DNA from: a virus | Lineage: Duplodnaviria; Caudoviricetes | Length of the DNA stretch: 59,302 nucleotides | Strand: one strand, 5' to 3' | IMG/VR virus record: IMGVR_UViG_3300025889_000130 | Coordinates: 1 to 59,302 of that record | In this document: positions 1-59,302 of the stretch, in pieces | How positions within the stretch are numbered: the first letter of the stretch is position 1 | How the letters are laid out: each line of letters starts with the position of its first letter | Translations under genes and position numbers: made by a program | The notes under the pieces: generated by a model | What the model was told of the DNA's origin: nothing | The model's database searches: none | Seen by the model: the letters and a program-made list of their open reading frames with translations, nothing else

Positions 1-2
1 TA

Positions 3-653
3 TCCATTGGTTCTCATCCTGACCAATTTAACGTATTAGCATCAGAAAATCCCAAGTCAGTCAATCAAACAATAACTGAACTAAATTTTCAATCAAGCAT
101 TTTTGATAAGATGGGTTTGCCGCAAGACCTCTCTACCCCGATGAATCTTCATATTAATTGCAGCCCAAAAAACATTCACGGCAAAGTAGACGAAGATTAT
201 TTTACAAAATTAGTCGCAGAAGTAGCAGATAAATTCTACAAAAATCTTATGCGTTGTGATAAAGGAGTAATTAATCGACTTACCTCAGAAAATGAGGATC
301 GTGGTTTCTGGACTGTCAAAAATATTTTACGCTTCAACAAATATATTAAAGAAAAATACAATTTAAATATTCCTATCTGCTATGACCAACTCCACGACAA
401 ATGCAACAATGAAGGTTTAAATAATAATTTATTAAATAATGCAAAATTATGCAAAGCTACATGGCCTGAAGGCGTTACCCCCGTCTTTCATTGGAGCGAA
501 GGCAAGTCAGATAAGCCTCGTTCTCATGCCGATTACGTTGCCGATGGAAATTTTCCATTTGACATAGATGTAATTCAAGAACTTGAAGTAAAAGCCAAGG
601 ACAAAGCCATTGTTAGGCTCAAAGAGCAAATGGCTATGGCAGGAGTTAATTAA
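3..653 (+). CDS. uvsE: UV-damage endonuclease (UvsE/UvdE family), 5' truncated by window edge
   Basis: Frame is open from position 3 (SIGSHPDQFNVLAS...) into the 111..653 ORF; family motifs HPDQF, SENED, HWS, HAD and EVKAKDKA. Confidence 0.85.
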   Translation, partial: SIGSHPDQFNVLASENPKSVNQTITELNFQSSIFDKMGLPQDLSTPMNLHINCSPKNIHGKVDEDYFTKLVAEVADKFYKNLMRCDKGVINRLTSENEDRGFWTVKNILRFNKYIKEKYNLNIPICYDQLHDKCNNEGLNNNLLNNAKLCKATWPEGVTPVFHWSEGKSDKPRSHADYVADGNFPFDIDVIQELEVKAKDKAIVRLKEQMAMAGVN

Positions 654-705
654 TTTTTTTAAAAAAAGATTTGACAGTTTGAAAAATTCCCTCATACTGG
701 AGGGC

Positions 706-948
706 ATGATTAAAACTATAAATGCTTATGACTGGATTGCTGATGTTGACTTGGCAATCGAACGACACAAACAAGGCTTGACTTCTGAAAAAAAGAAAGG
801 CATGATGGTTTATCTTGACAAGAGCACTCCAGTTCTTGTACAATATGCGGATAAAAAATCATTTAACAAAGCAAAATCAGTATCCAAACGAGCAGGTCAA
901 TCTTCCTGTCTTAGAAATGTGCTGGATGCTGGAGGAAGATTACAATAA
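706..948 (+). CDS. hypothetical protein (leaderless start MIKTIN)
   Basis: TTGACA(671)-N16-CATACT(693), with ATG 7 nt downstream. Confidence 0.6.
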   Translation: MIKTINAYDWIADVDLAIERHKQGLTSEKKKGMMVYLDKSTPVLVQYADKKSFNKAKSVSKRAGQSSCLRNVLDAGGRLQ

Positions 949-1072
949 AAAACATTTAATAAAACTACTATGACAAAATACACATACGACTCATATACGA
1001 TGACATACTGGTTCCAACGGGAGGACGGAGAATGGGACGAAGTTCTGGAAATTCCAGAAAGTGAAAAAAGTG

Positions 1073-1137
1073 TTGACACACACTAAAAAAATGTCAGACT
1101 GATACACGAAATTGACACTAACACTAATTACTGATTA
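1073..1137 (+). repeat. duplicated rIIA promoter/leader, copy 1 (copy 2 at 1921-1998)
   Basis: TTGAC...AAAAAAATGTCAGACTGATAC...CTAACACTAA...TTACTGATTA occurs on both sides of the HNH gene. Confidence 0.75.
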
Positions 1138-1863
1138 CTCAAACTTATTACTTTTTGACATATTTTCTTCAGCCCACAATGGTTGCAGGTTAGTATAGTG
1201 ATTAGCTTGCCAAGGATCGTCAGAATGTTTAATGTACCAATCAATAGGTTTTATATGGTCAATATGCCATCCATCAAATCCATGATTTTCCCAAGACATT
1301 CCTTCTTGCCATTGTGACTCTATATGAACTTTAAATTCTTCAAGTGAGCAACCAAGATACTCTAAAGATGTTTTACCCTTTTTTACCCTGACTCTTCGTG
1401 CAATTTTTGCGACACTATTCCTAATAGCACAAGATAATTTAAATAATTCATCCGTGTCATATTTTTTCTTACGATATTCATTATGGCGTAAATAAATTTT
1501 CTCTCTATTGTTTTTTAAGTAATTTCGCCCTTTTGCTTTAACTTTTTCGAGATTTCTTTCGTGCCATCTTTTTTTAATTGCATTAGACTTTTCCCTATTG
1601 TTTTCAGCCCATTCTTGATTTTGTTTGTTTATTTTTTCTTTATTATTAATATAATACTCTTTTTTTGTCTGCTTTGCTCTCTCAGGATTTTCGTCTCTCC
1701 ATTTTTTTGCCCTCGCAAGCTCCACTTCTCTATTTGCTAGAAAATTCGCTTTTCGACAATCTTTACATTGAGGGTACAGGCCATCTTTTCTTTGTTTATC
1801 TTTACCGAATTTATCAAGAGGTTTACTCTCGCCACATTTTGAACATTTTTTACAATTACTCAT
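1135..1863 (-). CDS. HNH homing endonuclease with N-terminal CxxC zinc ribbon
   Basis: N-terminal CSKC...CKDC; C-terminal LGCS..EF..HIE..W..GMSWENHG..WHIDHIKP...NHYTNLQPLW..EN. Confidence 0.85.
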   Translation of the reverse strand: MSNCKKCSKCGESKPLDKFGKDKQRKDGLYPQCKDCRKANFLANREVELARAKKWRDENPERAKQTKKEYYINNKEKINKQNQEWAENNREKSNAIKKRWHERNLEKVKAKGRNYLKNNREKIYLRHNEYRKKKYDTDELFKLSCAIRNSVAKIARRVRVKKGKTSLEYLGCSLEEFKVHIESQWQEGMSWENHGFDGWHIDHIKPIDWYIKHSDDPWQANHYTNLQPLWAEENMSKSNKFE

Positions 1864-1997
1864 ATTTTATATTACACAAAAACAGATGACGTTGGATTTG
1901 TTATTTTTTTTAAAAAAGGGTTGACTTGCCCCAAAAAAATGTCAGACTGATACCTGAAAATTAAAACTAACACTAACACTAAAACTGATTACTGATT

Positions 1998-4208
1998 ATG
2001 ATCGCTCAACAAAAAACACACACTCTGGTACGTTCTCACGATTTTGAGGAATCTGAATTTGGCATTAATGCTGAAGATGTATCGCACGTAATTCACCTTC
2101 TTAGGAATCAAATTTATTCCAATAAAACTCTGGCAGTCATTAGGGAATATACTACAAATGCTGTTGATGCTCACGTAGAATCTGGCAAGCCAAATTTGCC
2201 CATTCAGGTTACTCTTCCTACAAAATTTGAGCCAACCTTTAAAGTTCGTGACTTTGGTTCAGGCTTGAATCACGAAGAAATTAAAAATCTTTATACTAGA
2301 TACTGTAAATCCACAAAACGTCAATCAAATTCTTTTACTGGTCAGCTAGGTATTGGTTGCAAGGCTGGATTTGCTTATGGAGACAGTTTCGGCATTGTTT
2401 CTTACTGCAATGGTATTAAAAATACATATAATGCCCAAGTTGATGAATCAGCTAAAGGCAAAGTAATTCTTTTAGATTCTTCTCCCACTACCGAGCCTAG
2501 TGGCATGGAAATTATAATTTCAGTAGCAGATTCAGATGTCAATACATTCAGAACTGAATCATTGGAATTATTTAGCTTTTTTAAAGTTAAGCCAGATGTT
2601 AAAAATCTTGGCGAAGATCAAATAAAAGAAAAATCTATTTGTTTGCAAGGTGATTGCTGGACGCTATATAAAGAAGATTTACATTATTCATATGGTCGCA
2701 ATCTTCATGCTACCGCAATTATGGGCAATATTGGTTATCCGATTAATGTCAATAATATTAAAAATTCCCCAAAAGAAATTGAACGGTTGTGCAGTTCTTC
2801 AAATCTTTATGTCGAGTTTGACATTGGAGAACTAAGTATCGCCCCAAGTCGTGAAGCGTTGGAATATACAAAAGCGACCCAAGAAGCAATTATACAAAAA
2901 ATGTTGGAAGTCAAATCCGACCTCGAAAAGATAGCATCAGAAAAACTATCAAGCTCAAGTGATCTTTATGAAGCGAAATGCAATTACTCCATTGTTATAA
3001 ATAGTTTGCCTTGGGACATTCAGTTTGCTTTGAAAAGTTCATTTACTTGGAACGGAATAAAAATTTTAAATCATCAATTCAACAAACCTGATAGTGTATC
3101 TTGGAGATCTCCAGAAGTAACATTAAAAATGTACTCTAAGGAAGAAGATTCAAAAAACCCAGATGGTTTTAGATTAAAAAACTCAATTCAATATAATGTA
3201 AATGCACACAAAACTAATTTAATTGCTATTAATGATTGCGAGTCTTCTCATGGTCTAGCGTTGCGAGCAAGGACTATCTTTAAGCAGAACCCAGGCTTGA
3301 AGAATATTTATGTATATGCTTTCAAAGATGATAGTTGGAAAGAAAAAACATTTAAGTATAATAATTTTGATAAAGTAAGCGACAAGCATCTTGTATATCT
3401 TTCAAATTTTGAAAAATCAAAAACCAATTCTCCTTCAAAGGGAACTGGTAAAGGTAAGGGTTCTCGTCAAAACGTACAACTTTTCGAGTTGAGGAATACT
3501 CATATAAATACTCAAGACGACTGGATTAGCGTAGATGATAACAATTTGCCGAGCGAAGGCATTTATGTTCCAATCTATCGCTTCAAGATTGTCAATAATG
3601 ATTATTCTAGCAGTAATCTGATTTACTTAATGAATGAAATCAAAAAACATAACGGCATGGAAGCTAAAATTTATGGAGTGAGGGCTAAAGATGTCGATAA
3701 GTTAGACAGTTCAAAGTGGATGCACTTCGATACTTGGCTGAATAAAAACATCAAAAAAATTATTACAGTATCAGATTGCAATCAATATGCCAAAGAAAAA
3801 GCTCAAATTGAAATTCAAATGAAAAATGATTTTCTGGAATGTGTAAAATTTACTAATCTAGTATCTTCCGACATCCTAGAAGATAATAACATCATTAAAA
3901 GAATAGTCAATTTTATGCCTACTCGTAATAAAAATGGGCGTTTTGTAAAATTCACTAAATTAGATGATCTGATTTATGCCTTAAAGTTGATTAGTGGCGA
4001 AAAATACAATGATTCTTATATTAAAAATCGTGCCACTATTACTTTAGAACTAACGCCAGAAGAAGCTGAGGAAGGACTAGAGGAATATCCGATTATAAAA
4101 TATCTTAGATTTTGCTCGTGGAATCAATCACAATCGGACTACGTGGACTATATTCAATATATCAACCAAATAGACCAATTAAAAAAATTTAATCAGTCAT
4201 TAGTGTAA
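1998..4208 (+). CDS. rIIA: rIIA-like protein (GHKL/HATPase N-terminus)
   Basis: IYSNKTLAVIREYTTNAVDAH, VRDFGSGL, STKR and GQLGIGCK motifs; adjacent to rIIB. Confidence 0.9.
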   Translation: MIAQQKTHTLVRSHDFEESEFGINAEDVSHVIHLLRNQIYSNKTLAVIREYTTNAVDAHVESGKPNLPIQVTLPTKFEPTFKVRDFGSGLNHEEIKNLYTRYCKSTKRQSNSFTGQLGIGCKAGFAYGDSFGIVSYCNGIKNTYNAQVDESAKGKVILLDSSPTTEPSGMEIIISVADSDVNTFRTESLELFSFFKVKPDVKNLGEDQIKEKSICLQGDCWTLYKEDLHYSYGRNLHATAIMGNIGYPINVNNIKNSPKEIERLCSSSNLYVEFDIGELSIAPSREALEYTKATQEAIIQKMLEVKSDLEKIASEKLSSSSDLYEAKCNYSIVINSLPWDIQFALKSSFTWNGIKILNHQFNKPDSVSWRSPEVTLKMYSKEEDSKNPDGFRLKNSIQYNVNAHKTNLIAINDCESSHGLALRARTIFKQNPGLKNIYVYAFKDDSWKEKTFKYNNFDKVSDKHLVYLSNFEKSKTNSPSKGTGKGKGSRQNVQLFELRNTHINTQDDWISVDDNNLPSEGIYVPIYRFKIVNNDYSSSNLIYLMNEIKKHNGMEAKIYGVRAKDVDKLDSSKWMHFDTWLNKNIKKIITVSDCNQYAKEKAQIEIQMKNDFLECVKFTNLVSSDILEDNNIIKRIVNFMPTRNKNGRFVKFTKLDDLIYALKLISGEKYNDSYIKNRATITLELTPEEAEEGLEEYPIIKYLRFCSWNQSQSDYVDYIQYINQIDQLKKFNQSLV

Positions 4209-4215
4209 TCATCAA

Positions 4216-4255
4216 GGTAGTCAGAGGGATAAAACCCTCTGGCTACCACTTTTTT
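4216..4255 (+). terminator. intrinsic terminator
   Basis: GGTAGTCAGAGGG/CCCTCTGGCTACC stem followed by a T-run, just after the rIIA stop. Confidence 0.7.
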
Positions 4256-4325
4256 CAAAAAAAGATTTGACAGAACCCGAAAAATCCAATATATTCAAGC
4301 CTTAACAATCAAATTAGGAATAAAA

Positions 4326-5354
4326 ATGAAAAAACTAGCATATAACCTTGGTGAAAATTCAGTCACTATCTTCAATGATGGACAAGTTCGTACTGTTCGT
4401 CGTGAGAATGTAAATTTCCCTCAAGTTCGTCAAGCCTTACTGGATGGAAATTATGATAAAGTTCTTAAACTTATGGATTCCAAAAGTGCCATTGAGGACT
4501 ACACTCTTGGCAATATCGAAATCAAAGATGGCGAAGTCTATTACAATCATTCAAATGGCGAATCAGAAAAACTTCATGGGGTTGTAGTAGATAAGTTGCT
4601 ATCATTAATGAGGGAAGGAATCAAAGATCCATCTCCATTATTTAATTTTATTGAAAGATTGCTAGACAATCCATCAAAACATTCTGTCGAACAGTTGTAT
4701 AATTTTCTTAATTATAAAGAATTGCCTATTGATCCAGATGGGTATGTGATCGCTTACAAAGGTGTTCGTGATGATTATAAAGATAAATACTCTGGAAAAT
4801 TTGATAATAGCGTAGGTCAAGTCCTAGAAATGAAAAGGCGTGATGTAGATGATAACCCAGAAGTGGGTTGTAGTTACGGATTCCATGCGGGGTCGTTCGA
4901 TTATGCCGACTGCTACAGCAATCACGATGGTAGGCTTATGGTTGTGCGTTTTGATCCAAAGGATGCCGTAAGTGTCCCAAATGATTCCCAATTTCAAAAA
5001 TTGCGAGTATGTAAGTATGAAGTAATTGGAGAAATTACTGAAGGTCGCAAGGAATGGGAAAAGCCTGTTTATGTTGACGAAGATTATGACTATGATTCCG
5101 ATTGGGATGAAGATTACGAAGATGAAGATAGTGAAGATTGGGACGATGAAGTCAGCACCAATGTCCTGATCGTGAGGAATTATGTTGAAAATCGCCTTGA
5201 CGAAGGGATTAATCCAACAGTAAAACAAGTTCAATCTCGAATGAAGGGTATTGAAATCTCTACCAAGGAAATCATTGAGATTGTTGAACGCCTTGGATAT
5301 ACAGTCGAAGAGATTAAGGGCAAGAAGAAGAATCGTTCAGAAATTTATTCCTAA
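4326..5354 (+). CDS. rIIB: rIIB-like protein
   Basis: AYKGVRDDYKD, FDNSVG, RRDVDDNP..CS.GFHAGS and P.D.VSVP.D...KLRVCKY motifs. Confidence 0.9.
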   Translation: MKKLAYNLGENSVTIFNDGQVRTVRRENVNFPQVRQALLDGNYDKVLKLMDSKSAIEDYTLGNIEIKDGEVYYNHSNGESEKLHGVVVDKLLSLMREGIKDPSPLFNFIERLLDNPSKHSVEQLYNFLNYKELPIDPDGYVIAYKGVRDDYKDKYSGKFDNSVGQVLEMKRRDVDDNPEVGCSYGFHAGSFDYADCYSNHDGRLMVVRFDPKDAVSVPNDSQFQKLRVCKYEVIGEITEGRKEWEKPVYVDEDYDYDSDWDEDYEDEDSEDWDDEVSTNVLIVRNYVENRLDEGINPTVKQVQSRMKGIEISTKEIIEIVERLGYTVEEIKGKKKNRSEIYS

Positions 5355-5371
5355 ATTGTATGTGTTATTCG

Positions 5372-5403
5372 AGAAGAGGGGGAGAAATCCCCCTCTTCTT
5401 TTT
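5372..5403 (+). terminator. intrinsic terminator
   Basis: AGAAGAGGGGG/CCCCCTCTTCT stem followed by a T-run. Confidence 0.65.
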
Positions 5404-5409
5404 AATTCA

Positions 5410-5748
5410 ATGATACTTAAAAACATAAAAAGTTATTTATATTACTCTTATTTTCAAGAGGCTCATTTTGTAGCAATAGATAACCTCCCTCCAATTTTGC
5501 CAAAATTATTTGCCATTACGGATAAGGATGAAGTTTTAGTGACAATGCCATACTTTGATTTATTCAAGCAAGATTTTAAAAATATATCTTTCAGTCAAAG
5601 CAGTTTATTCGCCGCCTCAAAAATTAATGATTATATTGAAGTAGAAGATTTAGAAAAAGTTAGCCGCAAAATAAGATTTTTCAAATTGCATAACATGATG
5701 ACAGATAATTATAAAAAGTTTTTAATGAAAGAATATCAAACTTTCTGA
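5410..5748 (+). CDS. hypothetical protein
   Basis: In-frame ATG at 5410, just after the terminator. Confidence 0.5.
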   Translation: MILKNIKSYLYYSYFQEAHFVAIDNLPPILPKLFAITDKDEVLVTMPYFDLFKQDFKNISFSQSSLFAASKINDYIEVEDLEKVSRKIRFFKLHNMMTDNYKKFLMKEYQTF

Positions 5749-5802
5749 ACCAGAAAGTTGTTTTATCATTGATTATTTTTTAGATTATGGAATAATTGAA
5801 GC

Positions 5803-6978
5803 ATGAAAAAATTACCTACCTTATATAAAAAAGACACAAAAGGCAAAATAAGAGAATGGACAATTTGCGTCCATCAAAATAAATTTTGGACAGAGGGAGG
5901 CATACATGGAATGAAGATGAATATCGCCAAGCCAACTACTTGCGTTGCAAAAAATATTGGATGCAGTAATGAGACATCACCAGAACAACAAGCTGAAGCT
6001 GAAGCTCAAGCAAAATGGGAAAAGAAATTACGTTCGGGGTATTTTACTAATATAAATGACATAGATGATAAAAAATTCTATGAACCAATGTTGGCGCAAA
6101 ATTATAAAGACAGGGTTAATGAAATAAAGTTTCCTGTTTATAGCCAACAAAAATTAGATGGAATCCGTTGTATTATTAGATTAGAAGCAGATGAAGTTGT
6201 AGCCAGGACAAGGAACGGCAAAATCATTGAGCCAATTCCTCACATAATTAATAATTTAAAAAGTTTTTTCCAAGCAAATGAGAGTGCTATCTTGGATGGC
6301 GAACTATATAATCACGAATTAAAAGACAATTTTAACAAAATAACATCTTTGGTCAGGAAGCAAAAACCCGTCAAAACAAAGAATGACGACGAAAAATCAT
6401 TTCAAAAGAAACAAGATAATTGGATAAAATCTTTAGAAGAATCAGAATCTATGATCCAATATTGGATTTATGATTGCCCCAAAATAATGTCAGTCAAAGA
6501 AAGTGTGCCATTTAGCTTGAGGTTTAATACATTAAAAAATCTTTTAAAAGAAAAAGACTGCATTAAGTTTGTGCCAACTGTTGAAATTGATAGCACCAAA
6601 TCATTGAATGCCGTTTATCAAGATTATTTACGTGACGGGTTTGAAGGTCAAATGGTTAGGCTTGATATGCCCTATGAGCAGAAACGCTCCACATCTTTAT
6701 TAAAGCGTAAAGAATTTATTGATGCCGAGTATAAAGTGATTGATATTGAAGAAGGAAATGGCAATAGACAAGGTACAGCCAAAAATTTAGTATTGATTGA
6801 CGGCAAAACAAAAAGACAATTTCATTCAAATATAAAAGGTAATTTTGAATTTTTAAGAGATATATTAGATAATAAAGAAAAATACATTGGCAAAATGGCA
6901 ACAATCAAATTTTTTGAATATACTCCAGATGGAATACCCAGATTTCCATTTGCGATTGGATTCAGAGATTATGAGTAA
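5803..6978 (+). CDS. lig: ATP-dependent DNA ligase
   Basis: PMLA, QKLDGIRC (KxDG), LDGELY, FEGQMVR, LLKRKEF and GIPRFP motifs. Confidence 0.95.
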   Translation: MKKLPTLYKKDTKGKIREWTICVHQNKFWTEGGIHGMKMNIAKPTTCVAKNIGCSNETSPEQQAEAEAQAKWEKKLRSGYFTNINDIDDKKFYEPMLAQNYKDRVNEIKFPVYSQQKLDGIRCIIRLEADEVVARTRNGKIIEPIPHIINNLKSFFQANESAILDGELYNHELKDNFNKITSLVRKQKPVKTKNDDEKSFQKKQDNWIKSLEESESMIQYWIYDCPKIMSVKESVPFSLRFNTLKNLLKEKDCIKFVPTVEIDSTKSLNAVYQDYLRDGFEGQMVRLDMPYEQKRSTSLLKRKEFIDAEYKVIDIEEGNGNRQGTAKNLVLIDGKTKRQFHSNIKGNFEFLRDILDNKEKYIGKMATIKFFEYTPDGIPRFPFAIGFRDYE

Positions 6979-7060
6979 ATCATTAGCTAATTTAAAATAA
7001 AAAACCCCCCAATAAAAATATAATTACAAAACAATTACCAAATATATTATAAATTAATAA

Positions 7061-7276
7061 ATGAAACAAGAAATGCTAAACCAAAGATATTGTGTCTACG
7101 ATAAGAAGGGAGTCTTTGCTACTTCTTACAATTTAGCCCTTGGAGCCTCCTTAGCCCTTAAATACGCTAAGATTGCCGCTGAAAGCCTAGAAGGAAATTA
7201 TCTCCTTGAGGATTCCAGCGTATCACCCACGACCCTACCTCCAGGCATACTTTCCCAAATGGATACCGATAGCTAA
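7061..7276 (+). CDS. hypothetical protein
   Basis: ORF with ATG start after an AT-rich intergenic region. Confidence 0.45.
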   Translation: MKQEMLNQRYCVYDKKGVFATSYNLALGASLALKYAKIAAESLEGNYLLEDSSVSPTTLPPGILSQMDTDS

Positions 7277-7521
7277 AAACATTTCATTTATATATTATAT
7301 CCCATAAAGAACATTATATAAGACAAATACAAAAAGTATATATTATATAATAATATATAAAGTATTAAAATTAAAAATTGATGGTGATTTTTAAGACCAC
7401 CGCTAATTAAATATCTTTTTTTATACGATCAATTCAAAAATTTCAAAAAATAAATCTTTACTTTTGTTTTTTTTCTGATATATTCTTTTATATAACAATC
7501 AAAAAAGGAATAAAAAATCAA

Positions 7522-7806
7522 ATGAATATAAAAATCGGAAACTATCGCATACAAAAAGTAGATGAATTAAATTTGATGGTTGAGAATTACAGGGTTGCGA
7601 ATTTGAGCAAGAATCCATTGATTGCCGCCAAACAATCGCATGAAAAAAAGTGGCATTTTATTGGTTATTATGATAGGTTAGAACTGGCGTTAAATAAAAT
7701 TGTGACGCATAGTTTGATCAATGAAGAGATTGATAGCGCAAATAATTTGATAGAAAAAATTAAAGAATTGCGCCAATCCATAAAAGATGCAATCCCCACA
7801 ACATAA
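7522..7806 (+). CDS. hypothetical phage protein
   Basis: ORF preceded by AAGGA; W.F.GYY..LE.AL pattern. Confidence 0.6.
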   Translation: MNIKIGNYRIQKVDELNLMVENYRVANLSKNPLIAAKQSHEKKWHFIGYYDRLELALNKIVTHSLINEEIDSANNLIEKIKELRQSIKDAIPTT

Positions 7807-8137
7807 CGAGCATCTGACTGCTGGCCTGGGCGGTAGTGGTTCTGAAAAGTCCATTGCCGTCCCGCCAGCTAATTCGATAAAATATTTAATAATAACAGTT
7901 TTATTATCAATATCACCATTGATTTGCGCCCTATATTATCAGCAAATAAAATTAAACAAACAAGAAAAAGTATATATTCAATTATTAGAGAAACTTAATA
8001 ATAAAGAAAATTTAACAAAACAAGAAGAGGCAACAATAGAAGAAATAAAAGAGAAATTAAATATAATGCCTCCAAATAAAGCAGAAGTAAAACAAACAAA
8101 TAAAAAAACTTATAAAAAAAGAGCATGGCATAATTAA
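7787..8137 (+). CDS. membrane-anchored coiled-coil protein
   Basis: Hydrophobic stretch YLIITVLLSISPLICALYY followed by a coiled coil. Confidence 0.5.
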   Translation: MQSPQHNEHLTAGLGGSGSEKSIAVPPANSIKYLIITVLLSISPLICALYYQQIKLNKQEKVYIQLLEKLNNKENLTKQEEATIEEIKEKLNIMPPNKAEVKQTNKKTYKKRAWHN

Positions 8138-8511
8138 TTAATTTTAATAAATTTTTAGTAAATTTGGCTGGTTTTTATAAATTTTCACAAATAAACAGTT
8201 TTTTTTGTGAAATTTGGCTCGCCGCCGCATTTTCAGAATCCTGCTAATAGAGCGGATCTTATATATTTTTTCCTAAGGGCAAATACAAAATATTTTTAAT
8301 AAAATAAAAAGGTTCAAAAATAGCAAAAATAAGAATTGACTTGGCCTACAGTTTTTGCGATAATATGCAAATAATATGACAAAAGAATTAGCCCTAGATC
8401 ATTATCTGCGACATTGGTTCGGCCAATTTACAAAGCAGGAAATAAAAGATTGGGTAGATGGCAAAATAGATATGCTCGAAATATTAGAGAAAAAAGAGAA
8501 GACTGCGAAAT

Positions 8512-8973
8512 ATGCAAAATCCAAATAAGTTAATTGCACTATTATTTTTATCTGGCTGCGCCACGCCAAATAACAATATTACAGTTGATAATTTAATTGA
8601 ACAAATAAATGAGATAAATAAGCCAATCGTAGTTGAATCAAATAAAACATATTATCAAGCATACGATGTTAATTACCCGAATGTATCACCTGTTTTTCTA
8701 ACAAAGGATGAAGCGGAGCAATATTCAATTGATAATAATTTTACAGATAATGACTATCCAACTGGACACAATTATATTGTGCGCCCCATTCATCACCGAT
8801 ACGAAATTTATTTAAAAAATGATGCATCTAATGATCTACTCTATGAAAGCAATTCATTTGATATTGCCGAAGAATATGTAGATTTTTATAAAGACTCACA
8901 TAGTGATATGTATATCTACGATTTAATTGAACAAAAATATTTAACAAATAAATATGAACTATTTACCAGATAA
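8512..8973 (+). CDS. putative lipoprotein
   Basis: Signal peptide with lipobox LSGC (KLIALLFLSGC). Confidence 0.6.
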   Translation: MQNPNKLIALLFLSGCATPNNNITVDNLIEQINEINKPIVVESNKTYYQAYDVNYPNVSPVFLTKDEAEQYSIDNNFTDNDYPTGHNYIVRPIHHRYEIYLKNDASNDLLYESNSFDIAEEYVDFYKDSHSDMYIYDLIEQKYLTNKYELFTR

Positions 8974-9070
8974 AGTATTTTTACTTGGATGTTCTTTTGT
9001 AATAATTATTTTTATACTTCAATCATGCGGAGTATTAGATAGTTTTAAATAATCAAATAATCAAATAATC

Positions 9071-9325
9071 ATGCCACACTATTTCACAACCCGTAAACAA
9101 ATAATTATTAAAGATGTACCAGAAGACCAAGCCGACTATTATGCTACGGAAGAAGCATTGATTGATTTTGGCAATGGGGTAGAATATAAAGTTTCTAATT
9201 GGGAACATGAAAGTTCTGAACAAAGTTCTTTCCTTCATTGCCTTGAGCTTCTTGAAAAGGCTAGAGCAATTGAAGTTGTAGATACTCGAACAAAAAGCCC
9301 AGTTTTATTTGAAAATTGCAAATAA
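9071..9325 (+). CDS. hypothetical protein
   Basis: ORF collinear with its neighbours. Confidence 0.55.
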   Translation: MPHYFTTRKQIIIKDVPEDQADYYATEEALIDFGNGVEYKVSNWEHESSEQSSFLHCLELLEKARAIEVVDTRTKSPVLFENCK

Positions 9326-9472
9326 TGAGTTTATAATAAGTAGTTGTGGTCTTGCTGGACTACACGAAACTAAATTTCGCTGACGAGCGATGACTCAAAT
9401 ATAGTCGCCCTCTTCCTACCTGTCCCCACAAACTCTCCCCACAGGAAGGGGGCGGCTTCTAATTTTTAAAAA

Positions 9473-9694
9473 ATGAAATACAAAGCAATATTATACCATA
9501 CAAAATTTTTTGACCCAAATAAAGTAATAACTGATGCTCTCTGGGATGGAAGCACAAAACCAGTCACTCAACCAGCAGACGTAGCTTACTTTCCTACAAA
9601 AAGATATAAAATAGCAGAACAATATTTTTTTGAACAAAAGGAATGGAAACAAGATGGCAATTTCCATATTGAATTTGAAGAAGTCGAAGATTAA
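9473..9694 (+). CDS. hypothetical protein
   Basis: ORF collinear with its neighbours. Confidence 0.5.
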   Translation: MKYKAILYHTKFFDPNKVITDALWDGSTKPVTQPADVAYFPTKRYKIAEQYFFEQKEWKQDGNFHIEFEEVED

Positions 9695-9906
9695 CCCAAC
9701 TTACTCAAATAATCTTTTTCTTTTTCTTGTTCTTTTAATTCGTTTATTTTATTTTGCAGTATAATAATTTTATATATTGATTCCTGGCGAGAATTTAATT
9801 CGTCAATTTGTCTTTGTTGTTTTTCCACAACACAATAGGATACAATATTTAATAAAGTTAATGCGCCAAATAAAAGAGTGATGGTCAGCTTTTTGTATTT
9901 GCTCAT
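9691..9906 (-). CDS. small membrane protein with coiled coil (MSKYKKL...)
   Basis: TM helix; GTGTA-N9-ATG late-promoter-like motif upstream on the minus strand. Confidence 0.55.
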   Translation of the reverse strand: MSKYKKLTITLLFGALTLLNIVSYCVVEKQQRQIDELNSRQESIYKIIILQNKINELKEQEKEKDYLSKLG

Positions 9907-9935
9907 ATAATATAATACACATTTTTGTAAGGTTA

Positions 9936-10319
9936 ATGAACCTGCGCCAAATAAACAGATTAATCGATATTGCCCAAGGGATAAGCATTGATAAACAAAT
10001 AAACAAAAGAACAAGGCATTATGCTTTTATATTAAATAAGAATAAAATAATTAGTATTGGAACAAACAGTTTAAAGACTCATCCAAAAGTAATAAAATAT
10101 AATTATCATAAAAATGCTGGCATACATGCTGAGTTGGCGGCAATAATTAAAAGTGGCACTTTATTTCACAAAAATAATAAGATGATTACATTTAGGTTCG
10201 ATAATTCTGGCAACCTTAATATTGGCAAACCCTGTCCTTCCTGCCAAAAATTGATTTCATCGCTAGGCTTTAAAGAGATCTGGTACTCGCAATCTTCAGG
10301 GAATTTTCAAAAATTTTAA
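9936..10319 (+). CDS. cytidine/deoxycytidylate deaminase-family protein
   Basis: HAE and PCPSC zinc-binding motifs. Confidence 0.85.
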   Translation: MNLRQINRLIDIAQGISIDKQINKRTRHYAFILNKNKIISIGTNSLKTHPKVIKYNYHKNAGIHAELAAIIKSGTLFHKNNKMITFRFDNSGNLNIGKPCPSCQKLISSLGFKEIWYSQSSGNFQKF

Positions 10320-10361
10320 AAAAAATCTTGACCTCCGTCGATTTTCTGTCATTCTGGAGTC

Positions 10362-10667
10362 ATGAAAAATTACGAAGTTACCATTAATCATGACATTTAC
10401 CACACTTACGTTGTCTCCGCAGAAAGCGTAGATGATGCCGAAGACAAGGCTATGTCTGGAGAGTATGAGTATATCAACTCGATTGAGTGCGACAGTTCGC
10501 ACATTGTCCAATGCGTAGAGTCGGTTGCACCTGCATCTTCCAACATCAAAATGACTAAAGAGCAAATGAACGAAAAAATTCGTGCGATCATCGTTAGTCA
10601 TCTATATAATTCTGAATTAGATGAAAAAAGCGCAGCAGAAGCAAAATTCATTCTTGACAACCTTTAA
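10362..10667 (+). CDS. hypothetical protein (leaderless)
   Basis: TTGACC(10328)-N16-CATTCT, with ATG 6 nt later. Confidence 0.65.
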   Translation: MKNYEVTINHDIYHTYVVSAESVDDAEDKAMSGEYEYINSIECDSSHIVQCVESVAPASSNIKMTKEQMNEKIRAIIVSHLYNSELDEKSAAEAKFILDNL

Positions 10668-10827
10668 TATATTAATTTAATGAAAATATCTGAATTAGTA
10701 GCTCAACTCATTGAACATCATTGCGAAATAGAAATAGAAGATTTATCTCGCATAGATAATTTAATTGAACAAGAAATTGTAGAAAGCAACTGTAGGCAAG
10801 CCAGGGAAAATTATTATTTAAATACTA

Positions 10828-11106
10828 ATGGAGGATCAAAATAACATGAAAATTCCACTTAATATAATTAATCGCATCAAAGACGAGCATCTTTCTAAAA
10901 TAAAAGAAATTGAATCAAATAAACAATTAGATGGAGAGACAGACTTCTGGGAAGACGTACCATTCCAAAATAAAACTTTTGCTTTTAATACAAAAAAATA
11001 CAAAAATACTTGGAAATGTATTGGATTTATTTTAAAAGAAGATTTTGATCCTTGGGGAACCCATGAGATAGAAACACAAGAAATTTTTGAATATAAAACT
11101 GCTTAA
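10828..11106 (+). CDS. hypothetical protein
   Basis: ORF in a tightly packed gene run. Confidence 0.5.
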   Translation: MEDQNNMKIPLNIINRIKDEHLSKIKEIESNKQLDGETDFWEDVPFQNKTFAFNTKKYKNTWKCIGFILKEDFDPWGTHEIETQEIFEYKTA

Positions 11107-11108
11107 TA

Positions 11109-11510
11109 ATGAAGACAATCAAAGAAATAGTATCCGAGACCATTGAGTATATTAAGTCAACACCAAAGGCTTACGATACGGAAAAAGGCCAATGTCTATA
11201 CACCAAAATTATTGATGGCAAAAAATGTCATTGTGCAGTCGGGCGTTGTTTGCTGGAAGATTTTCAGCAAGAAGATTGGGAGCATAATGGATTCGGAATC
11301 CAATCTTTTACAAAAGAAAATCCAGAAATGCCACTAGATTCGATTCTAAAAGAAGAATATAGAGGCCATGGTCGTTATTTCTGGGAGGACTTGCAAGACC
11401 TTCACGATGATGTAGATAACTTATACTTCGAGGAAAATGAGCAGGGAGGTCGGGATTTGACTAAAAAAGGCCACATCTATGCGGAGTCAATTAATCTCGA
11501 ATATTCTTGA
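11109..11510 (+). CDS. conserved-looking phage hypothetical protein
   Basis: C.Y...DG..CAVG.CL...LQ.LHD pattern. Confidence 0.65.
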   Translation: MKTIKEIVSETIEYIKSTPKAYDTEKGQCLYTKIIDGKKCHCAVGRCLLEDFQQEDWEHNGFGIQSFTKENPEMPLDSILKEEYRGHGRYFWEDLQDLHDDVDNLYFEENEQGGRDLTKKGHIYAESINLEYS

Positions 11511-11544
11511 CTCCAAATAAATAATGTGGTAATATATACCAATA

Positions 11545-11787
11545 ATGAAATACTTAATAATGTTACTTTTTCTATCAGGGTGCGCCACAAATAATGTGGC
11601 CCGAATTAATCAATTGCAAATAAATAATAATAAAATAACCCAGGACGATGTTGGTTACAATGATCTGCACCATCGACTCAAAGCTGAAGAGTTGGGCATC
11701 TCATACGTTGACTACCTCCATCTTGTCAACAATAACAAATTGTCAGTACAGCAATCTTATTTTAAATTGAGGCATACAAACAATTAA
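11545..11787 (+). CDS. putative lipoprotein
   Basis: MKYLIMLLFLSGC lipobox. Confidence 0.6.
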   Translation: MKYLIMLLFLSGCATNNVARINQLQINNNKITQDDVGYNDLHHRLKAEELGISYVDYLHLVNNNKLSVQQSYFKLRHTNN

Positions 11788-11828
11788 AAAGTCCTTGACC
11801 AAATCTAAAAATTGGTCATACTTACAGC

Positions 11829-12059
11829 ATGAATAATAAAGAAATGATTGAAATCAAACTTGGACAAACCGCTGCTGAAGTTGCCAATCTTATTGATGAA
11901 TACTTCGACCATCTTAATGAAAGCGAATTTATCAAAGAGAGCATTCAATGGGCTAGAATTTCAATGGAATTTCACATTACTCGAAACGAGCTTGAAAAAG
12001 CACTTTACGAAACAAGAAAATGTCGGGATACAATTCTCGAATACATTATGGATGTGTAA
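11829..12059 (+). CDS. hypothetical protein (leaderless)
   Basis: TTGACC(11795)-N16-CATACT, with ATG 6 nt later. Confidence 0.6.
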   Translation: MNNKEMIEIKLGQTAAEVANLIDEYFDHLNESEFIKESIQWARISMEFHITRNELEKALYETRKCRDTILEYIMDV

Positions 12060-12265
12060 AATAATATGTGTCCTTTCGCCCTACATTTGACCAAATAAAA
12101 AATTTAATACAAATATCTAAAGTAGGAAATCGTTACGAAATAGATTTTATAGGAGGACAATGTATAAGTGGCAAGAATTTCTTTTATATATCAGATCAAA
12201 TAAGATTAAGATTTGATTTAGAAATAACACCACTACAATTAAAAAAAATATTTGAGGACAAATGA

Positions 12266-12352
12266 GTCGAGGTGTCCAAATCGGTAAAGGAACAAGTCTT
12301 AAAAACTTGCGCTCGAAAGAGCTTACGGGTTCGAGTCCCGTTCTCGACACCA
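12266..12352 (+). tRNA. tRNA-Leu (TAA)
   Basis: Acceptor stem GTCGAGG/TCTCGAC, anticodon arm CAAGT-CTTAAAA-ACTTG, long variable arm, GGTTCGAGTCC T-loop, encoded CCA. Confidence 0.92.
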
Positions 12353-12353
12353 T

Positions 12354-12968
12354 TTAACTTTTTCTCCTACAATAACTATCAGTTTGACTATGGCAGTTAG
12401 GGCATAAGAACCTTAAGTTTTCCAATCGGTTATCAAAATTATCCCCATTAATATGATCCAAGTGCAAAGAAAGTTTTTTGTTGTTCCATTCTGTTATTCC
12501 GCAAGATTCACACTTGTATGTCTTTAAGTTATATTTAAGAATTTTCTTTTTTAAGTTGCCTGTGCCTAATAAACCATTTTTAACAAAAGCTTCTTCAATA
12601 GGTATCTCATTAGCCTTAGCTGTTAAGTGAGCGCCTTTGCCATGAGCTTTCCCAGCAAAATGACCAGTATCAATATCAAGCTCTTTAATCCTTGCATGAA
12701 AAGTTCTATAATTCCCCCCAGATGGATGAACGCCGAACTTCTTTAATGCTTCTCTAATTGAATTGCTATTTTTAACAATCTCAATAAATTCTTTGTCACT
12801 AATTTTAAAATTTTTATTTCGTCCTTTTAATTTTGATTTATTAACTTTACCATGATACCAATCACGAACAGTCGTCCTTGGCACATTAATCATCTTGGAT
12901 ATCTCAGTAACAGTATAGCCTTGATTCTTTAACTTAATAACTTTATTGTATAATTCTTCTTTTGCCAT
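12354..12968 (-). CDS. HNH endonuclease with N-terminal HTH
   Basis: HTH (TVTEISKMINVPRTTVRDW); CESC...LHLDHINGD..DNRLENLRFLCPNCHSQT. Confidence 0.9.
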   Translation of the reverse strand: MAKEELYNKVIKLKNQGYTVTEISKMINVPRTTVRDWYHGKVNKSKLKGRNKNFKISDKEFIEIVKNSNSIREALKKFGVHPSGGNYRTFHARIKELDIDTGHFAGKAHGKGAHLTAKANEIPIEEAFVKNGLLGTGNLKKKILKYNLKTYKCESCGITEWNNKKLSLHLDHINGDNFDNRLENLRFLCPNCHSQTDSYCRRKS

Positions 12969-12980
12969 ATAAATATATAC

Positions 12981-13007
12981 ACTTAGATGGCGGAATTGGG
13001 AGACGCA
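12981..13007 (+). pseudogene. 5' remnant of a tRNA-Leu-like gene
   Basis: AGATGGCGGAATTGGGAGACGCA resembles a Leu-type D-arm and has no downstream anticodon or T arm. Confidence 0.5.
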
Positions 13008-13012
13008 AATAA

Positions 13013-13090
13013 GGACCGTTAGCTCAATTTGGTTAGAGCAGCATTCTCATAAAGTGCGGGTTGAGAGTTCGAGCCTCTCACGGTCCACCA
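13013..13090 (+). tRNA. tRNA with CAT anticodon (probably Ile2, otherwise elongator Met)
   Basis: GGACCGT/ACGGTCC acceptor stem, GCATT-CTCATAA-AGTGC anticodon arm, CCA; C4:G69 and C5:G68 as in TilS substrates; no initiator features. Confidence 0.88.
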
Positions 13091-13330
13091 TTTTTACCAC
13101 CATCAAATAAACAAATAATCAAATAAATAAATAATACAGTATAGTATAAGATATATGATAAGAAAAACATAAGAAAATATATTAATTAAAAATGTTTTTA
13201 AAAAATTAAGACCAATAGCGTTTTGGCACGCTGGCCGCTGCCCGCCCCGTGCCAATCTGCAAGAAAAAAGTTTTTTGATTTTTTGGCAAAAAGAGTTGAC
13301 TTCACCGCCATTTTCCCCATTATGGAATAC

Positions 13331-13729
13331 ATGATTAACCAACCTTACCTTTCCTTCCCAGCCCAAATTCAACGGGGCAATCTATCTAACGTCTTCCTGC
13401 CAAACAAGCCGTTCAACGTGTATATCGTTCGCGCCCGCTACGACAACCGAGATGCATTCGTTGGCTGCTCCTATTCTCCTGTGGCTCGCTGCAAAACTCT
13501 GGGTTACGCCATTTTGAAGGCAAAAGAATTGGCTGAAAAGCTGTATGACGATTACAATGAAATCGACATGGATGACCCGCACATCGAAATCCGCTTCCAC
13601 CCTGACCACAAATTTCCTGTTAGTAAATCTCAGAAAAAGCGTGAAATGTGGGCTGGAGCTGTTGTTTCGGGCAGCGGCAAAGTTAGCCTTATCCCTCCAA
13701 TGTCAGGAGACGAAGGAATCCCATTTTAA
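13331..13729 (+). CDS. hypothetical early protein (leaderless, MINQPY)
   Basis: TTGACT(13296)-N16-CATTAT, with ATG 7 nt later. Confidence 0.7.
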   Translation: MINQPYLSFPAQIQRGNLSNVFLPNKPFNVYIVRARYDNRDAFVGCSYSPVARCKTLGYAILKAKELAEKLYDDYNEIDMDDPHIEIRFHPDHKFPVSKSQKKREMWAGAVVSGSGKVSLIPPMSGDEGIPF

Positions 13730-13765
13730 CCCAAACCAAAAACCATTACGTATTCGGAGGATAAC

Positions 13766-14017
13766 ATGAAAACATTATTAACAATTATTACAAATTCTGG
13801 TTACATGACCCATGACCAACTCAAAGAAGTGAAGGAGGCATTTCCGAATATGCAAGTCGTTCTCCTTTGGGGGCAGAGGGCAAGGCAAATGGTTGCGGTG
13901 AAGTATGCAGAGGGGATGATAGCGGAAGGTGAAGAGGAGGGTGACTACATTCGCTCAGTCTTCTTTGATGTCGCCACATATGACAAGCTTGTCGATGTCT
14001 TCAACATCTGCGGCTAA
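13766..14017 (+). CDS. hypothetical protein
   Basis: GGAGGA RBS before the ATG. Confidence 0.65.
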   Translation: MKTLLTIITNSGYMTHDQLKEVKEAFPNMQVVLLWGQRARQMVAVKYAEGMIAEGEEEGDYIRSVFFDVATYDKLVDVFNICG

Positions 14018-14162
14018 TGGATTGGGGAATATTCCCCAATCTTCCCGTAGTGTTTTGGCACGCTGCCCGCTGCCCGCCCCGTGCCAATTTGCAAGAAAAA
14101 AGTTTTTTGATTTTTTGCGAAAAAGTTGTTGACCTAAAAGGATTTTCTGTCATTATTGGAGC

Positions 14163-14936
14163 ATGATTAACTTACTAAGCGACCCTTCAAAGATGCCCTG
14201 CAAGGGCTTTAACATTCCAGCAATGAAATTCTGCCCCGCTGCCAAGCTGGTCATGAACCTCTACAAAAAAGCGAAAAAAGAGTTGTCAAAGCTCATTTGC
14301 TCTTCGTGCTATGCTTGTAAGGGGATGTATTTGTTCCCCAACGTTCGGGACTCGTTGCAAAAAAAGGCTGAATTTGTCTTGCAATCTATTCGGGAAGACA
14401 ACGGGGACACGTTTGTCAAAGAGATGTGCGACCAAATTGAAAAAGCTTACTTCAAGAAAGGCGAAAAGAAAAAGCTGAAGAATCTAGACACGAATCTTTT
14501 TCGAGTCCATGATTCAGGCGACCTTTTCAACCCTGCCTATATTGATTGCTGGGTTAGGATTGCGAAGAATTTTCCAACCATTAACTTCTGGGTTCCAACT
14601 CGCGAACACGTTCGGGAAGAACAACTTCCCCACCTGCGCAAACTTGCGGAACTTCCCAATGTTGTTGTTCGCCCTTCCGCATTGGAACTGGATGAACCTG
14701 CGCCACAAGTCGAAGGCCTCGACGGAGGCACCGCAGTTTATACCGATGAAGCCAAGGCCAAGGCCGATGGACACATGATTTGCCCCGCCACCATTCACGC
14801 CCATCGCCTGGGAAGGAAGGGTTGGAAGGCACTGCCACAAAAGGAGCGAGCAAGGTTGGCGAGTTGTGCTGGTAACAACTGCACTGCCTGCTTTCTTAAA
14901 TGTTCAAAAAAACCAAAAGCCTATATGGCTCATTAA
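14163..14936 (+). CDS. GP88-family protein, copy 1
   Basis: SKMPC..FNIPA...C, CSSCYACKGMY, FRVHDSGD, FWVPTRE, NVVVRPSA and C-terminal CP...C..C..C motifs. Confidence 0.8.
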   Translation: MINLLSDPSKMPCKGFNIPAMKFCPAAKLVMNLYKKAKKELSKLICSSCYACKGMYLFPNVRDSLQKKAEFVLQSIREDNGDTFVKEMCDQIEKAYFKKGEKKKLKNLDTNLFRVHDSGDLFNPAYIDCWVRIAKNFPTINFWVPTREHVREEQLPHLRKLAELPNVVVRPSALELDEPAPQVEGLDGGTAVYTDEAKAKADGHMICPATIHAHRLGRKGWKALPQKERARLASCAGNNCTACFLKCSKKPKAYMAH

Positions 14937-15133
14937 AAAAGAATACAAATGCTACTAGGAGTCCTACTTATATGTTTTATCATAGGAGCCTCTTTTCTTT
15001 AGGCTCTACGGTTCGCGTGCTAATTTTTGGCACGCTAGCCGCTGCCCGCCCCGTGCCAACCTTACCGAGAAAAAACTTTCATTATCTTTCAAAAAGCATT
15101 GACATTAACAATTTTTTCTACATCATTAAACCC

Positions 15134-15466
15134 ATGATTAAAATTCAAAATTTAGAGTTCCGCCGAACCAAAACCCTTCACGACAATCCAAAAATTTACT
15201 GGGAAATTGTCAAATGGGATAAAATGAAATTAGATGGTGAGGAAAAGGAGTATTGTTTCAGCCTCGCCATTTGGGATAAGAATGATGAGGGTTGGGAACT
15301 TCGTTTTGTTGGTTCAAGGCCATTTGAACTTGACGGCATGGGAATTTTTTGGGAACTTGCCACCTTTGGACAAAAGTATTTAGATGCACTTTTTGATTTG
15401 ACAGAATCTTATCCTAATGTAGAATATGGCAATTATTATCAAGACAAGGTAAAAAATGAAAAATAA
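15134..15466 (+). CDS. hypothetical early protein (leaderless, MIKIQN)
   Basis: TTGACA(15099)-N16-CATCAT, with ATG 7 nt later. Confidence 0.7.
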   Translation: MIKIQNLEFRRTKTLHDNPKIYWEIVKWDKMKLDGEEKEYCFSLAIWDKNDEGWELRFVGSRPFELDGMGIFWELATFGQKYLDALFDLTESYPNVEYGNYYQDKVKNEK

Positions 15467-15677
15467 TTTTTATAGAGCAGTTGATAGAGATGGCAAGATG
15501 CCTGTCTTATGTAGCAAGGAATATGATATTCCAGAAACACATCCTTATTTTGTAAGATACAAAAACAACAAACCTGTTTCTTATCGTGGTACAGAAGAAA
15601 TTATATTTGAAAATGGAAAAGTTTATGATTATTCAATCAATGAATTTATTTATCCTGACAACTTATTAAAAGAATAA
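15456..15677 (+). CDS. hypothetical protein
   Basis: Overlaps the stop of the upstream gene. Confidence 0.55.
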   Translation: MKNNFYRAVDRDGKMPVLCSKEYDIPETHPYFVRYKNNKPVSYRGTEEIIFENGKVYDYSINEFIYPDNLLKE

Positions 15678-15875
15678 AATGACAATACAAGAAATTGAAA
15701 AAGATGTCCCACCTCATGTTGATGGGAAAAATCGTCGACAACTAATTGATCACCTTTTGGATGAAATGAACTCTGACGGGATGGCAAAACTTCTTGCTCT
15801 TGGCAAGCTGAAAATTCTTTGCCCAAAAAGAAAATAGTTGTTGACAAAACATTAAAAATTAACATACTACAAACC

Positions 15876-16106
15876 ATGAAACGCATATTCAAACTACCAG
15901 TATCTTGGACATCAATCGGAACAATGGAGATAAATGCTTCCAGCCTAGAAGAGGCTATTGCAATAGCAGAGGACGAACTTACGGGGCTTCCAGAAGATAG
16001 CGAATATCTAGAAGGGTCATTTGAAGTAAATGTTGATCTTATCGACGAAGTGAAAGCGGCGGTAGGAGAAGAAAACTTAGCCAACAATGCGATATTAAAC
16101 ATTTGA
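15876..16106 (+). CDS. hypothetical acidic protein (leaderless)
   Basis: TTGACA(15841)-N16-CATACT, with ATG 7 nt later. Confidence 0.7.
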   Translation: MKRIFKLPVSWTSIGTMEINASSLEEAIAIAEDELTGLPEDSEYLEGSFEVNVDLIDEVKAAVGEENLANNAILNI

Positions 16107-16138
16107 CAAAAACATAAAAATCAACAAACTAATAGACT

Positions 16139-16366
16139 ATGAACATTATCAAAAAAATCACTGACTTCTTCACCCCTAAGATGAACCTTGTTTATCAAAG
16201 CAAAAATGGAGACATTGACCTATACAAAGTTAATGCTTTTCATTACAAAAACAAGTTCGGCAACAAAAAGCTCCGCAAGGAAAACATTGGCATCCGCACT
16301 TGGTGTTACAACCGCAAAGGGTATCGTTCTTTTAGGTACGAGGGTATTCTTAGCTTGTCTAAATAA
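16139..16366 (+). CDS. hypothetical protein with WYL-like C-terminal pattern
   Basis: C..R..YRSFR..GI pattern; has its own promoter. Confidence 0.55.
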   Translation: MNIIKKITDFFTPKMNLVYQSKNGDIDLYKVNAFHYKNKFGNKKLRKENIGIRTWCYNRKGYRSFRYEGILSLSK

Positions 16367-16537
16367 TTTTGTTCGGTTATTCATGTTGCCCCGTTGAGAG
16401 CTTGTTGACTTGGTTCTCAACGGGGTTTTTTGGCACGCCAGCGGCTGCCCGCCCCGTGCCAATTTTTATCGTAAAAAATTTTTAATTTTCTGCAAAATTA
16501 ACTTGACCGCACGAAAAAAATCGCCATACTAGTAAGT

Positions 16538-16654
16538 ATGAAAATTAAGGTAAGAATTAAACATGGGATTTGGACGAAGTCCCGCCCACATAAAGTTAAG
16601 AAAAATCTTCTCCCAAGGGAACAAAAACACAAAAAAAGATTTGACACTGAGTAA
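16538..16654 (+). CDS. 38-aa basic peptide (leaderless)
   Basis: TTGACC(16503)-N16-CATACT, with ATG 7 nt later; MKIKVRIKHGIWTKSRPHKVKK... Confidence 0.5.
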   Translation: MKIKVRIKHGIWTKSRPHKVKKNLLPREQKHKKRFDTE

Positions 16655-16703
16655 AAAATCTATTTAATTAAACCTGATTATTAACCTAAAAACTGATAAA
16701 GCT

Positions 16704-17474
16704 ATGAAAACACTAAACATTGACATCTGCGGTTCTGACCGCACCCAAGCCACCCTCGAAGAAGTTTATGCGGTTCAAACGCCACAAAAGACCGATACAT
16801 GGACTCCTATCAGTCACAAGCTACTCATTGAGCAAACCAAAGAAAAGCTGGATGCAAACGGCTTTAACATCATTGCCGAAAATCACAATCTTGCCCGATT
16901 TGGCCAGCGTTATTTTGGCCTCATGCAGGTGCAAGATCGCAACGCTCCTGAAAATCCAGATCGTGCGACTGTGATTGGTTTGCGTAATGGGCATGACAAG
17001 TGCTTTCCTGCTGGTATTATGGCAGGGGATGCCCCATTTGTATGCAGCAACCTTGTTTTCAACAACGAAATCGTCATCGCTCGCCGCCATACGAAAAACA
17101 TCGACAATGAAAACATCGCTGGCAACATTTTCCACAAAGTTGCTAACGCCATCGGCCAACTTCGGGAATCCTGGCAAAGTCAGGAAAAGAGGGTAAACGC
17201 TTACAAAAGCTATGACCTCAGTTCCAATAGTGAGGCCAATGATTTAATCATTAAGGCATATCAAAATGGTGCTTGCTCCAAAACTCAGATCGCTGACATC
17301 GTGGATCAATGGAACACCCCGAATCACAACGAGTTCCTTGACCGCAACCTCTATTCTCTATACAATTCCTTTTCGGAAGTCTGGAAAGGAAACCTGGGAC
17401 TGCTCCCGAATCGTTCTACCCAACTCCACGCCTTGTTCGACGGCGTAGCTGAAGCCGAACTGGTCGAGGCATAA
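16704..17474 (+). CDS. DUF932-family protein
   Basis: GLRNGHDK, AG...FVCSNL and RRHT motifs; C-terminal LYSLYNSFSE. Confidence 0.8.
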   Translation: MKTLNIDICGSDRTQATLEEVYAVQTPQKTDTWTPISHKLLIEQTKEKLDANGFNIIAENHNLARFGQRYFGLMQVQDRNAPENPDRATVIGLRNGHDKCFPAGIMAGDAPFVCSNLVFNNEIVIARRHTKNIDNENIAGNIFHKVANAIGQLRESWQSQEKRVNAYKSYDLSSNSEANDLIIKAYQNGACSKTQIADIVDQWNTPNHNEFLDRNLYSLYNSFSEVWKGNLGLLPNRSTQLHALFDGVAEAELVEA

Positions 17475-17485
17475 AGTACCCCTAA

Positions 17486-17524
17486 TAGCCCCCGCCAAGG
17501 AAAAGGCCACCCTTGGCGGGGCTA
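17486..17524 (+). terminator. GC-rich hairpin before a dyad repeat
   Basis: TAGCCCCCGCCAAGG/CCTTGGCGGGGCTA stem. Confidence 0.6.
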
Positions 17525-17635
17525 AAAATTGGCACGCCAGCGGCTGCCCGCCCCGTGCCAACTTTACCACAAAAAAAATTTATTTTTTTTTGCAAAAAGC
17601 TTGACTTGACCCGATTTTCTGTCATTCTATAAAGC

Positions 17636-18205
17636 ATGATTAACCCATCTAACATAACTAAGTATCAACGTAACGATTATTGCTTACAGGAATTCTTGTT
17701 GTTCTGTATTTGCGTAACTGGAAAAAGGAGTGCAATTGAAAGCGTCAAGCTCGATGCCTTTCTTGATGACAACTTGTTTCCCATACCATTGAAACCTTTT
17801 CAGTTTATTAGGTTTCTCGACTCAATCGGTAAACTTGAGAGTCAACTGCAAAAGCATAGGATCTCACCCTATTCCCAAAGGCTCAAAAGTTTTCGTGCAG
17901 TTACTAAGCTAACAAATCTTGAACGAGTTGAAATAGAGGACTTGGTAACTATCCCAGGTATAGGACTAAAGACGGCAAGATTCTTTTTGTCTCACTCAAG
18001 AAAGAACTTTGATGAACCCGTCCTTGACACTCACATTTTGCGTTATTTAAGGAACAATGGGCATAACGCACCAAAGTCCACCCCACAAAACCCTGAGATA
18101 TACGCAAGGTTTGCCAAAATATTTAAAAATATTGCTAATAAGGCTAATAAGTCCGTCACCAAGCTTGACCTCGAAATCTGGAGGGAGTACAGCGGCTCAA
18201 CTTAA
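17636..18205 (+). CDS. HhH DNA glycosylase/AP lyase (8-oxoguanine glycosylase-like)
   Basis: LVTIPGIGLKTARFFL helix-hairpin-helix with catalytic K; VLDTHILRYL; LDLEIW. Confidence 0.8.
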   Translation: MINPSNITKYQRNDYCLQEFLLFCICVTGKRSAIESVKLDAFLDDNLFPIPLKPFQFIRFLDSIGKLESQLQKHRISPYSQRLKSFRAVTKLTNLERVEIEDLVTIPGIGLKTARFFLSHSRKNFDEPVLDTHILRYLRNNGHNAPKSTPQNPEIYARFAKIFKNIANKANKSVTKLDLEIWREYSGST

Positions 18206-18313
18206 GTGAGTTGGGGAATATTCCCCAATCGCAGGAGTTGGGGAATATTCCCCAATCAAAGTTTTTTAATTATTTTGGTTGACTTGAGCTAATTTTCTGT
18301 CATTCTGTAAAGC

Positions 18314-18727
18314 ATGATTAACTTATTACCCGCAGAGAAGCGAAAAGACCCAAGGTATCTTATCAATCACCTTAAGCCAGTAAAGGTTTACCGCAACCTT
18401 CACAAAAATTGTTATTCAGTTCAGCAAGATGGTTTAGTCAAAGGCCATTTCAAAGAATTAGCTATAAAAAACCCAAAGTTCCTAGTTCAAAGTATTGGCA
18501 GGGAACGAGTTCGCAGAACGCAATCCAAGAATGTCCATGCGTTTGTCATTGGTTACTTGGAAGACTTTGTTGGGCTTCGGGCAATAGCGGGAGAGTGTGT
18601 GACTTATAACCCCTATAAAAATGATTCATTCGTTTATCGGGACACTGGCAATCCAGTCAACAAAAGTAAGTATGCAGACTTTTTTTTCTCGACAGAGGGG
18701 AAAGCCATTGTTAAAGTAGAACGATAA
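18314..18727 (+). CDS. conserved phage hypothetical protein (leaderless)
   Basis: VYRNLHK..YSV, GRERV...SKNVHAFV.G and YNPYK motifs; promoter at 18279. Confidence 0.75.
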   Translation: MINLLPAEKRKDPRYLINHLKPVKVYRNLHKNCYSVQQDGLVKGHFKELAIKNPKFLVQSIGRERVRRTQSKNVHAFVIGYLEDFVGLRAIAGECVTYNPYKNDSFVYRDTGNPVNKSKYADFFFSTEGKAIVKVER

Positions 18728-18728
18728 A

Positions 18729-18920
18729 ATGAAATTTGATTATCCCAGACCACTTGAATTTTTCCACCCTGATTATGATGTCGCCTGTGGAGGCACAGAA
18801 GTACCAATGGTTAGCAAAGCAGGCACAGTGCTTTACGTGTGGAATAAGATAGACAAAGAATATGAATACTATCACTTTGAACATGATAGATTCTATCGAG
18901 AGTACGAAATTGAAATCTAA
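18729..18920 (+). CDS. hypothetical protein
   Basis: Coupled ORF (ACGGTEVP...LYVWN). Confidence 0.6.
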   Translation: MKFDYPRPLEFFHPDYDVACGGTEVPMVSKAGTVLYVWNKIDKEYEYYHFEHDRFYREYEIEI

Positions 18921-18931
18921 TATCAAACAAC

Positions 18932-19198
18932 ATGGAAAAATCATCACTCATTAACCTTATCTGCAAAAAAGACCACCTTGGAACCATGCTTCCGATTTCT
19001 AACGAGCCAGAATTTGATTCTGATACTGGAGAATGGGATTTGTGGTTTGCCTATGAAGACTTGCAAGACCCTGACCGCAATGACGATATGACTCATATTG
19101 GTTTTTCGTCCAAGCAAGCCGCTGAAAATTGCATTGGCGAACTTGTTACAATGCGTGGACAAAAAAGTCTCCAACTTGAAAAAGAGCTGTCTCTATAA
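18932..19198 (+). CDS. hypothetical protein
   Basis: ORF within the operon. Confidence 0.55.
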   Translation: MEKSSLINLICKKDHLGTMLPISNEPEFDSDTGEWDLWFAYEDLQDPDRNDDMTHIGFSSKQAAENCIGELVTMRGQKSLQLEKELSL

Positions 19199-19216
19199 CA
19201 ATAATTAAGAATCAAA

Positions 19217-19402
19217 ATGACTATCAAACTATTAGAAGATATTAAAGTTCTCCCGTATTACGAACTATTCAAAGCTGGCAATTACAAGGCGCACCTTGCT
19301 GTGAATCAACCCAACTGGCAAGAAGAGGGCTTAGTCTTTATTAGTAATGGAGCAACAGACTTGCTTCTTTCCAAGGATGATTATCAAATTGTTTCAAAAT
19401 AA
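19217..19402 (+). CDS. hypothetical protein
   Basis: ORF within the operon. Confidence 0.55.
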   Translation: MTIKLLEDIKVLPYYELFKAGNYKAHLAVNQPNWQEEGLVFISNGATDLLLSKDDYQIVSK

Positions 19403-19853
19403 AAATAATAACCAAAAATAAAAATGATTGTTGAAAAAGTAGTATATGGCTATATCGTCCAACGCTTTAAAGAGGACGGTGAATTTATTGAGCAAGATAA
19501 CTTTGTGGCCGATGGAGACGTCGCCTACGAAGACGAAGATGGAAATCCGCTGGATCATCTCGATCTTTGCAAATATTATCATACTTTTGATGTCAAATAA
19601 CCAAATAATAAATAATTAAATAACAAATAACTTTCGTTAGGTTAATCTGCCCCGTCGAGGTTTATGATGATCCTCGGCGGGGCTTTTTGGCACGCCAGCG
19701 GCTGCCCGCCCCGTGCCAACTTATATTTGCTAGCAAAAGTATTACAAAAGCTGCCCCCCTAAAAAAACACTTTTTCGCAAAAAAAAGTTTGACCACGAGC
19801 TTTTTTCTGTCAAACTAGGGGGACATTAAGATTAACCTGAACGAAAGAAAATT

Positions 19854-20033
19854 ATGTTATCAGTAAAACGCCACCCGAATCTTGACAACTGGTTTGAAGT
19901 CCGCATATTTGGAGAACTCATTGACCAATTTACGTCTGCCGTAAAAGCCATCCAGTTTGCTGAGAAAATTAAGAAAAAAGAAAGGTTTGATATTGTCCAT
20001 ATTGACCTGAAGCGTCAAGATGAAGAAAATTGA
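19854..20033 (+). CDS. 59-aa RHPNLDNW-family protein, paralog 1
   Basis: Translated by hand: MLSVKRHPNLDNWFEVRIFG...; follows the conserved leader. Confidence 0.75.
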   Translation: MLSVKRHPNLDNWFEVRIFGELIDQFTSAVKAIQFAEKIKKKERFDIVHIDLKRQDEEN

Positions 20034-20049
20034 ATCATAATTATTAAAA

Positions 20050-20403
20050 TTGAAAAAACAGATGACCACTATATACCAGCACACACCTCACTACACTATT
20101 ACCCCTTATTACGTTTACGCCGACATCGCAATCCAGGATGTAAAAAACAGGCTCGCCGCCGCAGAAATTCAAATTAGTGTAAGTGAACAACAAAACAGAA
20201 TTGACAACCCGATTGGCACAGGTCCTGGCGGGCGTGTAAGGTTGGGCGATGATATGCTCCCTTCAACTTACCTTATCAGCGTCAGAGATGAAGATGCAGA
20301 AAAAGCTCGGCGGATTCTTGTACATAATTTTGATTCTTTTTCAAGAGATAGGATTGTAAAAATTCTTGCTACTGATACAAAAAAAGATGAAAATTTGTTT
20401 TGA
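20050..20403 (+). CDS. hypothetical protein
   Basis: ORF in cassette. Confidence 0.55.
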   Translation: MKKQMTTIYQHTPHYTITPYYVYADIAIQDVKNRLAAAEIQISVSEQQNRIDNPIGTGPGGRVRLGDDMLPSTYLISVRDEDAEKARRILVHNFDSFSRDRIVKILATDTKKDENLF

Positions 20404-20456
20404 CAATTTAAAGTAATTAACCAGAATAAAACGCATTAACCTGAACTAAGAAAAAA

Positions 20457-20726
20457 ATGAATCAAGATTACGACTACCTTCAACTCCACCATGATGATTT
20501 CGGCCTTGTCGTAAAGGGCTATAAAGAGGATGGTTACCCGTCCCACTCCGTGCTTGCAGGGCAAACCCGCATTGACTATCTGAACACTTTCGACACTGAA
20601 GAGGAAGCTATTAAGGCGTACCCAGAACTCGCCCCAAAAGGCGAAACGCAATGGGGTTCGACCTGGGCGGACGCTCAGATTAAGGACGTTTCTTGGCTTC
20701 CTGATAGACCAGATTTGAGTTTGTAA
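20457..20726 (+). CDS. hypothetical protein
   Basis: Own promoter and ATTAACC leader; SVLAGQTRI motif. Confidence 0.65.
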   Translation: MNQDYDYLQLHHDDFGLVVKGYKEDGYPSHSVLAGQTRIDYLNTFDTEEEAIKAYPELAPKGETQWGSTWADAQIKDVSWLPDRPDLSL

Positions 20727-20728
20727 TG

Positions 20729-20861
20729 GGTTGATCTGCCTCGCCAGGGTTTGTGGTTATCCCCTGGCGGGGCTTCACTTTTCGCTTGTGGGCGGGAATA
20801 GGCTGATTACTGCGTAGCGGGGTCGGCCTCTCCGCTTACGGGCGGGGAGGGCTTCTTTATT
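20729..20861 (+). ncRNA. candidate structured RNA element, copy 1
   Basis: Three GC-rich hairpins; near-identical copy at 21974-22106 whose differences preserve pairing. Confidence 0.5.
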
Positions 20862-21031
20862 TTGGCACGCCAGCGGCTGCCCGCCCCGTGCCAACTCATA
20901 TTTGATAGCAAAAGTATTACAAAAGCTTCCCCAAAAAAAAAATCACTTTTTTGCAAAAAAAGCATTGACCAAAGAAGAAATTTCCCCATACTTATTTTTA
21001 TAACCTAAAGATTAACCTAATTAAAAAAACT

Positions 21032-21280
21032 ATGAAACACCTCTCACAAGCTCTCTCAGAACTCGGACTCTCACAAAATTGGTTCGATGAATTGAAATCG
21101 GAAGTTGAATCGGACAAAACATTTTCTGAAAATGGATTGCTTACCACTACAAGAGAAGATGTCGAAGATGAGTTTGTCCAACTCGATGTCCGTCTTGAAA
21201 AAATTGATGACAATGACGAAAGTTTTGTTGACATGGATGCAGTTTCTTCTACAATGGCAAACGTATTTAACCAAAATTAA
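21032..21280 (+). CDS. highly acidic small protein
   Basis: Promoter at 20965 plus leader; D/E-rich. Confidence 0.65.
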   Translation: MKHLSQALSELGLSQNWFDELKSEVESDKTFSENGLLTTTREDVEDEFVQLDVRLEKIDDNDESFVDMDAVSSTMANVFNQN

Positions 21281-21282
21281 AA

Positions 21283-21438
21283 ATGACAATCGAAACCCTC
21301 AATCTTATTATCGACCAAAACGCTGACGCTGCCCTTGCTGGCGACGAATCCGCAATTTACAACATACAATGGGCTGAAGAGCAGTTGACAAAATTGGCTT
21401 TCCTTAAAGTTCGTGAACTAGACCAAAAACAAAAATGA
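21283..21438 (+). CDS. 51-aa protein, tandem paralog of the next gene
   Basis: LNLIIDQNADAALAGDESA vs INLIFKQNSADAIAGNESA. Confidence 0.65.
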   Translation: MTIETLNLIIDQNADAALAGDESAIYNIQWAEEQLTKLAFLKVRELDQKQK

Positions 21439-21638
21439 GTAGACTTGAATCCATAAATCTTATTTTTAAGCAAAATAGTGCGGATGCTATTGCTGGAAAT
21501 GAATCCGCCTTTTCTAAAATCGAATTGGCTGCAGAGCAGTTGATAGAGTTAGGCCGTTTGAATAAATTAGCATGTCGGCATTTTAGAGAGTGTGCTCAAA
21601 TTAAAGCGGGAATATTTAAAAGCGATTTAGAAAAATGA
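21435..21638 (+). CDS. hypothetical protein, tandem paralog of the previous gene
   Basis: ATGA overlap and similarity to the upstream ORF. Confidence 0.65.
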   Translation: MSRLESINLIFKQNSADAIAGNESAFSKIELAAEQLIELGRLNKLACRHFRECAQIKAGIFKSDLEK

Positions 21639-21973
21639 ATATACTACAAAACATATTACTTGCTATTATCTTTGGCAATTTTGTTGTTGCCGCCGTGATG
21701 GTATTACTTTACATTCAATTTAGCATTGAGGATAAAAAAATGAAAAAAGAACTGGAAGAAATGTATGATGAGTATTATGGGCAAGATAAAAAATCTAATT
21801 AAGAAGGAGAATAAAATGAATCATTTAGTTATTATTGATAAGAAGACTTATTTTGAATATAGGCTTGGGAATCATTGTGGCAGTATGCCGAAGGCGCATT
21901 ACCCACAAGTTCAAGACGTTGTAAGTTATTTGAATAATTATTATTCTTTTGACACTCATGAGGTAATCTAATA

Positions 21974-22106
21974 GGTTAATCTGCCCCGCCAGGGTTTGTG
22001 GTTATCCCCTGGCGGGGCTTCACTTTTCGCTTGTGGGCGGGAATAGGCTGATTACTGCGTAGCGGGGTCGGCCTCTCCGCTTACGGGCGGAGAGGGCTTC
22101 TTTATT
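21974..22106 (+). ncRNA. candidate structured RNA element, copy 2
   Basis: Duplicate of 20729-20861. Confidence 0.5.
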
Positions 22107-22216
22107 TTGGCACGCCAGCGGCTGCCCGCCCCGTGCCAACTTTACCGCAAAAAAAAAATCACTTTTTCACAAAAAAAGGTATTGACTGCATAGCTTTTTC
22201 TGTCATACTGTAGGGC

Positions 22217-22990
22217 ATGATTAACCTACTGAGCAACCCATCCAAAATGCCCTGCAAGGGCTTTAACATTCCAGCAATGAAGTTCTGTCCAGCCGCCAAG
22301 TTAGTGATGAACCTCTGGAAAAAAGCATCCAAGGAACTTTCTAAGCTCATTTGTTCCTCTTGTTATGCTTGCAAGGGTATGTACCTTTTCCCCAGTGTTC
22401 GGGATTCTTTACAAAGTAAAGCTGATTTTCTCTTAAAATCTCTACGTGAAAACAACGGCGATGAATTTGTGGCGGAAATGTCCAAGCAAATTCAGTCCGC
22501 CTATTTTAAGAAGGGCGAAAAGAAAAAACTAAAGAATTGCGACACCAATTTTTTTCGTGTCCATGATTCGGGCGATTTATTCAACCCTGCATATATTGAT
22601 TGCTGGGTTAGGATTGCGAAGAATTTCCCAACCATTAACTTTTGGGTTCCAACCCGTGAACACGTTCGGGAGGAACAACTTCCCCACCTACGCAAACTTG
22701 CGGAACTTTCAAATGTTGTTGTCCGCCCTTCCGCATTGGAATTGGACGAACCTGCGCCACAAGTCGAAGGTCTTGACGGAGGCACAGCAGTTTATACCGA
22801 TGAAGCCAAGGCCAAGGCCGATGGACACATGATTTGCCCCGCCACCATCCACGCCCATCGCCTGGGAAGGAAGGGTTGGAAGGCACTGCCACAAAAGGAG
22901 CGAGCAAGGTTGGCGAGTTGTGCTGGTAACAACTGTACTGCCTGCTTTCTTAAATGTTCAAAAAAACCAAAAGCCTATATGGCTCATTAA
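22217..22990 (+). CDS. GP88-family protein, copy 2
   Basis: Same length as 14163..14936 and near-identical C-terminal half. Confidence 0.8.
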   Translation: MINLLSNPSKMPCKGFNIPAMKFCPAAKLVMNLWKKASKELSKLICSSCYACKGMYLFPSVRDSLQSKADFLLKSLRENNGDEFVAEMSKQIQSAYFKKGEKKKLKNCDTNFFRVHDSGDLFNPAYIDCWVRIAKNFPTINFWVPTREHVREEQLPHLRKLAELSNVVVRPSALELDEPAPQVEGLDGGTAVYTDEAKAKADGHMICPATIHAHRLGRKGWKALPQKERARLASCAGNNCTACFLKCSKKPKAYMAH

Positions 22991-23229
22991 AAAAGAATAC
23001 AAATGCTATCAGGAATCCTACTTATATGTTTTATCATAGGTGCCACCTTTCTTTAGTTCCTACGGTTCGCGTGCTAATTTTTGGCACGCTAGCCGCTGCC
23101 CGCCCCGTGCCAACTTTACCGAGAAAAAAAAATCACTTTTTTGCGTTTTTTTGCAAAAAAGGGGTTGACCTCACGCTTTTTTTTGTCATACTAGGGGAAC
23201 ATTAAGATTAACCCTAACAAAAGAAAACC

Positions 23230-23382
23230 ATGACAGAACAGCAAATCCAATACGAACTGACTTTAATTGATTGGCTTAACGCTCGCCTTGAAAAGTGTCT
23301 GCAAATGGACATGGATAACAGGAATGAGCTTATCAAGCTCAGTCAAGAATTAAAGGCAAAGTTCGTCGAAACCGAAGATTAA
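23230..23382 (+). CDS. 50-aa hypothetical protein
   Basis: Follows the promoter+leader module; MTEQQIQYEL... Confidence 0.65.
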   Translation: MTEQQIQYELTLIDWLNARLEKCLQMDMDNRNELIKLSQELKAKFVETED

Positions 23383-23463
23383 AAAAAATCACTTTTTTGC
23401 AAAAAAGATATTGACCGCAAGCGAATTTTCCCCATACTTACTTTTATAACCTCAAGATTAACC

Positions 23464-23712
23464 ATGACCATTCAAACACTAGCACACGCTGATTCCCTTG
23501 AACGCCTTTCTTTTTCTGATTTGAATTGGGAAGAATATGAAGCCTGCAAGGCTGGCCTTATTTACTACGAAGGCTTGCGGGACTACTTAGAAGCAAACTG
23601 CCCAGAAAACAAGGAAAAGATTTTGGACATCGAAGACACCATTTCAGCCCATTATACTGTCCTTGCTGACATCGTAGGCGGGGCAAAGGTAAATTATGAA
23701 TCTATTATCTAA
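23464..23712 (+). CDS. hypothetical protein
   Basis: Promoter at 23411; AGATTAACC directly before ATG. Confidence 0.65.
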   Translation: MTIQTLAHADSLERLSFSDLNWEEYEACKAGLIYYEGLRDYLEANCPENKEKILDIEDTISAHYTVLADIVGGAKVNYESII

Positions 23713-23876
23713 TGAGCTTAGAAAAATCAATTAAACATAAAAAAGAATATCGCAAGCCTTATTACAAATCAGGAAAATTCGACAAGACTTGTCGCCCAGG
23801 AGGTTCTTGCCCATATTGCAAATCAAATAGAAAACATAAACACAAAAAACAAAAGCTAATTTATAATTATGAATAA
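23712..23876 (+). CDS. 54-aa basic Cys-containing protein
   Basis: MSLEKSIKHKKEYRKPY...DKTCRPGGSCPYC; TAATG coupling to upstream gene. Confidence 0.65.
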   Translation: MSLEKSIKHKKEYRKPYYKSGKFDKTCRPGGSCPYCKSNRKHKHKKQKLIYNYE

Positions 23877-24200
23877 ATTATCAACACAACTAAATAAGTT
23901 TATTGCTAATAATAAAAAAAAGATTGCTCTTCATTATAAAGAAGCAAGGCGAAATACAATGACAGTCGAAGGTATGCTGTTTGCAAGTAAAGTAAATAAA
24001 AAATAATTTCTTATGGTTAATCTGCCCCGTCGAGGTTGATGGTGATCCTCGGCGGGGTTTTTTTGGCACGCCACGGGCTGCCCGCCCCGTGCCAACTTTA
24101 CCGCAAAAAAAAATTTATTTTTTTTCAAAAAAGTGTTGACCGAACGTTTTTTTCTGTCAAACTAGGGGAAGATTAAGATTAACCATAACGAAAGAAAAAG

Positions 24201-24332
24201 ATGAACATCCAAACCCTCGCCCAACTCTCCACTCAAGAACTTGCTATCCTGAACGGGTGGCATGATGACCAAGCCATGACTGGCAATGAAATTGACCAAA
24301 TGGTCGAGCAATTCCAAAAGGAGGACAAGTAA
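24201..24332 (+). CDS. 43-aa hypothetical protein
   Basis: Follows the leader module; TAATG coupled to the next ORF. Confidence 0.6.
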   Translation: MNIQTLAQLSTQELAILNGWHDDQAMTGNEIDQMVEQFQKEDK

Positions 24333-24526
24333 TGAAAGTCATTAGGACAATCAAAGTTGAAGGCATCAGCGGACACGGGAAAAACAGAATCCGTGAGCAT
24401 GGAACCGATTGGGACGTTCTGGCCGAAAGCGGTGAAAAAATGTTAATAGTGCCAAGCGGCCAAGACATCAGCGGCTGGTGGCGATGGATATTGAAACGTC
24501 AAGACCCACATTTTCGACAGGTGTAA
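24332..24526 (+). CDS. hypothetical protein
   Basis: GGAGG RBS; HGKNRIREHG..W motif. Confidence 0.65.
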   Translation: MKVIRTIKVEGISGHGKNRIREHGTDWDVLAESGEKMLIVPSGQDISGWWRWILKRQDPHFRQV

Positions 24527-24675
24527 GTTTTGCTAATTGGCACGCCACGGGCTGCCCGCCCCGTGCCAACTTTACCGCAAAAAAAAATTTATTTTTTTTC
24601 AAAAAAGTGTTGACCGAACGTTTTTTTCTGTCAAACTAGGGGAAGATTAAGATTAACCCAAACCAAAAAACCACT

Positions 24676-24909
24676 ATGACAAACCTTATCAAAGCTATCG
24701 TTCTCGCCGCTCCTGTTTCTTACCCTTACTCTATTGGGCAAGAAACAAGTTTTATCCTTTCAAATGCTGATTACAAAGTTGGCCAAGAAATTTCTTTCAA
24801 CAACGGCTTATCAATCAAAGTAACCGAGCTTCCAGTCATTGATGAGCAAGCCTACGAAGCAATGAAGTCTCGCCACATTGAAATTTCCCACCGCAACGGC
24901 GTAGAATAA
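24676..24909 (+). CDS. SHRNGVE-family protein, paralog 1
   Basis: Follows the leader module; C-terminus shared with 27446..27709. Confidence 0.7.
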   Translation: MTNLIKAIVLAAPVSYPYSIGQETSFILSNADYKVGQEISFNNGLSIKVTELPVIDEQAYEAMKSRHIEISHRNGVE

Positions 24910-25001
24910 AAAAATCACTTTTTCGCAAAAAAAGAGTTGACCGAACGTTTTTTTCTGTCAAGCTAGGGGAAGATTAAGATTAACCCAAACGAAAGAAAAC
25001 C

Positions 25002-25181
25002 ATGCTATCAGTAGAACGCCACCCAAACCTTGACAACTGGTTCGAAGTCCGTGCATTTGGAAAAATGCTCGACCAATTCACATCTGCCGTCAGAGCTATA
25101 CAATTCGCAAAGAAAATACAAAAACAAAAGAAAATTGATAGCATTTATATTAACATTAAGCGTGAATATGATGAAGATTGA
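25002..25181 (+). CDS. 59-aa RHPNLDNW-family protein, paralog 2
   Basis: MLSVERHPNLDNWFEVRAFG... Confidence 0.75.
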   Translation: MLSVERHPNLDNWFEVRAFGKMLDQFTSAVRAIQFAKKIQKQKKIDSIYINIKREYDED

Positions 25182-25374
25182 ATCGCCCTTTGTCCTTACT
25201 TCTTTGAACGAATACAATATCATTCTAAGAAAAGATAATCCATTTTATAAGCCAACAGGAAGGGATTTAATTCTGAGTATTGATGCAGTATTAGCAAACG
25301 AAGATAGATTGGAAGAAATTACTGATCAACTAGGCTTGCCAGAAAGTCAAGCAGTTTTTTTATTGCATGACTGA
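25168..25374 (+). CDS. hypothetical protein
   Basis: MMKIESPFVL..., overlapping the upstream stop. Confidence 0.5.
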   Translation: MMKIESPFVLTSLNEYNIILRKDNPFYKPTGRDLILSIDAVLANEDRLEEITDQLGLPESQAVFLLHD

Positions 25375-25519
25375 CAAAAGCTGGCACGCCAGCGGCTGCC
25401 CGCCCCGTGCCAATTTTACCACAAAAAAAAATTTATTTTTTTTACAAAAAGGGTTGACCTCACGCTTTTTTTTGTCATACTGGGGGAAGATTAAGATTAA
25501 CCCTAACGAAAGAAAAAAG

Positions 25520-25666
25520 ATGACCTTCGTTCAAAATCTCCAACTCAAAATTCGCCTCCAGAACAGCATTGCTAAAAGCAAGGCCGCCCTCGAAGAGATT
25601 AAGGCCGACATAGAGGCACAAAAGGCAGAGATAGCTCGCCTCAAAAAAATTCTCTCTGATATGTAA
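25520..25666 (+). CDS. 48-aa coiled-coil LQLKIRLQNSIAKS-family protein, paralog 1
   Basis: Follows the leader module. Confidence 0.75.
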   Translation: MTFVQNLQLKIRLQNSIAKSKAALEEIKADIEAQKAEIARLKKILSDM

Positions 25667-25703
25667 AAAGATTTGACGTTTACATAAATTTCCACATTCT
25701 CAT

Positions 25704-25925
25704 ATGTATAACCTGATATTGAAAATGATTACTATCAAACGCCACTCGAACCTCGACAACTGGATTAACCTTGCCATTAACGGCAAAGTTTTCAAGCAAC
25801 TGAATTCCCGCTCGAAAGCGGTTAAGATTGCTCACGCTATGGGCAAAATTAAGGGATTGAAGGTGCTTGACCTTGACGTTGGGGAAAGGCATCATGATGG
25901 CAAAACTATTTCAGTAAAATCATAA
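25704..25925 (+). CDS. RHSNLDNW-family protein, diverged paralog 3
   Basis: MITIKRHSNLDNWINLAING... Confidence 0.65.
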   Translation: MYNLILKMITIKRHSNLDNWINLAINGKVFKQLNSRSKAVKIAHAMGKIKGLKVLDLDVGERHHDGKTISVKS

Positions 25926-25943
25926 ACCTCACAAACGTAGTAC

Positions 25944-26150
25944 ATGGAATGGAGTAAAATCATGAATTTGAATCACGAACAAATTGCTTTTTTGCGAGAA
26001 ACCCTAGAAAAGAGAAAGGGTGGCGAATTGTACGCCAAGGAAACTCAAGACCCTATGTATGAGGCTTACCAGGAAGGGGTGATTGAAGAAATTGACGAAT
26101 TGCTCGACATTCTTGGGCCCCGCTCGACTGTTATCGTCACCCAGGGATAA
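25944..26150 (+). CDS. hypothetical protein
   Basis: ORF ends directly at an 18-bp palindrome. Confidence 0.55.
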   Translation: MEWSKIMNLNHEQIAFLRETLEKRKGGELYAKETQDPMYEAYQEGVIEEIDELLDILGPRSTVIVTQG

Positions 26151-26170
26151 TTGGGGAATATTCCCCAACC

Positions 26171-26317
26171 CGCCAAGCCACCCAAGCCAAGCTCCAAACT
26201 TTGCTTTCTGATAAAGACGAACTCGACATCGAGTTCGCCCTCAAGGATAGCATCATGAACCGCGCCATGATTAGCAGTCGTGTTCGTAAAATGAAACGTC
26301 AAGGCGATGAAGATTGA
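26171..26317 (+). pseudogene. 5'-truncated ORF remnant
   Basis: RQATQAKLQTLLSDKDELDIEFALKDSIMNRAMISSRVRKMKRQGDED* has no upstream start or promoter; 3' flank ATCGCCCTTTGT is shared with 25182. Confidence 0.45.
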
Positions 26318-26512
26318 ATCGCCCTTTGTACTCTGCCCCGTCGAGGTTTTTGAATTTTCTCGACGGGGCTTTTTTTGGCACGCCAGCGGCTGCCCGCCCC
26401 GTGCCAACTTTACCGAGAAAAAAATTTATTTTTTTTCAAAAAAGAGTTGACCGCATGCTTTTTTCTGTCAAACTAGGAGAAGATTAAGATTAACCATAAC
26501 GAAAAAACCACT

Positions 26513-26701
26513 ATGAAAAACGAAACAATCGAAAACCCACAAACCGAATCCGAATTCATGGCAGACTGCATGGAGGATTTGGTTTACTACGAAGAACTAT
26601 TAGCTCATGCGGGAAAGAATGGCTCTGATAACAACATGAGCGTCGAACACATCGAGGCGGCGATTGCCGATTTGAAATTTGTAATGGGCATTAACTATTA
26701 G
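26513..26701 (+). CDS. acidic hypothetical protein
   Basis: Follows the leader module. Confidence 0.65.
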   Translation: MKNETIENPQTESEFMADCMEDLVYYEELLAHAGKNGSDNNMSVEHIEAAIADLKFVMGINY

Positions 26702-26881
26702 ATTAGCTTTTTCGCAAAAAAGTTTTGCTAATTGGCACGGGGCGGGCAGCCGCTGGCGTGCCAACTTTACCGAGAAAAAAAAATCACTTTTTTGCATTTT
26801 TTCGCAAAAAAGGGGTTGACCTCACGCTTTTTTCTGTCAAACTAGGGGAAGATTAAGATTAACCCTAACGAAAGAAAAAAG

Positions 26882-27028
26882 ATGACCCTCGTCCAAAAGC
26901 TCCAACTCAAGATTCGCCTCCAGAACAGCATTGCCAAAAGTAAGGCCGCTCTTGAAGAGATTAAGGCAGAAATGGAGGCACAAAAGGCAGAGATAGCCTA
27001 CCTCAAAAAAATTCTCTCTGATATGTAA
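26882..27028 (+). CDS. LQLKIRLQNSIAKS-family protein, paralog 2
   Basis: MTLVQKLQLKIRLQNSIAKSKAALEEIKAEMEAQKAEIAYLKKILSDM. Confidence 0.75.
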   Translation: MTLVQKLQLKIRLQNSIAKSKAALEEIKAEMEAQKAEIAYLKKILSDM

Positions 27029-27090
27029 AAAAATTTGACATTTGCCTAAATTTCCACATTCTCATTGATATAACCTTAACCATAACCATT

Positions 27091-27270
27091 ATGAAAATCG
27101 AAAAACACGACGTAATTATCTACAAAGAAAAAATCTATCATGTCATCCAAGCCGATGCTGAAAATCTTATCGGTCGCCTTTACCGCACAAACAAACAATT
27201 CATAATTCCAACTTCTCAAGCTAAGAAGCACCCTTTCTTCCCTAACGGATTAACCTTCCTTAAACATTAA
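27091..27270 (+). CDS. 59-aa hypothetical protein
   Basis: Own promoter; MKIEKHDVIIYKEKIYHV... Confidence 0.6.
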   Translation: MKIEKHDVIIYKEKIYHVIQADAENLIGRLYRTNKQFIIPTSQAKKHPFFPNGLTFLKH

Positions 27271-27445
27271 CTTTTTCGCAAAAAAGTTTTGCTAATTGGC
27301 ACGCCAGCGGCTGCCCGCCCCGTGCCAACTTTACCGAGAAAAAAAAATTACTTTTTTGCGTTTTTTTGCAAAAAAGGGGTTGACCTCACGCTTTTTTTTT
27401 CCATACTAGGGGAAGATTAAGATTAACCCAAACGAAAGAAAAAAG

Positions 27446-27709
27446 ATGACCAATTCACCAAAAATCCACGTTAAAGCAAAAGTTACAAACTCCTCATCAT
27501 CCTGGCTTAAAGACGGCTCTGTTCGGGATGCGCTCGTTTCGTTAGAAAACGCTGTCGTTGGCAAACTGATTAGAACAACATTCGGATACAGTCTTAAAAT
27601 CACCGAGATAGTCGGAGAGTACGTGCCAGAAACCACACTTTCTGACGAAGAATATGAGGCTCTAAAGGCTCGTGAAATTGAAAAAAGCCACCGCAACGGC
27701 GTAGAATAA
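27446..27709 (+). CDS. SHRNGVE-family protein, paralog 2
   Basis: Follows the leader module; YEALKAREIEKSHRNGVE. Confidence 0.7.
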   Translation: MTNSPKIHVKAKVTNSSSSWLKDGSVRDALVSLENAVVGKLIRTTFGYSLKITEIVGEYVPETTLSDEEYEALKAREIEKSHRNGVE

Positions 27710-27804
27710 AAAAATCACTTTTTCGCAAAAAAGGTATTGACCGCACGGCTTTTTTTCCCATACTTAAGGATATTAAGATTAACCCTAACGAAAGAAAAAC
27801 CATC

Positions 27805-28119
27805 ATGAAATCATATTCCGTCTCCTTCCTCACACAAATTTTCCGCAATGGTGTTTTCGCCAAAGTCGAAAAGAACGCGCTGGTCATCCCAGCAAACTCT
27901 GCCGATGAAATTACTGACGAAAAAGTTAAGCAGTACGCAAGGCATCTTGTTAAAGAAGGCTCCAGCAAAGCTTACAATCCTGATAACATTTTTGAACCCA
28001 TCACCATCACCCGCGCTTTCTACAAAATCGAAAAAATCAAACTCATTCCAGCAATTGATTCTTCTAATTGGGTAGAACACGCTCGCAAGGAAGATTCTCG
28101 CTACTCCTTAGTAAACTAA
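27805..28119 (+). CDS. hypothetical protein
   Basis: Follows the leader module. Confidence 0.7.
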   Translation: MKSYSVSFLTQIFRNGVFAKVEKNALVIPANSADEITDEKVKQYARHLVKEGSSKAYNPDNIFEPITITRAFYKIEKIKLIPAIDSSNWVEHARKEDSRYSLVN

Positions 28120-28313
28120 TCAAGGTTATAGGATTGGGGAATATTCCCCAATCGCTGGGGTTGGGGAATATTCCCCAACTTATCTTTGCTTGTAAAAGTA
28201 TTTAAAAAGCCTCGCAAAAAAAAATCACTTTTTTGCAAAAAAGGTATTGACCAAACGCTTTTTTTTCCCATACTTAAGGATATTAAGATTAACCCTAACG
28301 AAAGAAAAACCAT

Positions 28314-28574
28314 ATGAAAAAAATCACACTCTCCTCCTCTAAGATTAACGCAGTTCACGATACCCTTAAAAGTATGCATGAAAATTTCGCAGTTGAGCAA
28401 GTTAGCGGGCGTTATGACCCGAAACCTGTAATTGATTGCATTGAAAAAGGTTTGTTCCACCAAGCCGCTGAATGGGCGATTTGCTCTTATTTAGAACAGA
28501 ATGGTGATACAGTCGATGTTGATAACTACATTGCAGACCTTATTGACGATTTCGAGTTTATTGTAAACTCGTAA
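28314..28574 (+). CDS. hypothetical protein
   Basis: Follows the leader module. Confidence 0.7.
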   Translation: MKKITLSSSKINAVHDTLKSMHENFAVEQVSGRYDPKPVIDCIEKGLFHQAAEWAICSYLEQNGDTVDVDNYIADLIDDFEFIVNS

Positions 28575-28668
28575 AAAAAAATCACTTTTTTGCAAAAAAG
28601 GTATTGACCAAACGCTTTTTTTTCCCATACTAAAGGATATTAAGATTAACCCAAACGAAAGAAAAAAG

Positions 28669-28782
28669 ATGACCCTAGTCCAAAAACTCCAACTTAAGAT
28701 TCGTATGCAAAACAGCATTGCCAAAAGTCAGGCAGCAATCAAAGAAATTAAAGCCGACATGGAACGCATTCGCAAATTTTAA
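28669..28782 (+). CDS. LQLKIRMQNSIAKS-family protein, short paralog 3
   Basis: MTLVQKLQLKIRMQNSIAKSQAAIKEIKADMERIRKF. Confidence 0.7.
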   Translation: MTLVQKLQLKIRMQNSIAKSQAAIKEIKADMERIRKF

Positions 28783-29238
28783 TCAAAAAACTTAAAAGTT
28801 ATTAAAAATGCACATACAAATTAAAAACTACATAGTCAAGAAAAAGAAATGTGGTAAGTACATTCTTTGTATTAAAAAGGATTAAAAGATAAGCACTCCC
28901 CCCTTTTTTCAAAAAAAATCATTAACAAAAAATTCTAATTAGGCGGGGGGGTGGTATTTCTCATAATCAAAACAATTTTTTCATTTAAAAACAAAACAAA
29001 AAAATAAAAAGACCCCCCCTATTTAATAGAAAAAAACAAAAAACAAAAACAAAAAACCCGAAGTAAAAGTAAAAAAAAATCGGACCCCATATATTTTCCA
29101 GGCAAAATTATAAATTATGGCACGGATTCCGTGCTAAAAAGTAAAGCTTTAATTTACAGCCCCAATTAAAAAATAAGCCCCAATCAAAATGAAAGGGGCC
29201 TATTAATGAATGACAGATATGATAATAAATCTATATCA

Positions 29239-29532
29239 TTATGGTTCTGGAACATTACTAAAGTCTGGCTGTTCGACAGTGCCTTCTTTAATAACTGGAC
29301 CTGAAAGAATTTCATTTTTTTCTTTAACCTCAAAAAAGTCTTGTTGAATTTGGGCGATGGTTTCTTCATCTGCCTGCTCAATAGTTTTCTTTGCTTGGGC
29401 GCGACATTGATTCTCAATAAGCAATAAAACTTGGTTAAATTGCAATCCAGCGAAAATTTTGCCCGCGACAAACTCTGCGAGATCAGCTTTTTCTTGCTCT
29501 GTTAATGTTGGTTGAGGTAGATTATTTTCCAT
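29239..29532 (-). CDS. hypothetical protein
   Basis: ORF in a short minus-strand cluster. Confidence 0.6.
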   Translation of the reverse strand: MENNLPQPTLTEQEKADLAEFVAGKIFAGLQFNQVLLLIENQCRAQAKKTIEQADEETIAQIQQDFFEVKEKNEILSGPVIKEGTVEQPDFSNVPEP

Positions 29533-29559
29533 AATAAATTATATTAAAGGATACAAGAA

Positions 29560-29793
29560 TTAAGTCAAGTCAAAAGGATAAGTTTTTTCAAAATTAATGA
29601 TGGTATATATTTTTGAATGAGGAATAATTATCTTTGGGCGGTAATAAATATTTTCAAGTATATTAATCAAGTCATCTGCGTATATTTTCCTAACCCGAAC
29701 AATAATATTAGATTGTTCTTGATTGCAGAAAACTTCCTCTCCGAATTTCTCACAAATCTTTATTGGGTCCATTATTTGCAATGTCCTTTTCAA
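29560..29793 (-). CDS. hypothetical protein
   Basis: ORF overlapping the upstream minus-strand gene. Confidence 0.5.
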   Translation of the reverse strand: MKRTLQIMDPIKICEKFGEEVFCNQEQSNIIVRVRKIYADDLINILENIYYRPKIIIPHSKIYTIINFEKTYPFDLT

Positions 29794-29944
29794 GGAGATC
29801 GTTAATTTCTTTAATTTTATTTTTTTTTATATAGTTTGCTGGAGTCAAACCATTTAGTTCTTTTCTTGGGGTTCCTAACCATTTTCCAGCGTTATACAAA
29901 GAAAAATTTTCGGAAATTTTTAGCATTAAATCGATCTTATTCAT
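29750..29944 (-). CDS. Xre/MbcA/ParS antitoxin C-terminal-like (DUF2384-like) protein
   Basis: A.KWL.TP..ELNG.TP...I......I..LL pattern. Confidence 0.55.
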   Translation of the reverse strand: MNKIDLMLKISENFSLYNAGKWLGTPRKELNGLTPANYIKKNKIKEINDLLEKDIANNGPNKDL

Positions 29945-30027
29945 AAAATATCTGATATATTATAATGTATTTATCTTTTTTTTAAAAGTATTATTTAAAT
30001 ATATATTGCAAAGTGTAATATATTTAT

Positions 30028-30756
30028 ATGGCTAGAAAAAAACCTACTAAAACAAGCGAAGAGGAAATTATATTAGATAAAAACTTTAATGGATTAACCT
30101 CTAAATTTCATGTTCATTCAAAAAATCTAACAAACAAGCAAAGAAATTTTGTAGAAATTGCGACCAGCCCAGATACCAATATTGTTTTTTGTGCTGGACC
30201 CGCAGGGACAACAAAGACTTATGTTGCTGTTTATTCTGCTTTAAGGTATTTAAGCGTAGATACTGATTTAGATTTATATTATGTCAGGACCGTAGTTGAG
30301 AGTGCTGAAAGAGGTCTTGGTGCATTACCTGGAGACATAGACGAGAAATTTAACCCTTATATGGCTCCACTGGATGATAAGCTTAGGGAAATGGTAAGGC
30401 CGACAATTATACCAGAGCTTATTAAAAAGAGGCGTATCGAAGCTATGCCTATTAATTATTTAAGAGGAGCAAGCTGGACCAATAAAATTGTTGTGGCCGA
30501 TGAAGCCCAAAACTTTACTTTTAAAGAGCTAACGACTCTGGTAACAAGACTAGGAGAAGGTAGCAAGCTATTTATTTGCGGAGATTTCTTACAATCAGAT
30601 ATTAACGGCAAAACAGGATTTAAAAAAATGTATGATTTATTTGATGACGACCAAAGCAAAGAAAAAGGCATATATACATTTGAATTTACAGTAGATGATA
30701 TCAAAAGAAGTAAAATCTTAAGTTTTGTTATAAACAAAATAGAAAAATGCAATTAA
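30028..30756 (+). CDS. phoH: PhoH-family ATPase
   Basis: GPAGTTKT, LGALPGD..EKF.PY, LRGAS, DEAQN, TRLG and GD..QSD motifs. Confidence 0.95.
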   Translation: MARKKPTKTSEEEIILDKNFNGLTSKFHVHSKNLTNKQRNFVEIATSPDTNIVFCAGPAGTTKTYVAVYSALRYLSVDTDLDLYYVRTVVESAERGLGALPGDIDEKFNPYMAPLDDKLREMVRPTIIPELIKKRRIEAMPINYLRGASWTNKIVVADEAQNFTFKELTTLVTRLGEGSKLFICGDFLQSDINGKTGFKKMYDLFDDDQSKEKGIYTFEFTVDDIKRSKILSFVINKIEKCN

Positions 30757-30780
30757 TTATTGTGTACATAGCATGTAAAT

Positions 30781-31356
30781 ATGGAAATAATTATTGCAGC
30801 AATAATTGGGGCGTTCTCGACAATAGCAACGGTATATTTAAAAATTTTTTTAAACGAACAATCTGAGCATACTAAACTCAAAAAGCATACAGAACAAAAC
30901 GATGATGTTTACAAAGCCCTTGAATACACAAAGGAAAAGTTAGAGTCCGACAGGGTTGTAGTGTATGAATTTCATAATGGGGACGTTTATTATTCTGGAG
31001 GTTCTCAGCAAAAATTTAGCAATACATACGAGGTTTTGGCGCATGGAATCAGTTCAGAGCTTAAAAATCAACAAAACTTAAGGGTATCTTCTTTTAATAG
31101 GTTTATAAAGCCTTTAATTGATGAAGATGATTATGGATTTTGGGACATAAACCAAGTAGAAGATATAATTACTAAAACTTTTTTTGAAGATCAGGGCACA
31201 AAAAGTACTTATTGTGTACCAATAAAATTATTAAGTGGTAAAATCATTGGAATACTAGGCGTAGACTACGTTAAGGAACCAAAAAAGCTAACAAACACTC
31301 AGAAGGCTTTTGTTAAAAATCAGTCTTGCATTATATCTGGATATTTAAAAACTTAA
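30781..31356 (+). CDS. N-terminal TM plus GAF-like domain protein (possible holin)
   Basis: TM helix, then DRV.VYEFHNG...S.Y.VPI......IIGILGVDY. Confidence 0.5.
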   Translation: MEIIIAAIIGAFSTIATVYLKIFLNEQSEHTKLKKHTEQNDDVYKALEYTKEKLESDRVVVYEFHNGDVYYSGGSQQKFSNTYEVLAHGISSELKNQQNLRVSSFNRFIKPLIDEDDYGFWDINQVEDIITKTFFEDQGTKSTYCVPIKLLSGKIIGILGVDYVKEPKKLTNTQKAFVKNQSCIISGYLKT

Positions 31357-31376
31357 TTTTTTTTTTATAATATATC

Positions 31377-31772
31377 ATGAACGTAGATTACTGTACTCAT
31401 TGTGGTTATAAAAATACATACGTGGGAATCGCTCCTACATATTGTGGAGGATGCGGTAAGCAATTAAATTCATCTATTGCAAGCAGATCAAACACAACTA
31501 ATAAAAAAATAACTCAAACAAAATTAAGTGTTGCAGTTGCTGAAGAGTATGAACGTATTCCTGATATTAGAGAACTGGAATATAAAATCGAAGGAATGCA
31601 TTATGATAAACTTAAGCTGTCAGACGTTATGAGGCAAAAACCTTCAGAAAATAAAATCAAACGATCTTCAGGGGCTAAAAGCAATCAATTAAATAACAAG
31701 AAAGACGTACTCAAAGAGAGCATAGAAATCTGCAAAAGCGCAAGAATTCAACCTCCTTCAGAAATTGAGTAA
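31377..31772 (+). CDS. zinc-ribbon protein
   Basis: CTHCG...CGGCG. Confidence 0.65.
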   Translation: MNVDYCTHCGYKNTYVGIAPTYCGGCGKQLNSSIASRSNTTNKKITQTKLSVAVAEEYERIPDIRELEYKIEGMHYDKLKLSDVMRQKPSENKIKRSSGAKSNQLNNKKDVLKESIEICKSARIQPPSEIE

Positions 31773-32499
31773 ATCTAAATTAACTTATGCGGATAAATCT
31801 GAAATAATAAACCGCGAATTGCAAAAAAGAAGCCATAAATGGTTTCTTGATTCTGTGACATGGATGGATTATGAAGATGTATGTCAAATAATTAGAATAC
31901 ATATAAGCAATAAATGGGATCAATGGGATCAATCCAGACCACTAGAACCATGGTTAAATAAAATTATTTCAAACCAAATAAAAAACATACTTAGAAATAA
32001 TTATGGTAATTATGTTAGACCTTGTTTGAATTGTCCATTTAATTATGACATCTCAACAAACGACGAGCTTAGTGGGCTTTGTAGTTTTACTTCTAATAAG
32101 ATTCAGTCTAGCGAATGTCCCTTGTATGAAAAATGGGAAAAGAAAAAAAAGGATGCATATAATACTAAAATGGTTCTCACTATAGAAAACCACCAGAAAG
32201 AAGCCTCTATATTACCAGAAGAAACGTTTTCTGAATTGGACGAATCAATTAAAAGAATTAATAAATATATGAAAGAGGTCTTAACTGAGAAGCAATATAA
32301 AGCATACGATATGTTATGCATAAAAAACATGACAGATCAACAGGTTGCTGAACAGCTAGGATTTAAAACTTCTGAACAAGGAAAATCGGCAGGTTACAAA
32401 CAAATCCGTAATTTAAAAAAAATGTTTAAAGAAAAGGTTCAAAAAATCATTAGAACACAAGATATAATTATTAATGACGATGGAAATAGAACTTACTGA
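31765..32499 (+). CDS. phage RNA polymerase sigma factor (sigma70/ECF-like)
   Basis: Region 2-like YEDVCQ...WD.SRPL.PWL.KI..N.IKN.LR; region 4 HTH LTEKQ...MTDQQVAEQLG. Confidence 0.7.
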   Translation: MSKSKLTYADKSEIINRELQKRSHKWFLDSVTWMDYEDVCQIIRIHISNKWDQWDQSRPLEPWLNKIISNQIKNILRNNYGNYVRPCLNCPFNYDISTNDELSGLCSFTSNKIQSSECPLYEKWEKKKKDAYNTKMVLTIENHQKEASILPEETFSELDESIKRINKYMKEVLTEKQYKAYDMLCIKNMTDQQVAEQLGFKTSEQGKSAGYKQIRNLKKMFKEKVQKIIRTQDIIINDDGNRTY

Positions 32500-33535
32500 A
32501 GAACAAAAGCAAACTATTGGAGATAATTATAAAAAAATACCTGATCTAATAGAGCTAACTAGAAAAGTATTCAATAATGAGTCTTTAGACGGCAGAACCA
32601 AGGAGGGCAAGCTTGTACGTCAATATTTAATTGAATGCGGCTTTCAGTACAATACTACAAAAAAGAAAAAAGTTAAAAACATCATATTAACAGATGAACA
32701 AAAAGAATTTATAGAAGCATCTGCAAAAGATAATATGAATGCATTTCAAATTGCATCAATCATATGGGCGGAAGGTAATATTACCCCATTAAGCAAAGAG
32801 ACATTAGTAGTAGCAGATTATATAAAAAGCAATAAGCCCAATTTATTAAGAATAGAAGATTCTGCACTGGGAGAAGAATACCAACCTCCTAAAACACTTT
32901 CTGAAGTCGTCAAGTTAATTAATGATTATGCTTTGACTGAGTTAGTGATCAGTAGATTACCCCTCAAAGAAAAAAAGTACGCAGAGTCTATGCTGAAGTT
33001 CCTTTCTACGCATCGATTGTTACAAGTCATCAATAATTATACGGACAACACAGATAGAAAATTATTTGAAGCAGAATTCATTCGTACTACTTGGGACAAA
33101 CCAGATTTAACTGCAGATGAAATTAACTTATATATCAATGTATGTATAGACTATGTCAATCTAAAGAATATAAGCAAAGCTATGGAAAAATTAAATAGAA
33201 TGTTCCATGAAGCAGAAGATCAAAGAGATATGACAGTAAGACTAGCTGAATTATTAAAAACAAAAAGCGACGAATACAATCAATGTGAAAAAAGAATGGA
33301 GTCGCTCATCAACCGTTTAAACGGTGATAGAGCGTTAAGGATAAAAGGCAGAAAAGAAGAGAATGCATCTATTCTTTCTTTAGTAGAATTATTTCAGGAT
33401 GAAAAAGAGCGTGAACTTATGCTAAAAATGGCAAACATGCAAAAAGAAGCTGTAAAAGAAGAAGCCGCACGAATTGAATCAATGCCCGCTTGGAAAGCTC
33501 GTGTGCTTGGTATTAGACGCGAAGATATAATATGA
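32474..33535 (+). CDS. conserved hypothetical protein upstream of terminase
   Basis: Long helical ORF in the packaging operon. Confidence 0.65.
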   Translation: MTMEIELTEEQKQTIGDNYKKIPDLIELTRKVFNNESLDGRTKEGKLVRQYLIECGFQYNTTKKKKVKNIILTDEQKEFIEASAKDNMNAFQIASIIWAEGNITPLSKETLVVADYIKSNKPNLLRIEDSALGEEYQPPKTLSEVVKLINDYALTELVISRLPLKEKKYAESMLKFLSTHRLLQVINNYTDNTDRKLFEAEFIRTTWDKPDLTADEINLYINVCIDYVNLKNISKAMEKLNRMFHEAEDQRDMTVRLAELLKTKSDEYNQCEKRMESLINRLNGDRALRIKGRKEENASILSLVELFQDEKERELMLKMANMQKEAVKEEAARIESMPAWKARVLGIRREDII

Positions 33536-34491
33536 TTGATCCGCTCCAGCCAAACCTTTATTGCAAAATCTGTAGTGAAAAATTTCAAACAGAAAGATCA
33601 CTGCATACCCATTTAAAAAAACATAAATTAACAATCGCAGAATATTATTGTAAAGAATACCCAAGAATAAACAAACTAACGGGAGACCCCCTTCCTTTTA
33701 AAAATAAATTTGATTATTTTACAAAAGATTTTACTAGCCGCGATCAAATGAATAAATGGATAGAAAGATCTCCCGAAGACGAAGTCAAGGAGTATATTCT
33801 TAACCAATTAAACTTTCGGATTAAAAATAAAAAATTGAGATACGCTCCTTTTCATATTGAATTAGAAATGATGAAATTGCCTTGTCTTGATATTTTTATT
33901 AAATATTTTGGAAGTTATTCTAATGCTTGTAGTAAGATTGGGGTTGAGCCTTTGTTTAAAAGAGGACTAAGGTCTCCAGAACAATTTTTTGAGAAAAACA
34001 AAAAATTTAAAAACGTTTTTATATATATTGACACAAGAGAGCAGAAGCCACTTAGTTTTAGAAATTCTAAGAAAATGAAACTAGATTTTGGTGACTATAC
34101 AACGAGGGGTGATGACTATACATATACTTATATAGATAGAAAAAGCGAGTCAGATTTTAAGGGTACATTAAGTCAAGGGCTAGATAGATTTAAAGAAGAG
34201 TTAGAGAGGGCTAAAACTTTTAAAAGCTTTCTGTATGTTGTCGTAGAGAGCGACATAAAGAAGATACAAAAAAACAATATTTTCGGGCCTCACAAATCAA
34301 ACCTAGAATATATATTTCATAATTTAAGAAATTTGACTCATGAGTATAGTGGGGTCTGTCAATTTCTTTTTACAAGCAATAGAACAAATTCTGAAATTAT
34401 TATACCAAAACTACTTGTTGCTGGCAAAAAATTATGGAATGTTGATCTTCAATATTTTATTGATAAATATGGAATTGGAAGTGAAGCATAA
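33532..34491 (+). CDS. C2H2 zinc finger plus ERCC4/XPF-family nuclease
   Basis: CKIC...H..H finger; IDTREQ, GDY, IDRKS..DF and RF..EL.RA motifs. Confidence 0.85.
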   Translation: MIDPLQPNLYCKICSEKFQTERSLHTHLKKHKLTIAEYYCKEYPRINKLTGDPLPFKNKFDYFTKDFTSRDQMNKWIERSPEDEVKEYILNQLNFRIKNKKLRYAPFHIELEMMKLPCLDIFIKYFGSYSNACSKIGVEPLFKRGLRSPEQFFEKNKKFKNVFIYIDTREQKPLSFRNSKKMKLDFGDYTTRGDDYTYTYIDRKSESDFKGTLSQGLDRFKEELERAKTFKSFLYVVVESDIKKIQKNNIFGPHKSNLEYIFHNLRNLTHEYSGVCQFLFTSNRTNSEIIIPKLLVAGKKLWNVDLQYFIDKYGIGSEA

Positions 34492-34695
34492 GAAAACTAA
34501 GAAAATTTACAAATGCCTACCTGGGTTTATTAATATACTTAAAGACTGGAGGTTTATTGTAGGAGATGGATCACACGAGAAGCATCAAAACATGAAAGAC
34601 TATGATATCTATATTGCTAAAGAAGAATTATGGATAGACCTAATATATGCATATCAAGAAGGCTTCCTTGAGCCTAGCGAGTTAAGGAGTTGGTT

Positions 34696-36576
34696 ATGAG
34701 CTGGGAGGTTGGCGTACAAAAATATCAAAAAAATGATGCAAACGAGAGAATTGCAGCAGAGCAGGGGTTTATTGGAGAAAAGAAAGCGAAACTCCTTCTT
34801 TATGAATTTTTAAGAGAAAATACTACATTTGCAGTAGATCTTTTGAGTGGAGTAAAATTATTTCCATTTCAACATATGAGCATTAAAGCTATGATGGAGA
34901 CAGATTACTTTTTAGGCGTGTGGTCACGGGGTATGTCGAAATCGTTCACGACTGCTATTTTTGCATTTTTAGATGCTATTTTAAACCAAGGTGTCGAAAT
35001 AGGAATCCTATCTAAGTCATTTAGACAGGCTAAAATGATTTTTAGAAAAATTGAAGATATTGCTGCCAAACCCGAAGCTAAATACTTAGCTCAATGTATA
35101 ACTCGCAAATCTAAACAGAACGATCAATGGACATTGGAATTCGGCCAAAGTAAAATTCATGCATTACCTCTCGGAGATGGAGAAAAGCTTCGGGGTTTTC
35201 GTTTTCATAGAATTATTATTGATGAATTCTTACTCATGCCTGAAAGAGTATATAATGAGGTTATCGTACCTTTCTTATCTGTTGTGCAAAATCCAACTCA
35301 ACGAGAAGATGTATACAAATTAGAGTCACAGCTTATAGATCAAGGCAAAATGAAAGAAGAAGATAGGCATAAATGGCCAAACAATAAACTGATAGCATTA
35401 TCTTCTGCTTCCTATAAGTTTGAATATATGTATAAATTATATCAAGAATTTGAGAATTTAATTCATGGATATATAAAAGAAGAAGAAAATCCATATGGTG
35501 AAAATGCGAGAAGGGTAATTATGCATTTTTCTTATGATTGTGCGCCCAAAGCTCTTTATGATCAAAATTTAATTAATCAAGCTAAAGCTTCCATGAGTCA
35601 ATCTCAGTTTGATAGAGAGTTTGGCGCAGTATTCACTGATGATAGTTCTGGTTATTTCAAGACATCTACCATGGTCAAATGCACTGTAGCAGATGGAGAT
35701 ACTCCAAGTGTTGAAATCGCTGGAGACCCTAATGCAAAATATATTTTAGCTTTTGACCCTAGTTGGGCAGAGACGGAAAGTAGTGATGATTTTGCTATGC
35801 AGGTTTTAAAACTAAGCGATTCAAATGATAGATCTATTTTAGTACATAGTTATGCTTTAGCTGGCTCCAAACTAAAGGATCATATAAATTATTTTCATTA
35901 TTTATTAAATAGTTTTAATATCGTAGCTATAGTAGGTGACTATAATGGTGGGGTGCAATTTATAAATTCAGTAAACGAAAGTCAGTTATTTAAAGAAAGT
36001 AAAATTAAAATTGAAACAATTGACACAAAGTTTGATGATATGACAAAATACAATGAATCATTAGTTGATGCCAAAAAACAATATCAACAAGGTAAAATTT
36101 GTTATTTAAGAACCCCATCTTCAAATTGGATTAGGCAAGCAAATGAAATGCTGCAAAAAAACTTTGATCATAAAAAATTATGGTTTGCGTCCAGGGCTAT
36201 TAATGATGAATATCACTTGCAAAGAAAAAAAAGAATCCCAATCAATGATATAAAATATTTAACTGAAAAAGCTGATTCTAATGCTGTTATTATGGATAAG
36301 GACGCCAAAATGATAGATTTCCTTGAGCATCAACATGATATGATGAACCTAACAAAAGCAGAGTGCGCTTTAATTCAAATCAAAACCTCTCCACAAGGAA
36401 CCCAAACTTTTGACTTGCCCGATAATTTAAAAAGACAAACTGGGCCAAATAAACCAAGAAAAGACTCGTATTCAGCTTTAGTCTTAGGTAATTGGATGGT
36501 ACAGGTTTATTACGACATGATGTCTGCGGAATCAAAACCTATATATTCTGGATTCACCCCAATGTTTATTAGATAG
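34696..36576 (+). CDS. terL: terminase large subunit
   Basis: SRGMSKS Walker A, LRGFR...IIIDE Walker B, coupling motif LSSA, nuclease FDPS...DD and RKDSYSAL. Confidence 0.92.
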   Translation: MSWEVGVQKYQKNDANERIAAEQGFIGEKKAKLLLYEFLRENTTFAVDLLSGVKLFPFQHMSIKAMMETDYFLGVWSRGMSKSFTTAIFAFLDAILNQGVEIGILSKSFRQAKMIFRKIEDIAAKPEAKYLAQCITRKSKQNDQWTLEFGQSKIHALPLGDGEKLRGFRFHRIIIDEFLLMPERVYNEVIVPFLSVVQNPTQREDVYKLESQLIDQGKMKEEDRHKWPNNKLIALSSASYKFEYMYKLYQEFENLIHGYIKEEENPYGENARRVIMHFSYDCAPKALYDQNLINQAKASMSQSQFDREFGAVFTDDSSGYFKTSTMVKCTVADGDTPSVEIAGDPNAKYILAFDPSWAETESSDDFAMQVLKLSDSNDRSILVHSYALAGSKLKDHINYFHYLLNSFNIVAIVGDYNGGVQFINSVNESQLFKESKIKIETIDTKFDDMTKYNESLVDAKKQYQQGKICYLRTPSSNWIRQANEMLQKNFDHKKLWFASRAINDEYHLQRKKRIPINDIKYLTEKADSNAVIMDKDAKMIDFLEHQHDMMNLTKAECALIQIKTSPQGTQTFDLPDNLKRQTGPNKPRKDSYSALVLGNWMVQVYYDMMSAESKPIYSGFTPMFIR

Positions 36577-36751
36577 TATTATGTCTGCACAAGAAGTTAT
36601 ATATCAACTCAGAAGAGAGATTGCCGAAAAAGATTTATTAATTCAAAATTTGAAAAAGCAAATTGAATCAATAAAAAATCAAAAAGCTAAAAAGTAAATA
36701 AAAGTTGAAAAGTTAACTTTTAACTTTTAAAAAAGTCGTGTATAATACTAT

Positions 36752-38755
36752 ATGGCAAGAAAATATATTAAGCGATCAGATTATTGGGACAAATTTAATA
36801 AAGCAAGCGAAAAGAAGTCTTTGGAAGATTTGTATGATGCAAACCAAAACTGGGAACCGTCATTTGAAGGTTCGGCGTATTACACAAGTAAGGCTGCAAA
36901 ATATAATCGAAATACTATCGGCGGCTTAAATACAACTAGTAGGCAGAATGCAGCTGGAAGTAGACCAATTTTAGATAAATATATAAATATAGCAGAAGGA
37001 TCTTTGCCATATAATTATAGAGACGCTGGATACGTGGATATCCAAGATGCTATACAGCTGTGCCAAAAAGCTTATGCAAATGTCGCTATATTTAGAAATA
37101 CTATTGATGTAATGTCTGAATTTTCAAATTCTAATATTTATCTTGAAGGGGGCAATGAGAAAGTTAATAAATTTGTTTATAAATGGTTAGAAAAGATTAA
37201 AATTTGGCAAATCAAAGATCAGTACTTTCGTGAATATTATAGAAGCGGTAATATTTTTATATATAGGATAGATGGTAAGTATTCCCATGAAGATATTAAA
37301 AAAATGCAAACCATATATGGAGCAAATAATAAATATATAGACAGCGGTAAAATTCCCATTATGTATACGTTTTTAAATCCATATGATATAATCGCAAAAA
37401 GAGCATTAAGCTTTAGTAAATCTGGAGGTAGTTATGGAAACTATGCTAAAATCCTATCAGAATATGAAATAGAATCATTGAGAGATCCTAAGACTGATTA
37501 TGATAAAGAGGTTTTTGATGCCTTGGAGCCAGAGATTAAAAAAAGAATTAAAAATAACGGCTGGACTCAGGACGGGATTACAATTAGCCTTGATGCAAAA
37601 AGATTAATATATTCTTTTTATAAAAAACAAGACTACGAACCATTTGCCATGCCTTTTGGCTTCCCTATACTTGATGATTTAAATTGGAAGATAGAATTAA
37701 AGAAGATTGATCAAGCGATAGTTAAAACTGTTGAGAATGTAATATTATTGATTACAATGGGTTCTGAGCCAGACAAGGGTGGAATTAATCCCAATAACCT
37801 AAAGGCTATGCAGAATTTATTTCAAAATGAGAGCATAGGAAGGGTTTTAGTTTCTGATTATACTACAAAAGCTGATTTTGTGATGCCAGATTTAAATAAA
37901 GTTCTTGGCTCTGAAAAATATAAGGTGGTTAATGAAGATATTAAAGAAGCTTTGCAAAATGTTATCGTTGGGCATGAAAGGTATAATAATACAGAGGTTA
38001 AAGCAAGAATATTTTTAGAAAGGTTAAAAGAGTCTCGAAATGCTTTTTTAAATGATTTTCTTCAACCGCAAATCAAATTATTATGTGAATCTTTAGGTTT
38101 TAGAGAGTATCCTATTGCTTCTTTTGAAAATATTGATCTCAAGGATGAGTCTCAATTCCAGAGAGTAACTACTAGATTAATGGAGTTAGGCATCTTAACC
38201 CCAGAACAGGGAATCAATGCAATAGAGACGGGAGTTTTCCCAAGCAAAGAAGATATGCCCAAAAGCCAGCAAATCTACAAACAACAAAGAGAAGAAGGGT
38301 TTTATAATCCTTTGGTAGGTGGAGTGCCAATGGTAACTCCACCAGAAGGAGAATTAGAAAAAGTTAATTTAAATAATAAAACTCCAGAATCTCCAGGTAG
38401 ACCTAACGGAACAAAAGGTATCAAGCAAGGCATTGCTAAACAAACCTATAGTAGAAAAAATTTACAAAAAACTATTAAAGATGTAGAAAGTTTTAGATCG
38501 TTTATTGAAGCGGAAATTAAAAATAAATTTAACATTAAAAGGCTTAATAAGCAAAAAAAACAACTAATTGATGTATTATGCGAAAATATTGTCATCGCAT
38601 CTAATCAAGACAACTGGCAAGAGCGGGCAAAGGAGTGTATAAAAGATTTTGACAAAATCGAAAAGCTTTCTGTAATTCCTGAAATAAATGAAATAGCCGC
38701 CCACCACCAAGTTAAGCTTTATGAAGCTTCATTATTGTATCACAGTAATAAATAG
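36752..38755 (+). CDS. portal protein
   Basis: Follows terL; size; FRNTID.MSEF, FREYYRSGN and KKQDYEPFA.P motifs. Confidence 0.8.
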   Translation: MARKYIKRSDYWDKFNKASEKKSLEDLYDANQNWEPSFEGSAYYTSKAAKYNRNTIGGLNTTSRQNAAGSRPILDKYINIAEGSLPYNYRDAGYVDIQDAIQLCQKAYANVAIFRNTIDVMSEFSNSNIYLEGGNEKVNKFVYKWLEKIKIWQIKDQYFREYYRSGNIFIYRIDGKYSHEDIKKMQTIYGANNKYIDSGKIPIMYTFLNPYDIIAKRALSFSKSGGSYGNYAKILSEYEIESLRDPKTDYDKEVFDALEPEIKKRIKNNGWTQDGITISLDAKRLIYSFYKKQDYEPFAMPFGFPILDDLNWKIELKKIDQAIVKTVENVILLITMGSEPDKGGINPNNLKAMQNLFQNESIGRVLVSDYTTKADFVMPDLNKVLGSEKYKVVNEDIKEALQNVIVGHERYNNTEVKARIFLERLKESRNAFLNDFLQPQIKLLCESLGFREYPIASFENIDLKDESQFQRVTTRLMELGILTPEQGINAIETGVFPSKEDMPKSQQIYKQQREEGFYNPLVGGVPMVTPPEGELEKVNLNNKTPESPGRPNGTKGIKQGIAKQTYSRKNLQKTIKDVESFRSFIEAEIKNKFNIKRLNKQKKQLIDVLCENIVIASNQDNWQERAKECIKDFDKIEKLSVIPEINEIAAHHQVKLYEASLLYHSNK

Positions 38756-38788
38756 GAATTTTTATATTTTTTTGTGTAAAAGTGATAT

Positions 38789-40336
38789 ATGAAGGATTTT
38801 AAATATAAAACTAGTTTTTCTAGTGAAATTTTAAGCTGTTCTGTTTTGGAGTCTAATAAATGGGATTCGTGGAATATTACAAAGGCATCTTTAGATTCCT
38901 TAAAGTCTATTATGCCTAAATCTATTGATCTTGATAAAAATATTGATTTATTGGGTGTTGCGTTTAACGCCGCTGTGGTTAATAAATTTAATAAAAATGG
39001 AGATGGGATTAGTACAGAAACAGCGTTAGCTATAAAAGATTATTTCATTAATAAACCTACAAACATGGAGCACGACCGACAAAAAGTCGTTGGACATATT
39101 GTGGGAAGTTCTTTTAGTAAATTTGGAGATAATGAATTATTAACCGAAGAACAAATAGAATCAGAAAATAAACCTTTTAATATTGCATTGGCAGCTGTAG
39201 TATACAAAACAGTAAATCCAGGTTTTGCCGCAGCTCTGGAAATGTCTCAAACAGAAGATTTTGAAGAGACCATATCAGCAAGCTGGGAAATAGGATTTAA
39301 TGATTATGTTATCGCATTAGGTAGTACAGATTTACAAGAAGCCAAAATCATTTCAGATAAAGAAGAAATGAAGTCTTTTGAAGAATATTTGATATCTAAC
39401 GGAGGTGATGGTAAGACACGAGATGGACAAAGAGTTTGCCGACTTGTTGTTGGTGAAGTTTATCCATTAGGAATCGGTTTTACCATTAACCCTGCAGCAG
39501 AAGTCAATGGAGTAGCGATCATTGATAAGAATGATAATTCTGATATTGATGAAGAAAAAATTAATAAAAATATTTCCCATTTAAACAAATTGAATGTAAA
39601 CAAGCAAAAAACCAAATCTAAATTAATTATGGAAAACAAAGAACTTATTCAACAACTAGAAGAAATTTTAGACAATAAGCTTTCTAAAAAAGAATATGCT
39701 CAAGAAACTATTGCTAGTCTTGCAAAAGTTATTTCTGAGGCCATCAAGGAGAAAAGCGATAATTATGTCGAAGAAAGAAAATCAATAGAAGAAGAAAAAG
39801 CCCGCATTGCAGAAGCCGAAGAAAAACTAAAATCTTCCGTTCAAGAAATGGAAGAAAAGCTTGCTTTGGCAGAAGAGCAACTGCAGTCTCTTCAGGCTGA
39901 AAAGCAAGAAAGGGAAGCTAAAGCTATTTTTAATTCTAGGATGTCTGAAATTGATGAAATTTACGAACTGAATGATTCAGATCGTCAAATCATCGCCTCA
40001 GAACTTTCTGAACTTGATCAATCGGAAGCTGGGTATCAAGCTTTTAAGAAAAAATTAGAAGCTTTGTTGGGACCAAAGGCCAAGGCATTTATTAAAGAAC
40101 AGGAAGCTATGATGAATCAACGTATTGAAGAAGAAGTAGCCAAAGCTTTAAAAATGAGTAACGCTGAAGAAGTCACGGCAGAGCAAATTAGTCGATCTAC
40201 TGAAGAACTATTAAATAATGCTGAAGTAGATGAAGAATCTGTACCAAATAATAATGCGCAAGCATCTCAGGAGGGCGGGTTATCAAATCAATTTAAATCG
40301 ATTTTTAATCGAGATAATGTTAACATTAAATATTAA
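38789..40336 (+). CDS. prohead protease/scaffold
   Basis: N.NGD, KPTNMEH....VGH and SASWEI in the N-terminal domain; coiled-coil C-terminus. Confidence 0.75.
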   Translation: MKDFKYKTSFSSEILSCSVLESNKWDSWNITKASLDSLKSIMPKSIDLDKNIDLLGVAFNAAVVNKFNKNGDGISTETALAIKDYFINKPTNMEHDRQKVVGHIVGSSFSKFGDNELLTEEQIESENKPFNIALAAVVYKTVNPGFAAALEMSQTEDFEETISASWEIGFNDYVIALGSTDLQEAKIISDKEEMKSFEEYLISNGGDGKTRDGQRVCRLVVGEVYPLGIGFTINPAAEVNGVAIIDKNDNSDIDEEKINKNISHLNKLNVNKQKTKSKLIMENKELIQQLEEILDNKLSKKEYAQETIASLAKVISEAIKEKSDNYVEERKSIEEEKARIAEAEEKLKSSVQEMEEKLALAEEQLQSLQAEKQEREAKAIFNSRMSEIDEIYELNDSDRQIIASELSELDQSEAGYQAFKKKLEALLGPKAKAFIKEQEAMMNQRIEEEVAKALKMSNAEEVTAEQISRSTEELLNNAEVDEESVPNNNAQASQEGGLSNQFKSIFNRDNVNIKY

Positions 40337-40342
40337 TTAATT

Positions 40343-41044
40343 ATGGCAATTAGAATACTACCATTCAGACAGTATGCCGAACAGGATGTTGTAAATATCT
40401 ATGCACTTAAAGGTACTGATGTCAATGACAATTTAGCTACCAAAGGTAATGGAGATGCAGGCGTTTTTGTATCGGTTTCTAACGGTAAACTTGATGACGG
40501 GCCAGTTACTTATGCTTCAAGTAGCTACCTTGGCAAAACAGATTACCCTTACGTTGGAAGAGATTATTATCCTTCTGTTCAGCTTCGTGCAGGCGCTGCC
40601 TCCACAGGCGACAAAGTATTAGGAATGACTCTTAATCAAACCGCTCTTAAAGACGAAAACGGCGAAAAGCTTCTTTATTACCCACAAAAAGCTTTAGAGA
40701 ATCAAACCGTTCTTTCTGGCCAATCCGTTCCTATTTTAACTCGCGGGATTGTAACCCTTAATGGTTCTGCAGGCGGAGACTTCGGAAATAATGCTTACGT
40801 TAATGACTCTAACTGGGCCATTGGTAACGTTGCAATTATTTCTCCAAATAATGATGGCCGTCTTAGCGGTGTCGCTCCTACATCTGACCGTTTACGTGAG
40901 TATATCGGTTATGCAGGAGGCCAAGACGGGATTGGAGTTATTCTCGCTACAGGATCAAGAGTAGCTGGTTCTACCGCAGATCAATTTGCTGGTTCTGCAG
41001 GTACTACAGGAGCTTATTCAATCGTCAAAATTGACTGTAATTAA
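40343..41044 (+). CDS. head decoration/minor capsid protein
   Basis: Gly-rich beta protein between scaffold and major capsid genes. Confidence 0.55.
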   Translation: MAIRILPFRQYAEQDVVNIYALKGTDVNDNLATKGNGDAGVFVSVSNGKLDDGPVTYASSSYLGKTDYPYVGRDYYPSVQLRAGAASTGDKVLGMTLNQTALKDENGEKLLYYPQKALENQTVLSGQSVPILTRGIVTLNGSAGGDFGNNAYVNDSNWAIGNVAIISPNNDGRLSGVAPTSDRLREYIGYAGGQDGIGVILATGSRVAGSTADQFAGSAGTTGAYSIVKIDCN

Positions 41045-41062
41045 TAGAAGGAGTTTATTAAA

Positions 41063-42151
41063 ATGACAATTACATTAAAAAGAACAGAAGAACAACTTGA
41101 GCTTCTTAAAGCCATGGCTTCTCGTGATCGTAGTATAGCTTATGAAGCTCAAGCTGCGCTTGGCTCCTTTATGGGTCCTATTCTTGCGGAAGTTATTAAT
41201 AATGCCCCAACTCTAAGTAATTTATTTACTACATTGAGTTTTAACCCTGATGATAATCCAAGCATTCCTCTTGATCTCTACTACGATATCACCGCTGAAG
41301 ATTATATTACAGTTTACTCCCAATCAATGCCTGGAGGCCTTCCTACTAACCATGTCTCTCCAACAGCTAGCGAACTTAAATTCACTACTTACAATCTTGA
41401 CAGTGCTGTAAGTTTTGATAAGCGCTACGCTGCTAAAAGTAGACTTGATGTTGTAGGTAAAACCTTCACTCGTATTGCTCAGGAAATACTACTAAAACAA
41501 GAGCGCACTTCTGCGAATCTTATTCTTGGAACATTAGCTGATAATAGCGGAAACTTATTAACTTCTAAAATCGCTGGTAGATTTCTTCTTGCGGATCTTA
41601 ACGCTCTTATCACTAAATCTAAAAGAGTTAATGATTCTTGGTCTGGAGGTACTCCAGCTAACAAAAGAAGCGGAATCACCGATCTCTTAGTTAGTCCTGA
41701 AATCATTGAAGAAGTTCGTGGAATGGCTTACAATCCAATTAACAGCAAAACCGCTGATGGCACTGTACCAGCTGCTGGTTCTGATGCTTGGGTTGCCGCT
41801 CCAGATGACATTCGTCGTGGACTGTTTAATGATTCTGGCGAAATGACCTCATTCTTTGGGGTAAATTTAATGGAAGTTTATCAACTAGGTCCTTTAGCTG
41901 ATGGCAACCAATTTACCAAAATCTTCAATGGCCTAAATGCAATGTCACGTAGTGATTTGGTATTAGGCCTTGACCTTAGCCGCGATTCCCTTTTTAAAGG
42001 GGTCGTTCTTGATTCTGAAAGTGGTGCAGAGTTTACTCTGACTGCCGATGATCAATACAGCATTCGCCAGCAAAAAATTGGTTATTATGGTTCTATCGAA
42101 GAAGGTAGAATGGTTCTTGATAAAAGAGCAATCTTCGGTATAGAAGTTTAA
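41063..42151 (+). CDS. major capsid protein
   Basis: Position and size (362 aa); strong GAAGGAG RBS; terminator downstream. Confidence 0.8.
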   Translation: MTITLKRTEEQLELLKAMASRDRSIAYEAQAALGSFMGPILAEVINNAPTLSNLFTTLSFNPDDNPSIPLDLYYDITAEDYITVYSQSMPGGLPTNHVSPTASELKFTTYNLDSAVSFDKRYAAKSRLDVVGKTFTRIAQEILLKQERTSANLILGTLADNSGNLLTSKIAGRFLLADLNALITKSKRVNDSWSGGTPANKRSGITDLLVSPEIIEEVRGMAYNPINSKTADGTVPAAGSDAWVAAPDDIRRGLFNDSGEMTSFFGVNLMEVYQLGPLADGNQFTKIFNGLNAMSRSDLVLGLDLSRDSLFKGVVLDSESGAEFTLTADDQYSIRQQKIGYYGSIEEGRMVLDKRAIFGIEV

Positions 42152-42172
42152 AATATTCATATATTAATAATA

Positions 42173-42203
42173 GAGCCGTCTCCCTGCTGGGAGGCGGCTT
42201 TTT
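42173..42203 (+). terminator. intrinsic terminator
   Basis: GAGCCGTCTCC/GGAGGCGGCTT stem followed by a T-run. Confidence 0.8.
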
Positions 42204-42285
42204 ATTTTCTATAGGCTTGAAATTTTGTGTACTAAATTTTATTATTATATACTTTATTTAAATTAAAGGATGAAAGGTTAAAATT

Positions 42286-42687
42286 ATGGAACAAAAAAAT
42301 AAACAAGGTCGGGGAAGACCACAAAAAAATCAAAAAAAGCTTGAAAAATTACATCAAGCTCATGGAATGGATGAAAGAATTAAAAAAGCAAAAGAGCTTG
42401 AAGATTTGATTGGCTTGTCTACAATCAATCCATACGGAACAAGTATCGCTTCTGAATTTGAAGCAAGATTAAACGAAATGGCTTTGGTAGATATGCAAGA
42501 AATGGCAGTAAGAGCTGGAGTTTTTCCTAATGGCAATAAAACTTCTTTAAAATCAAAATTAATAAAAGGTTTTAATGAATACAATAGGGGTAGCGTTTTA
42601 ATGAATGCGCCACAACCTATTAAGCTTAATAACAAAGATAGGAAAGCTACAGAAGAGGCTCTTCGTTTAATGCGAGAAGGACTTTAA
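42286..42687 (+). CDS. hypothetical protein in virion module
   Basis: ORF after the major capsid gene. Confidence 0.6.
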   Translation: MEQKNKQGRGRPQKNQKKLEKLHQAHGMDERIKKAKELEDLIGLSTINPYGTSIASEFEARLNEMALVDMQEMAVRAGVFPNGNKTSLKSKLIKGFNEYNRGSVLMNAPQPIKLNNKDRKATEEALRLMREGL

Positions 42688-43212
42688 ATGAATGATATTG
42701 GAAATCTAGCAACAAGTATTTGGGACAACGAGTTTGGCGATGAAACAGGCGCTCTTCATCGTACTTCTGAAATATCCTCAATTTCTGGATGGTTATCTGC
42801 AAATGTAGGACAACTAAATAATTACATATATACTTCATTTAGTGGAGCTTCAGACGGGCAAATGTATCCAGTTGGTAAGTTTCAATTAGAAGAACAAAAT
42901 ATTTTTTCGCAGATATACTTAAGTCATTATTATAAAAAACAATCCAGAAATGCCTTAAGAGGAATTGATGGAAGTTTAAATAATGATATTGATTGGATTA
43001 GATTACAAGAAGGAGACAGTTTAATTGTTAGAAGCAATAAAACAGATGTATCAAAAATCTATCGCGACCTGGGTAAAGAGTCGGATGAAAAACTAAAAAA
43101 TTTAGTATATTATTATAACCTTTATCAGTCAAAGCCCAGACAGGTAGCGGGAAGAGATGGAGATTTTGAAATATCTGGAAAATACTCAAGGTCATTCCCT
43201 TATTATAGATAA
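42688..43212 (+). CDS. putative head-tail adaptor
   Basis: Synteny and size. Confidence 0.45.
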   Translation: MNDIGNLATSIWDNEFGDETGALHRTSEISSISGWLSANVGQLNNYIYTSFSGASDGQMYPVGKFQLEEQNIFSQIYLSHYYKKQSRNALRGIDGSLNNDIDWIRLQEGDSLIVRSNKTDVSKIYRDLGKESDEKLKNLVYYYNLYQSKPRQVAGRDGDFEISGKYSRSFPYYR

Positions 43213-43218
43213 TTTATC

Positions 43219-43665
43219 ATGTCTTCTTTACTGAATAATAATCAAAAAAATCAATTAGAAGATGTATTTACCCATGTTCATGATACCTTTGCTAGAGATA
43301 TCACTATATATACCGTAAAAAAACAAATATTCGTAGCAACCAATCAGACATATAATGCCTTGTATTCTAGAATCAAGGACGCGACCATAGAAAAAAAAGA
43401 GGTTACTTCTACTACAGTCAAGGCTAGAGTGCAATATATCAGCAAGCAATATATAGAATCAGAATATGGACTACAAGCACAGACTAACCTGCCAATATCT
43501 GCAGGAGAATTAAGAATCAAACTTGATGAAACTGGTTATACGTCTTTTAAGTTTGCAAATAGAATTGAAATTGATGGAACGGTTTGGTCAATAAAAACAG
43601 ATGCTTCAAGAATAGGATTATTTAGTCCAAAATTTTATACTTTGTTTTTAGAAAGGGCTAACTAG
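43219..43665 (+). CDS. putative head closure protein
   Basis: Synteny; beta-rich with RIEIDG..W.I. Confidence 0.5.
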   Translation: MSSLLNNNQKNQLEDVFTHVHDTFARDITIYTVKKQIFVATNQTYNALYSRIKDATIEKKEVTSTTVKARVQYISKQYIESEYGLQAQTNLPISAGELRIKLDETGYTSFKFANRIEIDGTVWSIKTDASRIGLFSPKFYTLFLERAN

Positions 43666-44249
43666 TGATCATTAATAATCTAAAACTAAAACGTACATTA
43701 GCGCAGCAAGTTCCTTCTGTTATTAAAAGAAGAATATTTAATGATTTAGAAAAACAGTTCGAACAAGCAAAGGCAAAATTATTAAAAGATTTTGAAAATC
43801 ATGCTGTAACTAGAGAATTAAATGAAAAAAATGGAGCCTCTAATATAAGCAATACTTTAGGAGGAGAAGGAAACTTATATTCATTTATTGGATTTAGTGG
43901 AGAAGATGCTTTATCTCAATTAAGGGATTTATTAGAAAATGGAATTAAAATTATAAGCAGAAGAACCGATCCAGGTAATTTATCTTTTTCTATAAAAATT
44001 TCTATACCTAATGAAAATTCAATATCCGCCGCAACCCCAATGCCTTGGGCTCCAGGAATGAGTTGGGCAGAAGGAATTGAAAAAGGCATATCTGGTCTAG
44101 GTAATTATTTAAATAAAAAAACTAGCTCTAGCAGATCTGGGAGTGGCATACAAATAGATTTTAATATTAGAAATCAAACCTTTTCAGGTGTCCCATATTT
44201 AACAAAAATACTTGAAGATTTTATCAGAGAACTAGGCAAACTAAAATGA
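43665..44249 (+). CDS. putative neck/tail-completion protein
   Basis: Synteny. Confidence 0.45.
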   Translation: MIINNLKLKRTLAQQVPSVIKRRIFNDLEKQFEQAKAKLLKDFENHAVTRELNEKNGASNISNTLGGEGNLYSFIGFSGEDALSQLRDLLENGIKIISRRTDPGNLSFSIKISIPNENSISAATPMPWAPGMSWAEGIEKGISGLGNYLNKKTSSSRSGSGIQIDFNIRNQTFSGVPYLTKILEDFIRELGKLK

Positions 44250-45118
44250 AAGTACAATTTGATCATGAATTACAGTCAAGTTTCTACCTTTGGTTTGATG
44301 ACAGGGTAACCAGGATGATGTCTGGTATAAAACCAGAAGTAGGAATGTCTTTTGGTTATTACGAAGATACAAATGATATCCCAAGCTCTTTAGATGGATA
44401 TTACGCACCCTATCGCCAGCTGCTATCGAATGGTGAAGATGTACCAAGCGGAGTTTATATTAATAATGTTTTATATAATCAAGATACAACAACTGCAGGT
44501 CAATATTTATTGATTGATCATAATCAAGGAAGGGTAATTTTAGATCCGAATTATTATGGATCAAACTTAAATGTGAGTGGAAATTTTTCTACAAAAGATT
44601 TTAATATTTATATGACTAATGAAACAGAAGAAGAGTTATTAATTGAAAATACTTTTATATTAGCTTCTGATAGTAAAACCCAATTGGAAAAAGCTGGGGA
44701 ATTAAATATTGATCATTATGTTATACCAGCGGCTTTCATAACTATGTCACGATCAGAAAATAAACCTTTTGCGATGGGAGGCTTGGATCAAACTTTATAT
44801 AATATTAGAACAGTAGTAATTGCTGATAGTAACTATGGATTAGATGCTATGCTTTCTCATTTTAGAGATACGCAAAATTTAACTGTACCATTAGTGCCAT
44901 ATGAAAATTTTCCTTTTGGAGAATATTTTCACATTAAAGAACCTCCTTATACTTATACTGGTTTAGTTAACACTAAGAAGCCAGATATTTGGATACAAAA
45001 AGTAAAAACATCGAAACTTTATGATAGAAATAGTGTACTAAACTTAAGTAAAGGCGCAAAAGTTGGATTTATTGATTTTGAATTAAATATTGTAAGATCA
45101 ACAAAAGTTTGTTCTTGA
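44246..45118 (+). CDS. putative tail terminator
   Basis: Immediately upstream of the tail tube gene. Confidence 0.45.
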   Translation: MKVQFDHELQSSFYLWFDDRVTRMMSGIKPEVGMSFGYYEDTNDIPSSLDGYYAPYRQLLSNGEDVPSGVYINNVLYNQDTTTAGQYLLIDHNQGRVILDPNYYGSNLNVSGNFSTKDFNIYMTNETEEELLIENTFILASDSKTQLEKAGELNIDHYVIPAAFITMSRSENKPFAMGGLDQTLYNIRTVVIADSNYGLDAMLSHFRDTQNLTVPLVPYENFPFGEYFHIKEPPYTYTGLVNTKKPDIWIQKVKTSKLYDRNSVLNLSKGAKVGFIDFELNIVRSTKVCS

Positions 45119-45210
45119 TTTATTATTTAATAAAAAATTTCCTTTTTTGTGTTTGTAGATGTATATGATAGTAAAATTAATTTAAATTAACCTTAAAATT
45201 ATAATATATT

Positions 45211-46461
45211 ATGGCAAGAAATAGAGTTATTTATCAGAGCGAAGCGTTATTCGTTGGCCCAAAAGCTGGAGGCGAACATACCGCTCATAATGAACTCCAT
45301 AGAGTTCAAAATATTAGCCACGACATGAGTGCTACACGGACCGATATTTTTGAATTTGGACGTTTGGCTGCTTTAGACAAAGTGATGATCGAGGCACCTA
45401 CCGTATCTTTAGACTTTGGTTATTTATTAACCAATGGTGAAAATGAAAAAAATATTGGATTAGTTGTCGAGCAACAAACTGCTGGTTATGTTGGTGGGAA
45501 TTACATGGGAAGCGATACTCTTCCTAATGCTACTAGCGGTATTATAGCAAACCCTGGTGCCGATAACGATGAAAAGAATTATTATGTTGTTACTGTCCCC
45601 GAAGGATTGGACGCTGACGACGATGATAGTTATTCCTCAAGCACTAATAATTTCAATTCACGCTCAATTGTTGGTTTTGGTAATGGGGTACTTAGTAATT
45701 ATAGCATTAACGGTGCTGTTGGTGATTTTGCTTCTGCAAGCGTAAGTATCGAAGCGTTTAACATTTCATTTATTTCTGGACAAGACGCAGCTGTTTCTGC
45801 TGCTTGGGTTAGTGGAGACGCAATCCCAACGATCAAAAAAGGTACTAACGGTCTACAGGCTGGTACTTTTGCTTTGCCTGCTCCAAGCACTGGTCAACAA
45901 AATGTATTTGCAATTCGTCCTGGAGATATTATTCTTGATTTTGATGTTACTGATTCTAGTGCTGCTTTTAGTGAATTAAGTGTTGGTGGCGCAATTCTTC
46001 CTAGCCAAGATCCAGATACCACCCAAGAGGGCGCAGCCGCTCCTGAACCAATGCATCTTCAAAACTTTAGTATTGAAATGCCATTAGCTCGCACGGCTTT
46101 AAATCGCTTGGGCAGTACATTTCCATACTATCGCGCTATTGACTTCCCACTAAATGTAACATTAAACTGCAGTGCTTTGCTTGCAGATGTAAGCACTGGT
46201 AGTCTTGTAGATATTATGTGTAATGATGCCAAGCGCACTATTGAAGTTGCGTTACGTAACCCTTGTTCAGCTAATGTTGCTGATGGACTTGGTGACATAC
46301 AATCACGTTTTAGATTAAAAAATGCTCAATTAGTTTCTCAAAACTTCTCTGCCAGTATTGGTGATAATAAAACTGTAGACCTTTCTTTCGAGGCTACGGT
46401 TGGTGGTCCAAGTGATTTAAATAATGGATTATTTATTTCTGGTACTGCTAATAATAGCTAA
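45211..46461 (+). CDS. major tail (tube) protein
   Basis: MARNRVIYQSEALF, LHRVQ and R.IDFP.NV motifs; terminator downstream. Confidence 0.7.
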   Translation: MARNRVIYQSEALFVGPKAGGEHTAHNELHRVQNISHDMSATRTDIFEFGRLAALDKVMIEAPTVSLDFGYLLTNGENEKNIGLVVEQQTAGYVGGNYMGSDTLPNATSGIIANPGADNDEKNYYVVTVPEGLDADDDDSYSSSTNNFNSRSIVGFGNGVLSNYSINGAVGDFASASVSIEAFNISFISGQDAAVSAAWVSGDAIPTIKKGTNGLQAGTFALPAPSTGQQNVFAIRPGDIILDFDVTDSSAAFSELSVGGAILPSQDPDTTQEGAAAPEPMHLQNFSIEMPLARTALNRLGSTFPYYRAIDFPLNVTLNCSALLADVSTGSLVDIMCNDAKRTIEVALRNPCSANVADGLGDIQSRFRLKNAQLVSQNFSASIGDNKTVDLSFEATVGGPSDLNNGLFISGTANNS

Positions 46462-46504
46462 TAATATATCACCATTTTAATCTTTAAATTAGATTAAAAT
46501 ATTT

Positions 46505-46530
46505 AAAGCCCCCGACTTCGGGGGCTTTTT
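46505..46530 (+). terminator. intrinsic terminator
   Basis: AAAGCCCCCG-ACTT-CGGGGGCTTTTT. Confidence 0.85.
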
Positions 46531-46579
46531 ATTTTAAATACAACACATTTTTAATTAATATAATGTGTAATACATATTT

Positions 46580-47494
46580 ATGGGTTACTTTAGGAATAAT
46601 TATGGAGACCAAGATATTTATATATCTGGTCAAAAATTAAGGGGTGTACAATCTACGGATGCATCTTTTAGTATTCCTTTTGAGCCTATTAAAGTAGCAG
46701 GGGTTGGCTATTTAGATAATACAATAAATTCCAATCTAGAAGGGTCTGTTAGTGTTAATAGGTATGTTGTCTCTAATGAAGATCCAATTACTGGATTTTT
46801 TACACAGCCAATATCTGGGCATTTGCGATATGGGACTGGAAATAACCCTCTTATTTTTTCTTTTCATAGAGGTCAAATAAATTCTTATTCTTCTTCGTGT
46901 AGTGTAGGCGGAGTCCCAGAGCTAAATTTTGAAATATCAGCTTATGGTAATATTGGATCTGGTGTTTCTACAGGAATTGAGCAGCCTAATAATGAAACTA
47001 TTGCAATAGCCAGACCAGGGGATATTATTTTTGAAGGAGTTTCTGGGCAGTCTACAAACAGGATACAATCTTACAATTATGAAATATCAGTACCAAGAAC
47101 TCCTATTTATGTTTTAGGATCGGGATTTGAGCCAGCTTACTTTAATATAGATTATCCAATCGAAATTAATTTAAGTTTTGATATGGATGTGGACGATTTG
47201 CAGTCGGAAGATATGCATGACCTAGTATGCAACCAGCCAAAGAACGACATCTCTATTACATTAAGCGGGTGCAATCTTAATAATTTTTTAAGAAAATTTA
47301 TCTTACCTAATCCTATTTTTTTAGGTGTGGATTATAGTAGTTCTATTGATAATGATTTATCGGCTACTATAAGATATAAGTCATATATTAATAATATAAA
47401 TGATATTGCTCCTTTAATTGGAGGAGGACAAATATTTATTGATGTTAATGTGGTTGGAGGTGGAACGGTTCAATTTGTAGAGTTTTTTGATTAA
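46580..47494 (+). CDS. tail-tube-like paralog
   Basis: Shares LRGVQ, RPGDI, Q.....I..PRT....LGS and IDYP with 45211..46461. Confidence 0.6.
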   Translation: MGYFRNNYGDQDIYISGQKLRGVQSTDASFSIPFEPIKVAGVGYLDNTINSNLEGSVSVNRYVVSNEDPITGFFTQPISGHLRYGTGNNPLIFSFHRGQINSYSSSCSVGGVPELNFEISAYGNIGSGVSTGIEQPNNETIAIARPGDIIFEGVSGQSTNRIQSYNYEISVPRTPIYVLGSGFEPAYFNIDYPIEINLSFDMDVDDLQSEDMHDLVCNQPKNDISITLSGCNLNNFLRKFILPNPIFLGVDYSSSIDNDLSATIRYKSYINNINDIAPLIGGGQIFIDVNVVGGGTVQFVEFFD

Positions 47495-50052
47495 TGGCTA
47501 GATATACAATACCATATGGTAAGAACGCCAAATTTAGAATTACTCCTGATCCTGGGAATAAGATTAGTAGTATTATTTTAAATGGTCAAGATTACTCTTT
47601 TAAAATAAATCCTCCAAGCACATCAGCAATGGATTTCATTGTTTATAGTGCTAGTTTTAATCAAGTATTAGAAGTAACTTTTACAGAACATGTAACTACA
47701 ACTGCAAGTCCGACTACAACCTCGGGCCCTACTACAACTGTATCGCCAGCTATCACTACCACTACATCTGCTCCAATTACAGATGGTATTTGTATTGAAA
47801 ATGTATCTAACGGAGTTCCAAATGGAACTTATCAAAAATCCAGCGAATTATTTTCAGAAAAATCGTATTGGTATAATAACAGCTTATCAACAACATATTA
47901 TGTTTTATGGTCAAATGAGCATTCTCAATGGGTCATTACAAATATTTTAAGCGATTCTGGTTGGATTTATTATGGGCCAAGTTCCACTCATCCTTGGCAA
48001 GGAAATTGGGATATACCAATTATTAGTCAAGAAGAATGTCCTACCACAGCAGTTCCGACCACTACAGCGGTTCCGACCACTACATCGGTTCCAACGACAA
48101 CAGAGGTTCCGACAACAACAGCGGTTCCAACGACAACAGCGGTTCCAACGACAACAGCGGTTCCGACAACAACAGCGGTTCCGACAACAACAGCGGTTCC
48201 GACAACAACAGCGGTTCCAACGACAACAGCGGTTCCAACGACAACAGCGGTTCCGACAACAACAGCGGTTCCAACGACAACAGCGGTTCCAACGACAACA
48301 GCGGTTCCAACGACAACAGCGGTTCCGACGACAACAGCGGTTCCGACGACAACAGCGGTTCCAACGACAACAGCGGTTCCGACAACAACAGCGGTTCCGA
48401 CGACAACGGCGGCTCCTAGCCATTTATGTATTTATTATGTATATAATAGCGGAACGCAGACACTTACTGGTACATTAACTTCTACTGGCTTTGTTAATGG
48501 GAAGGTATATTATGAAGTAACTACTTGGCCTTTATCAGGAGATAATCCTTACATGTATTGGAGTTCAATAAATAGCAAATGGTATATAGCCAGCAGCACA
48601 AATCCATCAGATGTAGACTATGAAGAATATGCAGAAATAAGTAGTGCTAACCCTTATGGAAACTGGACTATTAGTACTGGGGATATAAATAGCATTAATA
48701 CTTATGAAGGAATTTGTGCCACAGCGGCTCCAACAACTACAGCTGTTCCGACGACTACCACAGTAGTTCCGACTACTACTACAGTAGTTCCGACGACTAC
48801 AGCGGTTCCAGGAACTACAGCTGTTCCGACGACTACCACAGTAGTTCCGACTACTACTACAGTAGTTCCGACGACTACAGCGGTTCCAGGAACTACAGCA
48901 ACACCAGTCTATCCTTGTGTTTCTGGTGGAAATTCAAACGCAAACGGAACTTATAATCCTGATGGTACTTATAATGGGAAAACCTATTGGTATAATGGTA
49001 GTTACTATATTTATTGGGCTGGCGGCGGTAATTATTGGTATATTGCCGATTCTCTAGGTTCTGGAACTCCATATGATAGTAGCGCTTATGATTTTGATCC
49101 ATGGAACAATAGTTGGGGTTTCATCAGTGTAGATGAAAACTGCCCAACAACTACAGCAACTCCGACGACAACAACAGCAATTCCGACAACAACAGCAGCT
49201 CCGACAACAGTAGCTCCGATAACAACAGCAGCTCCGACAACTACACCAGCTCCGACGACAACTACTACAGCGGCTCCAACAGAAATTGCAGAGAGATTAT
49301 GTGTAAGATATTCGAGCATTGATTATTTTAGCAAATCTATTCTTTGCGAGGAAGGAGAAGATAATATTTCGAATGGAGTTTACTGGGCTATGCTTGGCGC
49401 AGAGGGACTTTATGAATTGGTAAGAGACAATGAATTGAATATTATATACTATAATGGTAAGCCTTATTACCAAAGGTACATGTATCCATATGAAAAATGT
49501 AGCCCTTGCAAATATGAAAAAACTACTCCTTCAGGCACTGCCACTACCATTATACCAGGACCAACTATCAATCCTAACAATGATCCAAATTGTCCGTATT
49601 CAACTGCAACTCCTGGCCCAACTGCAACTCCTGGACCAACTACAACTCCTGGACCAACTACAACTGCGGGTCCGACAACCACAGTAGCTCCATGTGACTT
49701 ATATATTTATTATGAAAATGGTTTGTGGAATATAGCTCCAGTACTTGGAAATCTCGCGAGTTTTGGCGATACTGTATATTCAGATGATTCTTATTATAAA
49801 TCATACAATCCAGGACTTCCAGCTTCGGAAGATTATCCTTGGCTTGTAGGTATGGGAGAAACAAGTTTATATAATCAGTATACCATAATTGCAGATACTC
49901 AAAATGACTGGAATGATTGCGTGGGCGAGGTAGAGTATGTAGAATCAATACAAGGAGGTTTGGATTGTGTCGAGTGCGAGCCACCAACGACCACGCCAAC
50001 TCCAACCACATCAACTCCAATAATTACACCAACAACTACATCAACCCCATAA
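47494..50052 (+). CDS. mucin-like Thr/Pro-repeat virion protein 1
   Basis: About 20 PTTTAV repeats plus other T/P linkers between Cys/Trp/Tyr-rich modules. Confidence 0.8.
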   Translation: MARYTIPYGKNAKFRITPDPGNKISSIILNGQDYSFKINPPSTSAMDFIVYSASFNQVLEVTFTEHVTTTASPTTTSGPTTTVSPAITTTTSAPITDGICIENVSNGVPNGTYQKSSELFSEKSYWYNNSLSTTYYVLWSNEHSQWVITNILSDSGWIYYGPSSTHPWQGNWDIPIISQEECPTTAVPTTTAVPTTTSVPTTTEVPTTTAVPTTTAVPTTTAVPTTTAVPTTTAVPTTTAVPTTTAVPTTTAVPTTTAVPTTTAVPTTTAVPTTTAVPTTTAVPTTTAVPTTTAVPTTTAVPTTTAAPSHLCIYYVYNSGTQTLTGTLTSTGFVNGKVYYEVTTWPLSGDNPYMYWSSINSKWYIASSTNPSDVDYEEYAEISSANPYGNWTISTGDINSINTYEGICATAAPTTTAVPTTTTVVPTTTTVVPTTTAVPGTTAVPTTTTVVPTTTTVVPTTTAVPGTTATPVYPCVSGGNSNANGTYNPDGTYNGKTYWYNGSYYIYWAGGGNYWYIADSLGSGTPYDSSAYDFDPWNNSWGFISVDENCPTTTATPTTTTAIPTTTAAPTTVAPITTAAPTTTPAPTTTTTAAPTEIAERLCVRYSSIDYFSKSILCEEGEDNISNGVYWAMLGAEGLYELVRDNELNIIYYNGKPYYQRYMYPYEKCSPCKYEKTTPSGTATTIIPGPTINPNNDPNCPYSTATPGPTATPGPTTTPGPTTTAGPTTTVAPCDLYIYYENGLWNIAPVLGNLASFGDTVYSDDSYYKSYNPGLPASEDYPWLVGMGETSLYNQYTIIADTQNDWNDCVGEVEYVESIQGGLDCVECEPPTTTPTPTTSTPIITPTTTSTP
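48040..48417 (+). repeat. 18-bp coding tandem repeat (PTTTAV) x about 20
   Basis: CCRACRACAACAGCGGTT units. Confidence 0.95.
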
Positions 50053-50093
50053 CATTTTTTAGATTTTACAAAAAGAAATATTTAACATAAATT

Positions 50094-52673
50094 ATGAAAA
50101 TCCCTTATACAGTATGGGCAGAAGTAAATGGAAGATTTCGACACCCATTTGCCTCAGATGTTGGAAGATTCCAAGAATATGTTGAAGAAAGCTATAAAAG
50201 ACCATTAATATCTGGGTCTGAACCTCACAGAAGTCGATGGAATCCTAATAATTGTATATATTATGGACTAGGAGAGCCAAGAAGTAATATTGGAGATAAA
50301 TTATTTTTTAATGAAAATAAGGGGTGCTGGCAGTTTGAGGGCAAATTTTACGAAAGCCATGGATATAAAGAGATTTATACAGGAGAACCTGATTGTGATA
50401 TTTTTGGAAAATATTGGTTAGATAAAACTGAAACAGATGCACAACACGATAACCCAGAAGCATTTTATGAATATGATAATCATTATCCTTGTAAGTTTGC
50501 AACAATATCTAAATGTTCACAAGCTGAGGTGCCTGAAGATAAATTTGTAATTTGTAGTATAGCTGGCTGTGATTGCAGTTATGATGATGTCTCAGTTGAG
50601 TGCAAAGCTAATGCTTGGCCAGTTTCAATGTCATTTACTGGGGCATCTTTTCTAAATAATACTACTAGTGTATCTACTGGTACTTATTCTGTAAATAAAG
50701 ATTATGAAACAAGGTTTACAATAGGAGATTCTTTTACTGGAGATTGTGAGACTATCAGTGCTTGTAATAATTGGTCTGGAGAATGTGATGTTGTGCAGTG
50801 TTGTTCATGGACTGGGAAAGCTACTATTAATCACGGCACAGGAGCTCCCCCATGGCTTGATATTTCTATACGATTTAAATCTCATAAAATTTCTGATTAT
50901 CATGATAGAGGCGATCAGTTTCCTTCCGATAATCCAGTATCTAAATATATTCCAAGTCGATTTGGTTGGGAATGGAGTATTTTTGGTGTCGAAGAAATTG
51001 ACACTCCCCCAGATGGTGTAATTTTCTTTACTGGAAGTAAAAATATTTGGCAATGCCCAGACGTTGAAGAATCTAATGACCCACTTACAGAATATCAAGG
51101 ATGTGGCTTTTATGGTAAGAATACCAGCTTAGTATACGCGGCGCAGGTTGATGATGGTGGTGGAGTTGTGAATTTTTACAGTCTTAAACTAACACTAGGA
51201 GGCGAGGGCATGCCTAAGATAGAAAACTGCTGTTATGATGTAGATGGGCGGGATATAGAAGGATTTGGTGCGGTTGATGAAGCTGGTCGGCCATGTACTG
51301 ACAATAGAAAATATGCAGATAGTATTTATTATAATAAGGCTGCCATGGCTACATTTTGCCAAGTAGGATTAATGGGGCCGAGCGATATTAATGAAGCGGG
51401 AACGTATTGGGCTATTTCAAATATATTAGGATCTAATAGTCCAGATGATTATAGTACAGAAGATGGAGATCCGTGGAGCCCTAATACTTGGACCTGTATA
51501 AGTGTTGAGGAACATGCCTGTGCAACAACAACAACGAACCCATTAGCAACAACATTAGCCCCAACAACAGTAACGGCAACAACGACAGTGGGTCCATGTT
51601 TTGGGGTTTCTGATATTTGTGTTACTGATGCAAAAGAAGTAAATATGCTTGGAACATATGTATGTCAAGGAATTTATAATGGTAAAAATTATTGGTATAA
51701 TGGCCAGTATTATATTTATTGGATTACCCTGCCAACTACAACTACAACCGCATCACCAACCACAACTACAACTGCGGGACCAACTCCAATTCCTGGACCA
51801 ACTACAACTGCGGGACCGACCCCAACTCCTGGACCAACTACAACTCCTGGACCAACTACAACTGCGGGACCAACTACGACTATAGAACCAACTACAACTG
51901 CGGGACCAACTACGACTATAAGACCAACCGTGGCCCCAGAGACACCTATATGTTTTTATGATGCAACTTCATTAGTTGTAACGTTATATAAAGTTGAAAA
52001 CTCCTATGGAGAAGATTATTTAATTAACAATAAACCATTTTGGATGGGGTATAATCCAATCAACAGGATTTCATATGTACTTTATTATAATGAGCTTGAC
52101 TATTGGGTATTAAGAGACGGACTAACAATAAGTAATACTACTTATGCAATTTCTGACGATACGGGTATTTCCCATCCTATAGCTGTAAGCAGTTGGAGTT
52201 CAACTGAATTTAATGATCCAGACTTACAAAACGGTCCGTGTCCTACCTATCCTCCAGTAACTACTACAGTTGCTCCAACAACCACACCAGCTCCAACAAC
52301 CACACCAGCTCCAACAACCACACCAGCTCCAACAACCACACCAGCTCCAACAACTACAGCAGCTCCAACAACTACAGCTACTCCAACGACCACTACAGCT
52401 GGGCCATTCGGAACTACTGATGTAGACTTGTGTGTCGATTATAATGGTGGTGGTAGTGAAACGTATGAAGTTTATTCTACTCATAATGGTAAAAATTTAT
52501 GGAGGGGATCAGTCTTGACTACTAGATATTTATATTGGTCAAATACTAATAATAGATGGCAAATTGGAACAGGCACTACTGATTATAGTTTCGGATATTC
52601 ACAATCATATCAATTTGATGAGCCATGGAATGTTACTTGGACTAGCGTTTCTGTTTCTGAGGGATCTTGCTAA
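50094..52673 (+). CDS. mucin-like Thr/Pro-repeat, Cys-rich virion protein 2
   Basis: PTTTAG and PTTTPA repeats; shares the YNGK.YWYNG.YYIYW module with the upstream gene. Confidence 0.8.
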   Translation: MKIPYTVWAEVNGRFRHPFASDVGRFQEYVEESYKRPLISGSEPHRSRWNPNNCIYYGLGEPRSNIGDKLFFNENKGCWQFEGKFYESHGYKEIYTGEPDCDIFGKYWLDKTETDAQHDNPEAFYEYDNHYPCKFATISKCSQAEVPEDKFVICSIAGCDCSYDDVSVECKANAWPVSMSFTGASFLNNTTSVSTGTYSVNKDYETRFTIGDSFTGDCETISACNNWSGECDVVQCCSWTGKATINHGTGAPPWLDISIRFKSHKISDYHDRGDQFPSDNPVSKYIPSRFGWEWSIFGVEEIDTPPDGVIFFTGSKNIWQCPDVEESNDPLTEYQGCGFYGKNTSLVYAAQVDDGGGVVNFYSLKLTLGGEGMPKIENCCYDVDGRDIEGFGAVDEAGRPCTDNRKYADSIYYNKAAMATFCQVGLMGPSDINEAGTYWAISNILGSNSPDDYSTEDGDPWSPNTWTCISVEEHACATTTTNPLATTLAPTTVTATTTVGPCFGVSDICVTDAKEVNMLGTYVCQGIYNGKNYWYNGQYYIYWITLPTTTTTASPTTTTTAGPTPIPGPTTTAGPTPTPGPTTTPGPTTTAGPTTTIEPTTTAGPTTTIRPTVAPETPICFYDATSLVVTLYKVENSYGEDYLINNKPFWMGYNPINRISYVLYYNELDYWVLRDGLTISNTTYAISDDTGISHPIAVSSWSSTEFNDPDLQNGPCPTYPPVTTTVAPTTTPAPTTTPAPTTTPAPTTTPAPTTTAAPTTTATPTTTTAGPFGTTDVDLCVDYNGGGSETYEVYSTHNGKNLWRGSVLTTRYLYWSNTNNRWQIGTGTTDYSFGYSQSYQFDEPWNVTWTSVSVSEGSC

Positions 52674-52694
52674 TAACTAAAATTATAATTTATC

Positions 52695-53543
52695 ATGCCA
52701 ACAAAGTTTGAAAACTGTCCAATAATATTGAAACCTCAAGTCAAAATCACTGACTCATTTGAGGATATTTTTATTATGGCTAATTCTATTACGATAAATG
52801 ACCAATTACCTATTGCGCAGATTCGAAGGTTAGGTAGAGAAGGCGCTTATGCTGGAAGAGCAGAATCTCCTGTACAAGGTCAGCTGTCTATAGATTTTGT
52901 ATATGGAGAAATGTCTGTATTTGTAGATGGAGTAAAAATTTACAGTCCATCAAAATCTTGGTTTGATAATTTAACTGGAAAAGTGGAATATATTGATGCG
53001 TTTATAGGTCCATATCAATTTTCCAGCGGACTATTAACAGATTTTTCTTTTTCTTCTGAGCCTAATTCAATAGTTAATACAAGTATTGGCTTTGTATTTT
53101 ATAATTCTGAGTTGTCAAAATTAGATTCCCCAGTTATTGAACAACAATATTTTTCTGGAGTTGGACATGGGGTTTATTCTAGTGGAGACTTTTCAGATCC
53201 AACGATTGGGTCAAATCAAAACTCGTTTTCGTTTTCTTATAATCTTTCCCAAGGATTTGAACCCGTCAGATATGCTGGTCAAGTTTCTCCTGCGATTATA
53301 AAAAGAACCGATGGAGAGATTACATTTAACATACAGGGAGATGATTTAGCTAATGGATTAACCACATCCCCAGATTCCTTATGCAAGGATAGAATTAATG
53401 AAGCTAATTTTTTTATCACTGGATTATGTAATAACAATTTTGGTGATAAATATACAGTAAAGGGATACATTCAAGATAGGGAAATTTCAATTGTCGAAGG
53501 AGATATAGTTAGGGGTAGTCTAAAAATAATAGATTATTTTTAA
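52695..53543 (+). CDS. tail-tube-like/distal tail protein
   Basis: Beta-rich, two-repeat architecture resembling 46580..47494. Confidence 0.45.
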   Translation: MPTKFENCPIILKPQVKITDSFEDIFIMANSITINDQLPIAQIRRLGREGAYAGRAESPVQGQLSIDFVYGEMSVFVDGVKIYSPSKSWFDNLTGKVEYIDAFIGPYQFSSGLLTDFSFSSEPNSIVNTSIGFVFYNSELSKLDSPVIEQQYFSGVGHGVYSSGDFSDPTIGSNQNSFSFSYNLSQGFEPVRYAGQVSPAIIKRTDGEITFNIQGDDLANGLTTSPDSLCKDRINEANFFITGLCNNNFGDKYTVKGYIQDREISIVEGDIVRGSLKIIDYF

Positions 53544-53562
53544 TAAAATATTATAATATGAT

Positions 53563-53859
53563 ATGGATATAAAACCAAAAGACGTATTGGTTTTTCAGGT
53601 TAAAAGGGACTTCATAAATTTATACAAAAGTTTTCTTTTTATACTTGAGGATATAGAGAAAGAACATCAAATCGCATTCAGTAAAATAAAAAGACAGTTA
53701 CCTCAATTTAAAGATGCAATAGAATGCGCAGATTACTTAGATGAATCAAAAATGGAATATCTAAGAAAAAAGGTTTTAGATTTAGGAAATGGTTCTATCC
53801 GTCATTTAATAAATGAATTGGAAAAATATGATATTGATTTTAATATAAAAATTAATTAA
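53563..53859 (+). CDS. hypothetical protein
   Basis: ORF in the tail module. Confidence 0.6.
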   Translation: MDIKPKDVLVFQVKRDFINLYKSFLFILEDIEKEHQIAFSKIKRQLPQFKDAIECADYLDESKMEYLRKKVLDLGNGSIRHLINELEKYDIDFNIKIN

Positions 53860-53877
53860 GGTTAAAAGGATATAAAA

Positions 53878-54750
53878 ATGGCAAAAAAAGAATTATATAG
53901 TTTCACGATTGAAATTGAACAAGAGACTGAAAAAGAAATTCAAGTCGAAAAAGAAGTTGAGGTCGAAAAAGAAGTTGAAGTTGAAAAGCGTAGAAAAAAC
54001 AAACAAACCAACAAGTTTGAATCTTATGTTACAACTCAAATTAAAAAAGTAAAAGAAAAACAGATTGTCTCAGAAATACGAACAGAGATTAAAAAAATTC
54101 CAGTAAAAATTTCAATCAAGAAGCCGACAAGATCTCAACTGGAGGACGGTGATATGTTTTATAGCGTATGGCTAAACAAATTTATTAAAATGGGATTACT
54201 AACTAGATCCATGCTTGCGAAACAACATGTTGATCTCGGTGGTACTTTAAATGAAGAAGAAAAGCAGAAATATGCACAGCTATATGTAAAGCTTTATGAG
54301 AAACAGATGACCGTGCAAAAGCTTGGTATTCTCTCTGAGACAGAAATGACTAATGATCAAAAGGAAAGATTAAATAATGCAGTCTATGAGCTTGGCGTTA
54401 TTAGAAAAGAATTAACCGATTTCGAAACTGTGCAGGCAGCAATGTTTGAACATACAGCTGATATTAAAGCTAGAAATAAAACTATTACTTGGTATCTCAT
54501 GCATCTAGCTCAGTATCAAATTGGAGATGAAGATTCCAGCGAAGTTCAAAACATGTTTCAAGGAAAAGAATTTGAAGATAAATATGCTTCTTACCAACAA
54601 AAAGATGAAGATGAAGATGAAATTTATATGAAAAGCATTGATCGATTAAGCTCTATTGTTACTATCTGGTATATGAGTGGCGTTCAAAAGCAAGAAGATT
54701 TCGATTCTTTATTAGAGCAAGTTGAAGAAGAATCAATGGTTTATGTCTAA
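53878..54750 (+). CDS. putative tail assembly chaperone
   Basis: Helical protein upstream of the tape measure gene. Confidence 0.45.
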   Translation: MAKKELYSFTIEIEQETEKEIQVEKEVEVEKEVEVEKRRKNKQTNKFESYVTTQIKKVKEKQIVSEIRTEIKKIPVKISIKKPTRSQLEDGDMFYSVWLNKFIKMGLLTRSMLAKQHVDLGGTLNEEEKQKYAQLYVKLYEKQMTVQKLGILSETEMTNDQKERLNNAVYELGVIRKELTDFETVQAAMFEHTADIKARNKTITWYLMHLAQYQIGDEDSSEVQNMFQGKEFEDKYASYQQKDEDEDEIYMKSIDRLSSIVTIWYMSGVQKQEDFDSLLEQVEEESMVYV

Positions 54751-55750
54751 CCCTACAGAGCTTGAGCTTAGGAAAATTTTCCTAAGCATAGCGCAGGGAT
54801 ATAGTACTTCGATTTATGAATCAAAAACTGTATTTATTAAACATTTTAATTTATTTGACCAACAAAAATTAGATGACGCTTATGAAATAAAGCTTCAAAA
54901 ATTAATTAAGCAGGGCATTCAAACAAAGGAAGAATTGTTACAAGAATTAATTGAGCAAGGAAAATGGTCCGCAGAAAAAGAAAGCGAAATCCAAAATAAA
55001 GAAAACTTTCTTAAAAACTTAATAAAAACAAAAGAATCTTTGATTCTCCCATCTCAAATTGAGCAGCTAAAAGATAAAATAGAAAAAGAAAAAAAAGTTA
55101 TTGAAGAGCTTCGGGAAGAAAAAACTTCATTATTATCTAATAGCGCCGAATCTTTTGCAGGCAGATATCTCAATGATGAGAACGTATTTAATTCTTTTTT
55201 TAGTGACGGCCAATTAAAAAACACATTATTCACAAGAGAAGAATTTGATGAATTGGATCGAAAGGAGATCTATTCATTAGTAAGAATATATAACAAAGAG
55301 CTTGGTTCTATTTCTTTAAGTAATATAAAACATCTTGCTTTAAGTGGTTTATTTTCTAATTATTTTAACGTTAGCGAAGAATCTCCTTATAAAATATTTG
55401 ATAAAAAACCTTTAGATCTAACTTTTTATCAGTTAAATTTAATTACTTATTGTAAGATATTTAAATCTATTTTTAAGAATATACCTGATATTCCAGATGA
55501 TATTCGAGACAATCCTGATGAATTATTAGAGCTTATAGGTTCTAGCAAGAAAACGAAAGAAAAAATAGAAAAAATCAAAAAAGCAGCGCAGTCAGGCAAA
55601 CAATCTAGAGCTCAAAGTATTGTAGGGGCAACTAAAAAAGACCTTGAAAAAATAGGAGGAGAAAATTCTTCCGTAATGAGCCCACAGCAGTTTTTAAAAA
55701 GTAAAGGTAAAACTTCTTTTTCATTGTTAGATGGCGATTTTAATGTGTAA
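54743..55750 (+). CDS. putative tail assembly chaperone 2
   Basis: Directly upstream of the tape measure gene. Confidence 0.45.
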   Translation: MSNPTELELRKIFLSIAQGYSTSIYESKTVFIKHFNLFDQQKLDDAYEIKLQKLIKQGIQTKEELLQELIEQGKWSAEKESEIQNKENFLKNLIKTKESLILPSQIEQLKDKIEKEKKVIEELREEKTSLLSNSAESFAGRYLNDENVFNSFFSDGQLKNTLFTREEFDELDRKEIYSLVRIYNKELGSISLSNIKHLALSGLFSNYFNVSEESPYKIFDKKPLDLTFYQLNLITYCKIFKSIFKNIPDIPDDIRDNPDELLELIGSSKKTKEKIEKIKKAAQSGKQSRAQSIVGATKKDLEKIGGENSSVMSPQQFLKSKGKTSFSLLDGDFNV

Positions 55751-55761
55751 CTACTTTCAAG

Positions 55762-58700
55762 ATGGCTGTTCAAGGAGATATAGGTTTAAGAGTAAGAGCG
55801 ATTGGATTGCAAGAAGATATTGCTCGACAAGCTAATGCTGCACAAAGAACATTAAATAGAACTAGGATTAATTTATCTCTTGATGATCGTTCCTTCCGTC
55901 AACCCCTTGGACGCATTACTGGTGACATGTCGGAGTTTCAAAAGTCTTTGGATGCCTCTACCGCCCGTGTTTTTGCTTTTGGAGCTACAGTTAGTATTAT
56001 TAATGGAATTGCAGACGGTTTCCGTGCGACAGTTGACGCCGTTATTCAAGTTGAAAAAGCTTTGGCAGATATTAATGTTGTAATGGGACTGAGTGCCGAA
56101 GGACTTCAATCTTTTTCTGACAGATTATTTGAGGTTGCTAAAAATACCAGTCAAACTTTTGAAACTGTTGCAAATGCCGCTGTAGAACTTGCAAGACAAG
56201 GATTGGGAGCAGAAGAAACTTTACGTAGGGTTAATGATGCCTTGATATTAACTAGACTTTCAGGTTTAGAGTCAGCCAGAGCAGTAGAAGCTTTAACTGC
56301 CGTAGTTAATGGATTTAGTAAAGCGGGACTAAATACTTCAGATATTATTAATAGGCTTGCAAATGTTGATGCAGCCTTTGCGGTTAGTTCTAAAGATCTT
56401 GCAGACGCCCTTGCTCGTTCTGGAGCGACAGCTCAAGATGCTGGAGTAAGCTTTAATGAACTTTTAGCGGTTATTACCTCCGTCCAGCAACAGACAGCTA
56501 GAGGAGGTGCTGTAATAGGAAATGCATTCAAAAGTATATTTACTAGGCTACAAAGAAGTGGAGTTAGGGAAGCATTAGAAGAAATTGGTGTAGCAACAAC
56601 TGATTCTTTTGGTAATTTTAGGTCTGCTATTGATATACTTAAAGATTATGCAAAAGTTTATGATACTTTAGCTGACGCGCAGCAAGCTTATACCGCAGAA
56701 CAAATTGCTGGAGTATACCAAATCAATAACCTTAGGGCGTTAATTTCTGATTTGAATAAAGAGTTTTCTATATATGGACAAGCATTAAGCCAAGCGGCAA
56801 ATACTACAGATGAAGCTGTTCGAAGAAATGAAGAATTAAATAAGACATTTGCTGCTATGGCAGTTCAGGCTGGACAAAGTTTAACTCAATTGGCTCAAGC
56901 TTTTGGAGAGTTAAGTCTAGAACCTGCAATGGAAAAGGTTTTAGGAATAATACAGACGGTTGTTGACTCAATGAATTCTATGCTTGGAGAAGGAGATGGA
57001 GACAGTTTAATGTCAAAATTTTTCAAAGGAATGGGGCATTTTATTTCTGGCCCAGGACTAGCTTTAGTATCAGCAGCTTTCGGCAAATTATTTATGGTTG
57101 TCGTTAAGCATGGTATGGAAGCACTCAAGGAAATGTTTAAGATATCAAGCGAAGCTCAAAGACAGAAAGCTTTGCAAGAGTCGATTTTAAATATTTTAAT
57201 GAAGGATGAACAGGCTTATAGAAAAATTACTTCTGCCGCTGGAGATCAAAATCGTCAAGCTCAAATACTTTTAGGGATTATTAGGCAAATAAATTCTGAA
57301 TATGCAACTCAGCAACAATTAATTAGTAGCTTAGCAAGATCTCCCGCTCTTCGTGGGATAACTCCTGGACGGCAAGGTTTTACTGGTGTTCGACCACAAA
57401 CAGGAACTTCAGCAGGGGGTTTCAACCCAGAACAGAAAAAAACTTTCGCAGAGGGAGCAATTCCTGAGATTGAAGCATCTGTTAATGCTGGATACGTAAA
57501 CACAGTTCAGCCTCAACAAGTTAGGCAAATGAATATTCCTCAAGTTGGGAATATTATGTATAATACTCAAGAAAGAGTAGTAAAGATGCCTAACGTGGCG
57601 CAACCATTTATTGTGCCCCCAACTTCTTCTAAAGCCTACCCAGGTTATGCTAATACAGTTAAAGAGAATTTTGGAGAAAAAATGGGCAATATGGTGCTTG
57701 GGAGAGCATTTACTCCAGCTCAACGATCTTTTGCCGAAGACTTAAATCCGACTGCTAAATATAATTCAATTATAGAAAAACAATCAGCCAAAGGTTTAGT
57801 GCCGAATTATGCAGCTAGAATGATTGGAAGTCGAAAAGATTTTGATGACTTGGGATTAGGGATTGGTAGCAGCATGTCTTTCGAGCGATCTGTTGATAAG
57901 AATTATCAAGAATTTATTAAGGCGAATAACTTAAATCAACCTCGCACATCTAAAGAAATGTCTATCGTTGAGGGTGGCAATAGCATAAGACTAAACCAAG
58001 ATATTGCAAAAATATTAAAAAGTGGAGGGAAAAATCCAGATTTACAATGGGATGGATCAAATTTTAAATCAGGTTATAAATATGAGTTTGATTACGGCGG
58101 AAAAACTATAATTGCTACTGGAAAAGAATTTAAAGAGCTTTTTTCAAAATCAGAAAGTGGAAAATATTCAATGCGAAAGGAGAGTGGGCTCGCAAAAGTA
58201 GCGCATGATCCAAGCGTCCCACAGGTTCATAAAATAAATGAAGATGTATCAATGTTAGTACCTCTTCCAATGGGCAACGCCGCCACTCAGGAAAATGTTA
58301 TTATAAGTGGCCAAGAATTACTAAAAACAATTAGCTTAACGGAAGTTGGTAAATTGGGCTTGGTTCCGAAAGGTGAAAACGCAAAAGAAACTGCAGCAAA
58401 ATTAAAAAACAATTTAATCAATGATACTTTTCAAGTTGGATTTAAAACATCTGGCATACAAGAATTTGATGATAATGTAACCTTAAGGGATGCGATAGAT
58501 AGAGATATGAGTAATGCCATATCGGGCATAATAAAAAATAACGCAAATAAAGTTTTAGGAAGTAAGTCTAGTACATTCAAACTTAATACTGCTGATATAG
58601 ATGCGAGGGCCAAGAGTTTAGTGCAACAAAATTCTTCACTTGCTGGATTCTTATTTGAGGAAGTTATTACGTCAGCTATTAATAAATCTTCTGCTTTTGA

Positions 58701-59302
58701 TGAGAAGGATCAATACAGAAGATGGGATTTTAATGCTGGGGACAAGCCAGCATTAAATGAAATTTTTGATAGGGCTGTTGGAGAATTGTCTGACGCAAAA
58801 AGAACTCCAAGCCCATTGGCTAAAGTTTCAATTGGTAAAAAAAGTCTTTTTGCTACTCCACAAGGAAATCGAATTTTACGAAAAGCAGTTAATTCAGCAA
58901 ATGGATTTAGCCCAGATCCTGTAAGTTTTGGCGGAGAAAAGCAATTAAATAAAAATATTAAAAATGCCGCAGAAGGCTTGGTTCCAAATTTTGCAGGGAG
59001 AAGCAATGGGTTTACTAGGTATATAAATTACAACAAATATAAAGGAAGGGAGAGCGTAAGAGCGAGTACATTAACCTCTGCACAAAGGGGTGAGAATGCA
59101 TACAACGATTTTATTAAAACGGGCCGTATTTCTGATGTGATGAATATACCTCATGTGGTTGCCCACGCAGTAAAGGGAACGGGAGGAGGGTGGTCTGCCC
59201 TAAAAAAGGATTCAGAATCATTGCGTCGTTTAAAAGAGTTCGATTCTAAGAATCCTGGGTACTTAACTTTTAGCGAAATAACCGAGGGTAATTTGCAGAA
59301 TA
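55762..59302 (+). CDS. tape measure protein (TP901-like), 3' truncated by window edge
   Basis: Missing from the ORF track because it has no stop; hand translation gives MAVQGDIGL...ELARQGL...LANVDAAFAVSSKDLADALAR...TARGGAVIGNAFKSIFTRLQ. Confidence 0.88.
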   Translation, partial: MAVQGDIGLRVRAIGLQEDIARQANAAQRTLNRTRINLSLDDRSFRQPLGRITGDMSEFQKSLDASTARVFAFGATVSIINGIADGFRATVDAVIQVEKALADINVVMGLSAEGLQSFSDRLFEVAKNTSQTFETVANAAVELARQGLGAEETLRRVNDALILTRLSGLESARAVEALTAVVNGFSKAGLNTSDIINRLANVDAAFAVSSKDLADALARSGATAQDAGVSFNELLAVITSVQQQTARGGAVIGNAFKSIFTRLQRSGVREALEEIGVATTDSFGNFRSAIDILKDYAKVYDTLADAQQAYTAEQIAGVYQINNLRALISDLNKEFSIYGQALSQAANTTDEAVRRNEELNKTFAAMAVQAGQSLTQLAQAFGELSLEPAMEKVLGIIQTVVDSMNSMLGEGDGDSLMSKFFKGMGHFISGPGLALVSAAFGKLFMVVVKHGMEALKEMFKISSEAQRQKALQESILNILMKDEQAYRKITSAAGDQNRQAQILLGIIRQINSEYATQQQLISSLARSPALRGITPGRQGFTGVRPQTGTSAGGFNPEQKKTFAEGAIPEIEASVNAGYVNTVQPQQVRQMNIPQVGNIMYNTQERVVKMPNVAQPFIVPPTSSKAYPGYANTVKENFGEKMGNMVLGRAFTPAQRSFAEDLNPTAKYNSIIEKQSAKGLVPNYAARMIGSRKDFDDLGLGIGSSMSFERSVDKNYQEFIKANNLNQPRTSKEMSIVEGGNSIRLNQDIAKILKSGGKNPDLQWDGSNFKSGYKYEFDYGGKTIIATGKEFKELFSKSESGKYSMRKESGLAKVAHDPSVPQVHKINEDVSMLVPLPMGNAATQENVIISGQELLKTISLTEVGKLGLVPKGENAKETAAKLKNNLINDTFQVGFKTSGIQEFDDNVTLRDAIDRDMSNAISGIIKNNANKVLGSKSSTFKLNTADIDARAKSLVQQNSSLAGFLFEEVITSAINKSSAFDEKDQYRRWDFNAGDKPALNEIFDRAVGELSDAKRTPSPLAKVSIGKKSLFATPQGNRILRKAVNSANGFSPDPVSFGGEKQLNKNIKNAAEGLVPNFAGRSNGFTRYINYNKYKGRESVRASTLTSAQRGENAYNDFIKTGRISDVMNIPHVVAHAVKGTGGGWSALKKDSESLRRLKEFDSKNPGYLTFSEITEGNLQN

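Follow-up and report, generated by a model that had tools for sequence, protein, structure and literature searches.

A 33-bp mirror-image repeat upstream of early-type promoter cassettes in an uncultured phage resembles paired sigma-54 sites

The window analyzed here, a stretch of 59,302 nucleotides from an uncultured freshwater tailed phage (Caudoviricetes), contains 15 copies of a 33-bp mirror-image motif (dyad A), TTGGCACG-N6-GCWGC-N6-CGTGCCAA, spread over positions 13223-27328. These copies are best read as silent sites of the host sigma-54 (RpoN) holoenzyme that would act as boundary elements of shuffling early cassettes, an interpretation to which we give a probability of about one half. 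The dyad is the upstream element of early-type promoter cassettes, and the local form, with a degenerate -12 side, of a family of paired RpoN-type sites. In a broad range of uncultured phages from fresh and estuarine water, members of this family take up the same space, behind one small-gene cassette and ahead of the A/T-rich region that precedes the next TTGAC-type promoter.

The arm TTGGCACG occurs 29 times over both strands, against 0.99 expected (sd 1.07; at most 4 in 100 shuffles). Fourteen dyads are exact, with TTGGCACG-N17-CGTGCCAA, and the fifteenth, at 25381, carries CTGGCACG; a relaxed search of the window allowing up to four substitutions returned no additional copy and no alternative spacing. 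Hence, the repeat pointed out in a preliminary description, made from the sequence alone, is real. The spacer variants named there were all found in the window, as left N6 (CTGGCC, CTGCCC, CTAGCC ×2, CCAGCG ×9, CCACGG ×2), and the right N6 is CCGCCC and the center GCTGC in every copy. The variable positions are 81% GC. The pattern GG-N10-GC, which the same description had placed on both strands, is present in all 15 dyads (30/30 halves), and these can be read as two face-to-face half-sites overlapping at the central A/T. At 26732 the whole 33-bp core is inverted and its flanks are not.

All 15 copies lie 39-70 bp upstream of a promoter of the form TTGACC-N16-CATACT, preceded by an A/T-tract stretch resembling an UP element and, in most cases, with TGT before the second hexamer. 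From their sequence, these promoters are probably early and of sigma-70 type. A terminator adjoins the dyad on its upstream side in seven of the 15 copies. The features are as follows, "unstranded" marking those to which no strand is assigned:

13223..13255, unstranded: dyad A copy 1, N6 CTGGCC / CCGCCC; promoter -35 at 13296
14055..14087, unstranded: dyad A copy 2, CTGCCC; single B palindrome at 14022-14039, 15 bp upstream; promoter at 14129
15027..15059, unstranded: dyad A copy 3, CTAGCC; promoter at 15099
16430..16462, unstranded: dyad A copy 4, CCAGCG; abutting terminator hairpin 16389-16431; promoter at 16503
17529..17561, unstranded: dyad A copy 5; upstream terminator hairpin 17488-17522; promoter at 17601; B-B pair at the orthologous junction of G004
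19687..19719, unstranded: dyad A copy 6; terminator 19649-19688; 69-bp linker with palindrome TTTGCTAGCAAA (19726-19737); promoter at 19789
20862..20894, unstranded: dyad A copy 7; terminator 20827-20861; 70-bp linker; promoter at 20965
22107..22139, unstranded: dyad A copy 8; terminator 22072-22106; promoter at 22182
23081..23113, unstranded: dyad A copy 9, CTAGCC; promoter at 23165 (51 bp)
24063..24095, unstranded: dyad A copy 10, CCACGG; terminator 24024-24064; promoter at 24136
24537..24569, unstranded: dyad A copy 11, CCACGG; promoter at 24610
25381..25413, unstranded: dyad A copy 12, left arm CTGGCACG, the sole mismatch in the window; promoter at 25454
26375..26407, unstranded: dyad A copy 13; terminator 26335-26376; promoter at 26447
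26732..26764, unstranded: dyad A copy 14, core inverted relative to the other 14, flanks like those of copy 15; promoter at 26816
27296..27328, unstranded: dyad A copy 15; promoter at 27380
13296..27407, plus strand: the 15 putative dyad-paired promoters, TTGAC(C/T/A)-N16-CA(T/A)(A/T/C)(C/A)T
18211..18255, unstranded: tandem B-B pair (TTGGGGAATATTCCCCAA twice, 27-bp period), in the dyad's place upstream of the promoter at 18279
28134..28178, unstranded: second tandem B-B pair, upstream of the promoter at 28247
26151..26168, unstranded: single B palindrome

The cassettes bounded by these elements are shuffled, and the elements are the repeats at the joints. Contigs from other samples (two runs, two studies) lack cassette 1, the joint (13220>14053) running precisely from one dyad to the next. 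G004, the closest relative (nucleotide identity of 70-92% over matched blocks and of 82-92% within the cassettes), has the same set of cassettes in a different order. A comparable arrangement is that of the PeSL (promoter-early stem-loop) cassettes of T4-type phages, described as a promoter plus a stem-loop (PMC4122927, PMC2839356). Both systems have repeated modules of terminator and early promoter between small variable ORFs, with indels and reordering at the repeats between close relatives. Unlike the phages described there, this one is not T4-type, its terminase being <28% identical to that of any cultured phage, with best matches in Bacillus and Clostridium phages and none T4-like; it does encode rIIA and rIIB. 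The 33-bp dyad would be a further difference, as PeSL modules are not known to include one.

The dyad was also found in related phage DNA from 20 additional sources, where the arms, the center, and the 17-bp spacing are constant and the N6 variable. Among 84 nonredundant dyads (168 half-sites), the GC is retained in 165 of the 168 halves, so that the cross-phage conservation of GG-N10-GC, which the preliminary description had proposed as a check, is borne out. Arm mismatches occur at positions 1 (8), 7 (10, all C>T), 8 (4), 2 (1), and 4 (1), with zero changes at positions 3, 5, and 6. This order of variability is the one counted in 42 E. coli ChIP motifs of sigma-54, which likewise vary at positions 1, 7, and 8, with C>T at 7. 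In total, 21 positions are fixed and 12 freely variable across phages, and the structural proteins of one of them, G001, are only 26-51% identical to those of the window. Twenty-one identical bases at such protein divergence are better accounted for by a very conserved host factor than by a fast-evolving phage regulator.

The extended -24 consensus of sigma-54 is YTGGCACGR. With it, 29 of the 30 window arms are compatible, being exact TTGGCACG, and GG and GC are ten bases apart in each of the 30 halves. The agreement at the -12 side is poorer. According to PMC4591121, a T at position 14, directly before the GC, is one of five important sigma-54 positions; it is found in 48/50 E. coli intergenic sites, in 0/30 window halves, and in 55/138 halves elsewhere. 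The window half facing the gene has G or C there and is GC-rich where melting must occur. Scored with a matrix hand-counted from the 42 E. coli ChIP motifs, which may not suit the host of the phage, window halves attain 7.3-12.1 bits when facing the promoter and 4.8 bits when facing away. This is below the range of in-vivo-bound sites and below E. coli glnAp2, pspA, and zraP (14.5-17.1 bits); the same range is attained by chance sites in the window. Related phages have sites that equal or surpass E. coli promoters in score; the best half of non-window dyads has a median of 12.5 bits, 12 of 57 distinct dyads reach at least 14.45, the score of glnAp2, and a G001 dyad half at 6347, TTGGCACGGGATTTGCA, has the top score of its genome (19.1 bits). 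Among 33 oriented non-window dyads, the promoter-facing half has T14 in 22 and A17 in 27. The RpoN interpretation advanced in the preliminary description is thus supported by the pattern and by comparison across phages, and not by the matrix scores in the window, by the missing T, or by G004. This closest relative lacks the dyad, and none of its sites exceeds 12.9 bits; instead, eight tandem pairs of an unrelated palindrome, of B-B type and not sigma-54-like, replace every dyad at the junctions where the window has one.

More distant relatives (G005-G009) contain clusters of canonical sigma-54-type sites, TTGGCAYRNNATTTGCW, of 16-22 bits. Sites of at least 16 bits number 13 within 10.5 kb in G006, seven in G005, and four in G007, against one or two in the window, G001, and G002. 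The same three, G005-G007, share the synteny of the structural module with the window (22-40% amino acid identity). In G005 and G006 the sites lie 17-53 bp upstream of TTGACA-N17-TAKAAT promoters. The sites of distant relatives are also paired, face-to-face with a 2-3-bp gap or in tandem, at the same syntenic place as the dyads, and the tandem sites of G006 face away from genes and run straight into hairpins and T runs. The constancy of the 17-bp spacing and of the central GC thus holds in the 20 dyad sources and the distance between halves changes beyond them. Hence, it is the GG-N10-GC half-site that is conserved and not the distance from arm to arm, which favors recognition by sigma-54.

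We infer from these comparisons that sigma-54 is the binder, and the following effects of its binding are put forward on the same basis. The host holoenzyme would be at hand when the DNA enters and, able to form stable closed complexes with no activator, would bind the dyads without productive transcription, which fits the GC-rich -12 side lacking T, the relatives' sites that face away from genes, and the gene content: no sigma-54 DNA-binding domain or true enhancer-binding protein is encoded in G000-G002 or G005-G009, the sole match to a PF00158-type activator being a RuvB homolog. Bound holoenzyme might be a boundary or roadblock, or a modulator of the adjoining promoter, with titration of sigma-54 as a possible side effect, and repeats of 33 bp or more would supply homology for the loss, gain, and reordering of cassettes. 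The phage may be using a host transcription factor in an unusual way. One related phage-like contig was binned in a Pseudomonadales MAG bearing rpoN; this, as a binning result, is weak evidence for rpoN in the host. E. coli and Salmonella are reported to have both -24/-12 sigma-54 promoters and transcriptionally inert sigma-54 sites (PMC4591121, PMC3844500), and binding without transcription is in this sense a known property. The phage dyads differ from those sites in being overlapping mirror pairs, in 15 copies, upstream of promoters of apparent sigma-70 type, and in the window they also lack the T before GC and are GC-rich at the variable positions.

The main competing explanation, which we regard as somewhat unlikely, takes the dyad for an operator. 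Its regulator, from phage or host, would be a symmetric dimer or tetramer other than sigma-54, acting on the adjacent early promoter from the same helical face to activate it or shut it off; any resemblance to sigma-54 sites would then be partial, and coincidental or ancestral. The exact symmetry of the dyad, for which sigma-54 has no need and which counts against the sigma-54 interpretation, would suit such a protein, as would the tolerated inversion of the core at 26732, the lack of T14, and the low matrix scores in the window. Positions 12 and 13 of the half-sites are semi-conserved as C and G, which sigma-54 does not explain (G at 13 occurs in 1/42 E. coli sites), and the dyad can alternatively be read as four GCACG-like subsites: the inner C12-G13-K14 gives GCACG-N3-CGKGC / GCMCG-N3-CGTGC, two tandem palindromes like the B-B pairs. 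The wholesale swap from A to B-B at orthologous junctions of G004 also resembles a change between regulator/operator specificity types. Distances from dyad to -35 cluster at 11, 19, 30, 40, 50, 60, 70, and 91 bp, with R = 0.75 at a period of 10.0 bp (45 distinct junctions), although these figures are not independent because the cassettes are copied from one another. Short sites repeated many times in an early or regulatory region, in some cases tens of bases ahead of a promoter, are known from the KorB O_B sites of plasmid RK2, the conserved inverted repeats of phiC31, and the stoperators of L5. These dispersed operators differ from the dyad in that no cognate regulator gene was found here and in the sigma-54-type geometry of its half-sites. 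Neither the ten small ORFs at 7-11.5 kb nor the ten proteins in or next to the array include a candidate regulator; the only DNA-binding family there is an HTH-HNH endonuclease, unmatched in G001 and G002 and in a stretch without a match in G004. Moreover, conservation is centered on TGGCA and not on GCACG, a rigid dimer leaves unexplained a GG-N10-GC kept in each half as distance and even orientation change in distant relatives, and the fixed positions persist at the protein divergence given above.

It is improbable that the gene-facing half is instead a working sigma-54 promoter, at which an active host enhancer-binding protein would bring about a second, activator-dependent start some 80 nt ahead of the sigma-70-type one, with the mirrored half secondary. 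In relatives the gene-facing half is the better one, with T14 in 22 of 33, and 12 of the 57 distinct dyads score at glnAp2 level or higher; these observations and the single conserved site ahead of hsp20 in G001 and G002 point that way. Against it stand the G or C at position 14 and the GC-rich melting region in the window, the orientation of the G006 tandem sites, the lack of any activator gene or upstream activator site, and the equally strong conservation of the second arm; the sequence does not occur in any RNA run. Very improbable is a GC-rich palindromic repeat that no specific protein reads and that gene conversion maintains, its only role being to supply homology for recombination, to persist selfishly, or to fold into a hairpin in read-through RNA. 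The near identity of window copies does indicate recent homogenization, cassette joints coincide with the repeats, palindrome B is able to replace the dyad, and the commonest copy folds as RNA at -17.6 kcal/mol. Yet the contrast between fixed and free positions across phages is not expected of such a repeat, and seven copies follow a terminator, past which little RNA would extend. Pairing between the two N6 shows no excess (170/378 cells versus 183.8 expected), arm variants in the 84 dyads are one-sided with no compensatory change, and the Rfam comparison gave no family match; a structured RNA element was therefore rejected in favor of a protein site on duplex DNA. A recombination site of lox/FRT/att type was also rejected, since no tyrosine or serine recombinase (PF00589, PF00239) was matched in G000, G001 (96% complete), or G002.

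The IHF site that the preliminary description had placed beside the dyad did not hold up: AATCACTTTTTTG, one mismatch from the consensus, follows only three of the 15 dyads (20862, 23081, 26732), the exact consensus WATCARNNNNTTR adjoins 0/15, and the window has eight occurrences against 12.7 expected.

In G001 and G002, a single sigma-54-type site (17.8 and 18.6 bits, respectively) lies right upstream of an orthologous Hsp20 gene. This counts toward the sigma-54 reading and recalls E. coli ibpB, for which a sigma-54 promoter is reported (PMC4316790), with the differences that here the Hsp20-family gene is phage-borne and that the putative site ends 13-14 nt ahead of the ATG.

The 33-bp dyad A occurs 15 times in the window, between 13223 and 27328, as TTGGCACG-N6-GCWGC-N6-CGTGCCAA; 14 copies are exact and one has CTGGCACG. 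Its arm is found 29 times against 0.99 expected, and the window contains neither degenerate dyads (up to four substitutions) nor arms at other spacings. The preliminary description of the element is right in every detail except the idea of a neighboring IHF site, which is rejected. Solitary TGGCACG sequences (29118, 1560, 4029, and 27622 in the window, and in the dyad-bearing relative G001) lack a GC at the right distance and are regarded as chance occurrences. The array lies in a 59.3-kb IMG/VR virus record, judged ~39% complete, with genes for rIIA, rIIB, DNA ligase, large terminase, and a structural module. GC content is ~32%, the exception being 13–28 kb (~40%). The terminase is less than 28% identical to that of any cultured phage. 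No cultured relative was found when positions 19000–24000 were compared with a phage collection by DNA search in near and distant modes, and a protein search of the collection with the portal of G005, a more distant relative, gave no match. The public runs carrying the window sequence are freshwater and estuary metagenomes, and no RNA runs holding 19000–27400 are listed.

Downstream of all 15 dyads lies a TTGAC(C/T/A)-N16-CATACT promoter, at 39–42 bp (10 dyads), 51 bp (three), or 69–70 bp (two). It is usually preceded by TGT, and the intervening stretch consists of A and T tracts, resembling an UP element. There are 27 such promoters in the window: 15 with a dyad, two with a pair of the unrelated palindrome B, and 10 with neither. 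The intrinsic terminator of the preceding gene directly abuts seven of the 15 dyads. Hence, from these positions, the unit is a terminator, a dyad, an A/T tract, a promoter, and one or a few small ORFs. The cassette genes include two of the GP88 family, DUF932, an Ogg-like glycosylase, and an L5-gp82-like gene. We infer from their sequence that the promoters are “early” and would be read by the main sigma factor of the host. Among 45 distinct junctions, the distance from dyad to −35 clusters at 11, 19, 30, 40, 50, 60, 70, 91, and 131 bp, with a resultant length of 0.75 at a period of 10.0 bp and 0.70 at 10.3 bp, for which p-values are unusable because the junctions are copies of one another. 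This phasing suggests either a face-of-helix relation between dyad and promoter or indels comprising whole A-tract units.

Some features of the cassettes deserve separate mention. The second hexamer of the repeated promoters starts with C (CATACT, CATTAT, CAAACT) and follows TGT, as at 16503–16530 and 23165–23192; T is usual at this position, and distant relatives have plain TATAAT or TAGAAT. The 69–70-bp linkers hold an additional small palindrome, TTTGCTAGCAAA (19726–19737 and 20901–20912), which in relatives (loci L008, L017, L026, L027, and L031) is TGTATGCA-N3-TGCATACA and resembles an additional, independent operator that only some cassettes have. Just ahead of the array, a gene for an HNH endonuclease with N-terminal helix-turn-helix domains (12354–12968, minus strand) is flanked by tRNA-Leu (12266) and tRNA-Met (13013), in a stretch without match in the closest relative, G004.

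Viral contigs contain the exact arm pattern in 42 stretches. The center GCWGC is common to the stretches of ~40% GC; the high-GC ones lack it and are chance matches. A relaxed search gives 84 non-redundant phage-type dyads from 21 sources; G001 (162 kb, 96% complete) has seven dyads and G002 (99.8 kb) has five. The window, G001, and G002 share the order rIIB, array, structural module, the proteins of G001 and G002 being only 26–51% identical to those of the window. Conservation of GG-N10-GC in homologous repeats of other phages, proposed earlier as a check, is borne out, the −12 GC being retained in 165 of 168 half-sites. If positions 1–8 of a half-site are the −24 arm (GG at 3–4) and position 14 the base before the −12 GC (15–16), arm mismatches in these 168 half-sites fall at positions 1 (8), 7 (10, all C to T), 8 (4), 2 (1), and 4 (1), with positions 3, 5, and 6 free of changes, a profile somewhat biased toward conservation because the loci were found via exact copies. 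The dyad is real, ancient, and strongly constrained.

The N6 spacers of 63 distinct dyads from all sources are complementary in 170 of 378 cells (183.8 from composition) and are 81% G+C in surroundings of 32–40% GC. Arm variants are one-sided, and Rfam has no match at the dyads. Thus characterized, the dyad appears to be a duplex protein site and not a hairpin. In 185,579 bacterial species genomes, the full dyad is found only as one coding chance match and in one phage-like contig of a MAG, so that in its exact form it is not a chromosomal motif. The sole hint of a host is a related phage-like contig binned in a Pseudomonadales MAG having rpoN. When phages were sought via the gp82-like array gene, none of the 80 loci returned had the dyad; hence, this gene is not tied to the element. 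Beside many dyads of relatives (L008, L009, L013, L022, L026, L030) there is a GC-rich repeat of ~27 nt, GGCTCTATCACTGGGCTGRCGGCCGA, which is degenerate in relatives with 78% rIIB identity (L070, 15500–15560 and 17719–17770). A full-length RuvB homolog (AAA+ and RuvB C-terminal winged helix) adjoins the array in at least four dyad-bearing lineages, and none was seen in the sampled part of the window:

G001, 4723–5670 (L047, 1402–2349), RuvB homolog
G002, 10078–11130, RuvB homolog
L005, L015, and L025 (loci of relatives), RuvB homolog

Likeness to sigma-54 sites was scored on both strands, as had been suggested, with a matrix counted by hand from 42 intergenic-sense E. coli ChIP motifs in Table 1 of PMC4591121. 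The outcome is unfavorable to the window: with this E. coli matrix, which may not fit the host of the phage, half-sites score 7.3–12.1 bits toward the promoter and 4.8 bits facing away, versus 14.5, 17.1, and 16.4 bits for glnAp2, pspA, and zraP. Several chance sites in the AT-rich window score 12–16.6 bits. The top match, TTGGCATATTGATTGCA (3777–3793, minus strand, 16.6 bits), is antisense within rIIA and may itself be due to chance. The low scores are mainly caused by position 14. According to PMC4591121, positions 3, 4, 14, 15, and 16 rarely deviate; among the 50 intergenic sites displayed there, 48 have T at position 14, against 0 of 30 window halves. Among relatives' dyads with a known promoter side, the promoter-facing half has T14 in 22 of 33 and A17 in 27 of 33. 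In dyads of other phages the median score of the best half is 12.5 bits, the glnAp2 score is attained by 12 of 57 distinct dyads, and the first dyad of G001, TTGGCACGGGATTTGCA, scores 19.1 bits, the highest in that genome. The order of arm variability is that of the E. coli motifs (1, 7, and 8 free, with C to T at 7), and the TGGCA core has just two changes in 168 half-sites. Positions 12–13 are semi-conserved as C and G, which sigma-54 does not require and which allows the dyad to be read as four GCACG-like subsites.

A single site, TTGGCATG-N4-WTGCT, precedes an orthologous Hsp20-family gene in G001 (149624–149640, L057, 17.8 bits) and G002 (48437–48453, L063, 18.6 bits). It ends 13–14 nt ahead of the ATG, so that a putative promoter there would give an almost leaderless transcript. 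The two proteins are ~33% identical, and a search for further hsp20 homologs found only these. In E. coli, a sigma-54-dependent promoter has been recorded ahead of ibpB (PMC4316790). Together with this precedent, the conserved site suggests the presence of sigma-54 in the hosts of G001 and G002, with candidate sites for it on the phage genomes.

A scan of viral contigs for the flank of this single site, followed up only for repeated high-scoring sites, led to G005 (88 kb), G006 (10.5 kb), G007 (34.6 kb), G008, and G009; most of the 46 matches were chance or coding. The structural modules of G005–G007 are syntenic with those of the window and G001, with 22–40% amino-acid identity, which places these three records at a distance within one broad group. 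Immediately ahead of the module, these distant relatives have clusters of canonical sigma-54-type sites, TTGGCAYRNNATTTGCW (16–22 bits), which in G005 and G006 lie 17–53 bp upstream of TTGACA-N17-TATAAT/TAGAAT promoters.

Matches of at least 16 bits to the sigma-54 matrix
G006 (10.5 kb), 13
G005, 7
G007, 4
G001, 2
G002, 1
Window, 1
G004, 0

Paired canonical sites in distant relatives
G005, 40182+/40202−, 41647+/41667−, and 42650+/42670−, face to face, 2–3-bp gap
G008, 8644+/8663−, face to face, 2–3-bp gap
G006, 5449+/5468−, face to face, 2–3-bp gap
G006, 2054/2081, 2767/2793, 3812/3850, and 4508/4534, tandem, 26–38 bp apart, directed away from the promoter

Comparable positions are thus occupied by paired elements whose halves each keep GG-N10-GC, and in distant relatives also TTGC. 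As first proposed, the dyad is best described as two facing, putative sigma-54-type half-sites sharing one base; the paired canonical sites of relatives favor this view, but the absence of T14 and the low scores of the window halves do not. The dyad would then be the overlapped form, with a degenerate −12 element, within a broader family of sigma-54-type site pairs that precede early-type promoters of phages. Another palindrome, CTGCCATTTTGGCAG, which contains TGGCA, occurs 13 times in G006 (L168) and 11 times in G007. Most copies form pairs at a distance of 29 bp, situated immediately past the sigma-54-type sites and with T runs after them; the palindrome may act as a two-way terminator.

G004 has the same genome part and cassettes as the window in a different order, with matching blocks at 82–92% nucleotide identity in the cassette region and 66–75% in the structural module. 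Dyads are absent from G004, and its sigma-54-like sites do not exceed 12.9 bits. Its orthologous junctions, where gene end, terminator, and promoter are shared with the window, have TTGGGGAATATTCCCCAA twice in tandem, 27 bp apart; there are eight such B-B pairs, at all eight array junctions (L151–L153). Palindrome B lacks sigma-54 likeness, and as RNA a pair can fold into one long hairpin (−32 kcal/mol). It also occurs in the window:

18211–18255, B-B pair (18211/18238), in the dyad's place at a promoter
28134–28178, B-B pair (28134/28161), in the dyad's place at a promoter
14022–14039, single B
26151–26168, single B

Because B is rare elsewhere, A is the older of the two, and its replacement by B is recent. 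The role of A can thus be filled, or dispensed with, by an unrelated palindrome. The GP88-family gene (PF17338), present twice in different window cassettes (14163–14936 and 22217–22990), has a single counterpart in G004, which the two copies match at 89% and 83% nucleotide identity.

We give a probability of about one half to the host sigma-54 holoenzyme binding the dyad without transcribing from it and serving as a boundary, a roadblock, or an architectural element close to the promoter. In hosts, sigma-54 is known to serve regulated promoters, and E. coli is known to have inert binding sites for it. That the binder is another symmetric regulator seems unlikely, if still a serious alternative: the swap of A for B-B at orthologous G004 junctions is explained no less readily by an operator-type exchange than by a role of sigma-54, but Pfam reveals no regulator candidate among 20 window proteins, and the distance between the conserved halves varies (−1 in the window, where a base is shared, +2, +3, or tandem), as predicted by sigma-54 recognition of each half and not by a rigid dimer. 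Were such a regulator involved, the A/B interchange at 82–92% identity would be a clean natural replacement of operator type across a promoter array. A working activator-dependent promoter is improbable: the window record, G001, G002, and G005–G009 encode no true enhancer-binding protein, all PF00158 matches belonging to the full-length RuvB homolog. Nor do their frames contain a sigma-54 DNA-binding domain. Least probable of all, given the constraint on the element, is a dyad without any specific binder.

Silent binding by sigma-54 could have wider consequences, which we put forward tentatively and with some doubt: arrays of high-affinity, non-melting RpoN sites in this phage group would capture the holoenzyme, insulate cassettes, and drain host sigma-54. 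Mirror or tandem pairs ahead of the first-expressed promoters would catch the holoenzyme as silent closed complexes once the DNA enters the cell, and a pre-made host protein would serve as insulator between early cassettes. With at least 15 sites per genome copy, sigma-54 might be drained from the host's sigma-54-dependent stress responses, a putative sponge function that is possible. A literature and arm-string search found no earlier description of phages in which paired sigma-54-type sites form arrays. Should sigma-54 be the binder, the earliest phage transcription would be shaped by a host protein without need of a phage gene product, a host sigma factor might be disabled by the phage, and the sites would provide a sequence signature by which rpoN-bearing hosts could be assigned to uncultured phages.

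Contigs of four other samples break at dyads. One joint (13220 to 14053, 13 letters shared), found in two runs from two studies, deletes precisely cassette 1, running from one dyad to the next; other joints are at or beside dyads or B sites. All come from assembly contigs, and the weaker ones may be artifacts. No tyrosine or serine recombinases are encoded in the window record, G001, or G002. These joints and the reordering in G004 make these modules a functional analog of the promoter-early stem-loop (PeSL) cassettes of T4-type phages (PMC4122927), although the window phage is not T4-type. Whatever binds it, the dyad lies where cassettes break in a shuffling system that is found outside the T4 group.

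One copy of the dyad (26732–26764) has its 33-bp core inverted, although both flanks match those of the copy at 27296; this is consistent with a flip in place between its inverted 8-bp arms.

Follow-up and report, generated by a model that had tools for sequence, protein, structure and literature searches.

A tripartite palindrome heads the rearrangeable units of a putative early-gene array, a probable PeSL-cassette variant, in a large uncultivated phage

PeSL (promoter-early stem-loop) cassettes are known in the T4-type phages RB49/phi1, PST/T4 and nt-1/KVP40, and the cited accounts describe their architecture, the terminator function of their stem-loops, and mini-circles (PMC2839356, PMC4122927). 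As described there, small ORFans follow a strong sigma-70-type promoter that is itself preceded by an AT-rich tract and, just 5' of this tract, by a stem-loop; the cassettes are grouped in hyperplastic regions flanked by conserved genes, coincide with insertions, deletions and replacements among relatives, and recombine with no dedicated recombinase known from these sources, in phages that have their own RecA-like recombinase. The array reported here resembles them in these features of layout, setting and recombination, and since the same elements follow one another from stem-loop to small ORFs, with an early promoter between, the view of the initial annotation that it is not a described element is not supported. 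There are also departures from the PeSL cassettes as portrayed in those accounts: their stem-loops share a loose pattern (G-run, loop, C-run) and have terminator function, whereas the dyad in this array is an invariant tripartite palindrome of 33 bp that often follows a separate terminator. The units here lack a Shine-Dalgarno sequence, the terminase does not mark the phage as T4-like, and the palindrome is exchanged wholesale for another in a close relative. New here are the constancy of this three-part palindrome and its complete exchange.

The window (the whole 59,302-nt stretch analysed) is a contig estimated to be 39% complete as a viral genome, and its source is an uncultivated freshwater/estuarine phage with a large genome of about 160 kb. 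The array contains about 43 small ORFs, without exception on the + strand, of which 38 of 43 have no Pfam family, and its GC content is 0.39–0.42 compared with about 0.32 in the flanks. Conserved rIIA/rIIB/ligase genes lie on one side of it and PhoH/sigma-like/terminase genes on the other, and relatives have the same layout, with conserved genes bordering both sides and different gene content between them. The best cultured matches of the terminase are below 30% identity, and by this protein the phage appears not to be T4-like.

Table 1. Features of the array and its borders, in window coordinates.
Feature	Position	Strand	Remarks
Left border	12266–13090		tRNA-Leu 12266–12352; HNH/HTH endonuclease gene 12354–12968 (-); tRNA-Met 13013–13090
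Variable early-gene array	13223–28782	+	15 units headed by a dyad, and promoter units that lack one
Type A dyad 1	13223–13255	+	Variant spacer CTGGCC; unit 13223–14054 missing in X3 and X5 contigs
Type A dyad 2	14055–14087	+	Heads GP88-like unit, copy 1
Type A dyad 3	15027–15059	+	Preceded by near-copy of right arm (GCGTGCTAA)
Type A dyad 4	16430–16462	+	Heads DUF932 unit; intrinsic terminator directly upstream
Type A dyad 5	17529–17561	+	Heads Ogg-like glycosylase unit; type B pair at homologous place in G005
Type A dyad 6	19687–19719	+	
Type A dyad 7	20862–20894	+	
Type A dyad 8	22107–22139	+	Heads GP88-like unit, copy 2
Type A dyad 9	23081–23113	+	
Type A dyad 10 with promoter and leader	24063–24184	+	122/122 identical to 24537–24658
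Type A dyad 11 with promoter and leader	24537–24658	+	Identical twin of 24063–24184
Type A dyad 12	25381–25413	+	One mismatch (CTGG start)
Type A dyad 13	26375–26407	+	
Type A dyad 14	26732–26764	+	Inverted spacer, flanks kept
Type A dyad 15	27296–27328	+	
Duplicated unit, copy 1	14055–15026	+	GP88-like ORF 14163–14936
Duplicated unit, copy 2	22107–23080	+	GP88-like ORF 22217–22990
Type B single copy	14022–14039		15 nt upstream of dyad 2
Type B pair	18211–18255		In dyad's place before promoter of L5-gp82-like gene
Type B single copy	26151–26168		
Type B pair	28134–28178		Before promoter 28247
28 predicted promoter blocks	13296–28631	+	TTGAC, 16–17 nt, CATACT/CATTCT-like; A/T tracts upstream
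Promoters 1–14, first bases			13296, 14129, 15099, 15398, 15841, 16103, 16503, 17601, 18279, 19789, 19882, 20400, 20965, 22182
Promoters 15–28, first bases			23165, 23411, 24136, 24610, 25454, 25673, 25867, 26447, 26816, 27035, 27380, 27737, 28247, 28604
G+C-rich hairpin with T run (example)	16385–16429	+	Directly before dyad 16430
Short hairpin	29118–29138		Arms nearly those of dyad, 5-nt loop; in non-coding stretch closing array

A pattern search of the window with TTGGCACG-N17-CGTGCCAA returns the 15 matches given in the initial annotation, whereas shuffled sequences average 0.02 matches and never give more than 1; 14 of the 15 are exact and seven are identical 33-mers. The leftmost three carry variant spacers, as had been noted, and the 17-nt spacer has a uniform orientation except at 26732, where it reads as the exact reverse complement. 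A/T tracts and a TTGAC promoter lie within 28–70 nt downstream of every one of the 15 dyads, in agreement with the unit anatomy first proposed. The units contain one to six small ORFs and measure 357 to 2158 nt from dyad to dyad. By our promoter pattern the array has 28 promoter blocks compared with only 15 dyads, and since the last three units (promoters 27737, 28247 and 28604) are dyad-less, the original description of a dyad-delimited array reaching 28782 holds for 13223–27328 only. At nine promoters an ATG lies 6–8 nt past the -10 box, as in leaderless transcripts, and at 12 there is a leader of 37–40 nt; no Shine-Dalgarno element was found in these leaders or at the starts of array units. 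A G+C-rich hairpin with a T run stands directly 5' of six of the 15 dyads (Table 1, and comparably upstream of 19687, 20862, 22107, 24063 and 26375), and the hairpin before 17529 lacks the T run.

The refined dyad consensus is TTGGCACG-N6-GCWGC-N6-CGTGCCAA (8-N6-5-N6-8). Similar units are headed by the dyad in 18 other IMG/VR contigs (29 stretches), each with several copies restricted to the equivalent region; in a 162-kb relative that is 96% complete (G001) all seven copies lie within 6.3–15.1 kb. Among 91 gene-oriented copies (59 distinct 33-mers), 11 of the 16 arm positions together with G15, C16 and G18 are invariant and the N6 blocks hold only 0.5–1.45 bits, although the dependence among copies from related contigs makes the sample behind the logo and the orientation counts look larger than it is. 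This constancy of arms and centre while N6 varies, even among the seven G001 copies, suggests purifying selection on a recognised sequence, and because the arms and central GCWGC are held across deeply diverged relatives the dyad is probably read sequence-specifically, by a protein or as a hairpin/cruciform, and is more than a mere stem-loop. Its role may differ from that of the PeSL stem-loop, given the separate terminators before six dyads, the invariant sequence and the lack of a T run, and it could serve as an insulator, a back-up terminator or a cruciform target.

One candidate for such recognition is sigma-54, with the dyad halves as -24/-12 sites at which the host holoenzyme would act as unit promoter or sit as a stably bound, inactive insulator. 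The dyad's first 17 nt align in register with the 17-nt motif given for E. coli in PMC4591121, of which the pspA site is an example: GG at positions 3–4 (within TTGGCACG) and GC at 15–16, exactly 10 nt past GG, are invariant. T14 is found in many relatives' copies, and all five positions termed important (3, 4, 14, 15 and 16) agree on the gene strand in 50 of 77 of these copies and on the opposite strand in only 12 of 77, subject to the same non-independence; some copies contain TGGCACG-N4-TTGCA. We nevertheless regard this as very unlikely. T14 is present in 0 of 14 oriented window copies on either strand, the element is palindromic and doubled, with a perfect inverted right arm that goes unexplained, and the interchangeable type B element described below has no such motif. 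The phage records, the window and the 96%-complete relative included, yielded no sigma-54 gene and no activator gene; the sole PF00158 match was rejected, being a clamp-loader-like AAA+ protein. Frequent leaderless starts suit hosts such as actinobacteria, which are not known to have sigma-54.

The dyad (type A) is one of at least three palindrome families in the same niche. Type B, TTGGGGAATATTCCCCAA, occurs in the window as single copies and pairs, and in G005, the closest relative for the array region, every joint carries a TTGGGGAATATTCCCCAA pair (eight pairs, type B only), in place of type A between otherwise homologous flanks. Type C, a G+C-rich palindrome of roughly 77 nt, is found in G006 and G002, and in G002 type C arm sequences stand a few bases away from two type A dyads. 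Half-elements are also present, as in L050–L055. Bacterial REP/BIME elements are likewise G+C-rich intergenic palindromes with conserved stems, situated at the 3' ends of transcription units, and their types can stand side by side. Such diversity would be expected if the palindromes were functionless REP/MITE-like elements, whether selfish or neutral, that had reached the terminator-promoter gaps through conversion or copying, but this we consider unlikely: they are phage-borne, promoter-tied and restricted to one region rather than genome-wide, a search of the window and four relatives gave no RAYT-type (Y1) transposase, and the selection on arms and centre speaks against it. Among 185,579 species genomes of bacteria and archaea, moreover, the dyad is all but missing, with two matches, one by chance in coding sequence and one in a probable phage contig.

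Rearrangement of whole units is observed at these junctions, as the initial annotation had proposed for breakpoints at the dyad. The stretches homologous to relatives set in with the first base of a dyad (boundaries 14054, 16429 and 22106). G005, whose shared units are 82–92% identical in nucleotide sequence, has the order U1 U2 U3 U4 U5 U6 U7, compared with U4 U2 U1 [Ogg] U3 U5 U6 U4' U7 in the window, where the order comes from a single assembly; all eight order breaks contain a junction palindrome (0.0017 under random placement), which speaks against breakpoints random with respect to the junctions. Contigs of X3 and X5, from two other studies, join 13220 to 14053 in a precise loss of unit 1, with flanks in the X5 contig of 210 and 170 nt and 0–2 mismatches; most X5 joints have short sides (20–49 nt) and derive from a G005-like strain. 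Other variant joints connect 24907 to 28574, in an A-tract/promoter block, and 21430 to 21631, between tandem paralogues, and in closer relatives many homology breaks fall within units, away from dyads.

The dyads might accordingly be thought to be site-specific recombination sites, at which a dedicated recombinase or a hairpin- or structure-specific nuclease moves units as integron-like cassettes. They have conserved arms, an asymmetric spacer and about the size of a lox site; the unit-1 deletion junction lies in the first 13 nt at the dyad edge; the twin blocks described below are identical from dyad base 1 onward; all joints of one genome, G005, carry a single element type; dyad 26732 has its spacer inverted between unchanged flanks; and the window encodes an endonuclease VII-like gene and an ERCC4-type nuclease gene. 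As in integrons, small gene units stand in tandem between imperfectly conserved palindromes (constant ends, variable middle) and are gained and lost whole. We judge this quite unlikely, however, and the integron-like organisation first suggested is not supported, since every unit has its own promoter, unlike integron cassettes, which depend on one Pc, and the array has no integrase, attI, attC core sites or extrahelical bases. The initial finding of no integrase in the window extends to the 96%-complete relative, as no tyrosine or serine recombinase or Y1 transposase was found in either (no matches to PF00589, PF00239 or PF01797 in the window and four relatives), and the proposed search for recombinase or annealing-protein genes yielded instead RecA/UvsX-like genes in two relatives, G001 and G009. 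The two further variant joints fit homologous exchange, and spacer orientation is mixed among the G001 dyads.

With the anatomy, conservation pattern and unit-level rearrangement observed and no dedicated recombinase found, we think it probable that the array is a variant of the PeSL cassette, a hyperplastic early-gene region whose units are shuffled by general homologous recombination with the dyad as junction module. Each unit would comprise a junction palindrome, an A-tract upstream element, a strong sigma-70-type promoter read early by host polymerase, a leaderless or Shine-Dalgarno-less start, the ORFs and often an intrinsic terminator. The repeated regulatory blocks would act as portable linkers, as with T4-type PeSL cassettes, and crossovers between them by the phage general recombination machinery would delete, duplicate or reorder whole units with expression intact.

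Repeats within the array point to recent exchange within the genome. The twin dyad-promoter-leader blocks, already recognised as lying before unrelated ORFs, are identical from dyad base 1 with zero identical bases leftward, and the duplicated unit, also noted at the outset, matches at 837 of 980 aligned nt (proteins at 239 of 258 positions). Units shorten rightward as described, and their dyad-plus-promoter blocks are 74–94% similar right of 23 kb and 53–79% to the left. Identical 33-mers and 122-nt blocks could suggest that repeats, duplication or unit order are assembly artefacts, and Logan short-read contigs of X1 and X2 do end inside identical dyads, speaking neither for nor against the unit order. 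This is extremely improbable: 18 independent contigs contain a dyad array as well, and the copies of the duplicated unit, both covered in X1 and X2, have diverged at 143 of 980 positions, so that assembly collapse, raised beforehand as an objection, is rejected for them. Unit order also agrees between independent assemblies within subgroups (G002/L030/L012; G003/L013; L036/L040/L033).

The array is organised around a 33-bp palindrome (the dyad, or type A), TTGGCACG-N17-CGTGCCAA, of which 15 copies lie between 13223 and 27328, compared with 0.02 expected from shuffled sequence; 14 are exact, the copy at 25381 starts CTGG, and in the 59-kb window the arm words occur only in these array copies. 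The division of the region into dyad-headed units proposed in the initial annotation is thus borne out, as are its further particulars: the units are 357-2158 nt in size and shorten rightward, and their blocks are more alike toward the right (74-94% beyond 23 kb). The blocks at 24063-24184 and 24537-24658 are identical at 122/122 positions from dyad base 1 and precede unrelated ORFs, and one unit is duplicated, with 14055-15026 recurring at 22107-23080 (837/980 nt, and 239/258 in the proteins). Spacer orientation is common to 14 copies, and the copy at 26732 has an exact reverse-complement spacer with unchanged flanks. The G+C fraction in the array is 0.39-0.42, compared with ~0.32 on either side (window 12000-30000). 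An assembly artefact is unlikely to account for the repeats or the duplicated unit; the order of the units in the window is that of a single assembled contig and is provisional, since contigs built from short reads stop within the identical dyads. Only 5/43 called array ORFs match Pfam (GP88 twice, L5 gp82, an Ogg-like glycosylase and DUF932), and a single weak PADLOC match among the 43 ORFs (E 3.3e-4) was taken as noise. Rfam gave no RNA family at the dyads and one tRNA only, and window 22000-29000 has no blastn match among cultured phages.

All 15 dyads are followed by phased A/T tracts and then by a TTGAC(C)-16/17-CATACT/CATTCT promoter with its -35 box 28-70 nt downstream, so that the TTGAC promoter noted earlier after each dyad is present in 15/15 cases. 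A scan with the promoter consensus finds 61 sites, compared with 36.5 +/- 5.0 in shuffles, and our own pattern identifies 28 array promoter blocks, 13 of them without a dyad. A G+C-rich hairpin lies directly upstream of 6/15 dyads, its T run merging into the first TT of the dyad; the hairpin upstream of the dyad at 17529 is without a T run. The dyad itself is typically followed by CTTTACC with no T run, and a terminator scan with a loop limit of 8 nt, which excludes the 17-nt spacer, lists no dyad. At nine promoters an ATG is positioned 6-8 nt past the -10 box, such that the mRNAs would be leaderless, and at twelve there is a 37-40-nt leader with no AGGAGG-like Shine-Dalgarno box. The nine array cases fall in 13296-22209, and the same ATG placement is seen for more promoters at 10328 and 11795. 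The word GATTAAC is common to the leadered units and to the first codons (ATGATTAAC) of the leaderless ones.

Eighteen other viral contigs carry the refined pattern TTGGCACG-N6-GCWGC-N6-CGTGCCAA (29 stretches in all), each with several copies and always in the equivalent region; in G001, a 162-kb relative that is 96% complete, all 7 copies are within 6.3-15.1 kb. A host genome element is ruled out, as the pattern is essentially absent among 185,579 species genomes. One copy (L062:761-793), identical to that in a viral contig (L026), comes from a MAG labelled uncultured Pseudomonadales; the 20.9-kb contig bearing it probably belongs to a phage and was binned with the MAG, and as a lead to the host it is weak at best. 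There are 97 distinct copies in context, of which 91 (59 distinct 33-mers) were oriented by gene direction and 6 ambiguous ones dropped. Among these 91 copies, which are not independent samples given several near-duplicate contigs, 11/16 arm positions together with G15, C16 and G18 are invariant, the N6 blocks carry 0.5-1.0 bits (left) and 1.0-1.45 bits (right), and the A/T-richer N6 is promoter-distal in 65, on the other side in 14 and equal in 12. The spacer almost always measures 17 nt (66 distinct sequences), with rare short forms having loops of 5-7 nt, one following a tRNA in L024 and one in L009/L013; a near-copy of the short form is present in the window at 29118-29138. In contig stretches L050-L055 only the right half of the dyad is present. 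Junction palindromes also lie directly 3' of tRNA genes in relatives (L012:6821, L012:9813, L024:5288 and L045:5712), indicating that tRNA genes also are array units.

The dyads are predicted to fold stably as RNA (8/8 examined, -13 to -24 kcal/mol, z -2.4 to -4.8). Single-arm changes would give a C.A mismatch in 10 copies and a U.G pair in 4 on the sense strand, and no compensatory pairs between the arms are found among the dyad copies; there is thus no sign of selection for pairing as such, and the sequence itself is clearly constrained. The invariance argues for sequence-specific recognition of the dyad, and its position after terminators and before upstream promoter elements argues for a role as a boundary or insulator, or as a cruciform target of phage structure-specific nucleases. 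A sigma-54 (-24/-12) site is a highly improbable identity for it. The resemblance is striking, the dyad being in register with a 17-nt motif for which excerpts of PMC4591121 give GG at 3-4 and TGC at 14-16 as 'important' positions, and all five are present in 50/77 copies from relatives on the gene strand (12/77 on the other strand). However, the window has them in 0/14 oriented copies, the important T14 being missing throughout (0/14); a sigma-54 site also leaves the symmetry unexplained, the second palindrome type described below is without such a motif, the sigma-54 DNA-binding domain PF04552 was not found in the window or four relatives, and the one PF00158 match offers no activator ATPase, being clamp-loader-like.

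Two other palindromes occupy the same kind of joint. Type B, TTGGGGAATATTCCCCAA, has six copies in the window, four of them forming two pairs spaced 9 nt apart that each precede a promoter, and it replaces the dyad at two window joints. The relative closest in the array region, G005 (82-92% nucleotide identity), has 8 type B pairs, one per unit boundary, and no type A dyad. Across the joint that follows the DUF932 gene, the two genomes align with a homologous hairpin upstream and a homologous A-tract and promoter downstream, and between these lies type A in the window versus a type B pair in G005. In a scan of viral contigs, type B arrays were found only in the contig of G005, with four single copies elsewhere in unrelated contexts. 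Type C, a G+C-rich palindrome of ~77 nt, is found at the joints of the relative G006 and its near-duplicates, and in another relative (G002, stretch L017) two type A dyads have type C arm sequences a few bases away at most. The variety of nested palindrome types would fit a selfish REP-like element, but we regard this as quite unlikely: the regional confinement and the invariant core beside free N6 blocks do not fit, and there is no cognate RAYT transposase, the Y1 domain PF01797 being absent in the window's record and four relatives (G000-G004).

The initial annotation's view of a modular array that rearranges at its palindromes is upheld by comparison with relatives and with metagenome contigs, and breaks within units occur too. 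The flanks of the array are conserved in relatives, with variable content and order inside; gene families follow a broadly common order (f19, f18, f30, f20, f29 ...), which is permuted in the window. Homology to more distant relatives begins at dyad base 1 at 14054, 16429 and 22106, and among closer relatives many breaks are also inside units. With units numbered by their order in G005 (U1-U7), the window reads U4 U2 U1 [Ogg unit] U3 U5 U6 U4' U7, the Ogg unit being absent from G005; all non-collinear junction intervals between the two (8/8) contain or abut a junction palindrome (0.0017 by random placement), and in G005 four shared blocks stop 6-10 nt short of the next type B pair. Contigs from two studies (metagenome data sets X3 and X5) join 13220 to 14053, an exact loss of unit 1; in the X5 contig the two sides of this joint are 210 and 170 nt long, with 0-2 mismatches. 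Other X5 joints (17499 to 18211, 18255 to 15071, and 16430 and 22022 to 28133) match a G005-like unit order, which explains those assembled contigs that appear to go back along the window, and a further one (24907 to 28574) is at the start of a promoter block. These data provide natural-population evidence for whole-unit gain and loss.

A search for enzymes that could drive such exchange gave no tyrosine or serine recombinase. The tyrosine recombinase domain PF00589 is absent in G000-G004, including the 96%-complete G001, in a search whose control matched 14/14 control genomes; no serine recombinase was found in the window or the four relatives, and RecT was not found. RecA/UvsX-like proteins are encoded by G001 and by G009, another related contig. 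The earlier proposal of an integron-like organisation is therefore not sustained, there being no integrase, no attC features and per-unit promoters, and integron-like site-specific exchange at the dyads is very unlikely. Integrons have an IntI tyrosine recombinase adjoining the array and promoterless cassettes served by one common promoter, whereas here no such enzyme was found and each dyad has a promoter of its own downstream. The attC sites are built as R''/L''...L'/R' with a GTTRRRY core and extrahelical bases; the arms TTGGCACG/CGTGCCAA, in contrast, are perfect 8-bp repeats without that core. Three candidate dyad-recognising proteins were rejected. The HNH/HTH endonuclease beside the array, probably a homing endonuclease, has no homologue in any fetched relative; the sole PF00158 match, in G001, is clamp-loader-like; and the sigma-like protein more likely serves a different motif preceding late genes.

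The array was at first not recognised as a described element, but its architecture matches the promoter-early stem-loop (PeSL) cassettes of T4-type phages. As described in parts of PMC4122927 and PMC2839356, these begin with a stem-loop, an effective transcription terminator, that is followed by an AT-rich tract and an early promoter; they lie in hyperplastic regions, and neighbouring elements exchange and give rise to mini-circles. The array shares a predicted stem-loop just upstream of the promoter (so placed for 15/15 dyads, with stable folding in 8/8 examined), an AT-rich tract before a sigma-70-like -35/-10 pair, clustering in a hyperplastic region between conserved core genes, and a tie to insertions, deletions and replacements between close relatives. 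PeSLs differ in carrying a Shine-Dalgarno sequence and start codon at their 3' end, where the array has no Shine-Dalgarno sequence, and in residing in T4-type myoviruses, whereas the terminase of the array phage is distant from cultured phages; rIIA/rIIB, ligase and an endonuclease VII-like gene are present, with a RecA-like gene in relatives. Given this architecture, the array is probably a PeSL-like system in which the repeated regulatory blocks undergo homologous recombination with one another, exchange that would delete, copy and reorder units. It is real and well structured, and it is largely explained by a published concept, with PeSL-type modular shuffling now reaching beyond T4-type phages into an aquatic lineage that is abundant and uncultivated. 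Two features are new: the junctions carry a tripartite palindrome of invariant sequence, and in a close relative an unrelated palindrome has taken its place throughout. Among the matches listed, phage literature on palindromic repeats, early promoters and gene cassettes included none relevant by title or abstract, and the listed full-text matches to both arm words were unrelated by title and abstract.

In the portions of PMC2839356 that bear on this, the PeSL authors left open in 2010 whether the stem-loop is the target of a specific recombination protein, a question that the invariant palindrome and its replacement make testable. It is possible, albeit unlikely, that types A, B and C are putative cognate sites of lineage-specific factors, or preferred cruciform targets of the phage's own endonuclease VII/ERCC4-type nucleases, that actively focus breakage and exchange on the unit boundaries. 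Such directed breaks would constitute recombinase-free, integron-like cassette exchange in lytic phages, and a switch of palindrome type, such as that separating the window from G005, would sort co-infecting phages into compatibility groups for gene exchange. If a specific recognition factor exists, the joints would provide a toolkit, ready in nature, of expression units that are insulated and portable.

Positions of junction palindromes and of genes around the array
Feature	Position	Strand	Remarks
Type B palindrome, window	14022-14039, 18211-18255, 26151-26168, 28134-28178
Type C palindrome, L051 (stretch of a relative)	5681-5735, 7070-7146, 11252-11328, 12577-12653
Endonuclease VII-like gene	1135-1863
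rIIA, rIIB, DNA ligase	2-7 kb
Two tRNAs and HNH endonuclease	12.3-13.1 kb
HNH endonuclease with IS630-type HTH domain	12354-12968	-	between tRNA-Leu and tRNA-Met
PhoH, sigma-like protein, ERCC4-type nuclease	past the array		sigma-like protein at 31765-32499
Terminase, tape-measure protein	beyond the PhoH, sigma-like and ERCC4 genes

The window's record is estimated to be 39% complete. Its terminase has 127 matches among cultured phages, all below 60% identity, with those listed (Bacillus, Thomasclavelia and Geobacillus phages) at 21-28%. Among 8000 candidates scored, 2019 are terminase relatives at E<=1e-20, and these are uncultured and aquatic; sequencing runs containing the window stretch are freshwater and estuary metagenomes. 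Some terminase relatives (P0007 and P0008) are 1031 aa long with intein and homing-endonuclease domains. No WhiB gene was found. The window is itself a mosaic, with the rII region and array 82-92% identical to G005, and the PhoH-to-portal segment 65-75% identical to G005 and ~73% to G002 (1-8000 versus 30000-39400). Several structural and late genes have a motif like TGTGTAATA ~8-12 nt upstream of their ATG (30010-30027, 36735-36751, 38772-38788, 46560-46579 and other sites), which may be a promoter type for the phage's own sigma-like protein (Sigma70_r2, E 1.2e-5).

At 21283-21638 there is a tandem pair of paralogous small ORFs, and an X5 contig is without 200 nt there (21430 joined to 21631), as expected from unequal exchange between tandem paralogues. 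The array ends in an A/T-rich non-coding stretch with G and C runs (28783-29183), which is kept in relatives (tblastx 28891-28989) and includes a short hairpin whose arms resemble those of the dyad; the genes past this end, at 29184-29944, may be on the - strand.

Follow-up and report, generated by a model that had tools for sequence, protein, structure and literature searches.

The closest described counterparts of the arrangement analysed here are PeSLs (promoter-early stem-loops), which are regulatory cassettes of T4-type phages (Arbiol et al. 2010, PMC2839356; Comeau et al. 2014, PMC4122927). In the passages of these papers that deal with the cassettes, PeSLs are repeated composites in which a stable stem-loop terminator is combined with a strong sigma70-like early promoter and an AT-rich upstream tract, they cluster among small ORFan genes, and recombination between copies accounts for insertions, replacements and reordering between close relatives. 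The cassettes described below share these properties. They differ in the position of the hairpins, which precede the -35 box by 90-230 nt instead of being located between the promoter boxes or overlapping them. They also contain an additional conserved palindrome (TTGGCACG-N17-CGTGCCAA or TTGGGGAATATTCCCCAA), and on the 3' side they end in a conserved leader or a leaderless ATGATTAAC start instead of a Shine-Dalgarno sequence. At the left edge of some there is, in addition, a copy of the leader in antisense orientation, a feature that the PeSL passages do not mention.

Pairing between the 5' and 3' UTRs of one mRNA is described for icaR in Staphylococcus aureus (PMC3868564) and hbs in Bacillus subtilis (PMC5737220), where a short stretch of the 3' UTR is complementary to the message's own 5' UTR or ribosome-binding region. 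Comparable own-unit complementarity, of 9-13 bp, is present in three of four phage units, and in one it runs over the start codon. However, icaR and hbs are single host genes with experimentally proven pairing, whereas here the pairing is predicted from sequence, several phage operons have the same complementary pair, within a repeated mobile cassette, and the target is not a Shine-Dalgarno sequence.

Hfq-dependent small RNAs derived from or embedded in 3' UTRs, such as CpxQ and SroC, combine a seed, a terminator and a U-tail, and their targets carry an A-rich ARN tract; GlnZ (PMC9731577) is another RNA of this kind. The phage modules similarly place a putative single-stranded seed directly 5' of a Rho-independent terminator, an A-rich tract adjoins the targets, and one seed could reach ~20 messages. 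Unlike in those RNAs, the seed here is a candidate predicted from sequence, and one class of modules (family B, below) is poor in U-tail after the first hairpin. Correia elements of Neisseria are miniature inverted-repeat elements with promoters and terminators. The phage cassettes resemble them as units of 160-290 bp with inverted repeats at the ends, a terminator-like hairpin, an outward promoter and a predicted fold in transcripts, but they lack a target-site duplication, are non-uniform, carry both arms in just 4-5 of ~25 cases, and have a right arm that covers the start of the downstream gene.

The window, by which we mean the whole 59,302-nt stretch of DNA that was analysed, is a 39% complete record of an uncultured, large, lytic phage of roughly 150 kb, and encodes the large terminase of a dsDNA phage. 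None of the 20 listed sequencing runs (0/20) is of RNA. Antisense copies of the leader (anti-leader copies) occur at junctions J1 to J4 of the early region, whose relevant features are as follows.

13223-28651, + strand: early region, with ~25 repeated promoter cassettes
16375-16385, + strand: degenerate fifth anti-leader copy, GGTTATTCATG, 2 nt 5' of the terminator hairpin at 16388-16426
19620-19648, + strand: J1 anti-leader copy; 18-nt core CTTTCGTTAGGTTAATCT at 19631-19648, with an imperfect inverted repeat reaching back to 19620
19649-19683, + strand: family-A terminator hairpin, then UUUUU; 12-bp stem in the minimum-energy fold
19829-19860, + strand: Class I leader with the beginning of gene 19854; forms the right arm of the inverted repeat at J1
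20729-20737, + strand: J2 anti-leader copy, variant GGTTGATCT; with its flank, ATGGGTTGATCT at 20726-20737
20738-20849, + strand: family-B terminator, comprising hairpin 20738-20773, followed by a second, long hairpin and a U-rich tail
21009-21019, + strand: Class II leader AGATTAACCTA; its unit ends at J3
21972-21982, + strand: J3 anti-leader copy, TAGGTTAATCT
21983-22094, + strand: second copy of the family-B terminator (first hairpin 21983-22018)
22217-22228, + strand: leaderless 5' end ATGATTAACCTA, downstream of J3
23455-23467, + strand: leader AGATTAACCATGA, abutting the start codon; its unit ends at J4
24007-24023, + strand: J4 anti-leader copy, TTTCTTATGGTTAATCT; core TTATGGTTAATCT at 24011-24023
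24024-24058, + strand: family-A terminator hairpin, then UUUUUUU
24176-24193, + strand: Class I leader 3' of J4; forms the right arm of the inverted repeat at J4

The leader motif AGATTAACC has 18 exact matches on the two strands of the window, where 0.65 would be expected (100 shuffles, largest value 4). Fifteen are on the + strand, and 14 of these follow the sigma70-type consensus of the early promoters, TTGAC-N16/17-(C)AnnCT, at a distance of 8-17 nt, which agrees with the estimate of about 14 leader-sharing genes in a preliminary description of this DNA. That description also took AACGAAAG to be the usual continuation of the leader, as it is in 9 of the 14 cases (near-variants occur in 3 more), and its several leaderless ATGATTAAC starts amount to five genes in the early region, all encoding M-I-N. 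The palindrome TTGGCACG-N17-CGTGCCAA occurs 15 times in this region, and an A-rich tract, AACGAAAGAAAAAAG, adjoins the target motif in leaders. Because the distance of the motif varies with respect both to the -10 box (8-17 nt) and to the ATG (from overlap to 20 nt upstream), it is no fixed promoter or ribosome-site element.

Each of the three minus-strand copies of AGATTAACC (19640, 21974 and 24015) adjoins a GC-rich terminator hairpin, at the 5' arm. Among seven + strand 9-mers within one mismatch of GGTTAATCT, the only ones in the early region are the four anti-leader copies. The preliminary description had placed these four strings directly 5' of GC hairpins, and each indeed ends one base 5' of a 12-bp GC-rich hairpin; folded together with neighbouring hairpins, these four reach -42 to -81 kcal/mol (z -3.9 to -7.1). 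The degenerate copy at 16375-16385 and the mobile-cassette context had been overlooked there. Seven GC hairpins were chosen by eye and then folded, and an anti-leader copy is present at five of them (four canonical, one degenerate), or at 5/6 of those with a U-tract; the terminator at 26335 is without the motif. Family A comprises the terminators at 19649 and 24024, which end in a U-tail, and family B those at 20738 and 21983, which are near-identical repeats. Since they belong to two repeated terminator families, the four anti-leader copies represent few independent events. They are the 5' (left) edge of a terminator module consisting of anti-leader, GC hairpin and U-tract, and this module is part of mobile, PeSL-like terminator-promoter cassettes.

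In the window, anti-leader copies and the next leader downstream form inverted repeats. The reverse complement of J1 matches 19829-19860 in 27 of 32 columns (3 gaps), and at least this copy (19620-19648) looks like a local inverted duplication of the next leader and gene start. The J4 reverse complement matches the leaders at 24176 and 26487 in 17 of 18 positions with one gap, and that of the 16375 copy, CATGAATAACC, matches the leaderless 5' end CATGATTAACC in 10 of 11. Matches pointed out earlier were recovered in full: J3 is complementary to the leader of its own unit over 11 of 11 nt (and, in addition, over 10 nt to the next 5' end, 22219-22228), the J4 core matches leader 24176 over 13 nt and pairs with leader 23455, across the start codon at 23464, in 13 bp with one G-U, and the J2 variant pairs with AGATTAACC through one G-U. 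The one-sided differences inside the window (J2 A>G; J4/23455) both yield G-U on the transcribed strand.

When the 25-mers 5' of the hairpins were paired with 19 leaders, a comparison that the preliminary description had proposed, five of the seven gave mean predicted duplex energies of -12.0 to -17.5 kcal/mol, against -6.1 +/- 2.4 kcal/mol for 500 random 25-mers, and the two hairpins without the motif gave -6.6 and -8.4 kcal/mol. All four anti-leader copies of the window are predicted to pair with the next downstream leader as strongly as with the leader of their own unit, or more strongly, which counts against the RNA-pairing interpretation given below.

Cassettes are shuffled between the phage and its nearest relative. 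In early-region segments that are 77-92% identical among genomes, the motif is kept at orthologous junctions of J2 (3/3 genomes, reading GGGTTAATCT in G001 and L234), J3 (4/4) and J4 (2/2), at J2 and J3 even though the hairpin is of family B in the window and of family A in the relatives; at J1 it is absent from both relatives that cover the junction, L234 and L235. In unit 3 the window has leader AGATTAACCTA and anti-leader TAGGTTAATCT, and G001 has AGAATAACCCA and TGGGTTATTCT: two positions differ, both are compensated, and pairing is 11/11 in each genome, although this is a single case found post hoc, with a chance probability roughly estimated at 0.004-0.08. The G001 anti-leader copy of this unit prefers its own leader (-15.6 kcal/mol) to the other four (-6.9 to -10.3). 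Against this compensated pair stand three other substitutions that break pairing: anti-leader GGTTATTCT opposite AGATTAACC at J4 of G001 (U-U), leader AGATAAACC opposite GGTTAATCT in unit 2 of G001 (A-A, -7.2 kcal/mol), and leader AAATTAACCCA opposite ATGGTTAATCT in unit 3 of L234 (7 bp, -6.6 kcal/mol). In the distant relative G004, 9 promoter-proximal sites retain [A/T]GATTAA, none of 3 terminators has GGTTAATC, and the duplex means are -6.6 to -8.4 (control -5.1 +/- 1.4).

We assign a probability of roughly 0.4 to pairing of mRNA 3' ends with leaders, in cis or in trans. It is the leading interpretation because of the strong predicted duplexes and the double compensation in unit 3 between two genomes. 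The proposal of small RNAs or cis pairing in the preliminary description is partly supported to that extent, and the complementarity itself is real; the three uncompensated changes and the absences at J1 and in G004 weigh against it.

Those absences, and single substitutions at J2, J3, J4 and J5, are also what would be expected if an inverted leader duplication, produced in this palindrome-packed region through a process such as template switching or illegitimate recombination, had become fused to a terminator hairpin and were hitch-hiking with the module as a functionless, slowly decaying by-product, which we consider somewhat unlikely. The J1 repeat includes the next gene's start codon and resembles a duplication tract more than a selected seed, and the copies fall in two repeated terminator families. 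Inverted-repeat rearrangement is seen here as well, since the palindrome at 26732 has a flipped 17-nt interior between identical flanks. Moreover, the anti-leader with the first hairpin-arm bases, GGTTAATCTGCCCC, matches the reverse-complemented discriminator and leader, GGGGAAGATTAACC, in 13 of 14 positions, minus one GATTAA unit, a likeness that on direct reading suggests a CCCC microhomology junction. However, retention of the motif at three junctions, even beside a different hairpin family, and its presence at 5/6 U-tract terminators argue against such a by-product; independent drift would hardly produce the double compensation in G001, and ordinary gene conversion across ~620 bp would need a longer tract than 11 nt. 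It is unlikely that the copies act on read-through, when the anti-leader would pair with the next leader and close the intergenic cassette into a stem-bounded, insulating domain, either hiding the next leader or start codon on read-through RNAs or creating a double-stranded processing site. The next leader is the best or co-best partner (J1 with leader 19829, -22.5; J3, -16.0; J4, -18.1 kcal/mol), the next gene's start codon lies within the J1 duplex, and 4/4 folded hypothetical read-through RNAs form this stem, stacked on the terminator hairpin, with pair probabilities of 0.93-1.00 (except the last J3 pair, with 0), although this fold is not independent evidence because any inverted repeat is predicted to pair. 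Yet the terminators are strong, with a U-tract after 12 GC-rich pairs, so read-through should be rare. Relatives often lack the downstream partner (G001 J3 and L234 J2 precede motif-less 5' ends), and G001 J2 and J4 mismatch centrally with the next leader.

A role at the DNA level, with AGATTAACC recognized by a DNA-binding protein such as an early-promoter regulator, nicking enzyme or homing enzyme, or serving as a plain recombination boundary of cassettes, strikes us as improbable. Inverted copies at cassette edges would then mark or promote exchange, or looping around the promoter. Four cassettes do have the inverted motif at both edges, the window and G001 diverge in gene order at cassette boundaries, the spacing of the motif to -10 and ATG is variable, and an HNH endonuclease gene lies at 12354-12968. 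A population contig of run X4 joins 23463, exactly the last AGATTAACC base, to a position inside another gene (19861), and further joints lie within cassettes. However, the left copy is present in just 4-5 of ~25 cassettes, the copy spacings of 161, 189, 245 and 280 bp, taken from coordinates, lack helical phasing, direct reading found no target-site duplication, and integrases or transposases number 0 among 30 proteins scanned in the window of this 39% complete record. A compensated change in both arms is also not expected of a protein site. The preliminary description further raised an ssDNA fold around the dyad acting as an Frpo-like promoter. Its one point of support is the inverted repeats flanking hairpin-rich DNA, and we regard it as scarcely credible: the -35 and -10 boxes are interior to the fold and left unpaired by the repeat arms, the promoters, with their TG-extended -10 boxes, are of the ordinary duplex sigma70 type, and the phage packages dsDNA by a terminase.

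For RNA pairing, then, we infer that a leader was duplicated in inverted orientation to give an anti-leader copy, and that such copies spread along with the terminator module during cassette recombination. Early mRNAs presumably ending at these terminators would expose a 9-18 nt segment just 5' of the hairpin, and this segment would complement the 5'-proximal motif A(A/U)GAUUAACC that is common to ~20 early messages. In cis, it might pair with the 5' end of its own transcript, and the resulting closed 5'-3' form would hide the 5' end or start site. In trans, it might pair with another early message in the manner of a 3'-UTR-embedded small RNA, with seed, hairpin and U-tail on one RNA and target and A-rich tract on the other. 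By either route, pairing in infected cells would modulate how stable early messages are or how efficiently they are translated.

The early-gene region of this phage (13.2-28.7 kb, + strand) is packed with small ORFans, among which are two GP88-like paralogues and DUF932, Ogg-HhH-like and L5 gp82-like proteins. CheckV puts the completeness of the record at 39%, corresponding to a full genome of roughly 150 kb, and genes in the window encode rIIA, rIIB, DNA ligase, PhoH, an ERCC4-type nuclease, the large terminase and HNH endonucleases. The closest rIIA matches are only 26-38% identical, protein searches for cultured relatives gave distant matches only, and megablast of positions 19000-25000 against 50,697 phage records found no close cultured phage (0 matches). 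One HNH endonuclease gene (12354-12968, minus strand) lies between tRNA-Leu(TAA) and tRNA-Met(CAT) (12266-13090), and the first early cassette is directly downstream.

About 25 near-identical promoters, TTGAC(C)-N16/17-CATACT, CAAACT or CATTAT, are distributed over 13.3-28.6 kb. Their sequences approach the sigma70 consensus, in many of them the -10 box is TG-extended, and A-tracts or T-tracts such as AAAAAAATCACTTTTTTGCAAAAAAG are found immediately upstream of TTGACC. A 244-amino acid protein encoded at 31765-32499 weakly matches a family of phage RNA polymerase sigma factors (E 1e-6), and possibly directs a switch from the sigma70-type early promoters. A full intergenic cassette contains the following modules.

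Modules of the early cassette, left to right
Anti-leader (optional), an antisense copy of the early-mRNA leader
Terminator hairpin, family A (19649, 24024): GCCCCGTCGAGG...
or family B (20738, 21983): GCC(C/T)CGCCAGGG..., with a second long hairpin
Palindrome, type 1 (15 copies): TTGGCACG-N17-CGTGCCAA
or type 2 (6 copies): TTGGGGAATATTCCCCAA
A/T tract, with the near-palindrome CTTTTTTGCAAAAAAG
Promoter
Leader, with A(A/T)GATTAACC

The 3' edge of the cassette takes one of two forms: AGATTAACC followed by an A-rich leader that has no Shine-Dalgarno site, or a leaderless start, ATGATTAAC. Judged solely by spacing to the -10 box, transcription of leaderless genes is predicted to begin at the A of their ATG, and that of the commonest leader class at the A preceding GATTAAGATTAACC. 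The leader motif lies 8-17 nucleotides from the -10 box, and its position relative to the ATG ranges from overlap to 20 nucleotides upstream. Because both distances vary, we regard the motif as a 5'-proximal element rather than a fixed element of the promoter or ribosome-binding site. Five unrelated leaderless genes (13331, 14163, 17636, 18314 and 22217) all begin with ATGATTAAC, encoding Met-Ile-Asn (M-I-N), and the repeated cassette therefore seems to provide their first three codons. A single base separates the leadered form AAGATTAACC from ATGATTAACC. The leader partially resembles boxA, the epsilon enhancer and a 16S-complementary sequence, readings that were set aside.

The 15 type 1 palindromes (13223-27328, for example 19687-19719) are situated between terminator and promoter, and have invariant arms and GC-rich interiors. 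Four other viral records (L005-L008) also have this palindrome ahead of early promoters, with different interiors. It can be read on both strands as TGGCACG-N6-GC-W, which is similar to a sigma54 -24/-12 element; a dimer-binding site or RNA hairpin is an equally plausible reading. The type 2 sequence is a perfect 18-bp palindrome (14022, 18211, 18238, 26151, 28134 and 28161), often paired in tandem 27 bp apart. It has many copies in G001, the nearest relative, and takes the place of type 1 in some window cassettes and all through G001. In the promoter-upstream tract, the perfect palindrome CTTTTTTGCAAAAAAG is exact at 23392, 28228 and 28585 and has six looser copies, and three A/T hairpins of such tracts on the minus strand (23161, 26812 and 27376) scored as terminator-like in a scan.

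The preliminary description had placed four antisense copies of the leader directly 5' of terminator hairpins. All four were confirmed in position, and each directly abuts a 12-bp GC-rich hairpin.

Antisense copies of the + strand leader
19620-19648, J1, before family A hairpin 19649
20729-20737, J2, before family B hairpin 20738
21972-21982, J3, before family B hairpin 21983
24007-24023, J4, before family A hairpin 24024
16375-16385, degenerate fifth copy GGTTATTCATG, 2 nucleotides upstream of hairpin 16388

The motif AGATTAACC has 18 exact matches in the window, against 0.65 expected and a maximum of four in shuffled sequence. Fifteen are on the + strand, of which 14 are downstream of a promoter, with AACGAAAG following in 9 of these 14. 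Hairpins adjoin all three minus-strand matches and also 20729, the early region's sole variant with one mismatch. The degenerate copy is, with one mismatch, the reverse complement of a leaderless-type 5' end, CATGATTAACC. Anti-copies were present at five of seven GC hairpins that were chosen by eye and then folded. The consensus scan overlooks hairpins with loops longer than 8 nucleotides. The other two, 26335 and 17489, carry no anti-copy, and 17489 also has no U-tract. Anti-copies occur with terminator modules only, and never in the shorter cassettes that begin at the A-tract.

Folding predicts stable hairpins with U-tracts in the cassettes. A layout of seed, hairpin and U-tail is present in the family A modules (19631-19688 and 24011-24065) and in 16375-16432, and is weak in family B modules. 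Rfam searches at E<=1 returned two tRNAs and otherwise nothing relevant, with no matching family. The AUAACC with which class II leaders are predicted to start (for example 20998-21003) is complementary to GGTTATC in the loop of the family B hairpins (20738-20773 and 21983-22018), a possible second contact beside the anti-leader. This loop contact is missing from G001, whose hairpins at these places belong to family A.

The proposal that 3' ends form duplexes with leaders agrees with predicted energies. Against 19 leaders, the 25-mers upstream of the five motif-bearing hairpins have means of -12.0 to -17.5 kcal/mol, versus -6.6 and -8.4 kcal/mol for two motif-less hairpins and -6.1 +/- 2.4 kcal/mol for random 25-mers. 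When predicted 3' ends in the window are matched to the leader of their own transcription unit, J2 forms 9 bp including a G-U, J3 11 bp and J4 13 bp including a G-U, and J1 forms only 7-9 bp. The corresponding pairing in G001 is 11 bp at J3, with J2 and J4 mismatched, and in the metagenome relative L234 it is 9 bp at J2 and 7 bp at J3.

The adjoining downstream leader is an equal or better partner than the own-unit leader at all four window junctions. In folded hypothetical read-through RNAs the stem between anti-copy and leader closes the cassette with pair probabilities of about 1. In relatives this downstream partner is often missing, for example after J3 of G001 and J2 of L234, and we consider it quite unlikely that the anti-copies serve as closing stems of read-through RNAs. 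No one rule for the partner, whether it is the own unit, the next unit or any leader, suits all cases, and only the loosest, that the partner is some leader of the same genome, holds in every case.

Scans of viral contigs turned up G001 as the one close relative, along with three distant records. Scans with 14-mers gave 118 and 102 matches that are mostly due to chance, with cassette hallmarks at G001 loci only. Four further contigs containing TTGGGGAATATTCCCCAA were rejected as unrelated. A metagenome scan recovered L233, L234 and L235. Junctions are named after the preceding gene, and each is represented in 3-4 genomes.

Anti-copies and the leader of the unit ending at J3 (unit 3), in the window and relatives
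J2 anti-copy: window GGGTTGATCT; G001 GGGTTAATCT; L234 GGGTTAATCT
J3 anti-copy: window TAGGTTAATCT; G001 TGGGTTATTCT; L234 and L233 ATGGTTAATCT
J4 anti-copy: window TATGGTTAATCT; G001 TATGGTTATTCT; L234 and L233 not covered
Unit-3 leader: window AGATTAACCTA; G001 AGAATAACCCA; L234 AAATTAACCCA

Covariation between leaders and anti-copies, which the preliminary description had named as a check on pairing, shows two compensated positions in one unit and three other substitutions that are uncompensated (3-4 genomes per junction). The unit-3 leader is complementary to J3 at 11 of 11 positions in both the window and G001, despite two positions that differ between them, which is a double compensation. 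The G001 J3 anti-copy has a predicted energy of -15.6 kcal/mol with its own leader, versus -6.9 to -10.3 kcal/mol with the other four leaders. In L234 the same pair has 7 contiguous base pairs and -6.6 kcal/mol. Uncompensated changes include a U-U in the G001 J4 anti-copy against the leader AGATTAACC, and an A-A (-7.2 kcal/mol) in the G001 unit-2 leader AGATAAACC against GGTTAATCT. The change in J2 of the window results in a G-U pair. Assuming ~17% divergence and independent drift, we roughly estimate that such a compensated pattern would arise by chance with a probability of 0.004-0.08, where the range reflects how the two flanking positions and multiple testing are counted. As a post hoc observation in one unit, the pattern is suggestive of pairing. 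About 20 freshwater and estuary metagenome runs contain parts of the region, with no RNA run among the 20 listed. No variants at motif positions occurred among the matches listed from four DNA metagenome runs, which gave short contigs only.

The distant relative G004 shares one early gene at ~50% protein identity, and has kept [A/T]GATTAA at nine promoter-proximal sites, two of which are AAGATTAACC. The sequence GGTTAATC is at none of the three terminators found in G004, and duplex means of its own pre-terminator segments with its own leaders are marginally below the control, a negative to marginal result. Since G004 retains the leader motif without the anti-copy, the motif appears to be old and probably functional, and the anti-copy specific to the lineage of the window, G001 and L233/L234. 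In the 20 kb of G002 (L247), which is too diverged, a hairpin finder detected no U-tract terminators.

The four anti-copies belong to two repeated terminator families, and so cannot be counted as four separate events. They differ in how they extend upstream, and every extension fits a real leader variant. The longest is that of J1, where the reverse complement of 19620-19648 matches 19829-19860, comprising the adjoining leader downstream together with the initial codons of gene 19854, in 27 of 32 columns with three gaps. J4 matches its adjoining leader (24176), and equally that at 26487, in 17 of 18 positions, and J3 matches the leader of its own unit (21009) in 14 of 15. Because of its inverted match to the adjoining leader and gene start, J1 looks like a local inverted duplication. 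L234 and L235 have the terminator but no motif at the orthologous junction. Inverted-repeat rearrangements do occur in cassettes: in the palindrome at 26732-26764 the 17-nucleotide interior is reverse-complemented relative to 27296, with arms and flanks unchanged, suggesting that template switching or recombination took place in the 8-bp arms. That the anti-copies are functionless relics of inverted duplication, hitch-hiking with the terminator module, is somewhat unlikely in our judgment.

Early-region segments of G001 (a 43.6-kb record) that align to the window are 77-92% identical, and the same early genes occur in a different order with breakpoints at cassettes. Contigs of other metagenomes connect cassettes and genes in still other combinations. 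In a contig of run X4, base 23463, the last of AGATTAACC, is joined to 19861, and another contig joins the A-tracts at 19767 and 23394. Two pairs of early paralogues, the GP88-like genes 14163-15060 and 22217-23113 (674 of 774 nucleotides identical) and the small genes 19854-20033 and 25002-25181 (140 of 180), are segmental duplicates that brought their own cassettes along.

We also compared the cassettes with known repeated elements. Correia elements are a comparator for inverted-repeat units. Four cassettes have inverted arms of 9-29 nucleotides, but the arms are 161-280 bp apart, internal modules differ, and no direct repeat that would indicate target-site duplication was found outside the arms. 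A MITE-like or Correia-like element was therefore rejected. GTTAATC and GATTAAC are each one base off the integron attC core consensus, and their order is opposite to that in attC; an attC reading was likewise rejected. A site acting as DNA, for protein binding or recombination, is decidedly unlikely to explain the anti-copies. A promoter within J3 (TTGACA-N17-TAGGTT, 21949-21977) was dropped, as it is not conserved in G001. An ssDNA promoter resembling Frpo, which had been raised earlier, is extremely improbable: its -35 and -10 boxes would lie in the loop domain, unpaired by the arms, and the phage has dsDNA that is packaged by a terminase.

The cassettes resemble PeSLs, the promoter-early stem-loop regulatory cassettes of T4-type phages, and share most of their features, including a repeated sigma70-like early promoter, an AT-rich tract upstream of the -35 box and recombination between cassettes in relatives. 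They differ in hairpin position, extra palindromes, the lack of a Shine-Dalgarno site and the anti-leader edge. Cassette-to-cassette recombination is described for PeSLs of T4-type phages (PMC2839356; PMC4122927), and in RB49 and phi1 the stem-loop mostly overlaps the promoter boxes or lies between them (PMC2839356).

We favor the explanation that the terminator-proximal anti-leader pairs, as RNA, with the shared leader, and assign it a probability of roughly 0.4. The layout fits, with the seed directly 5' of a Rho-independent hairpin and U-tail, and an A-rich tract beside the target. What is observed are the sequences with their hairpins, the shuffling of cassettes and a single compensated pair; where transcripts end, that they pair and what this does are inferred. 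The 3'-end seed GGUUAAUCU on the terminator module would pair with the leader AGAUUAACC. At J2-J4 the seed is 2-8 nucleotides downstream of a stop codon, so terminating ribosomes would briefly expose it. If the partner is the 5' end of the same message, pairing would conceal that terminus or, in the case of 23455-23467, the start codon, whereas pairing in trans would act simultaneously on many early messages. The proposed pairing is similar to that of 3'-UTR-embedded Hfq-type sRNAs, represented here by a predicted seed-hairpin-U-tail layout. The Hfq/ARN rule is a yardstick for such layouts. It would also act like the icaR and hbs 5'-3' UTR interactions, although here it is predicted from sequence (PMC3868564; PMC5737220).

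A broader hypothesis, which we regard as rather unlikely, is that terminator modules are built-in post-transcriptional wiring on mobile cassettes, such that a seed GGUUAAUCU of up to 18 nucleotides from every such operon pairs with the leader of ~20 early messages. If true, early transcripts that have piled up would collectively silence or stabilize the entire early class, and a gene caught between two cassettes would automatically join the circuit.

Promoter-terminator cassettes are known to drive the shuffling of genes in large lytic phages, and to our knowledge have so far been viewed purely as transcription signals. If the anti-leader edge is functional, these cassettes would also carry a post-transcriptional link within or between early messages, and thus a compact, portable means to time or limit early expression. 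They would then be a natural case of 5'-3' end pairing or 3'-end seeds recurring within one genome. If the anti-copies are relics, they still record inverted duplications at cassette edges and help to explain how such cassettes evolve.
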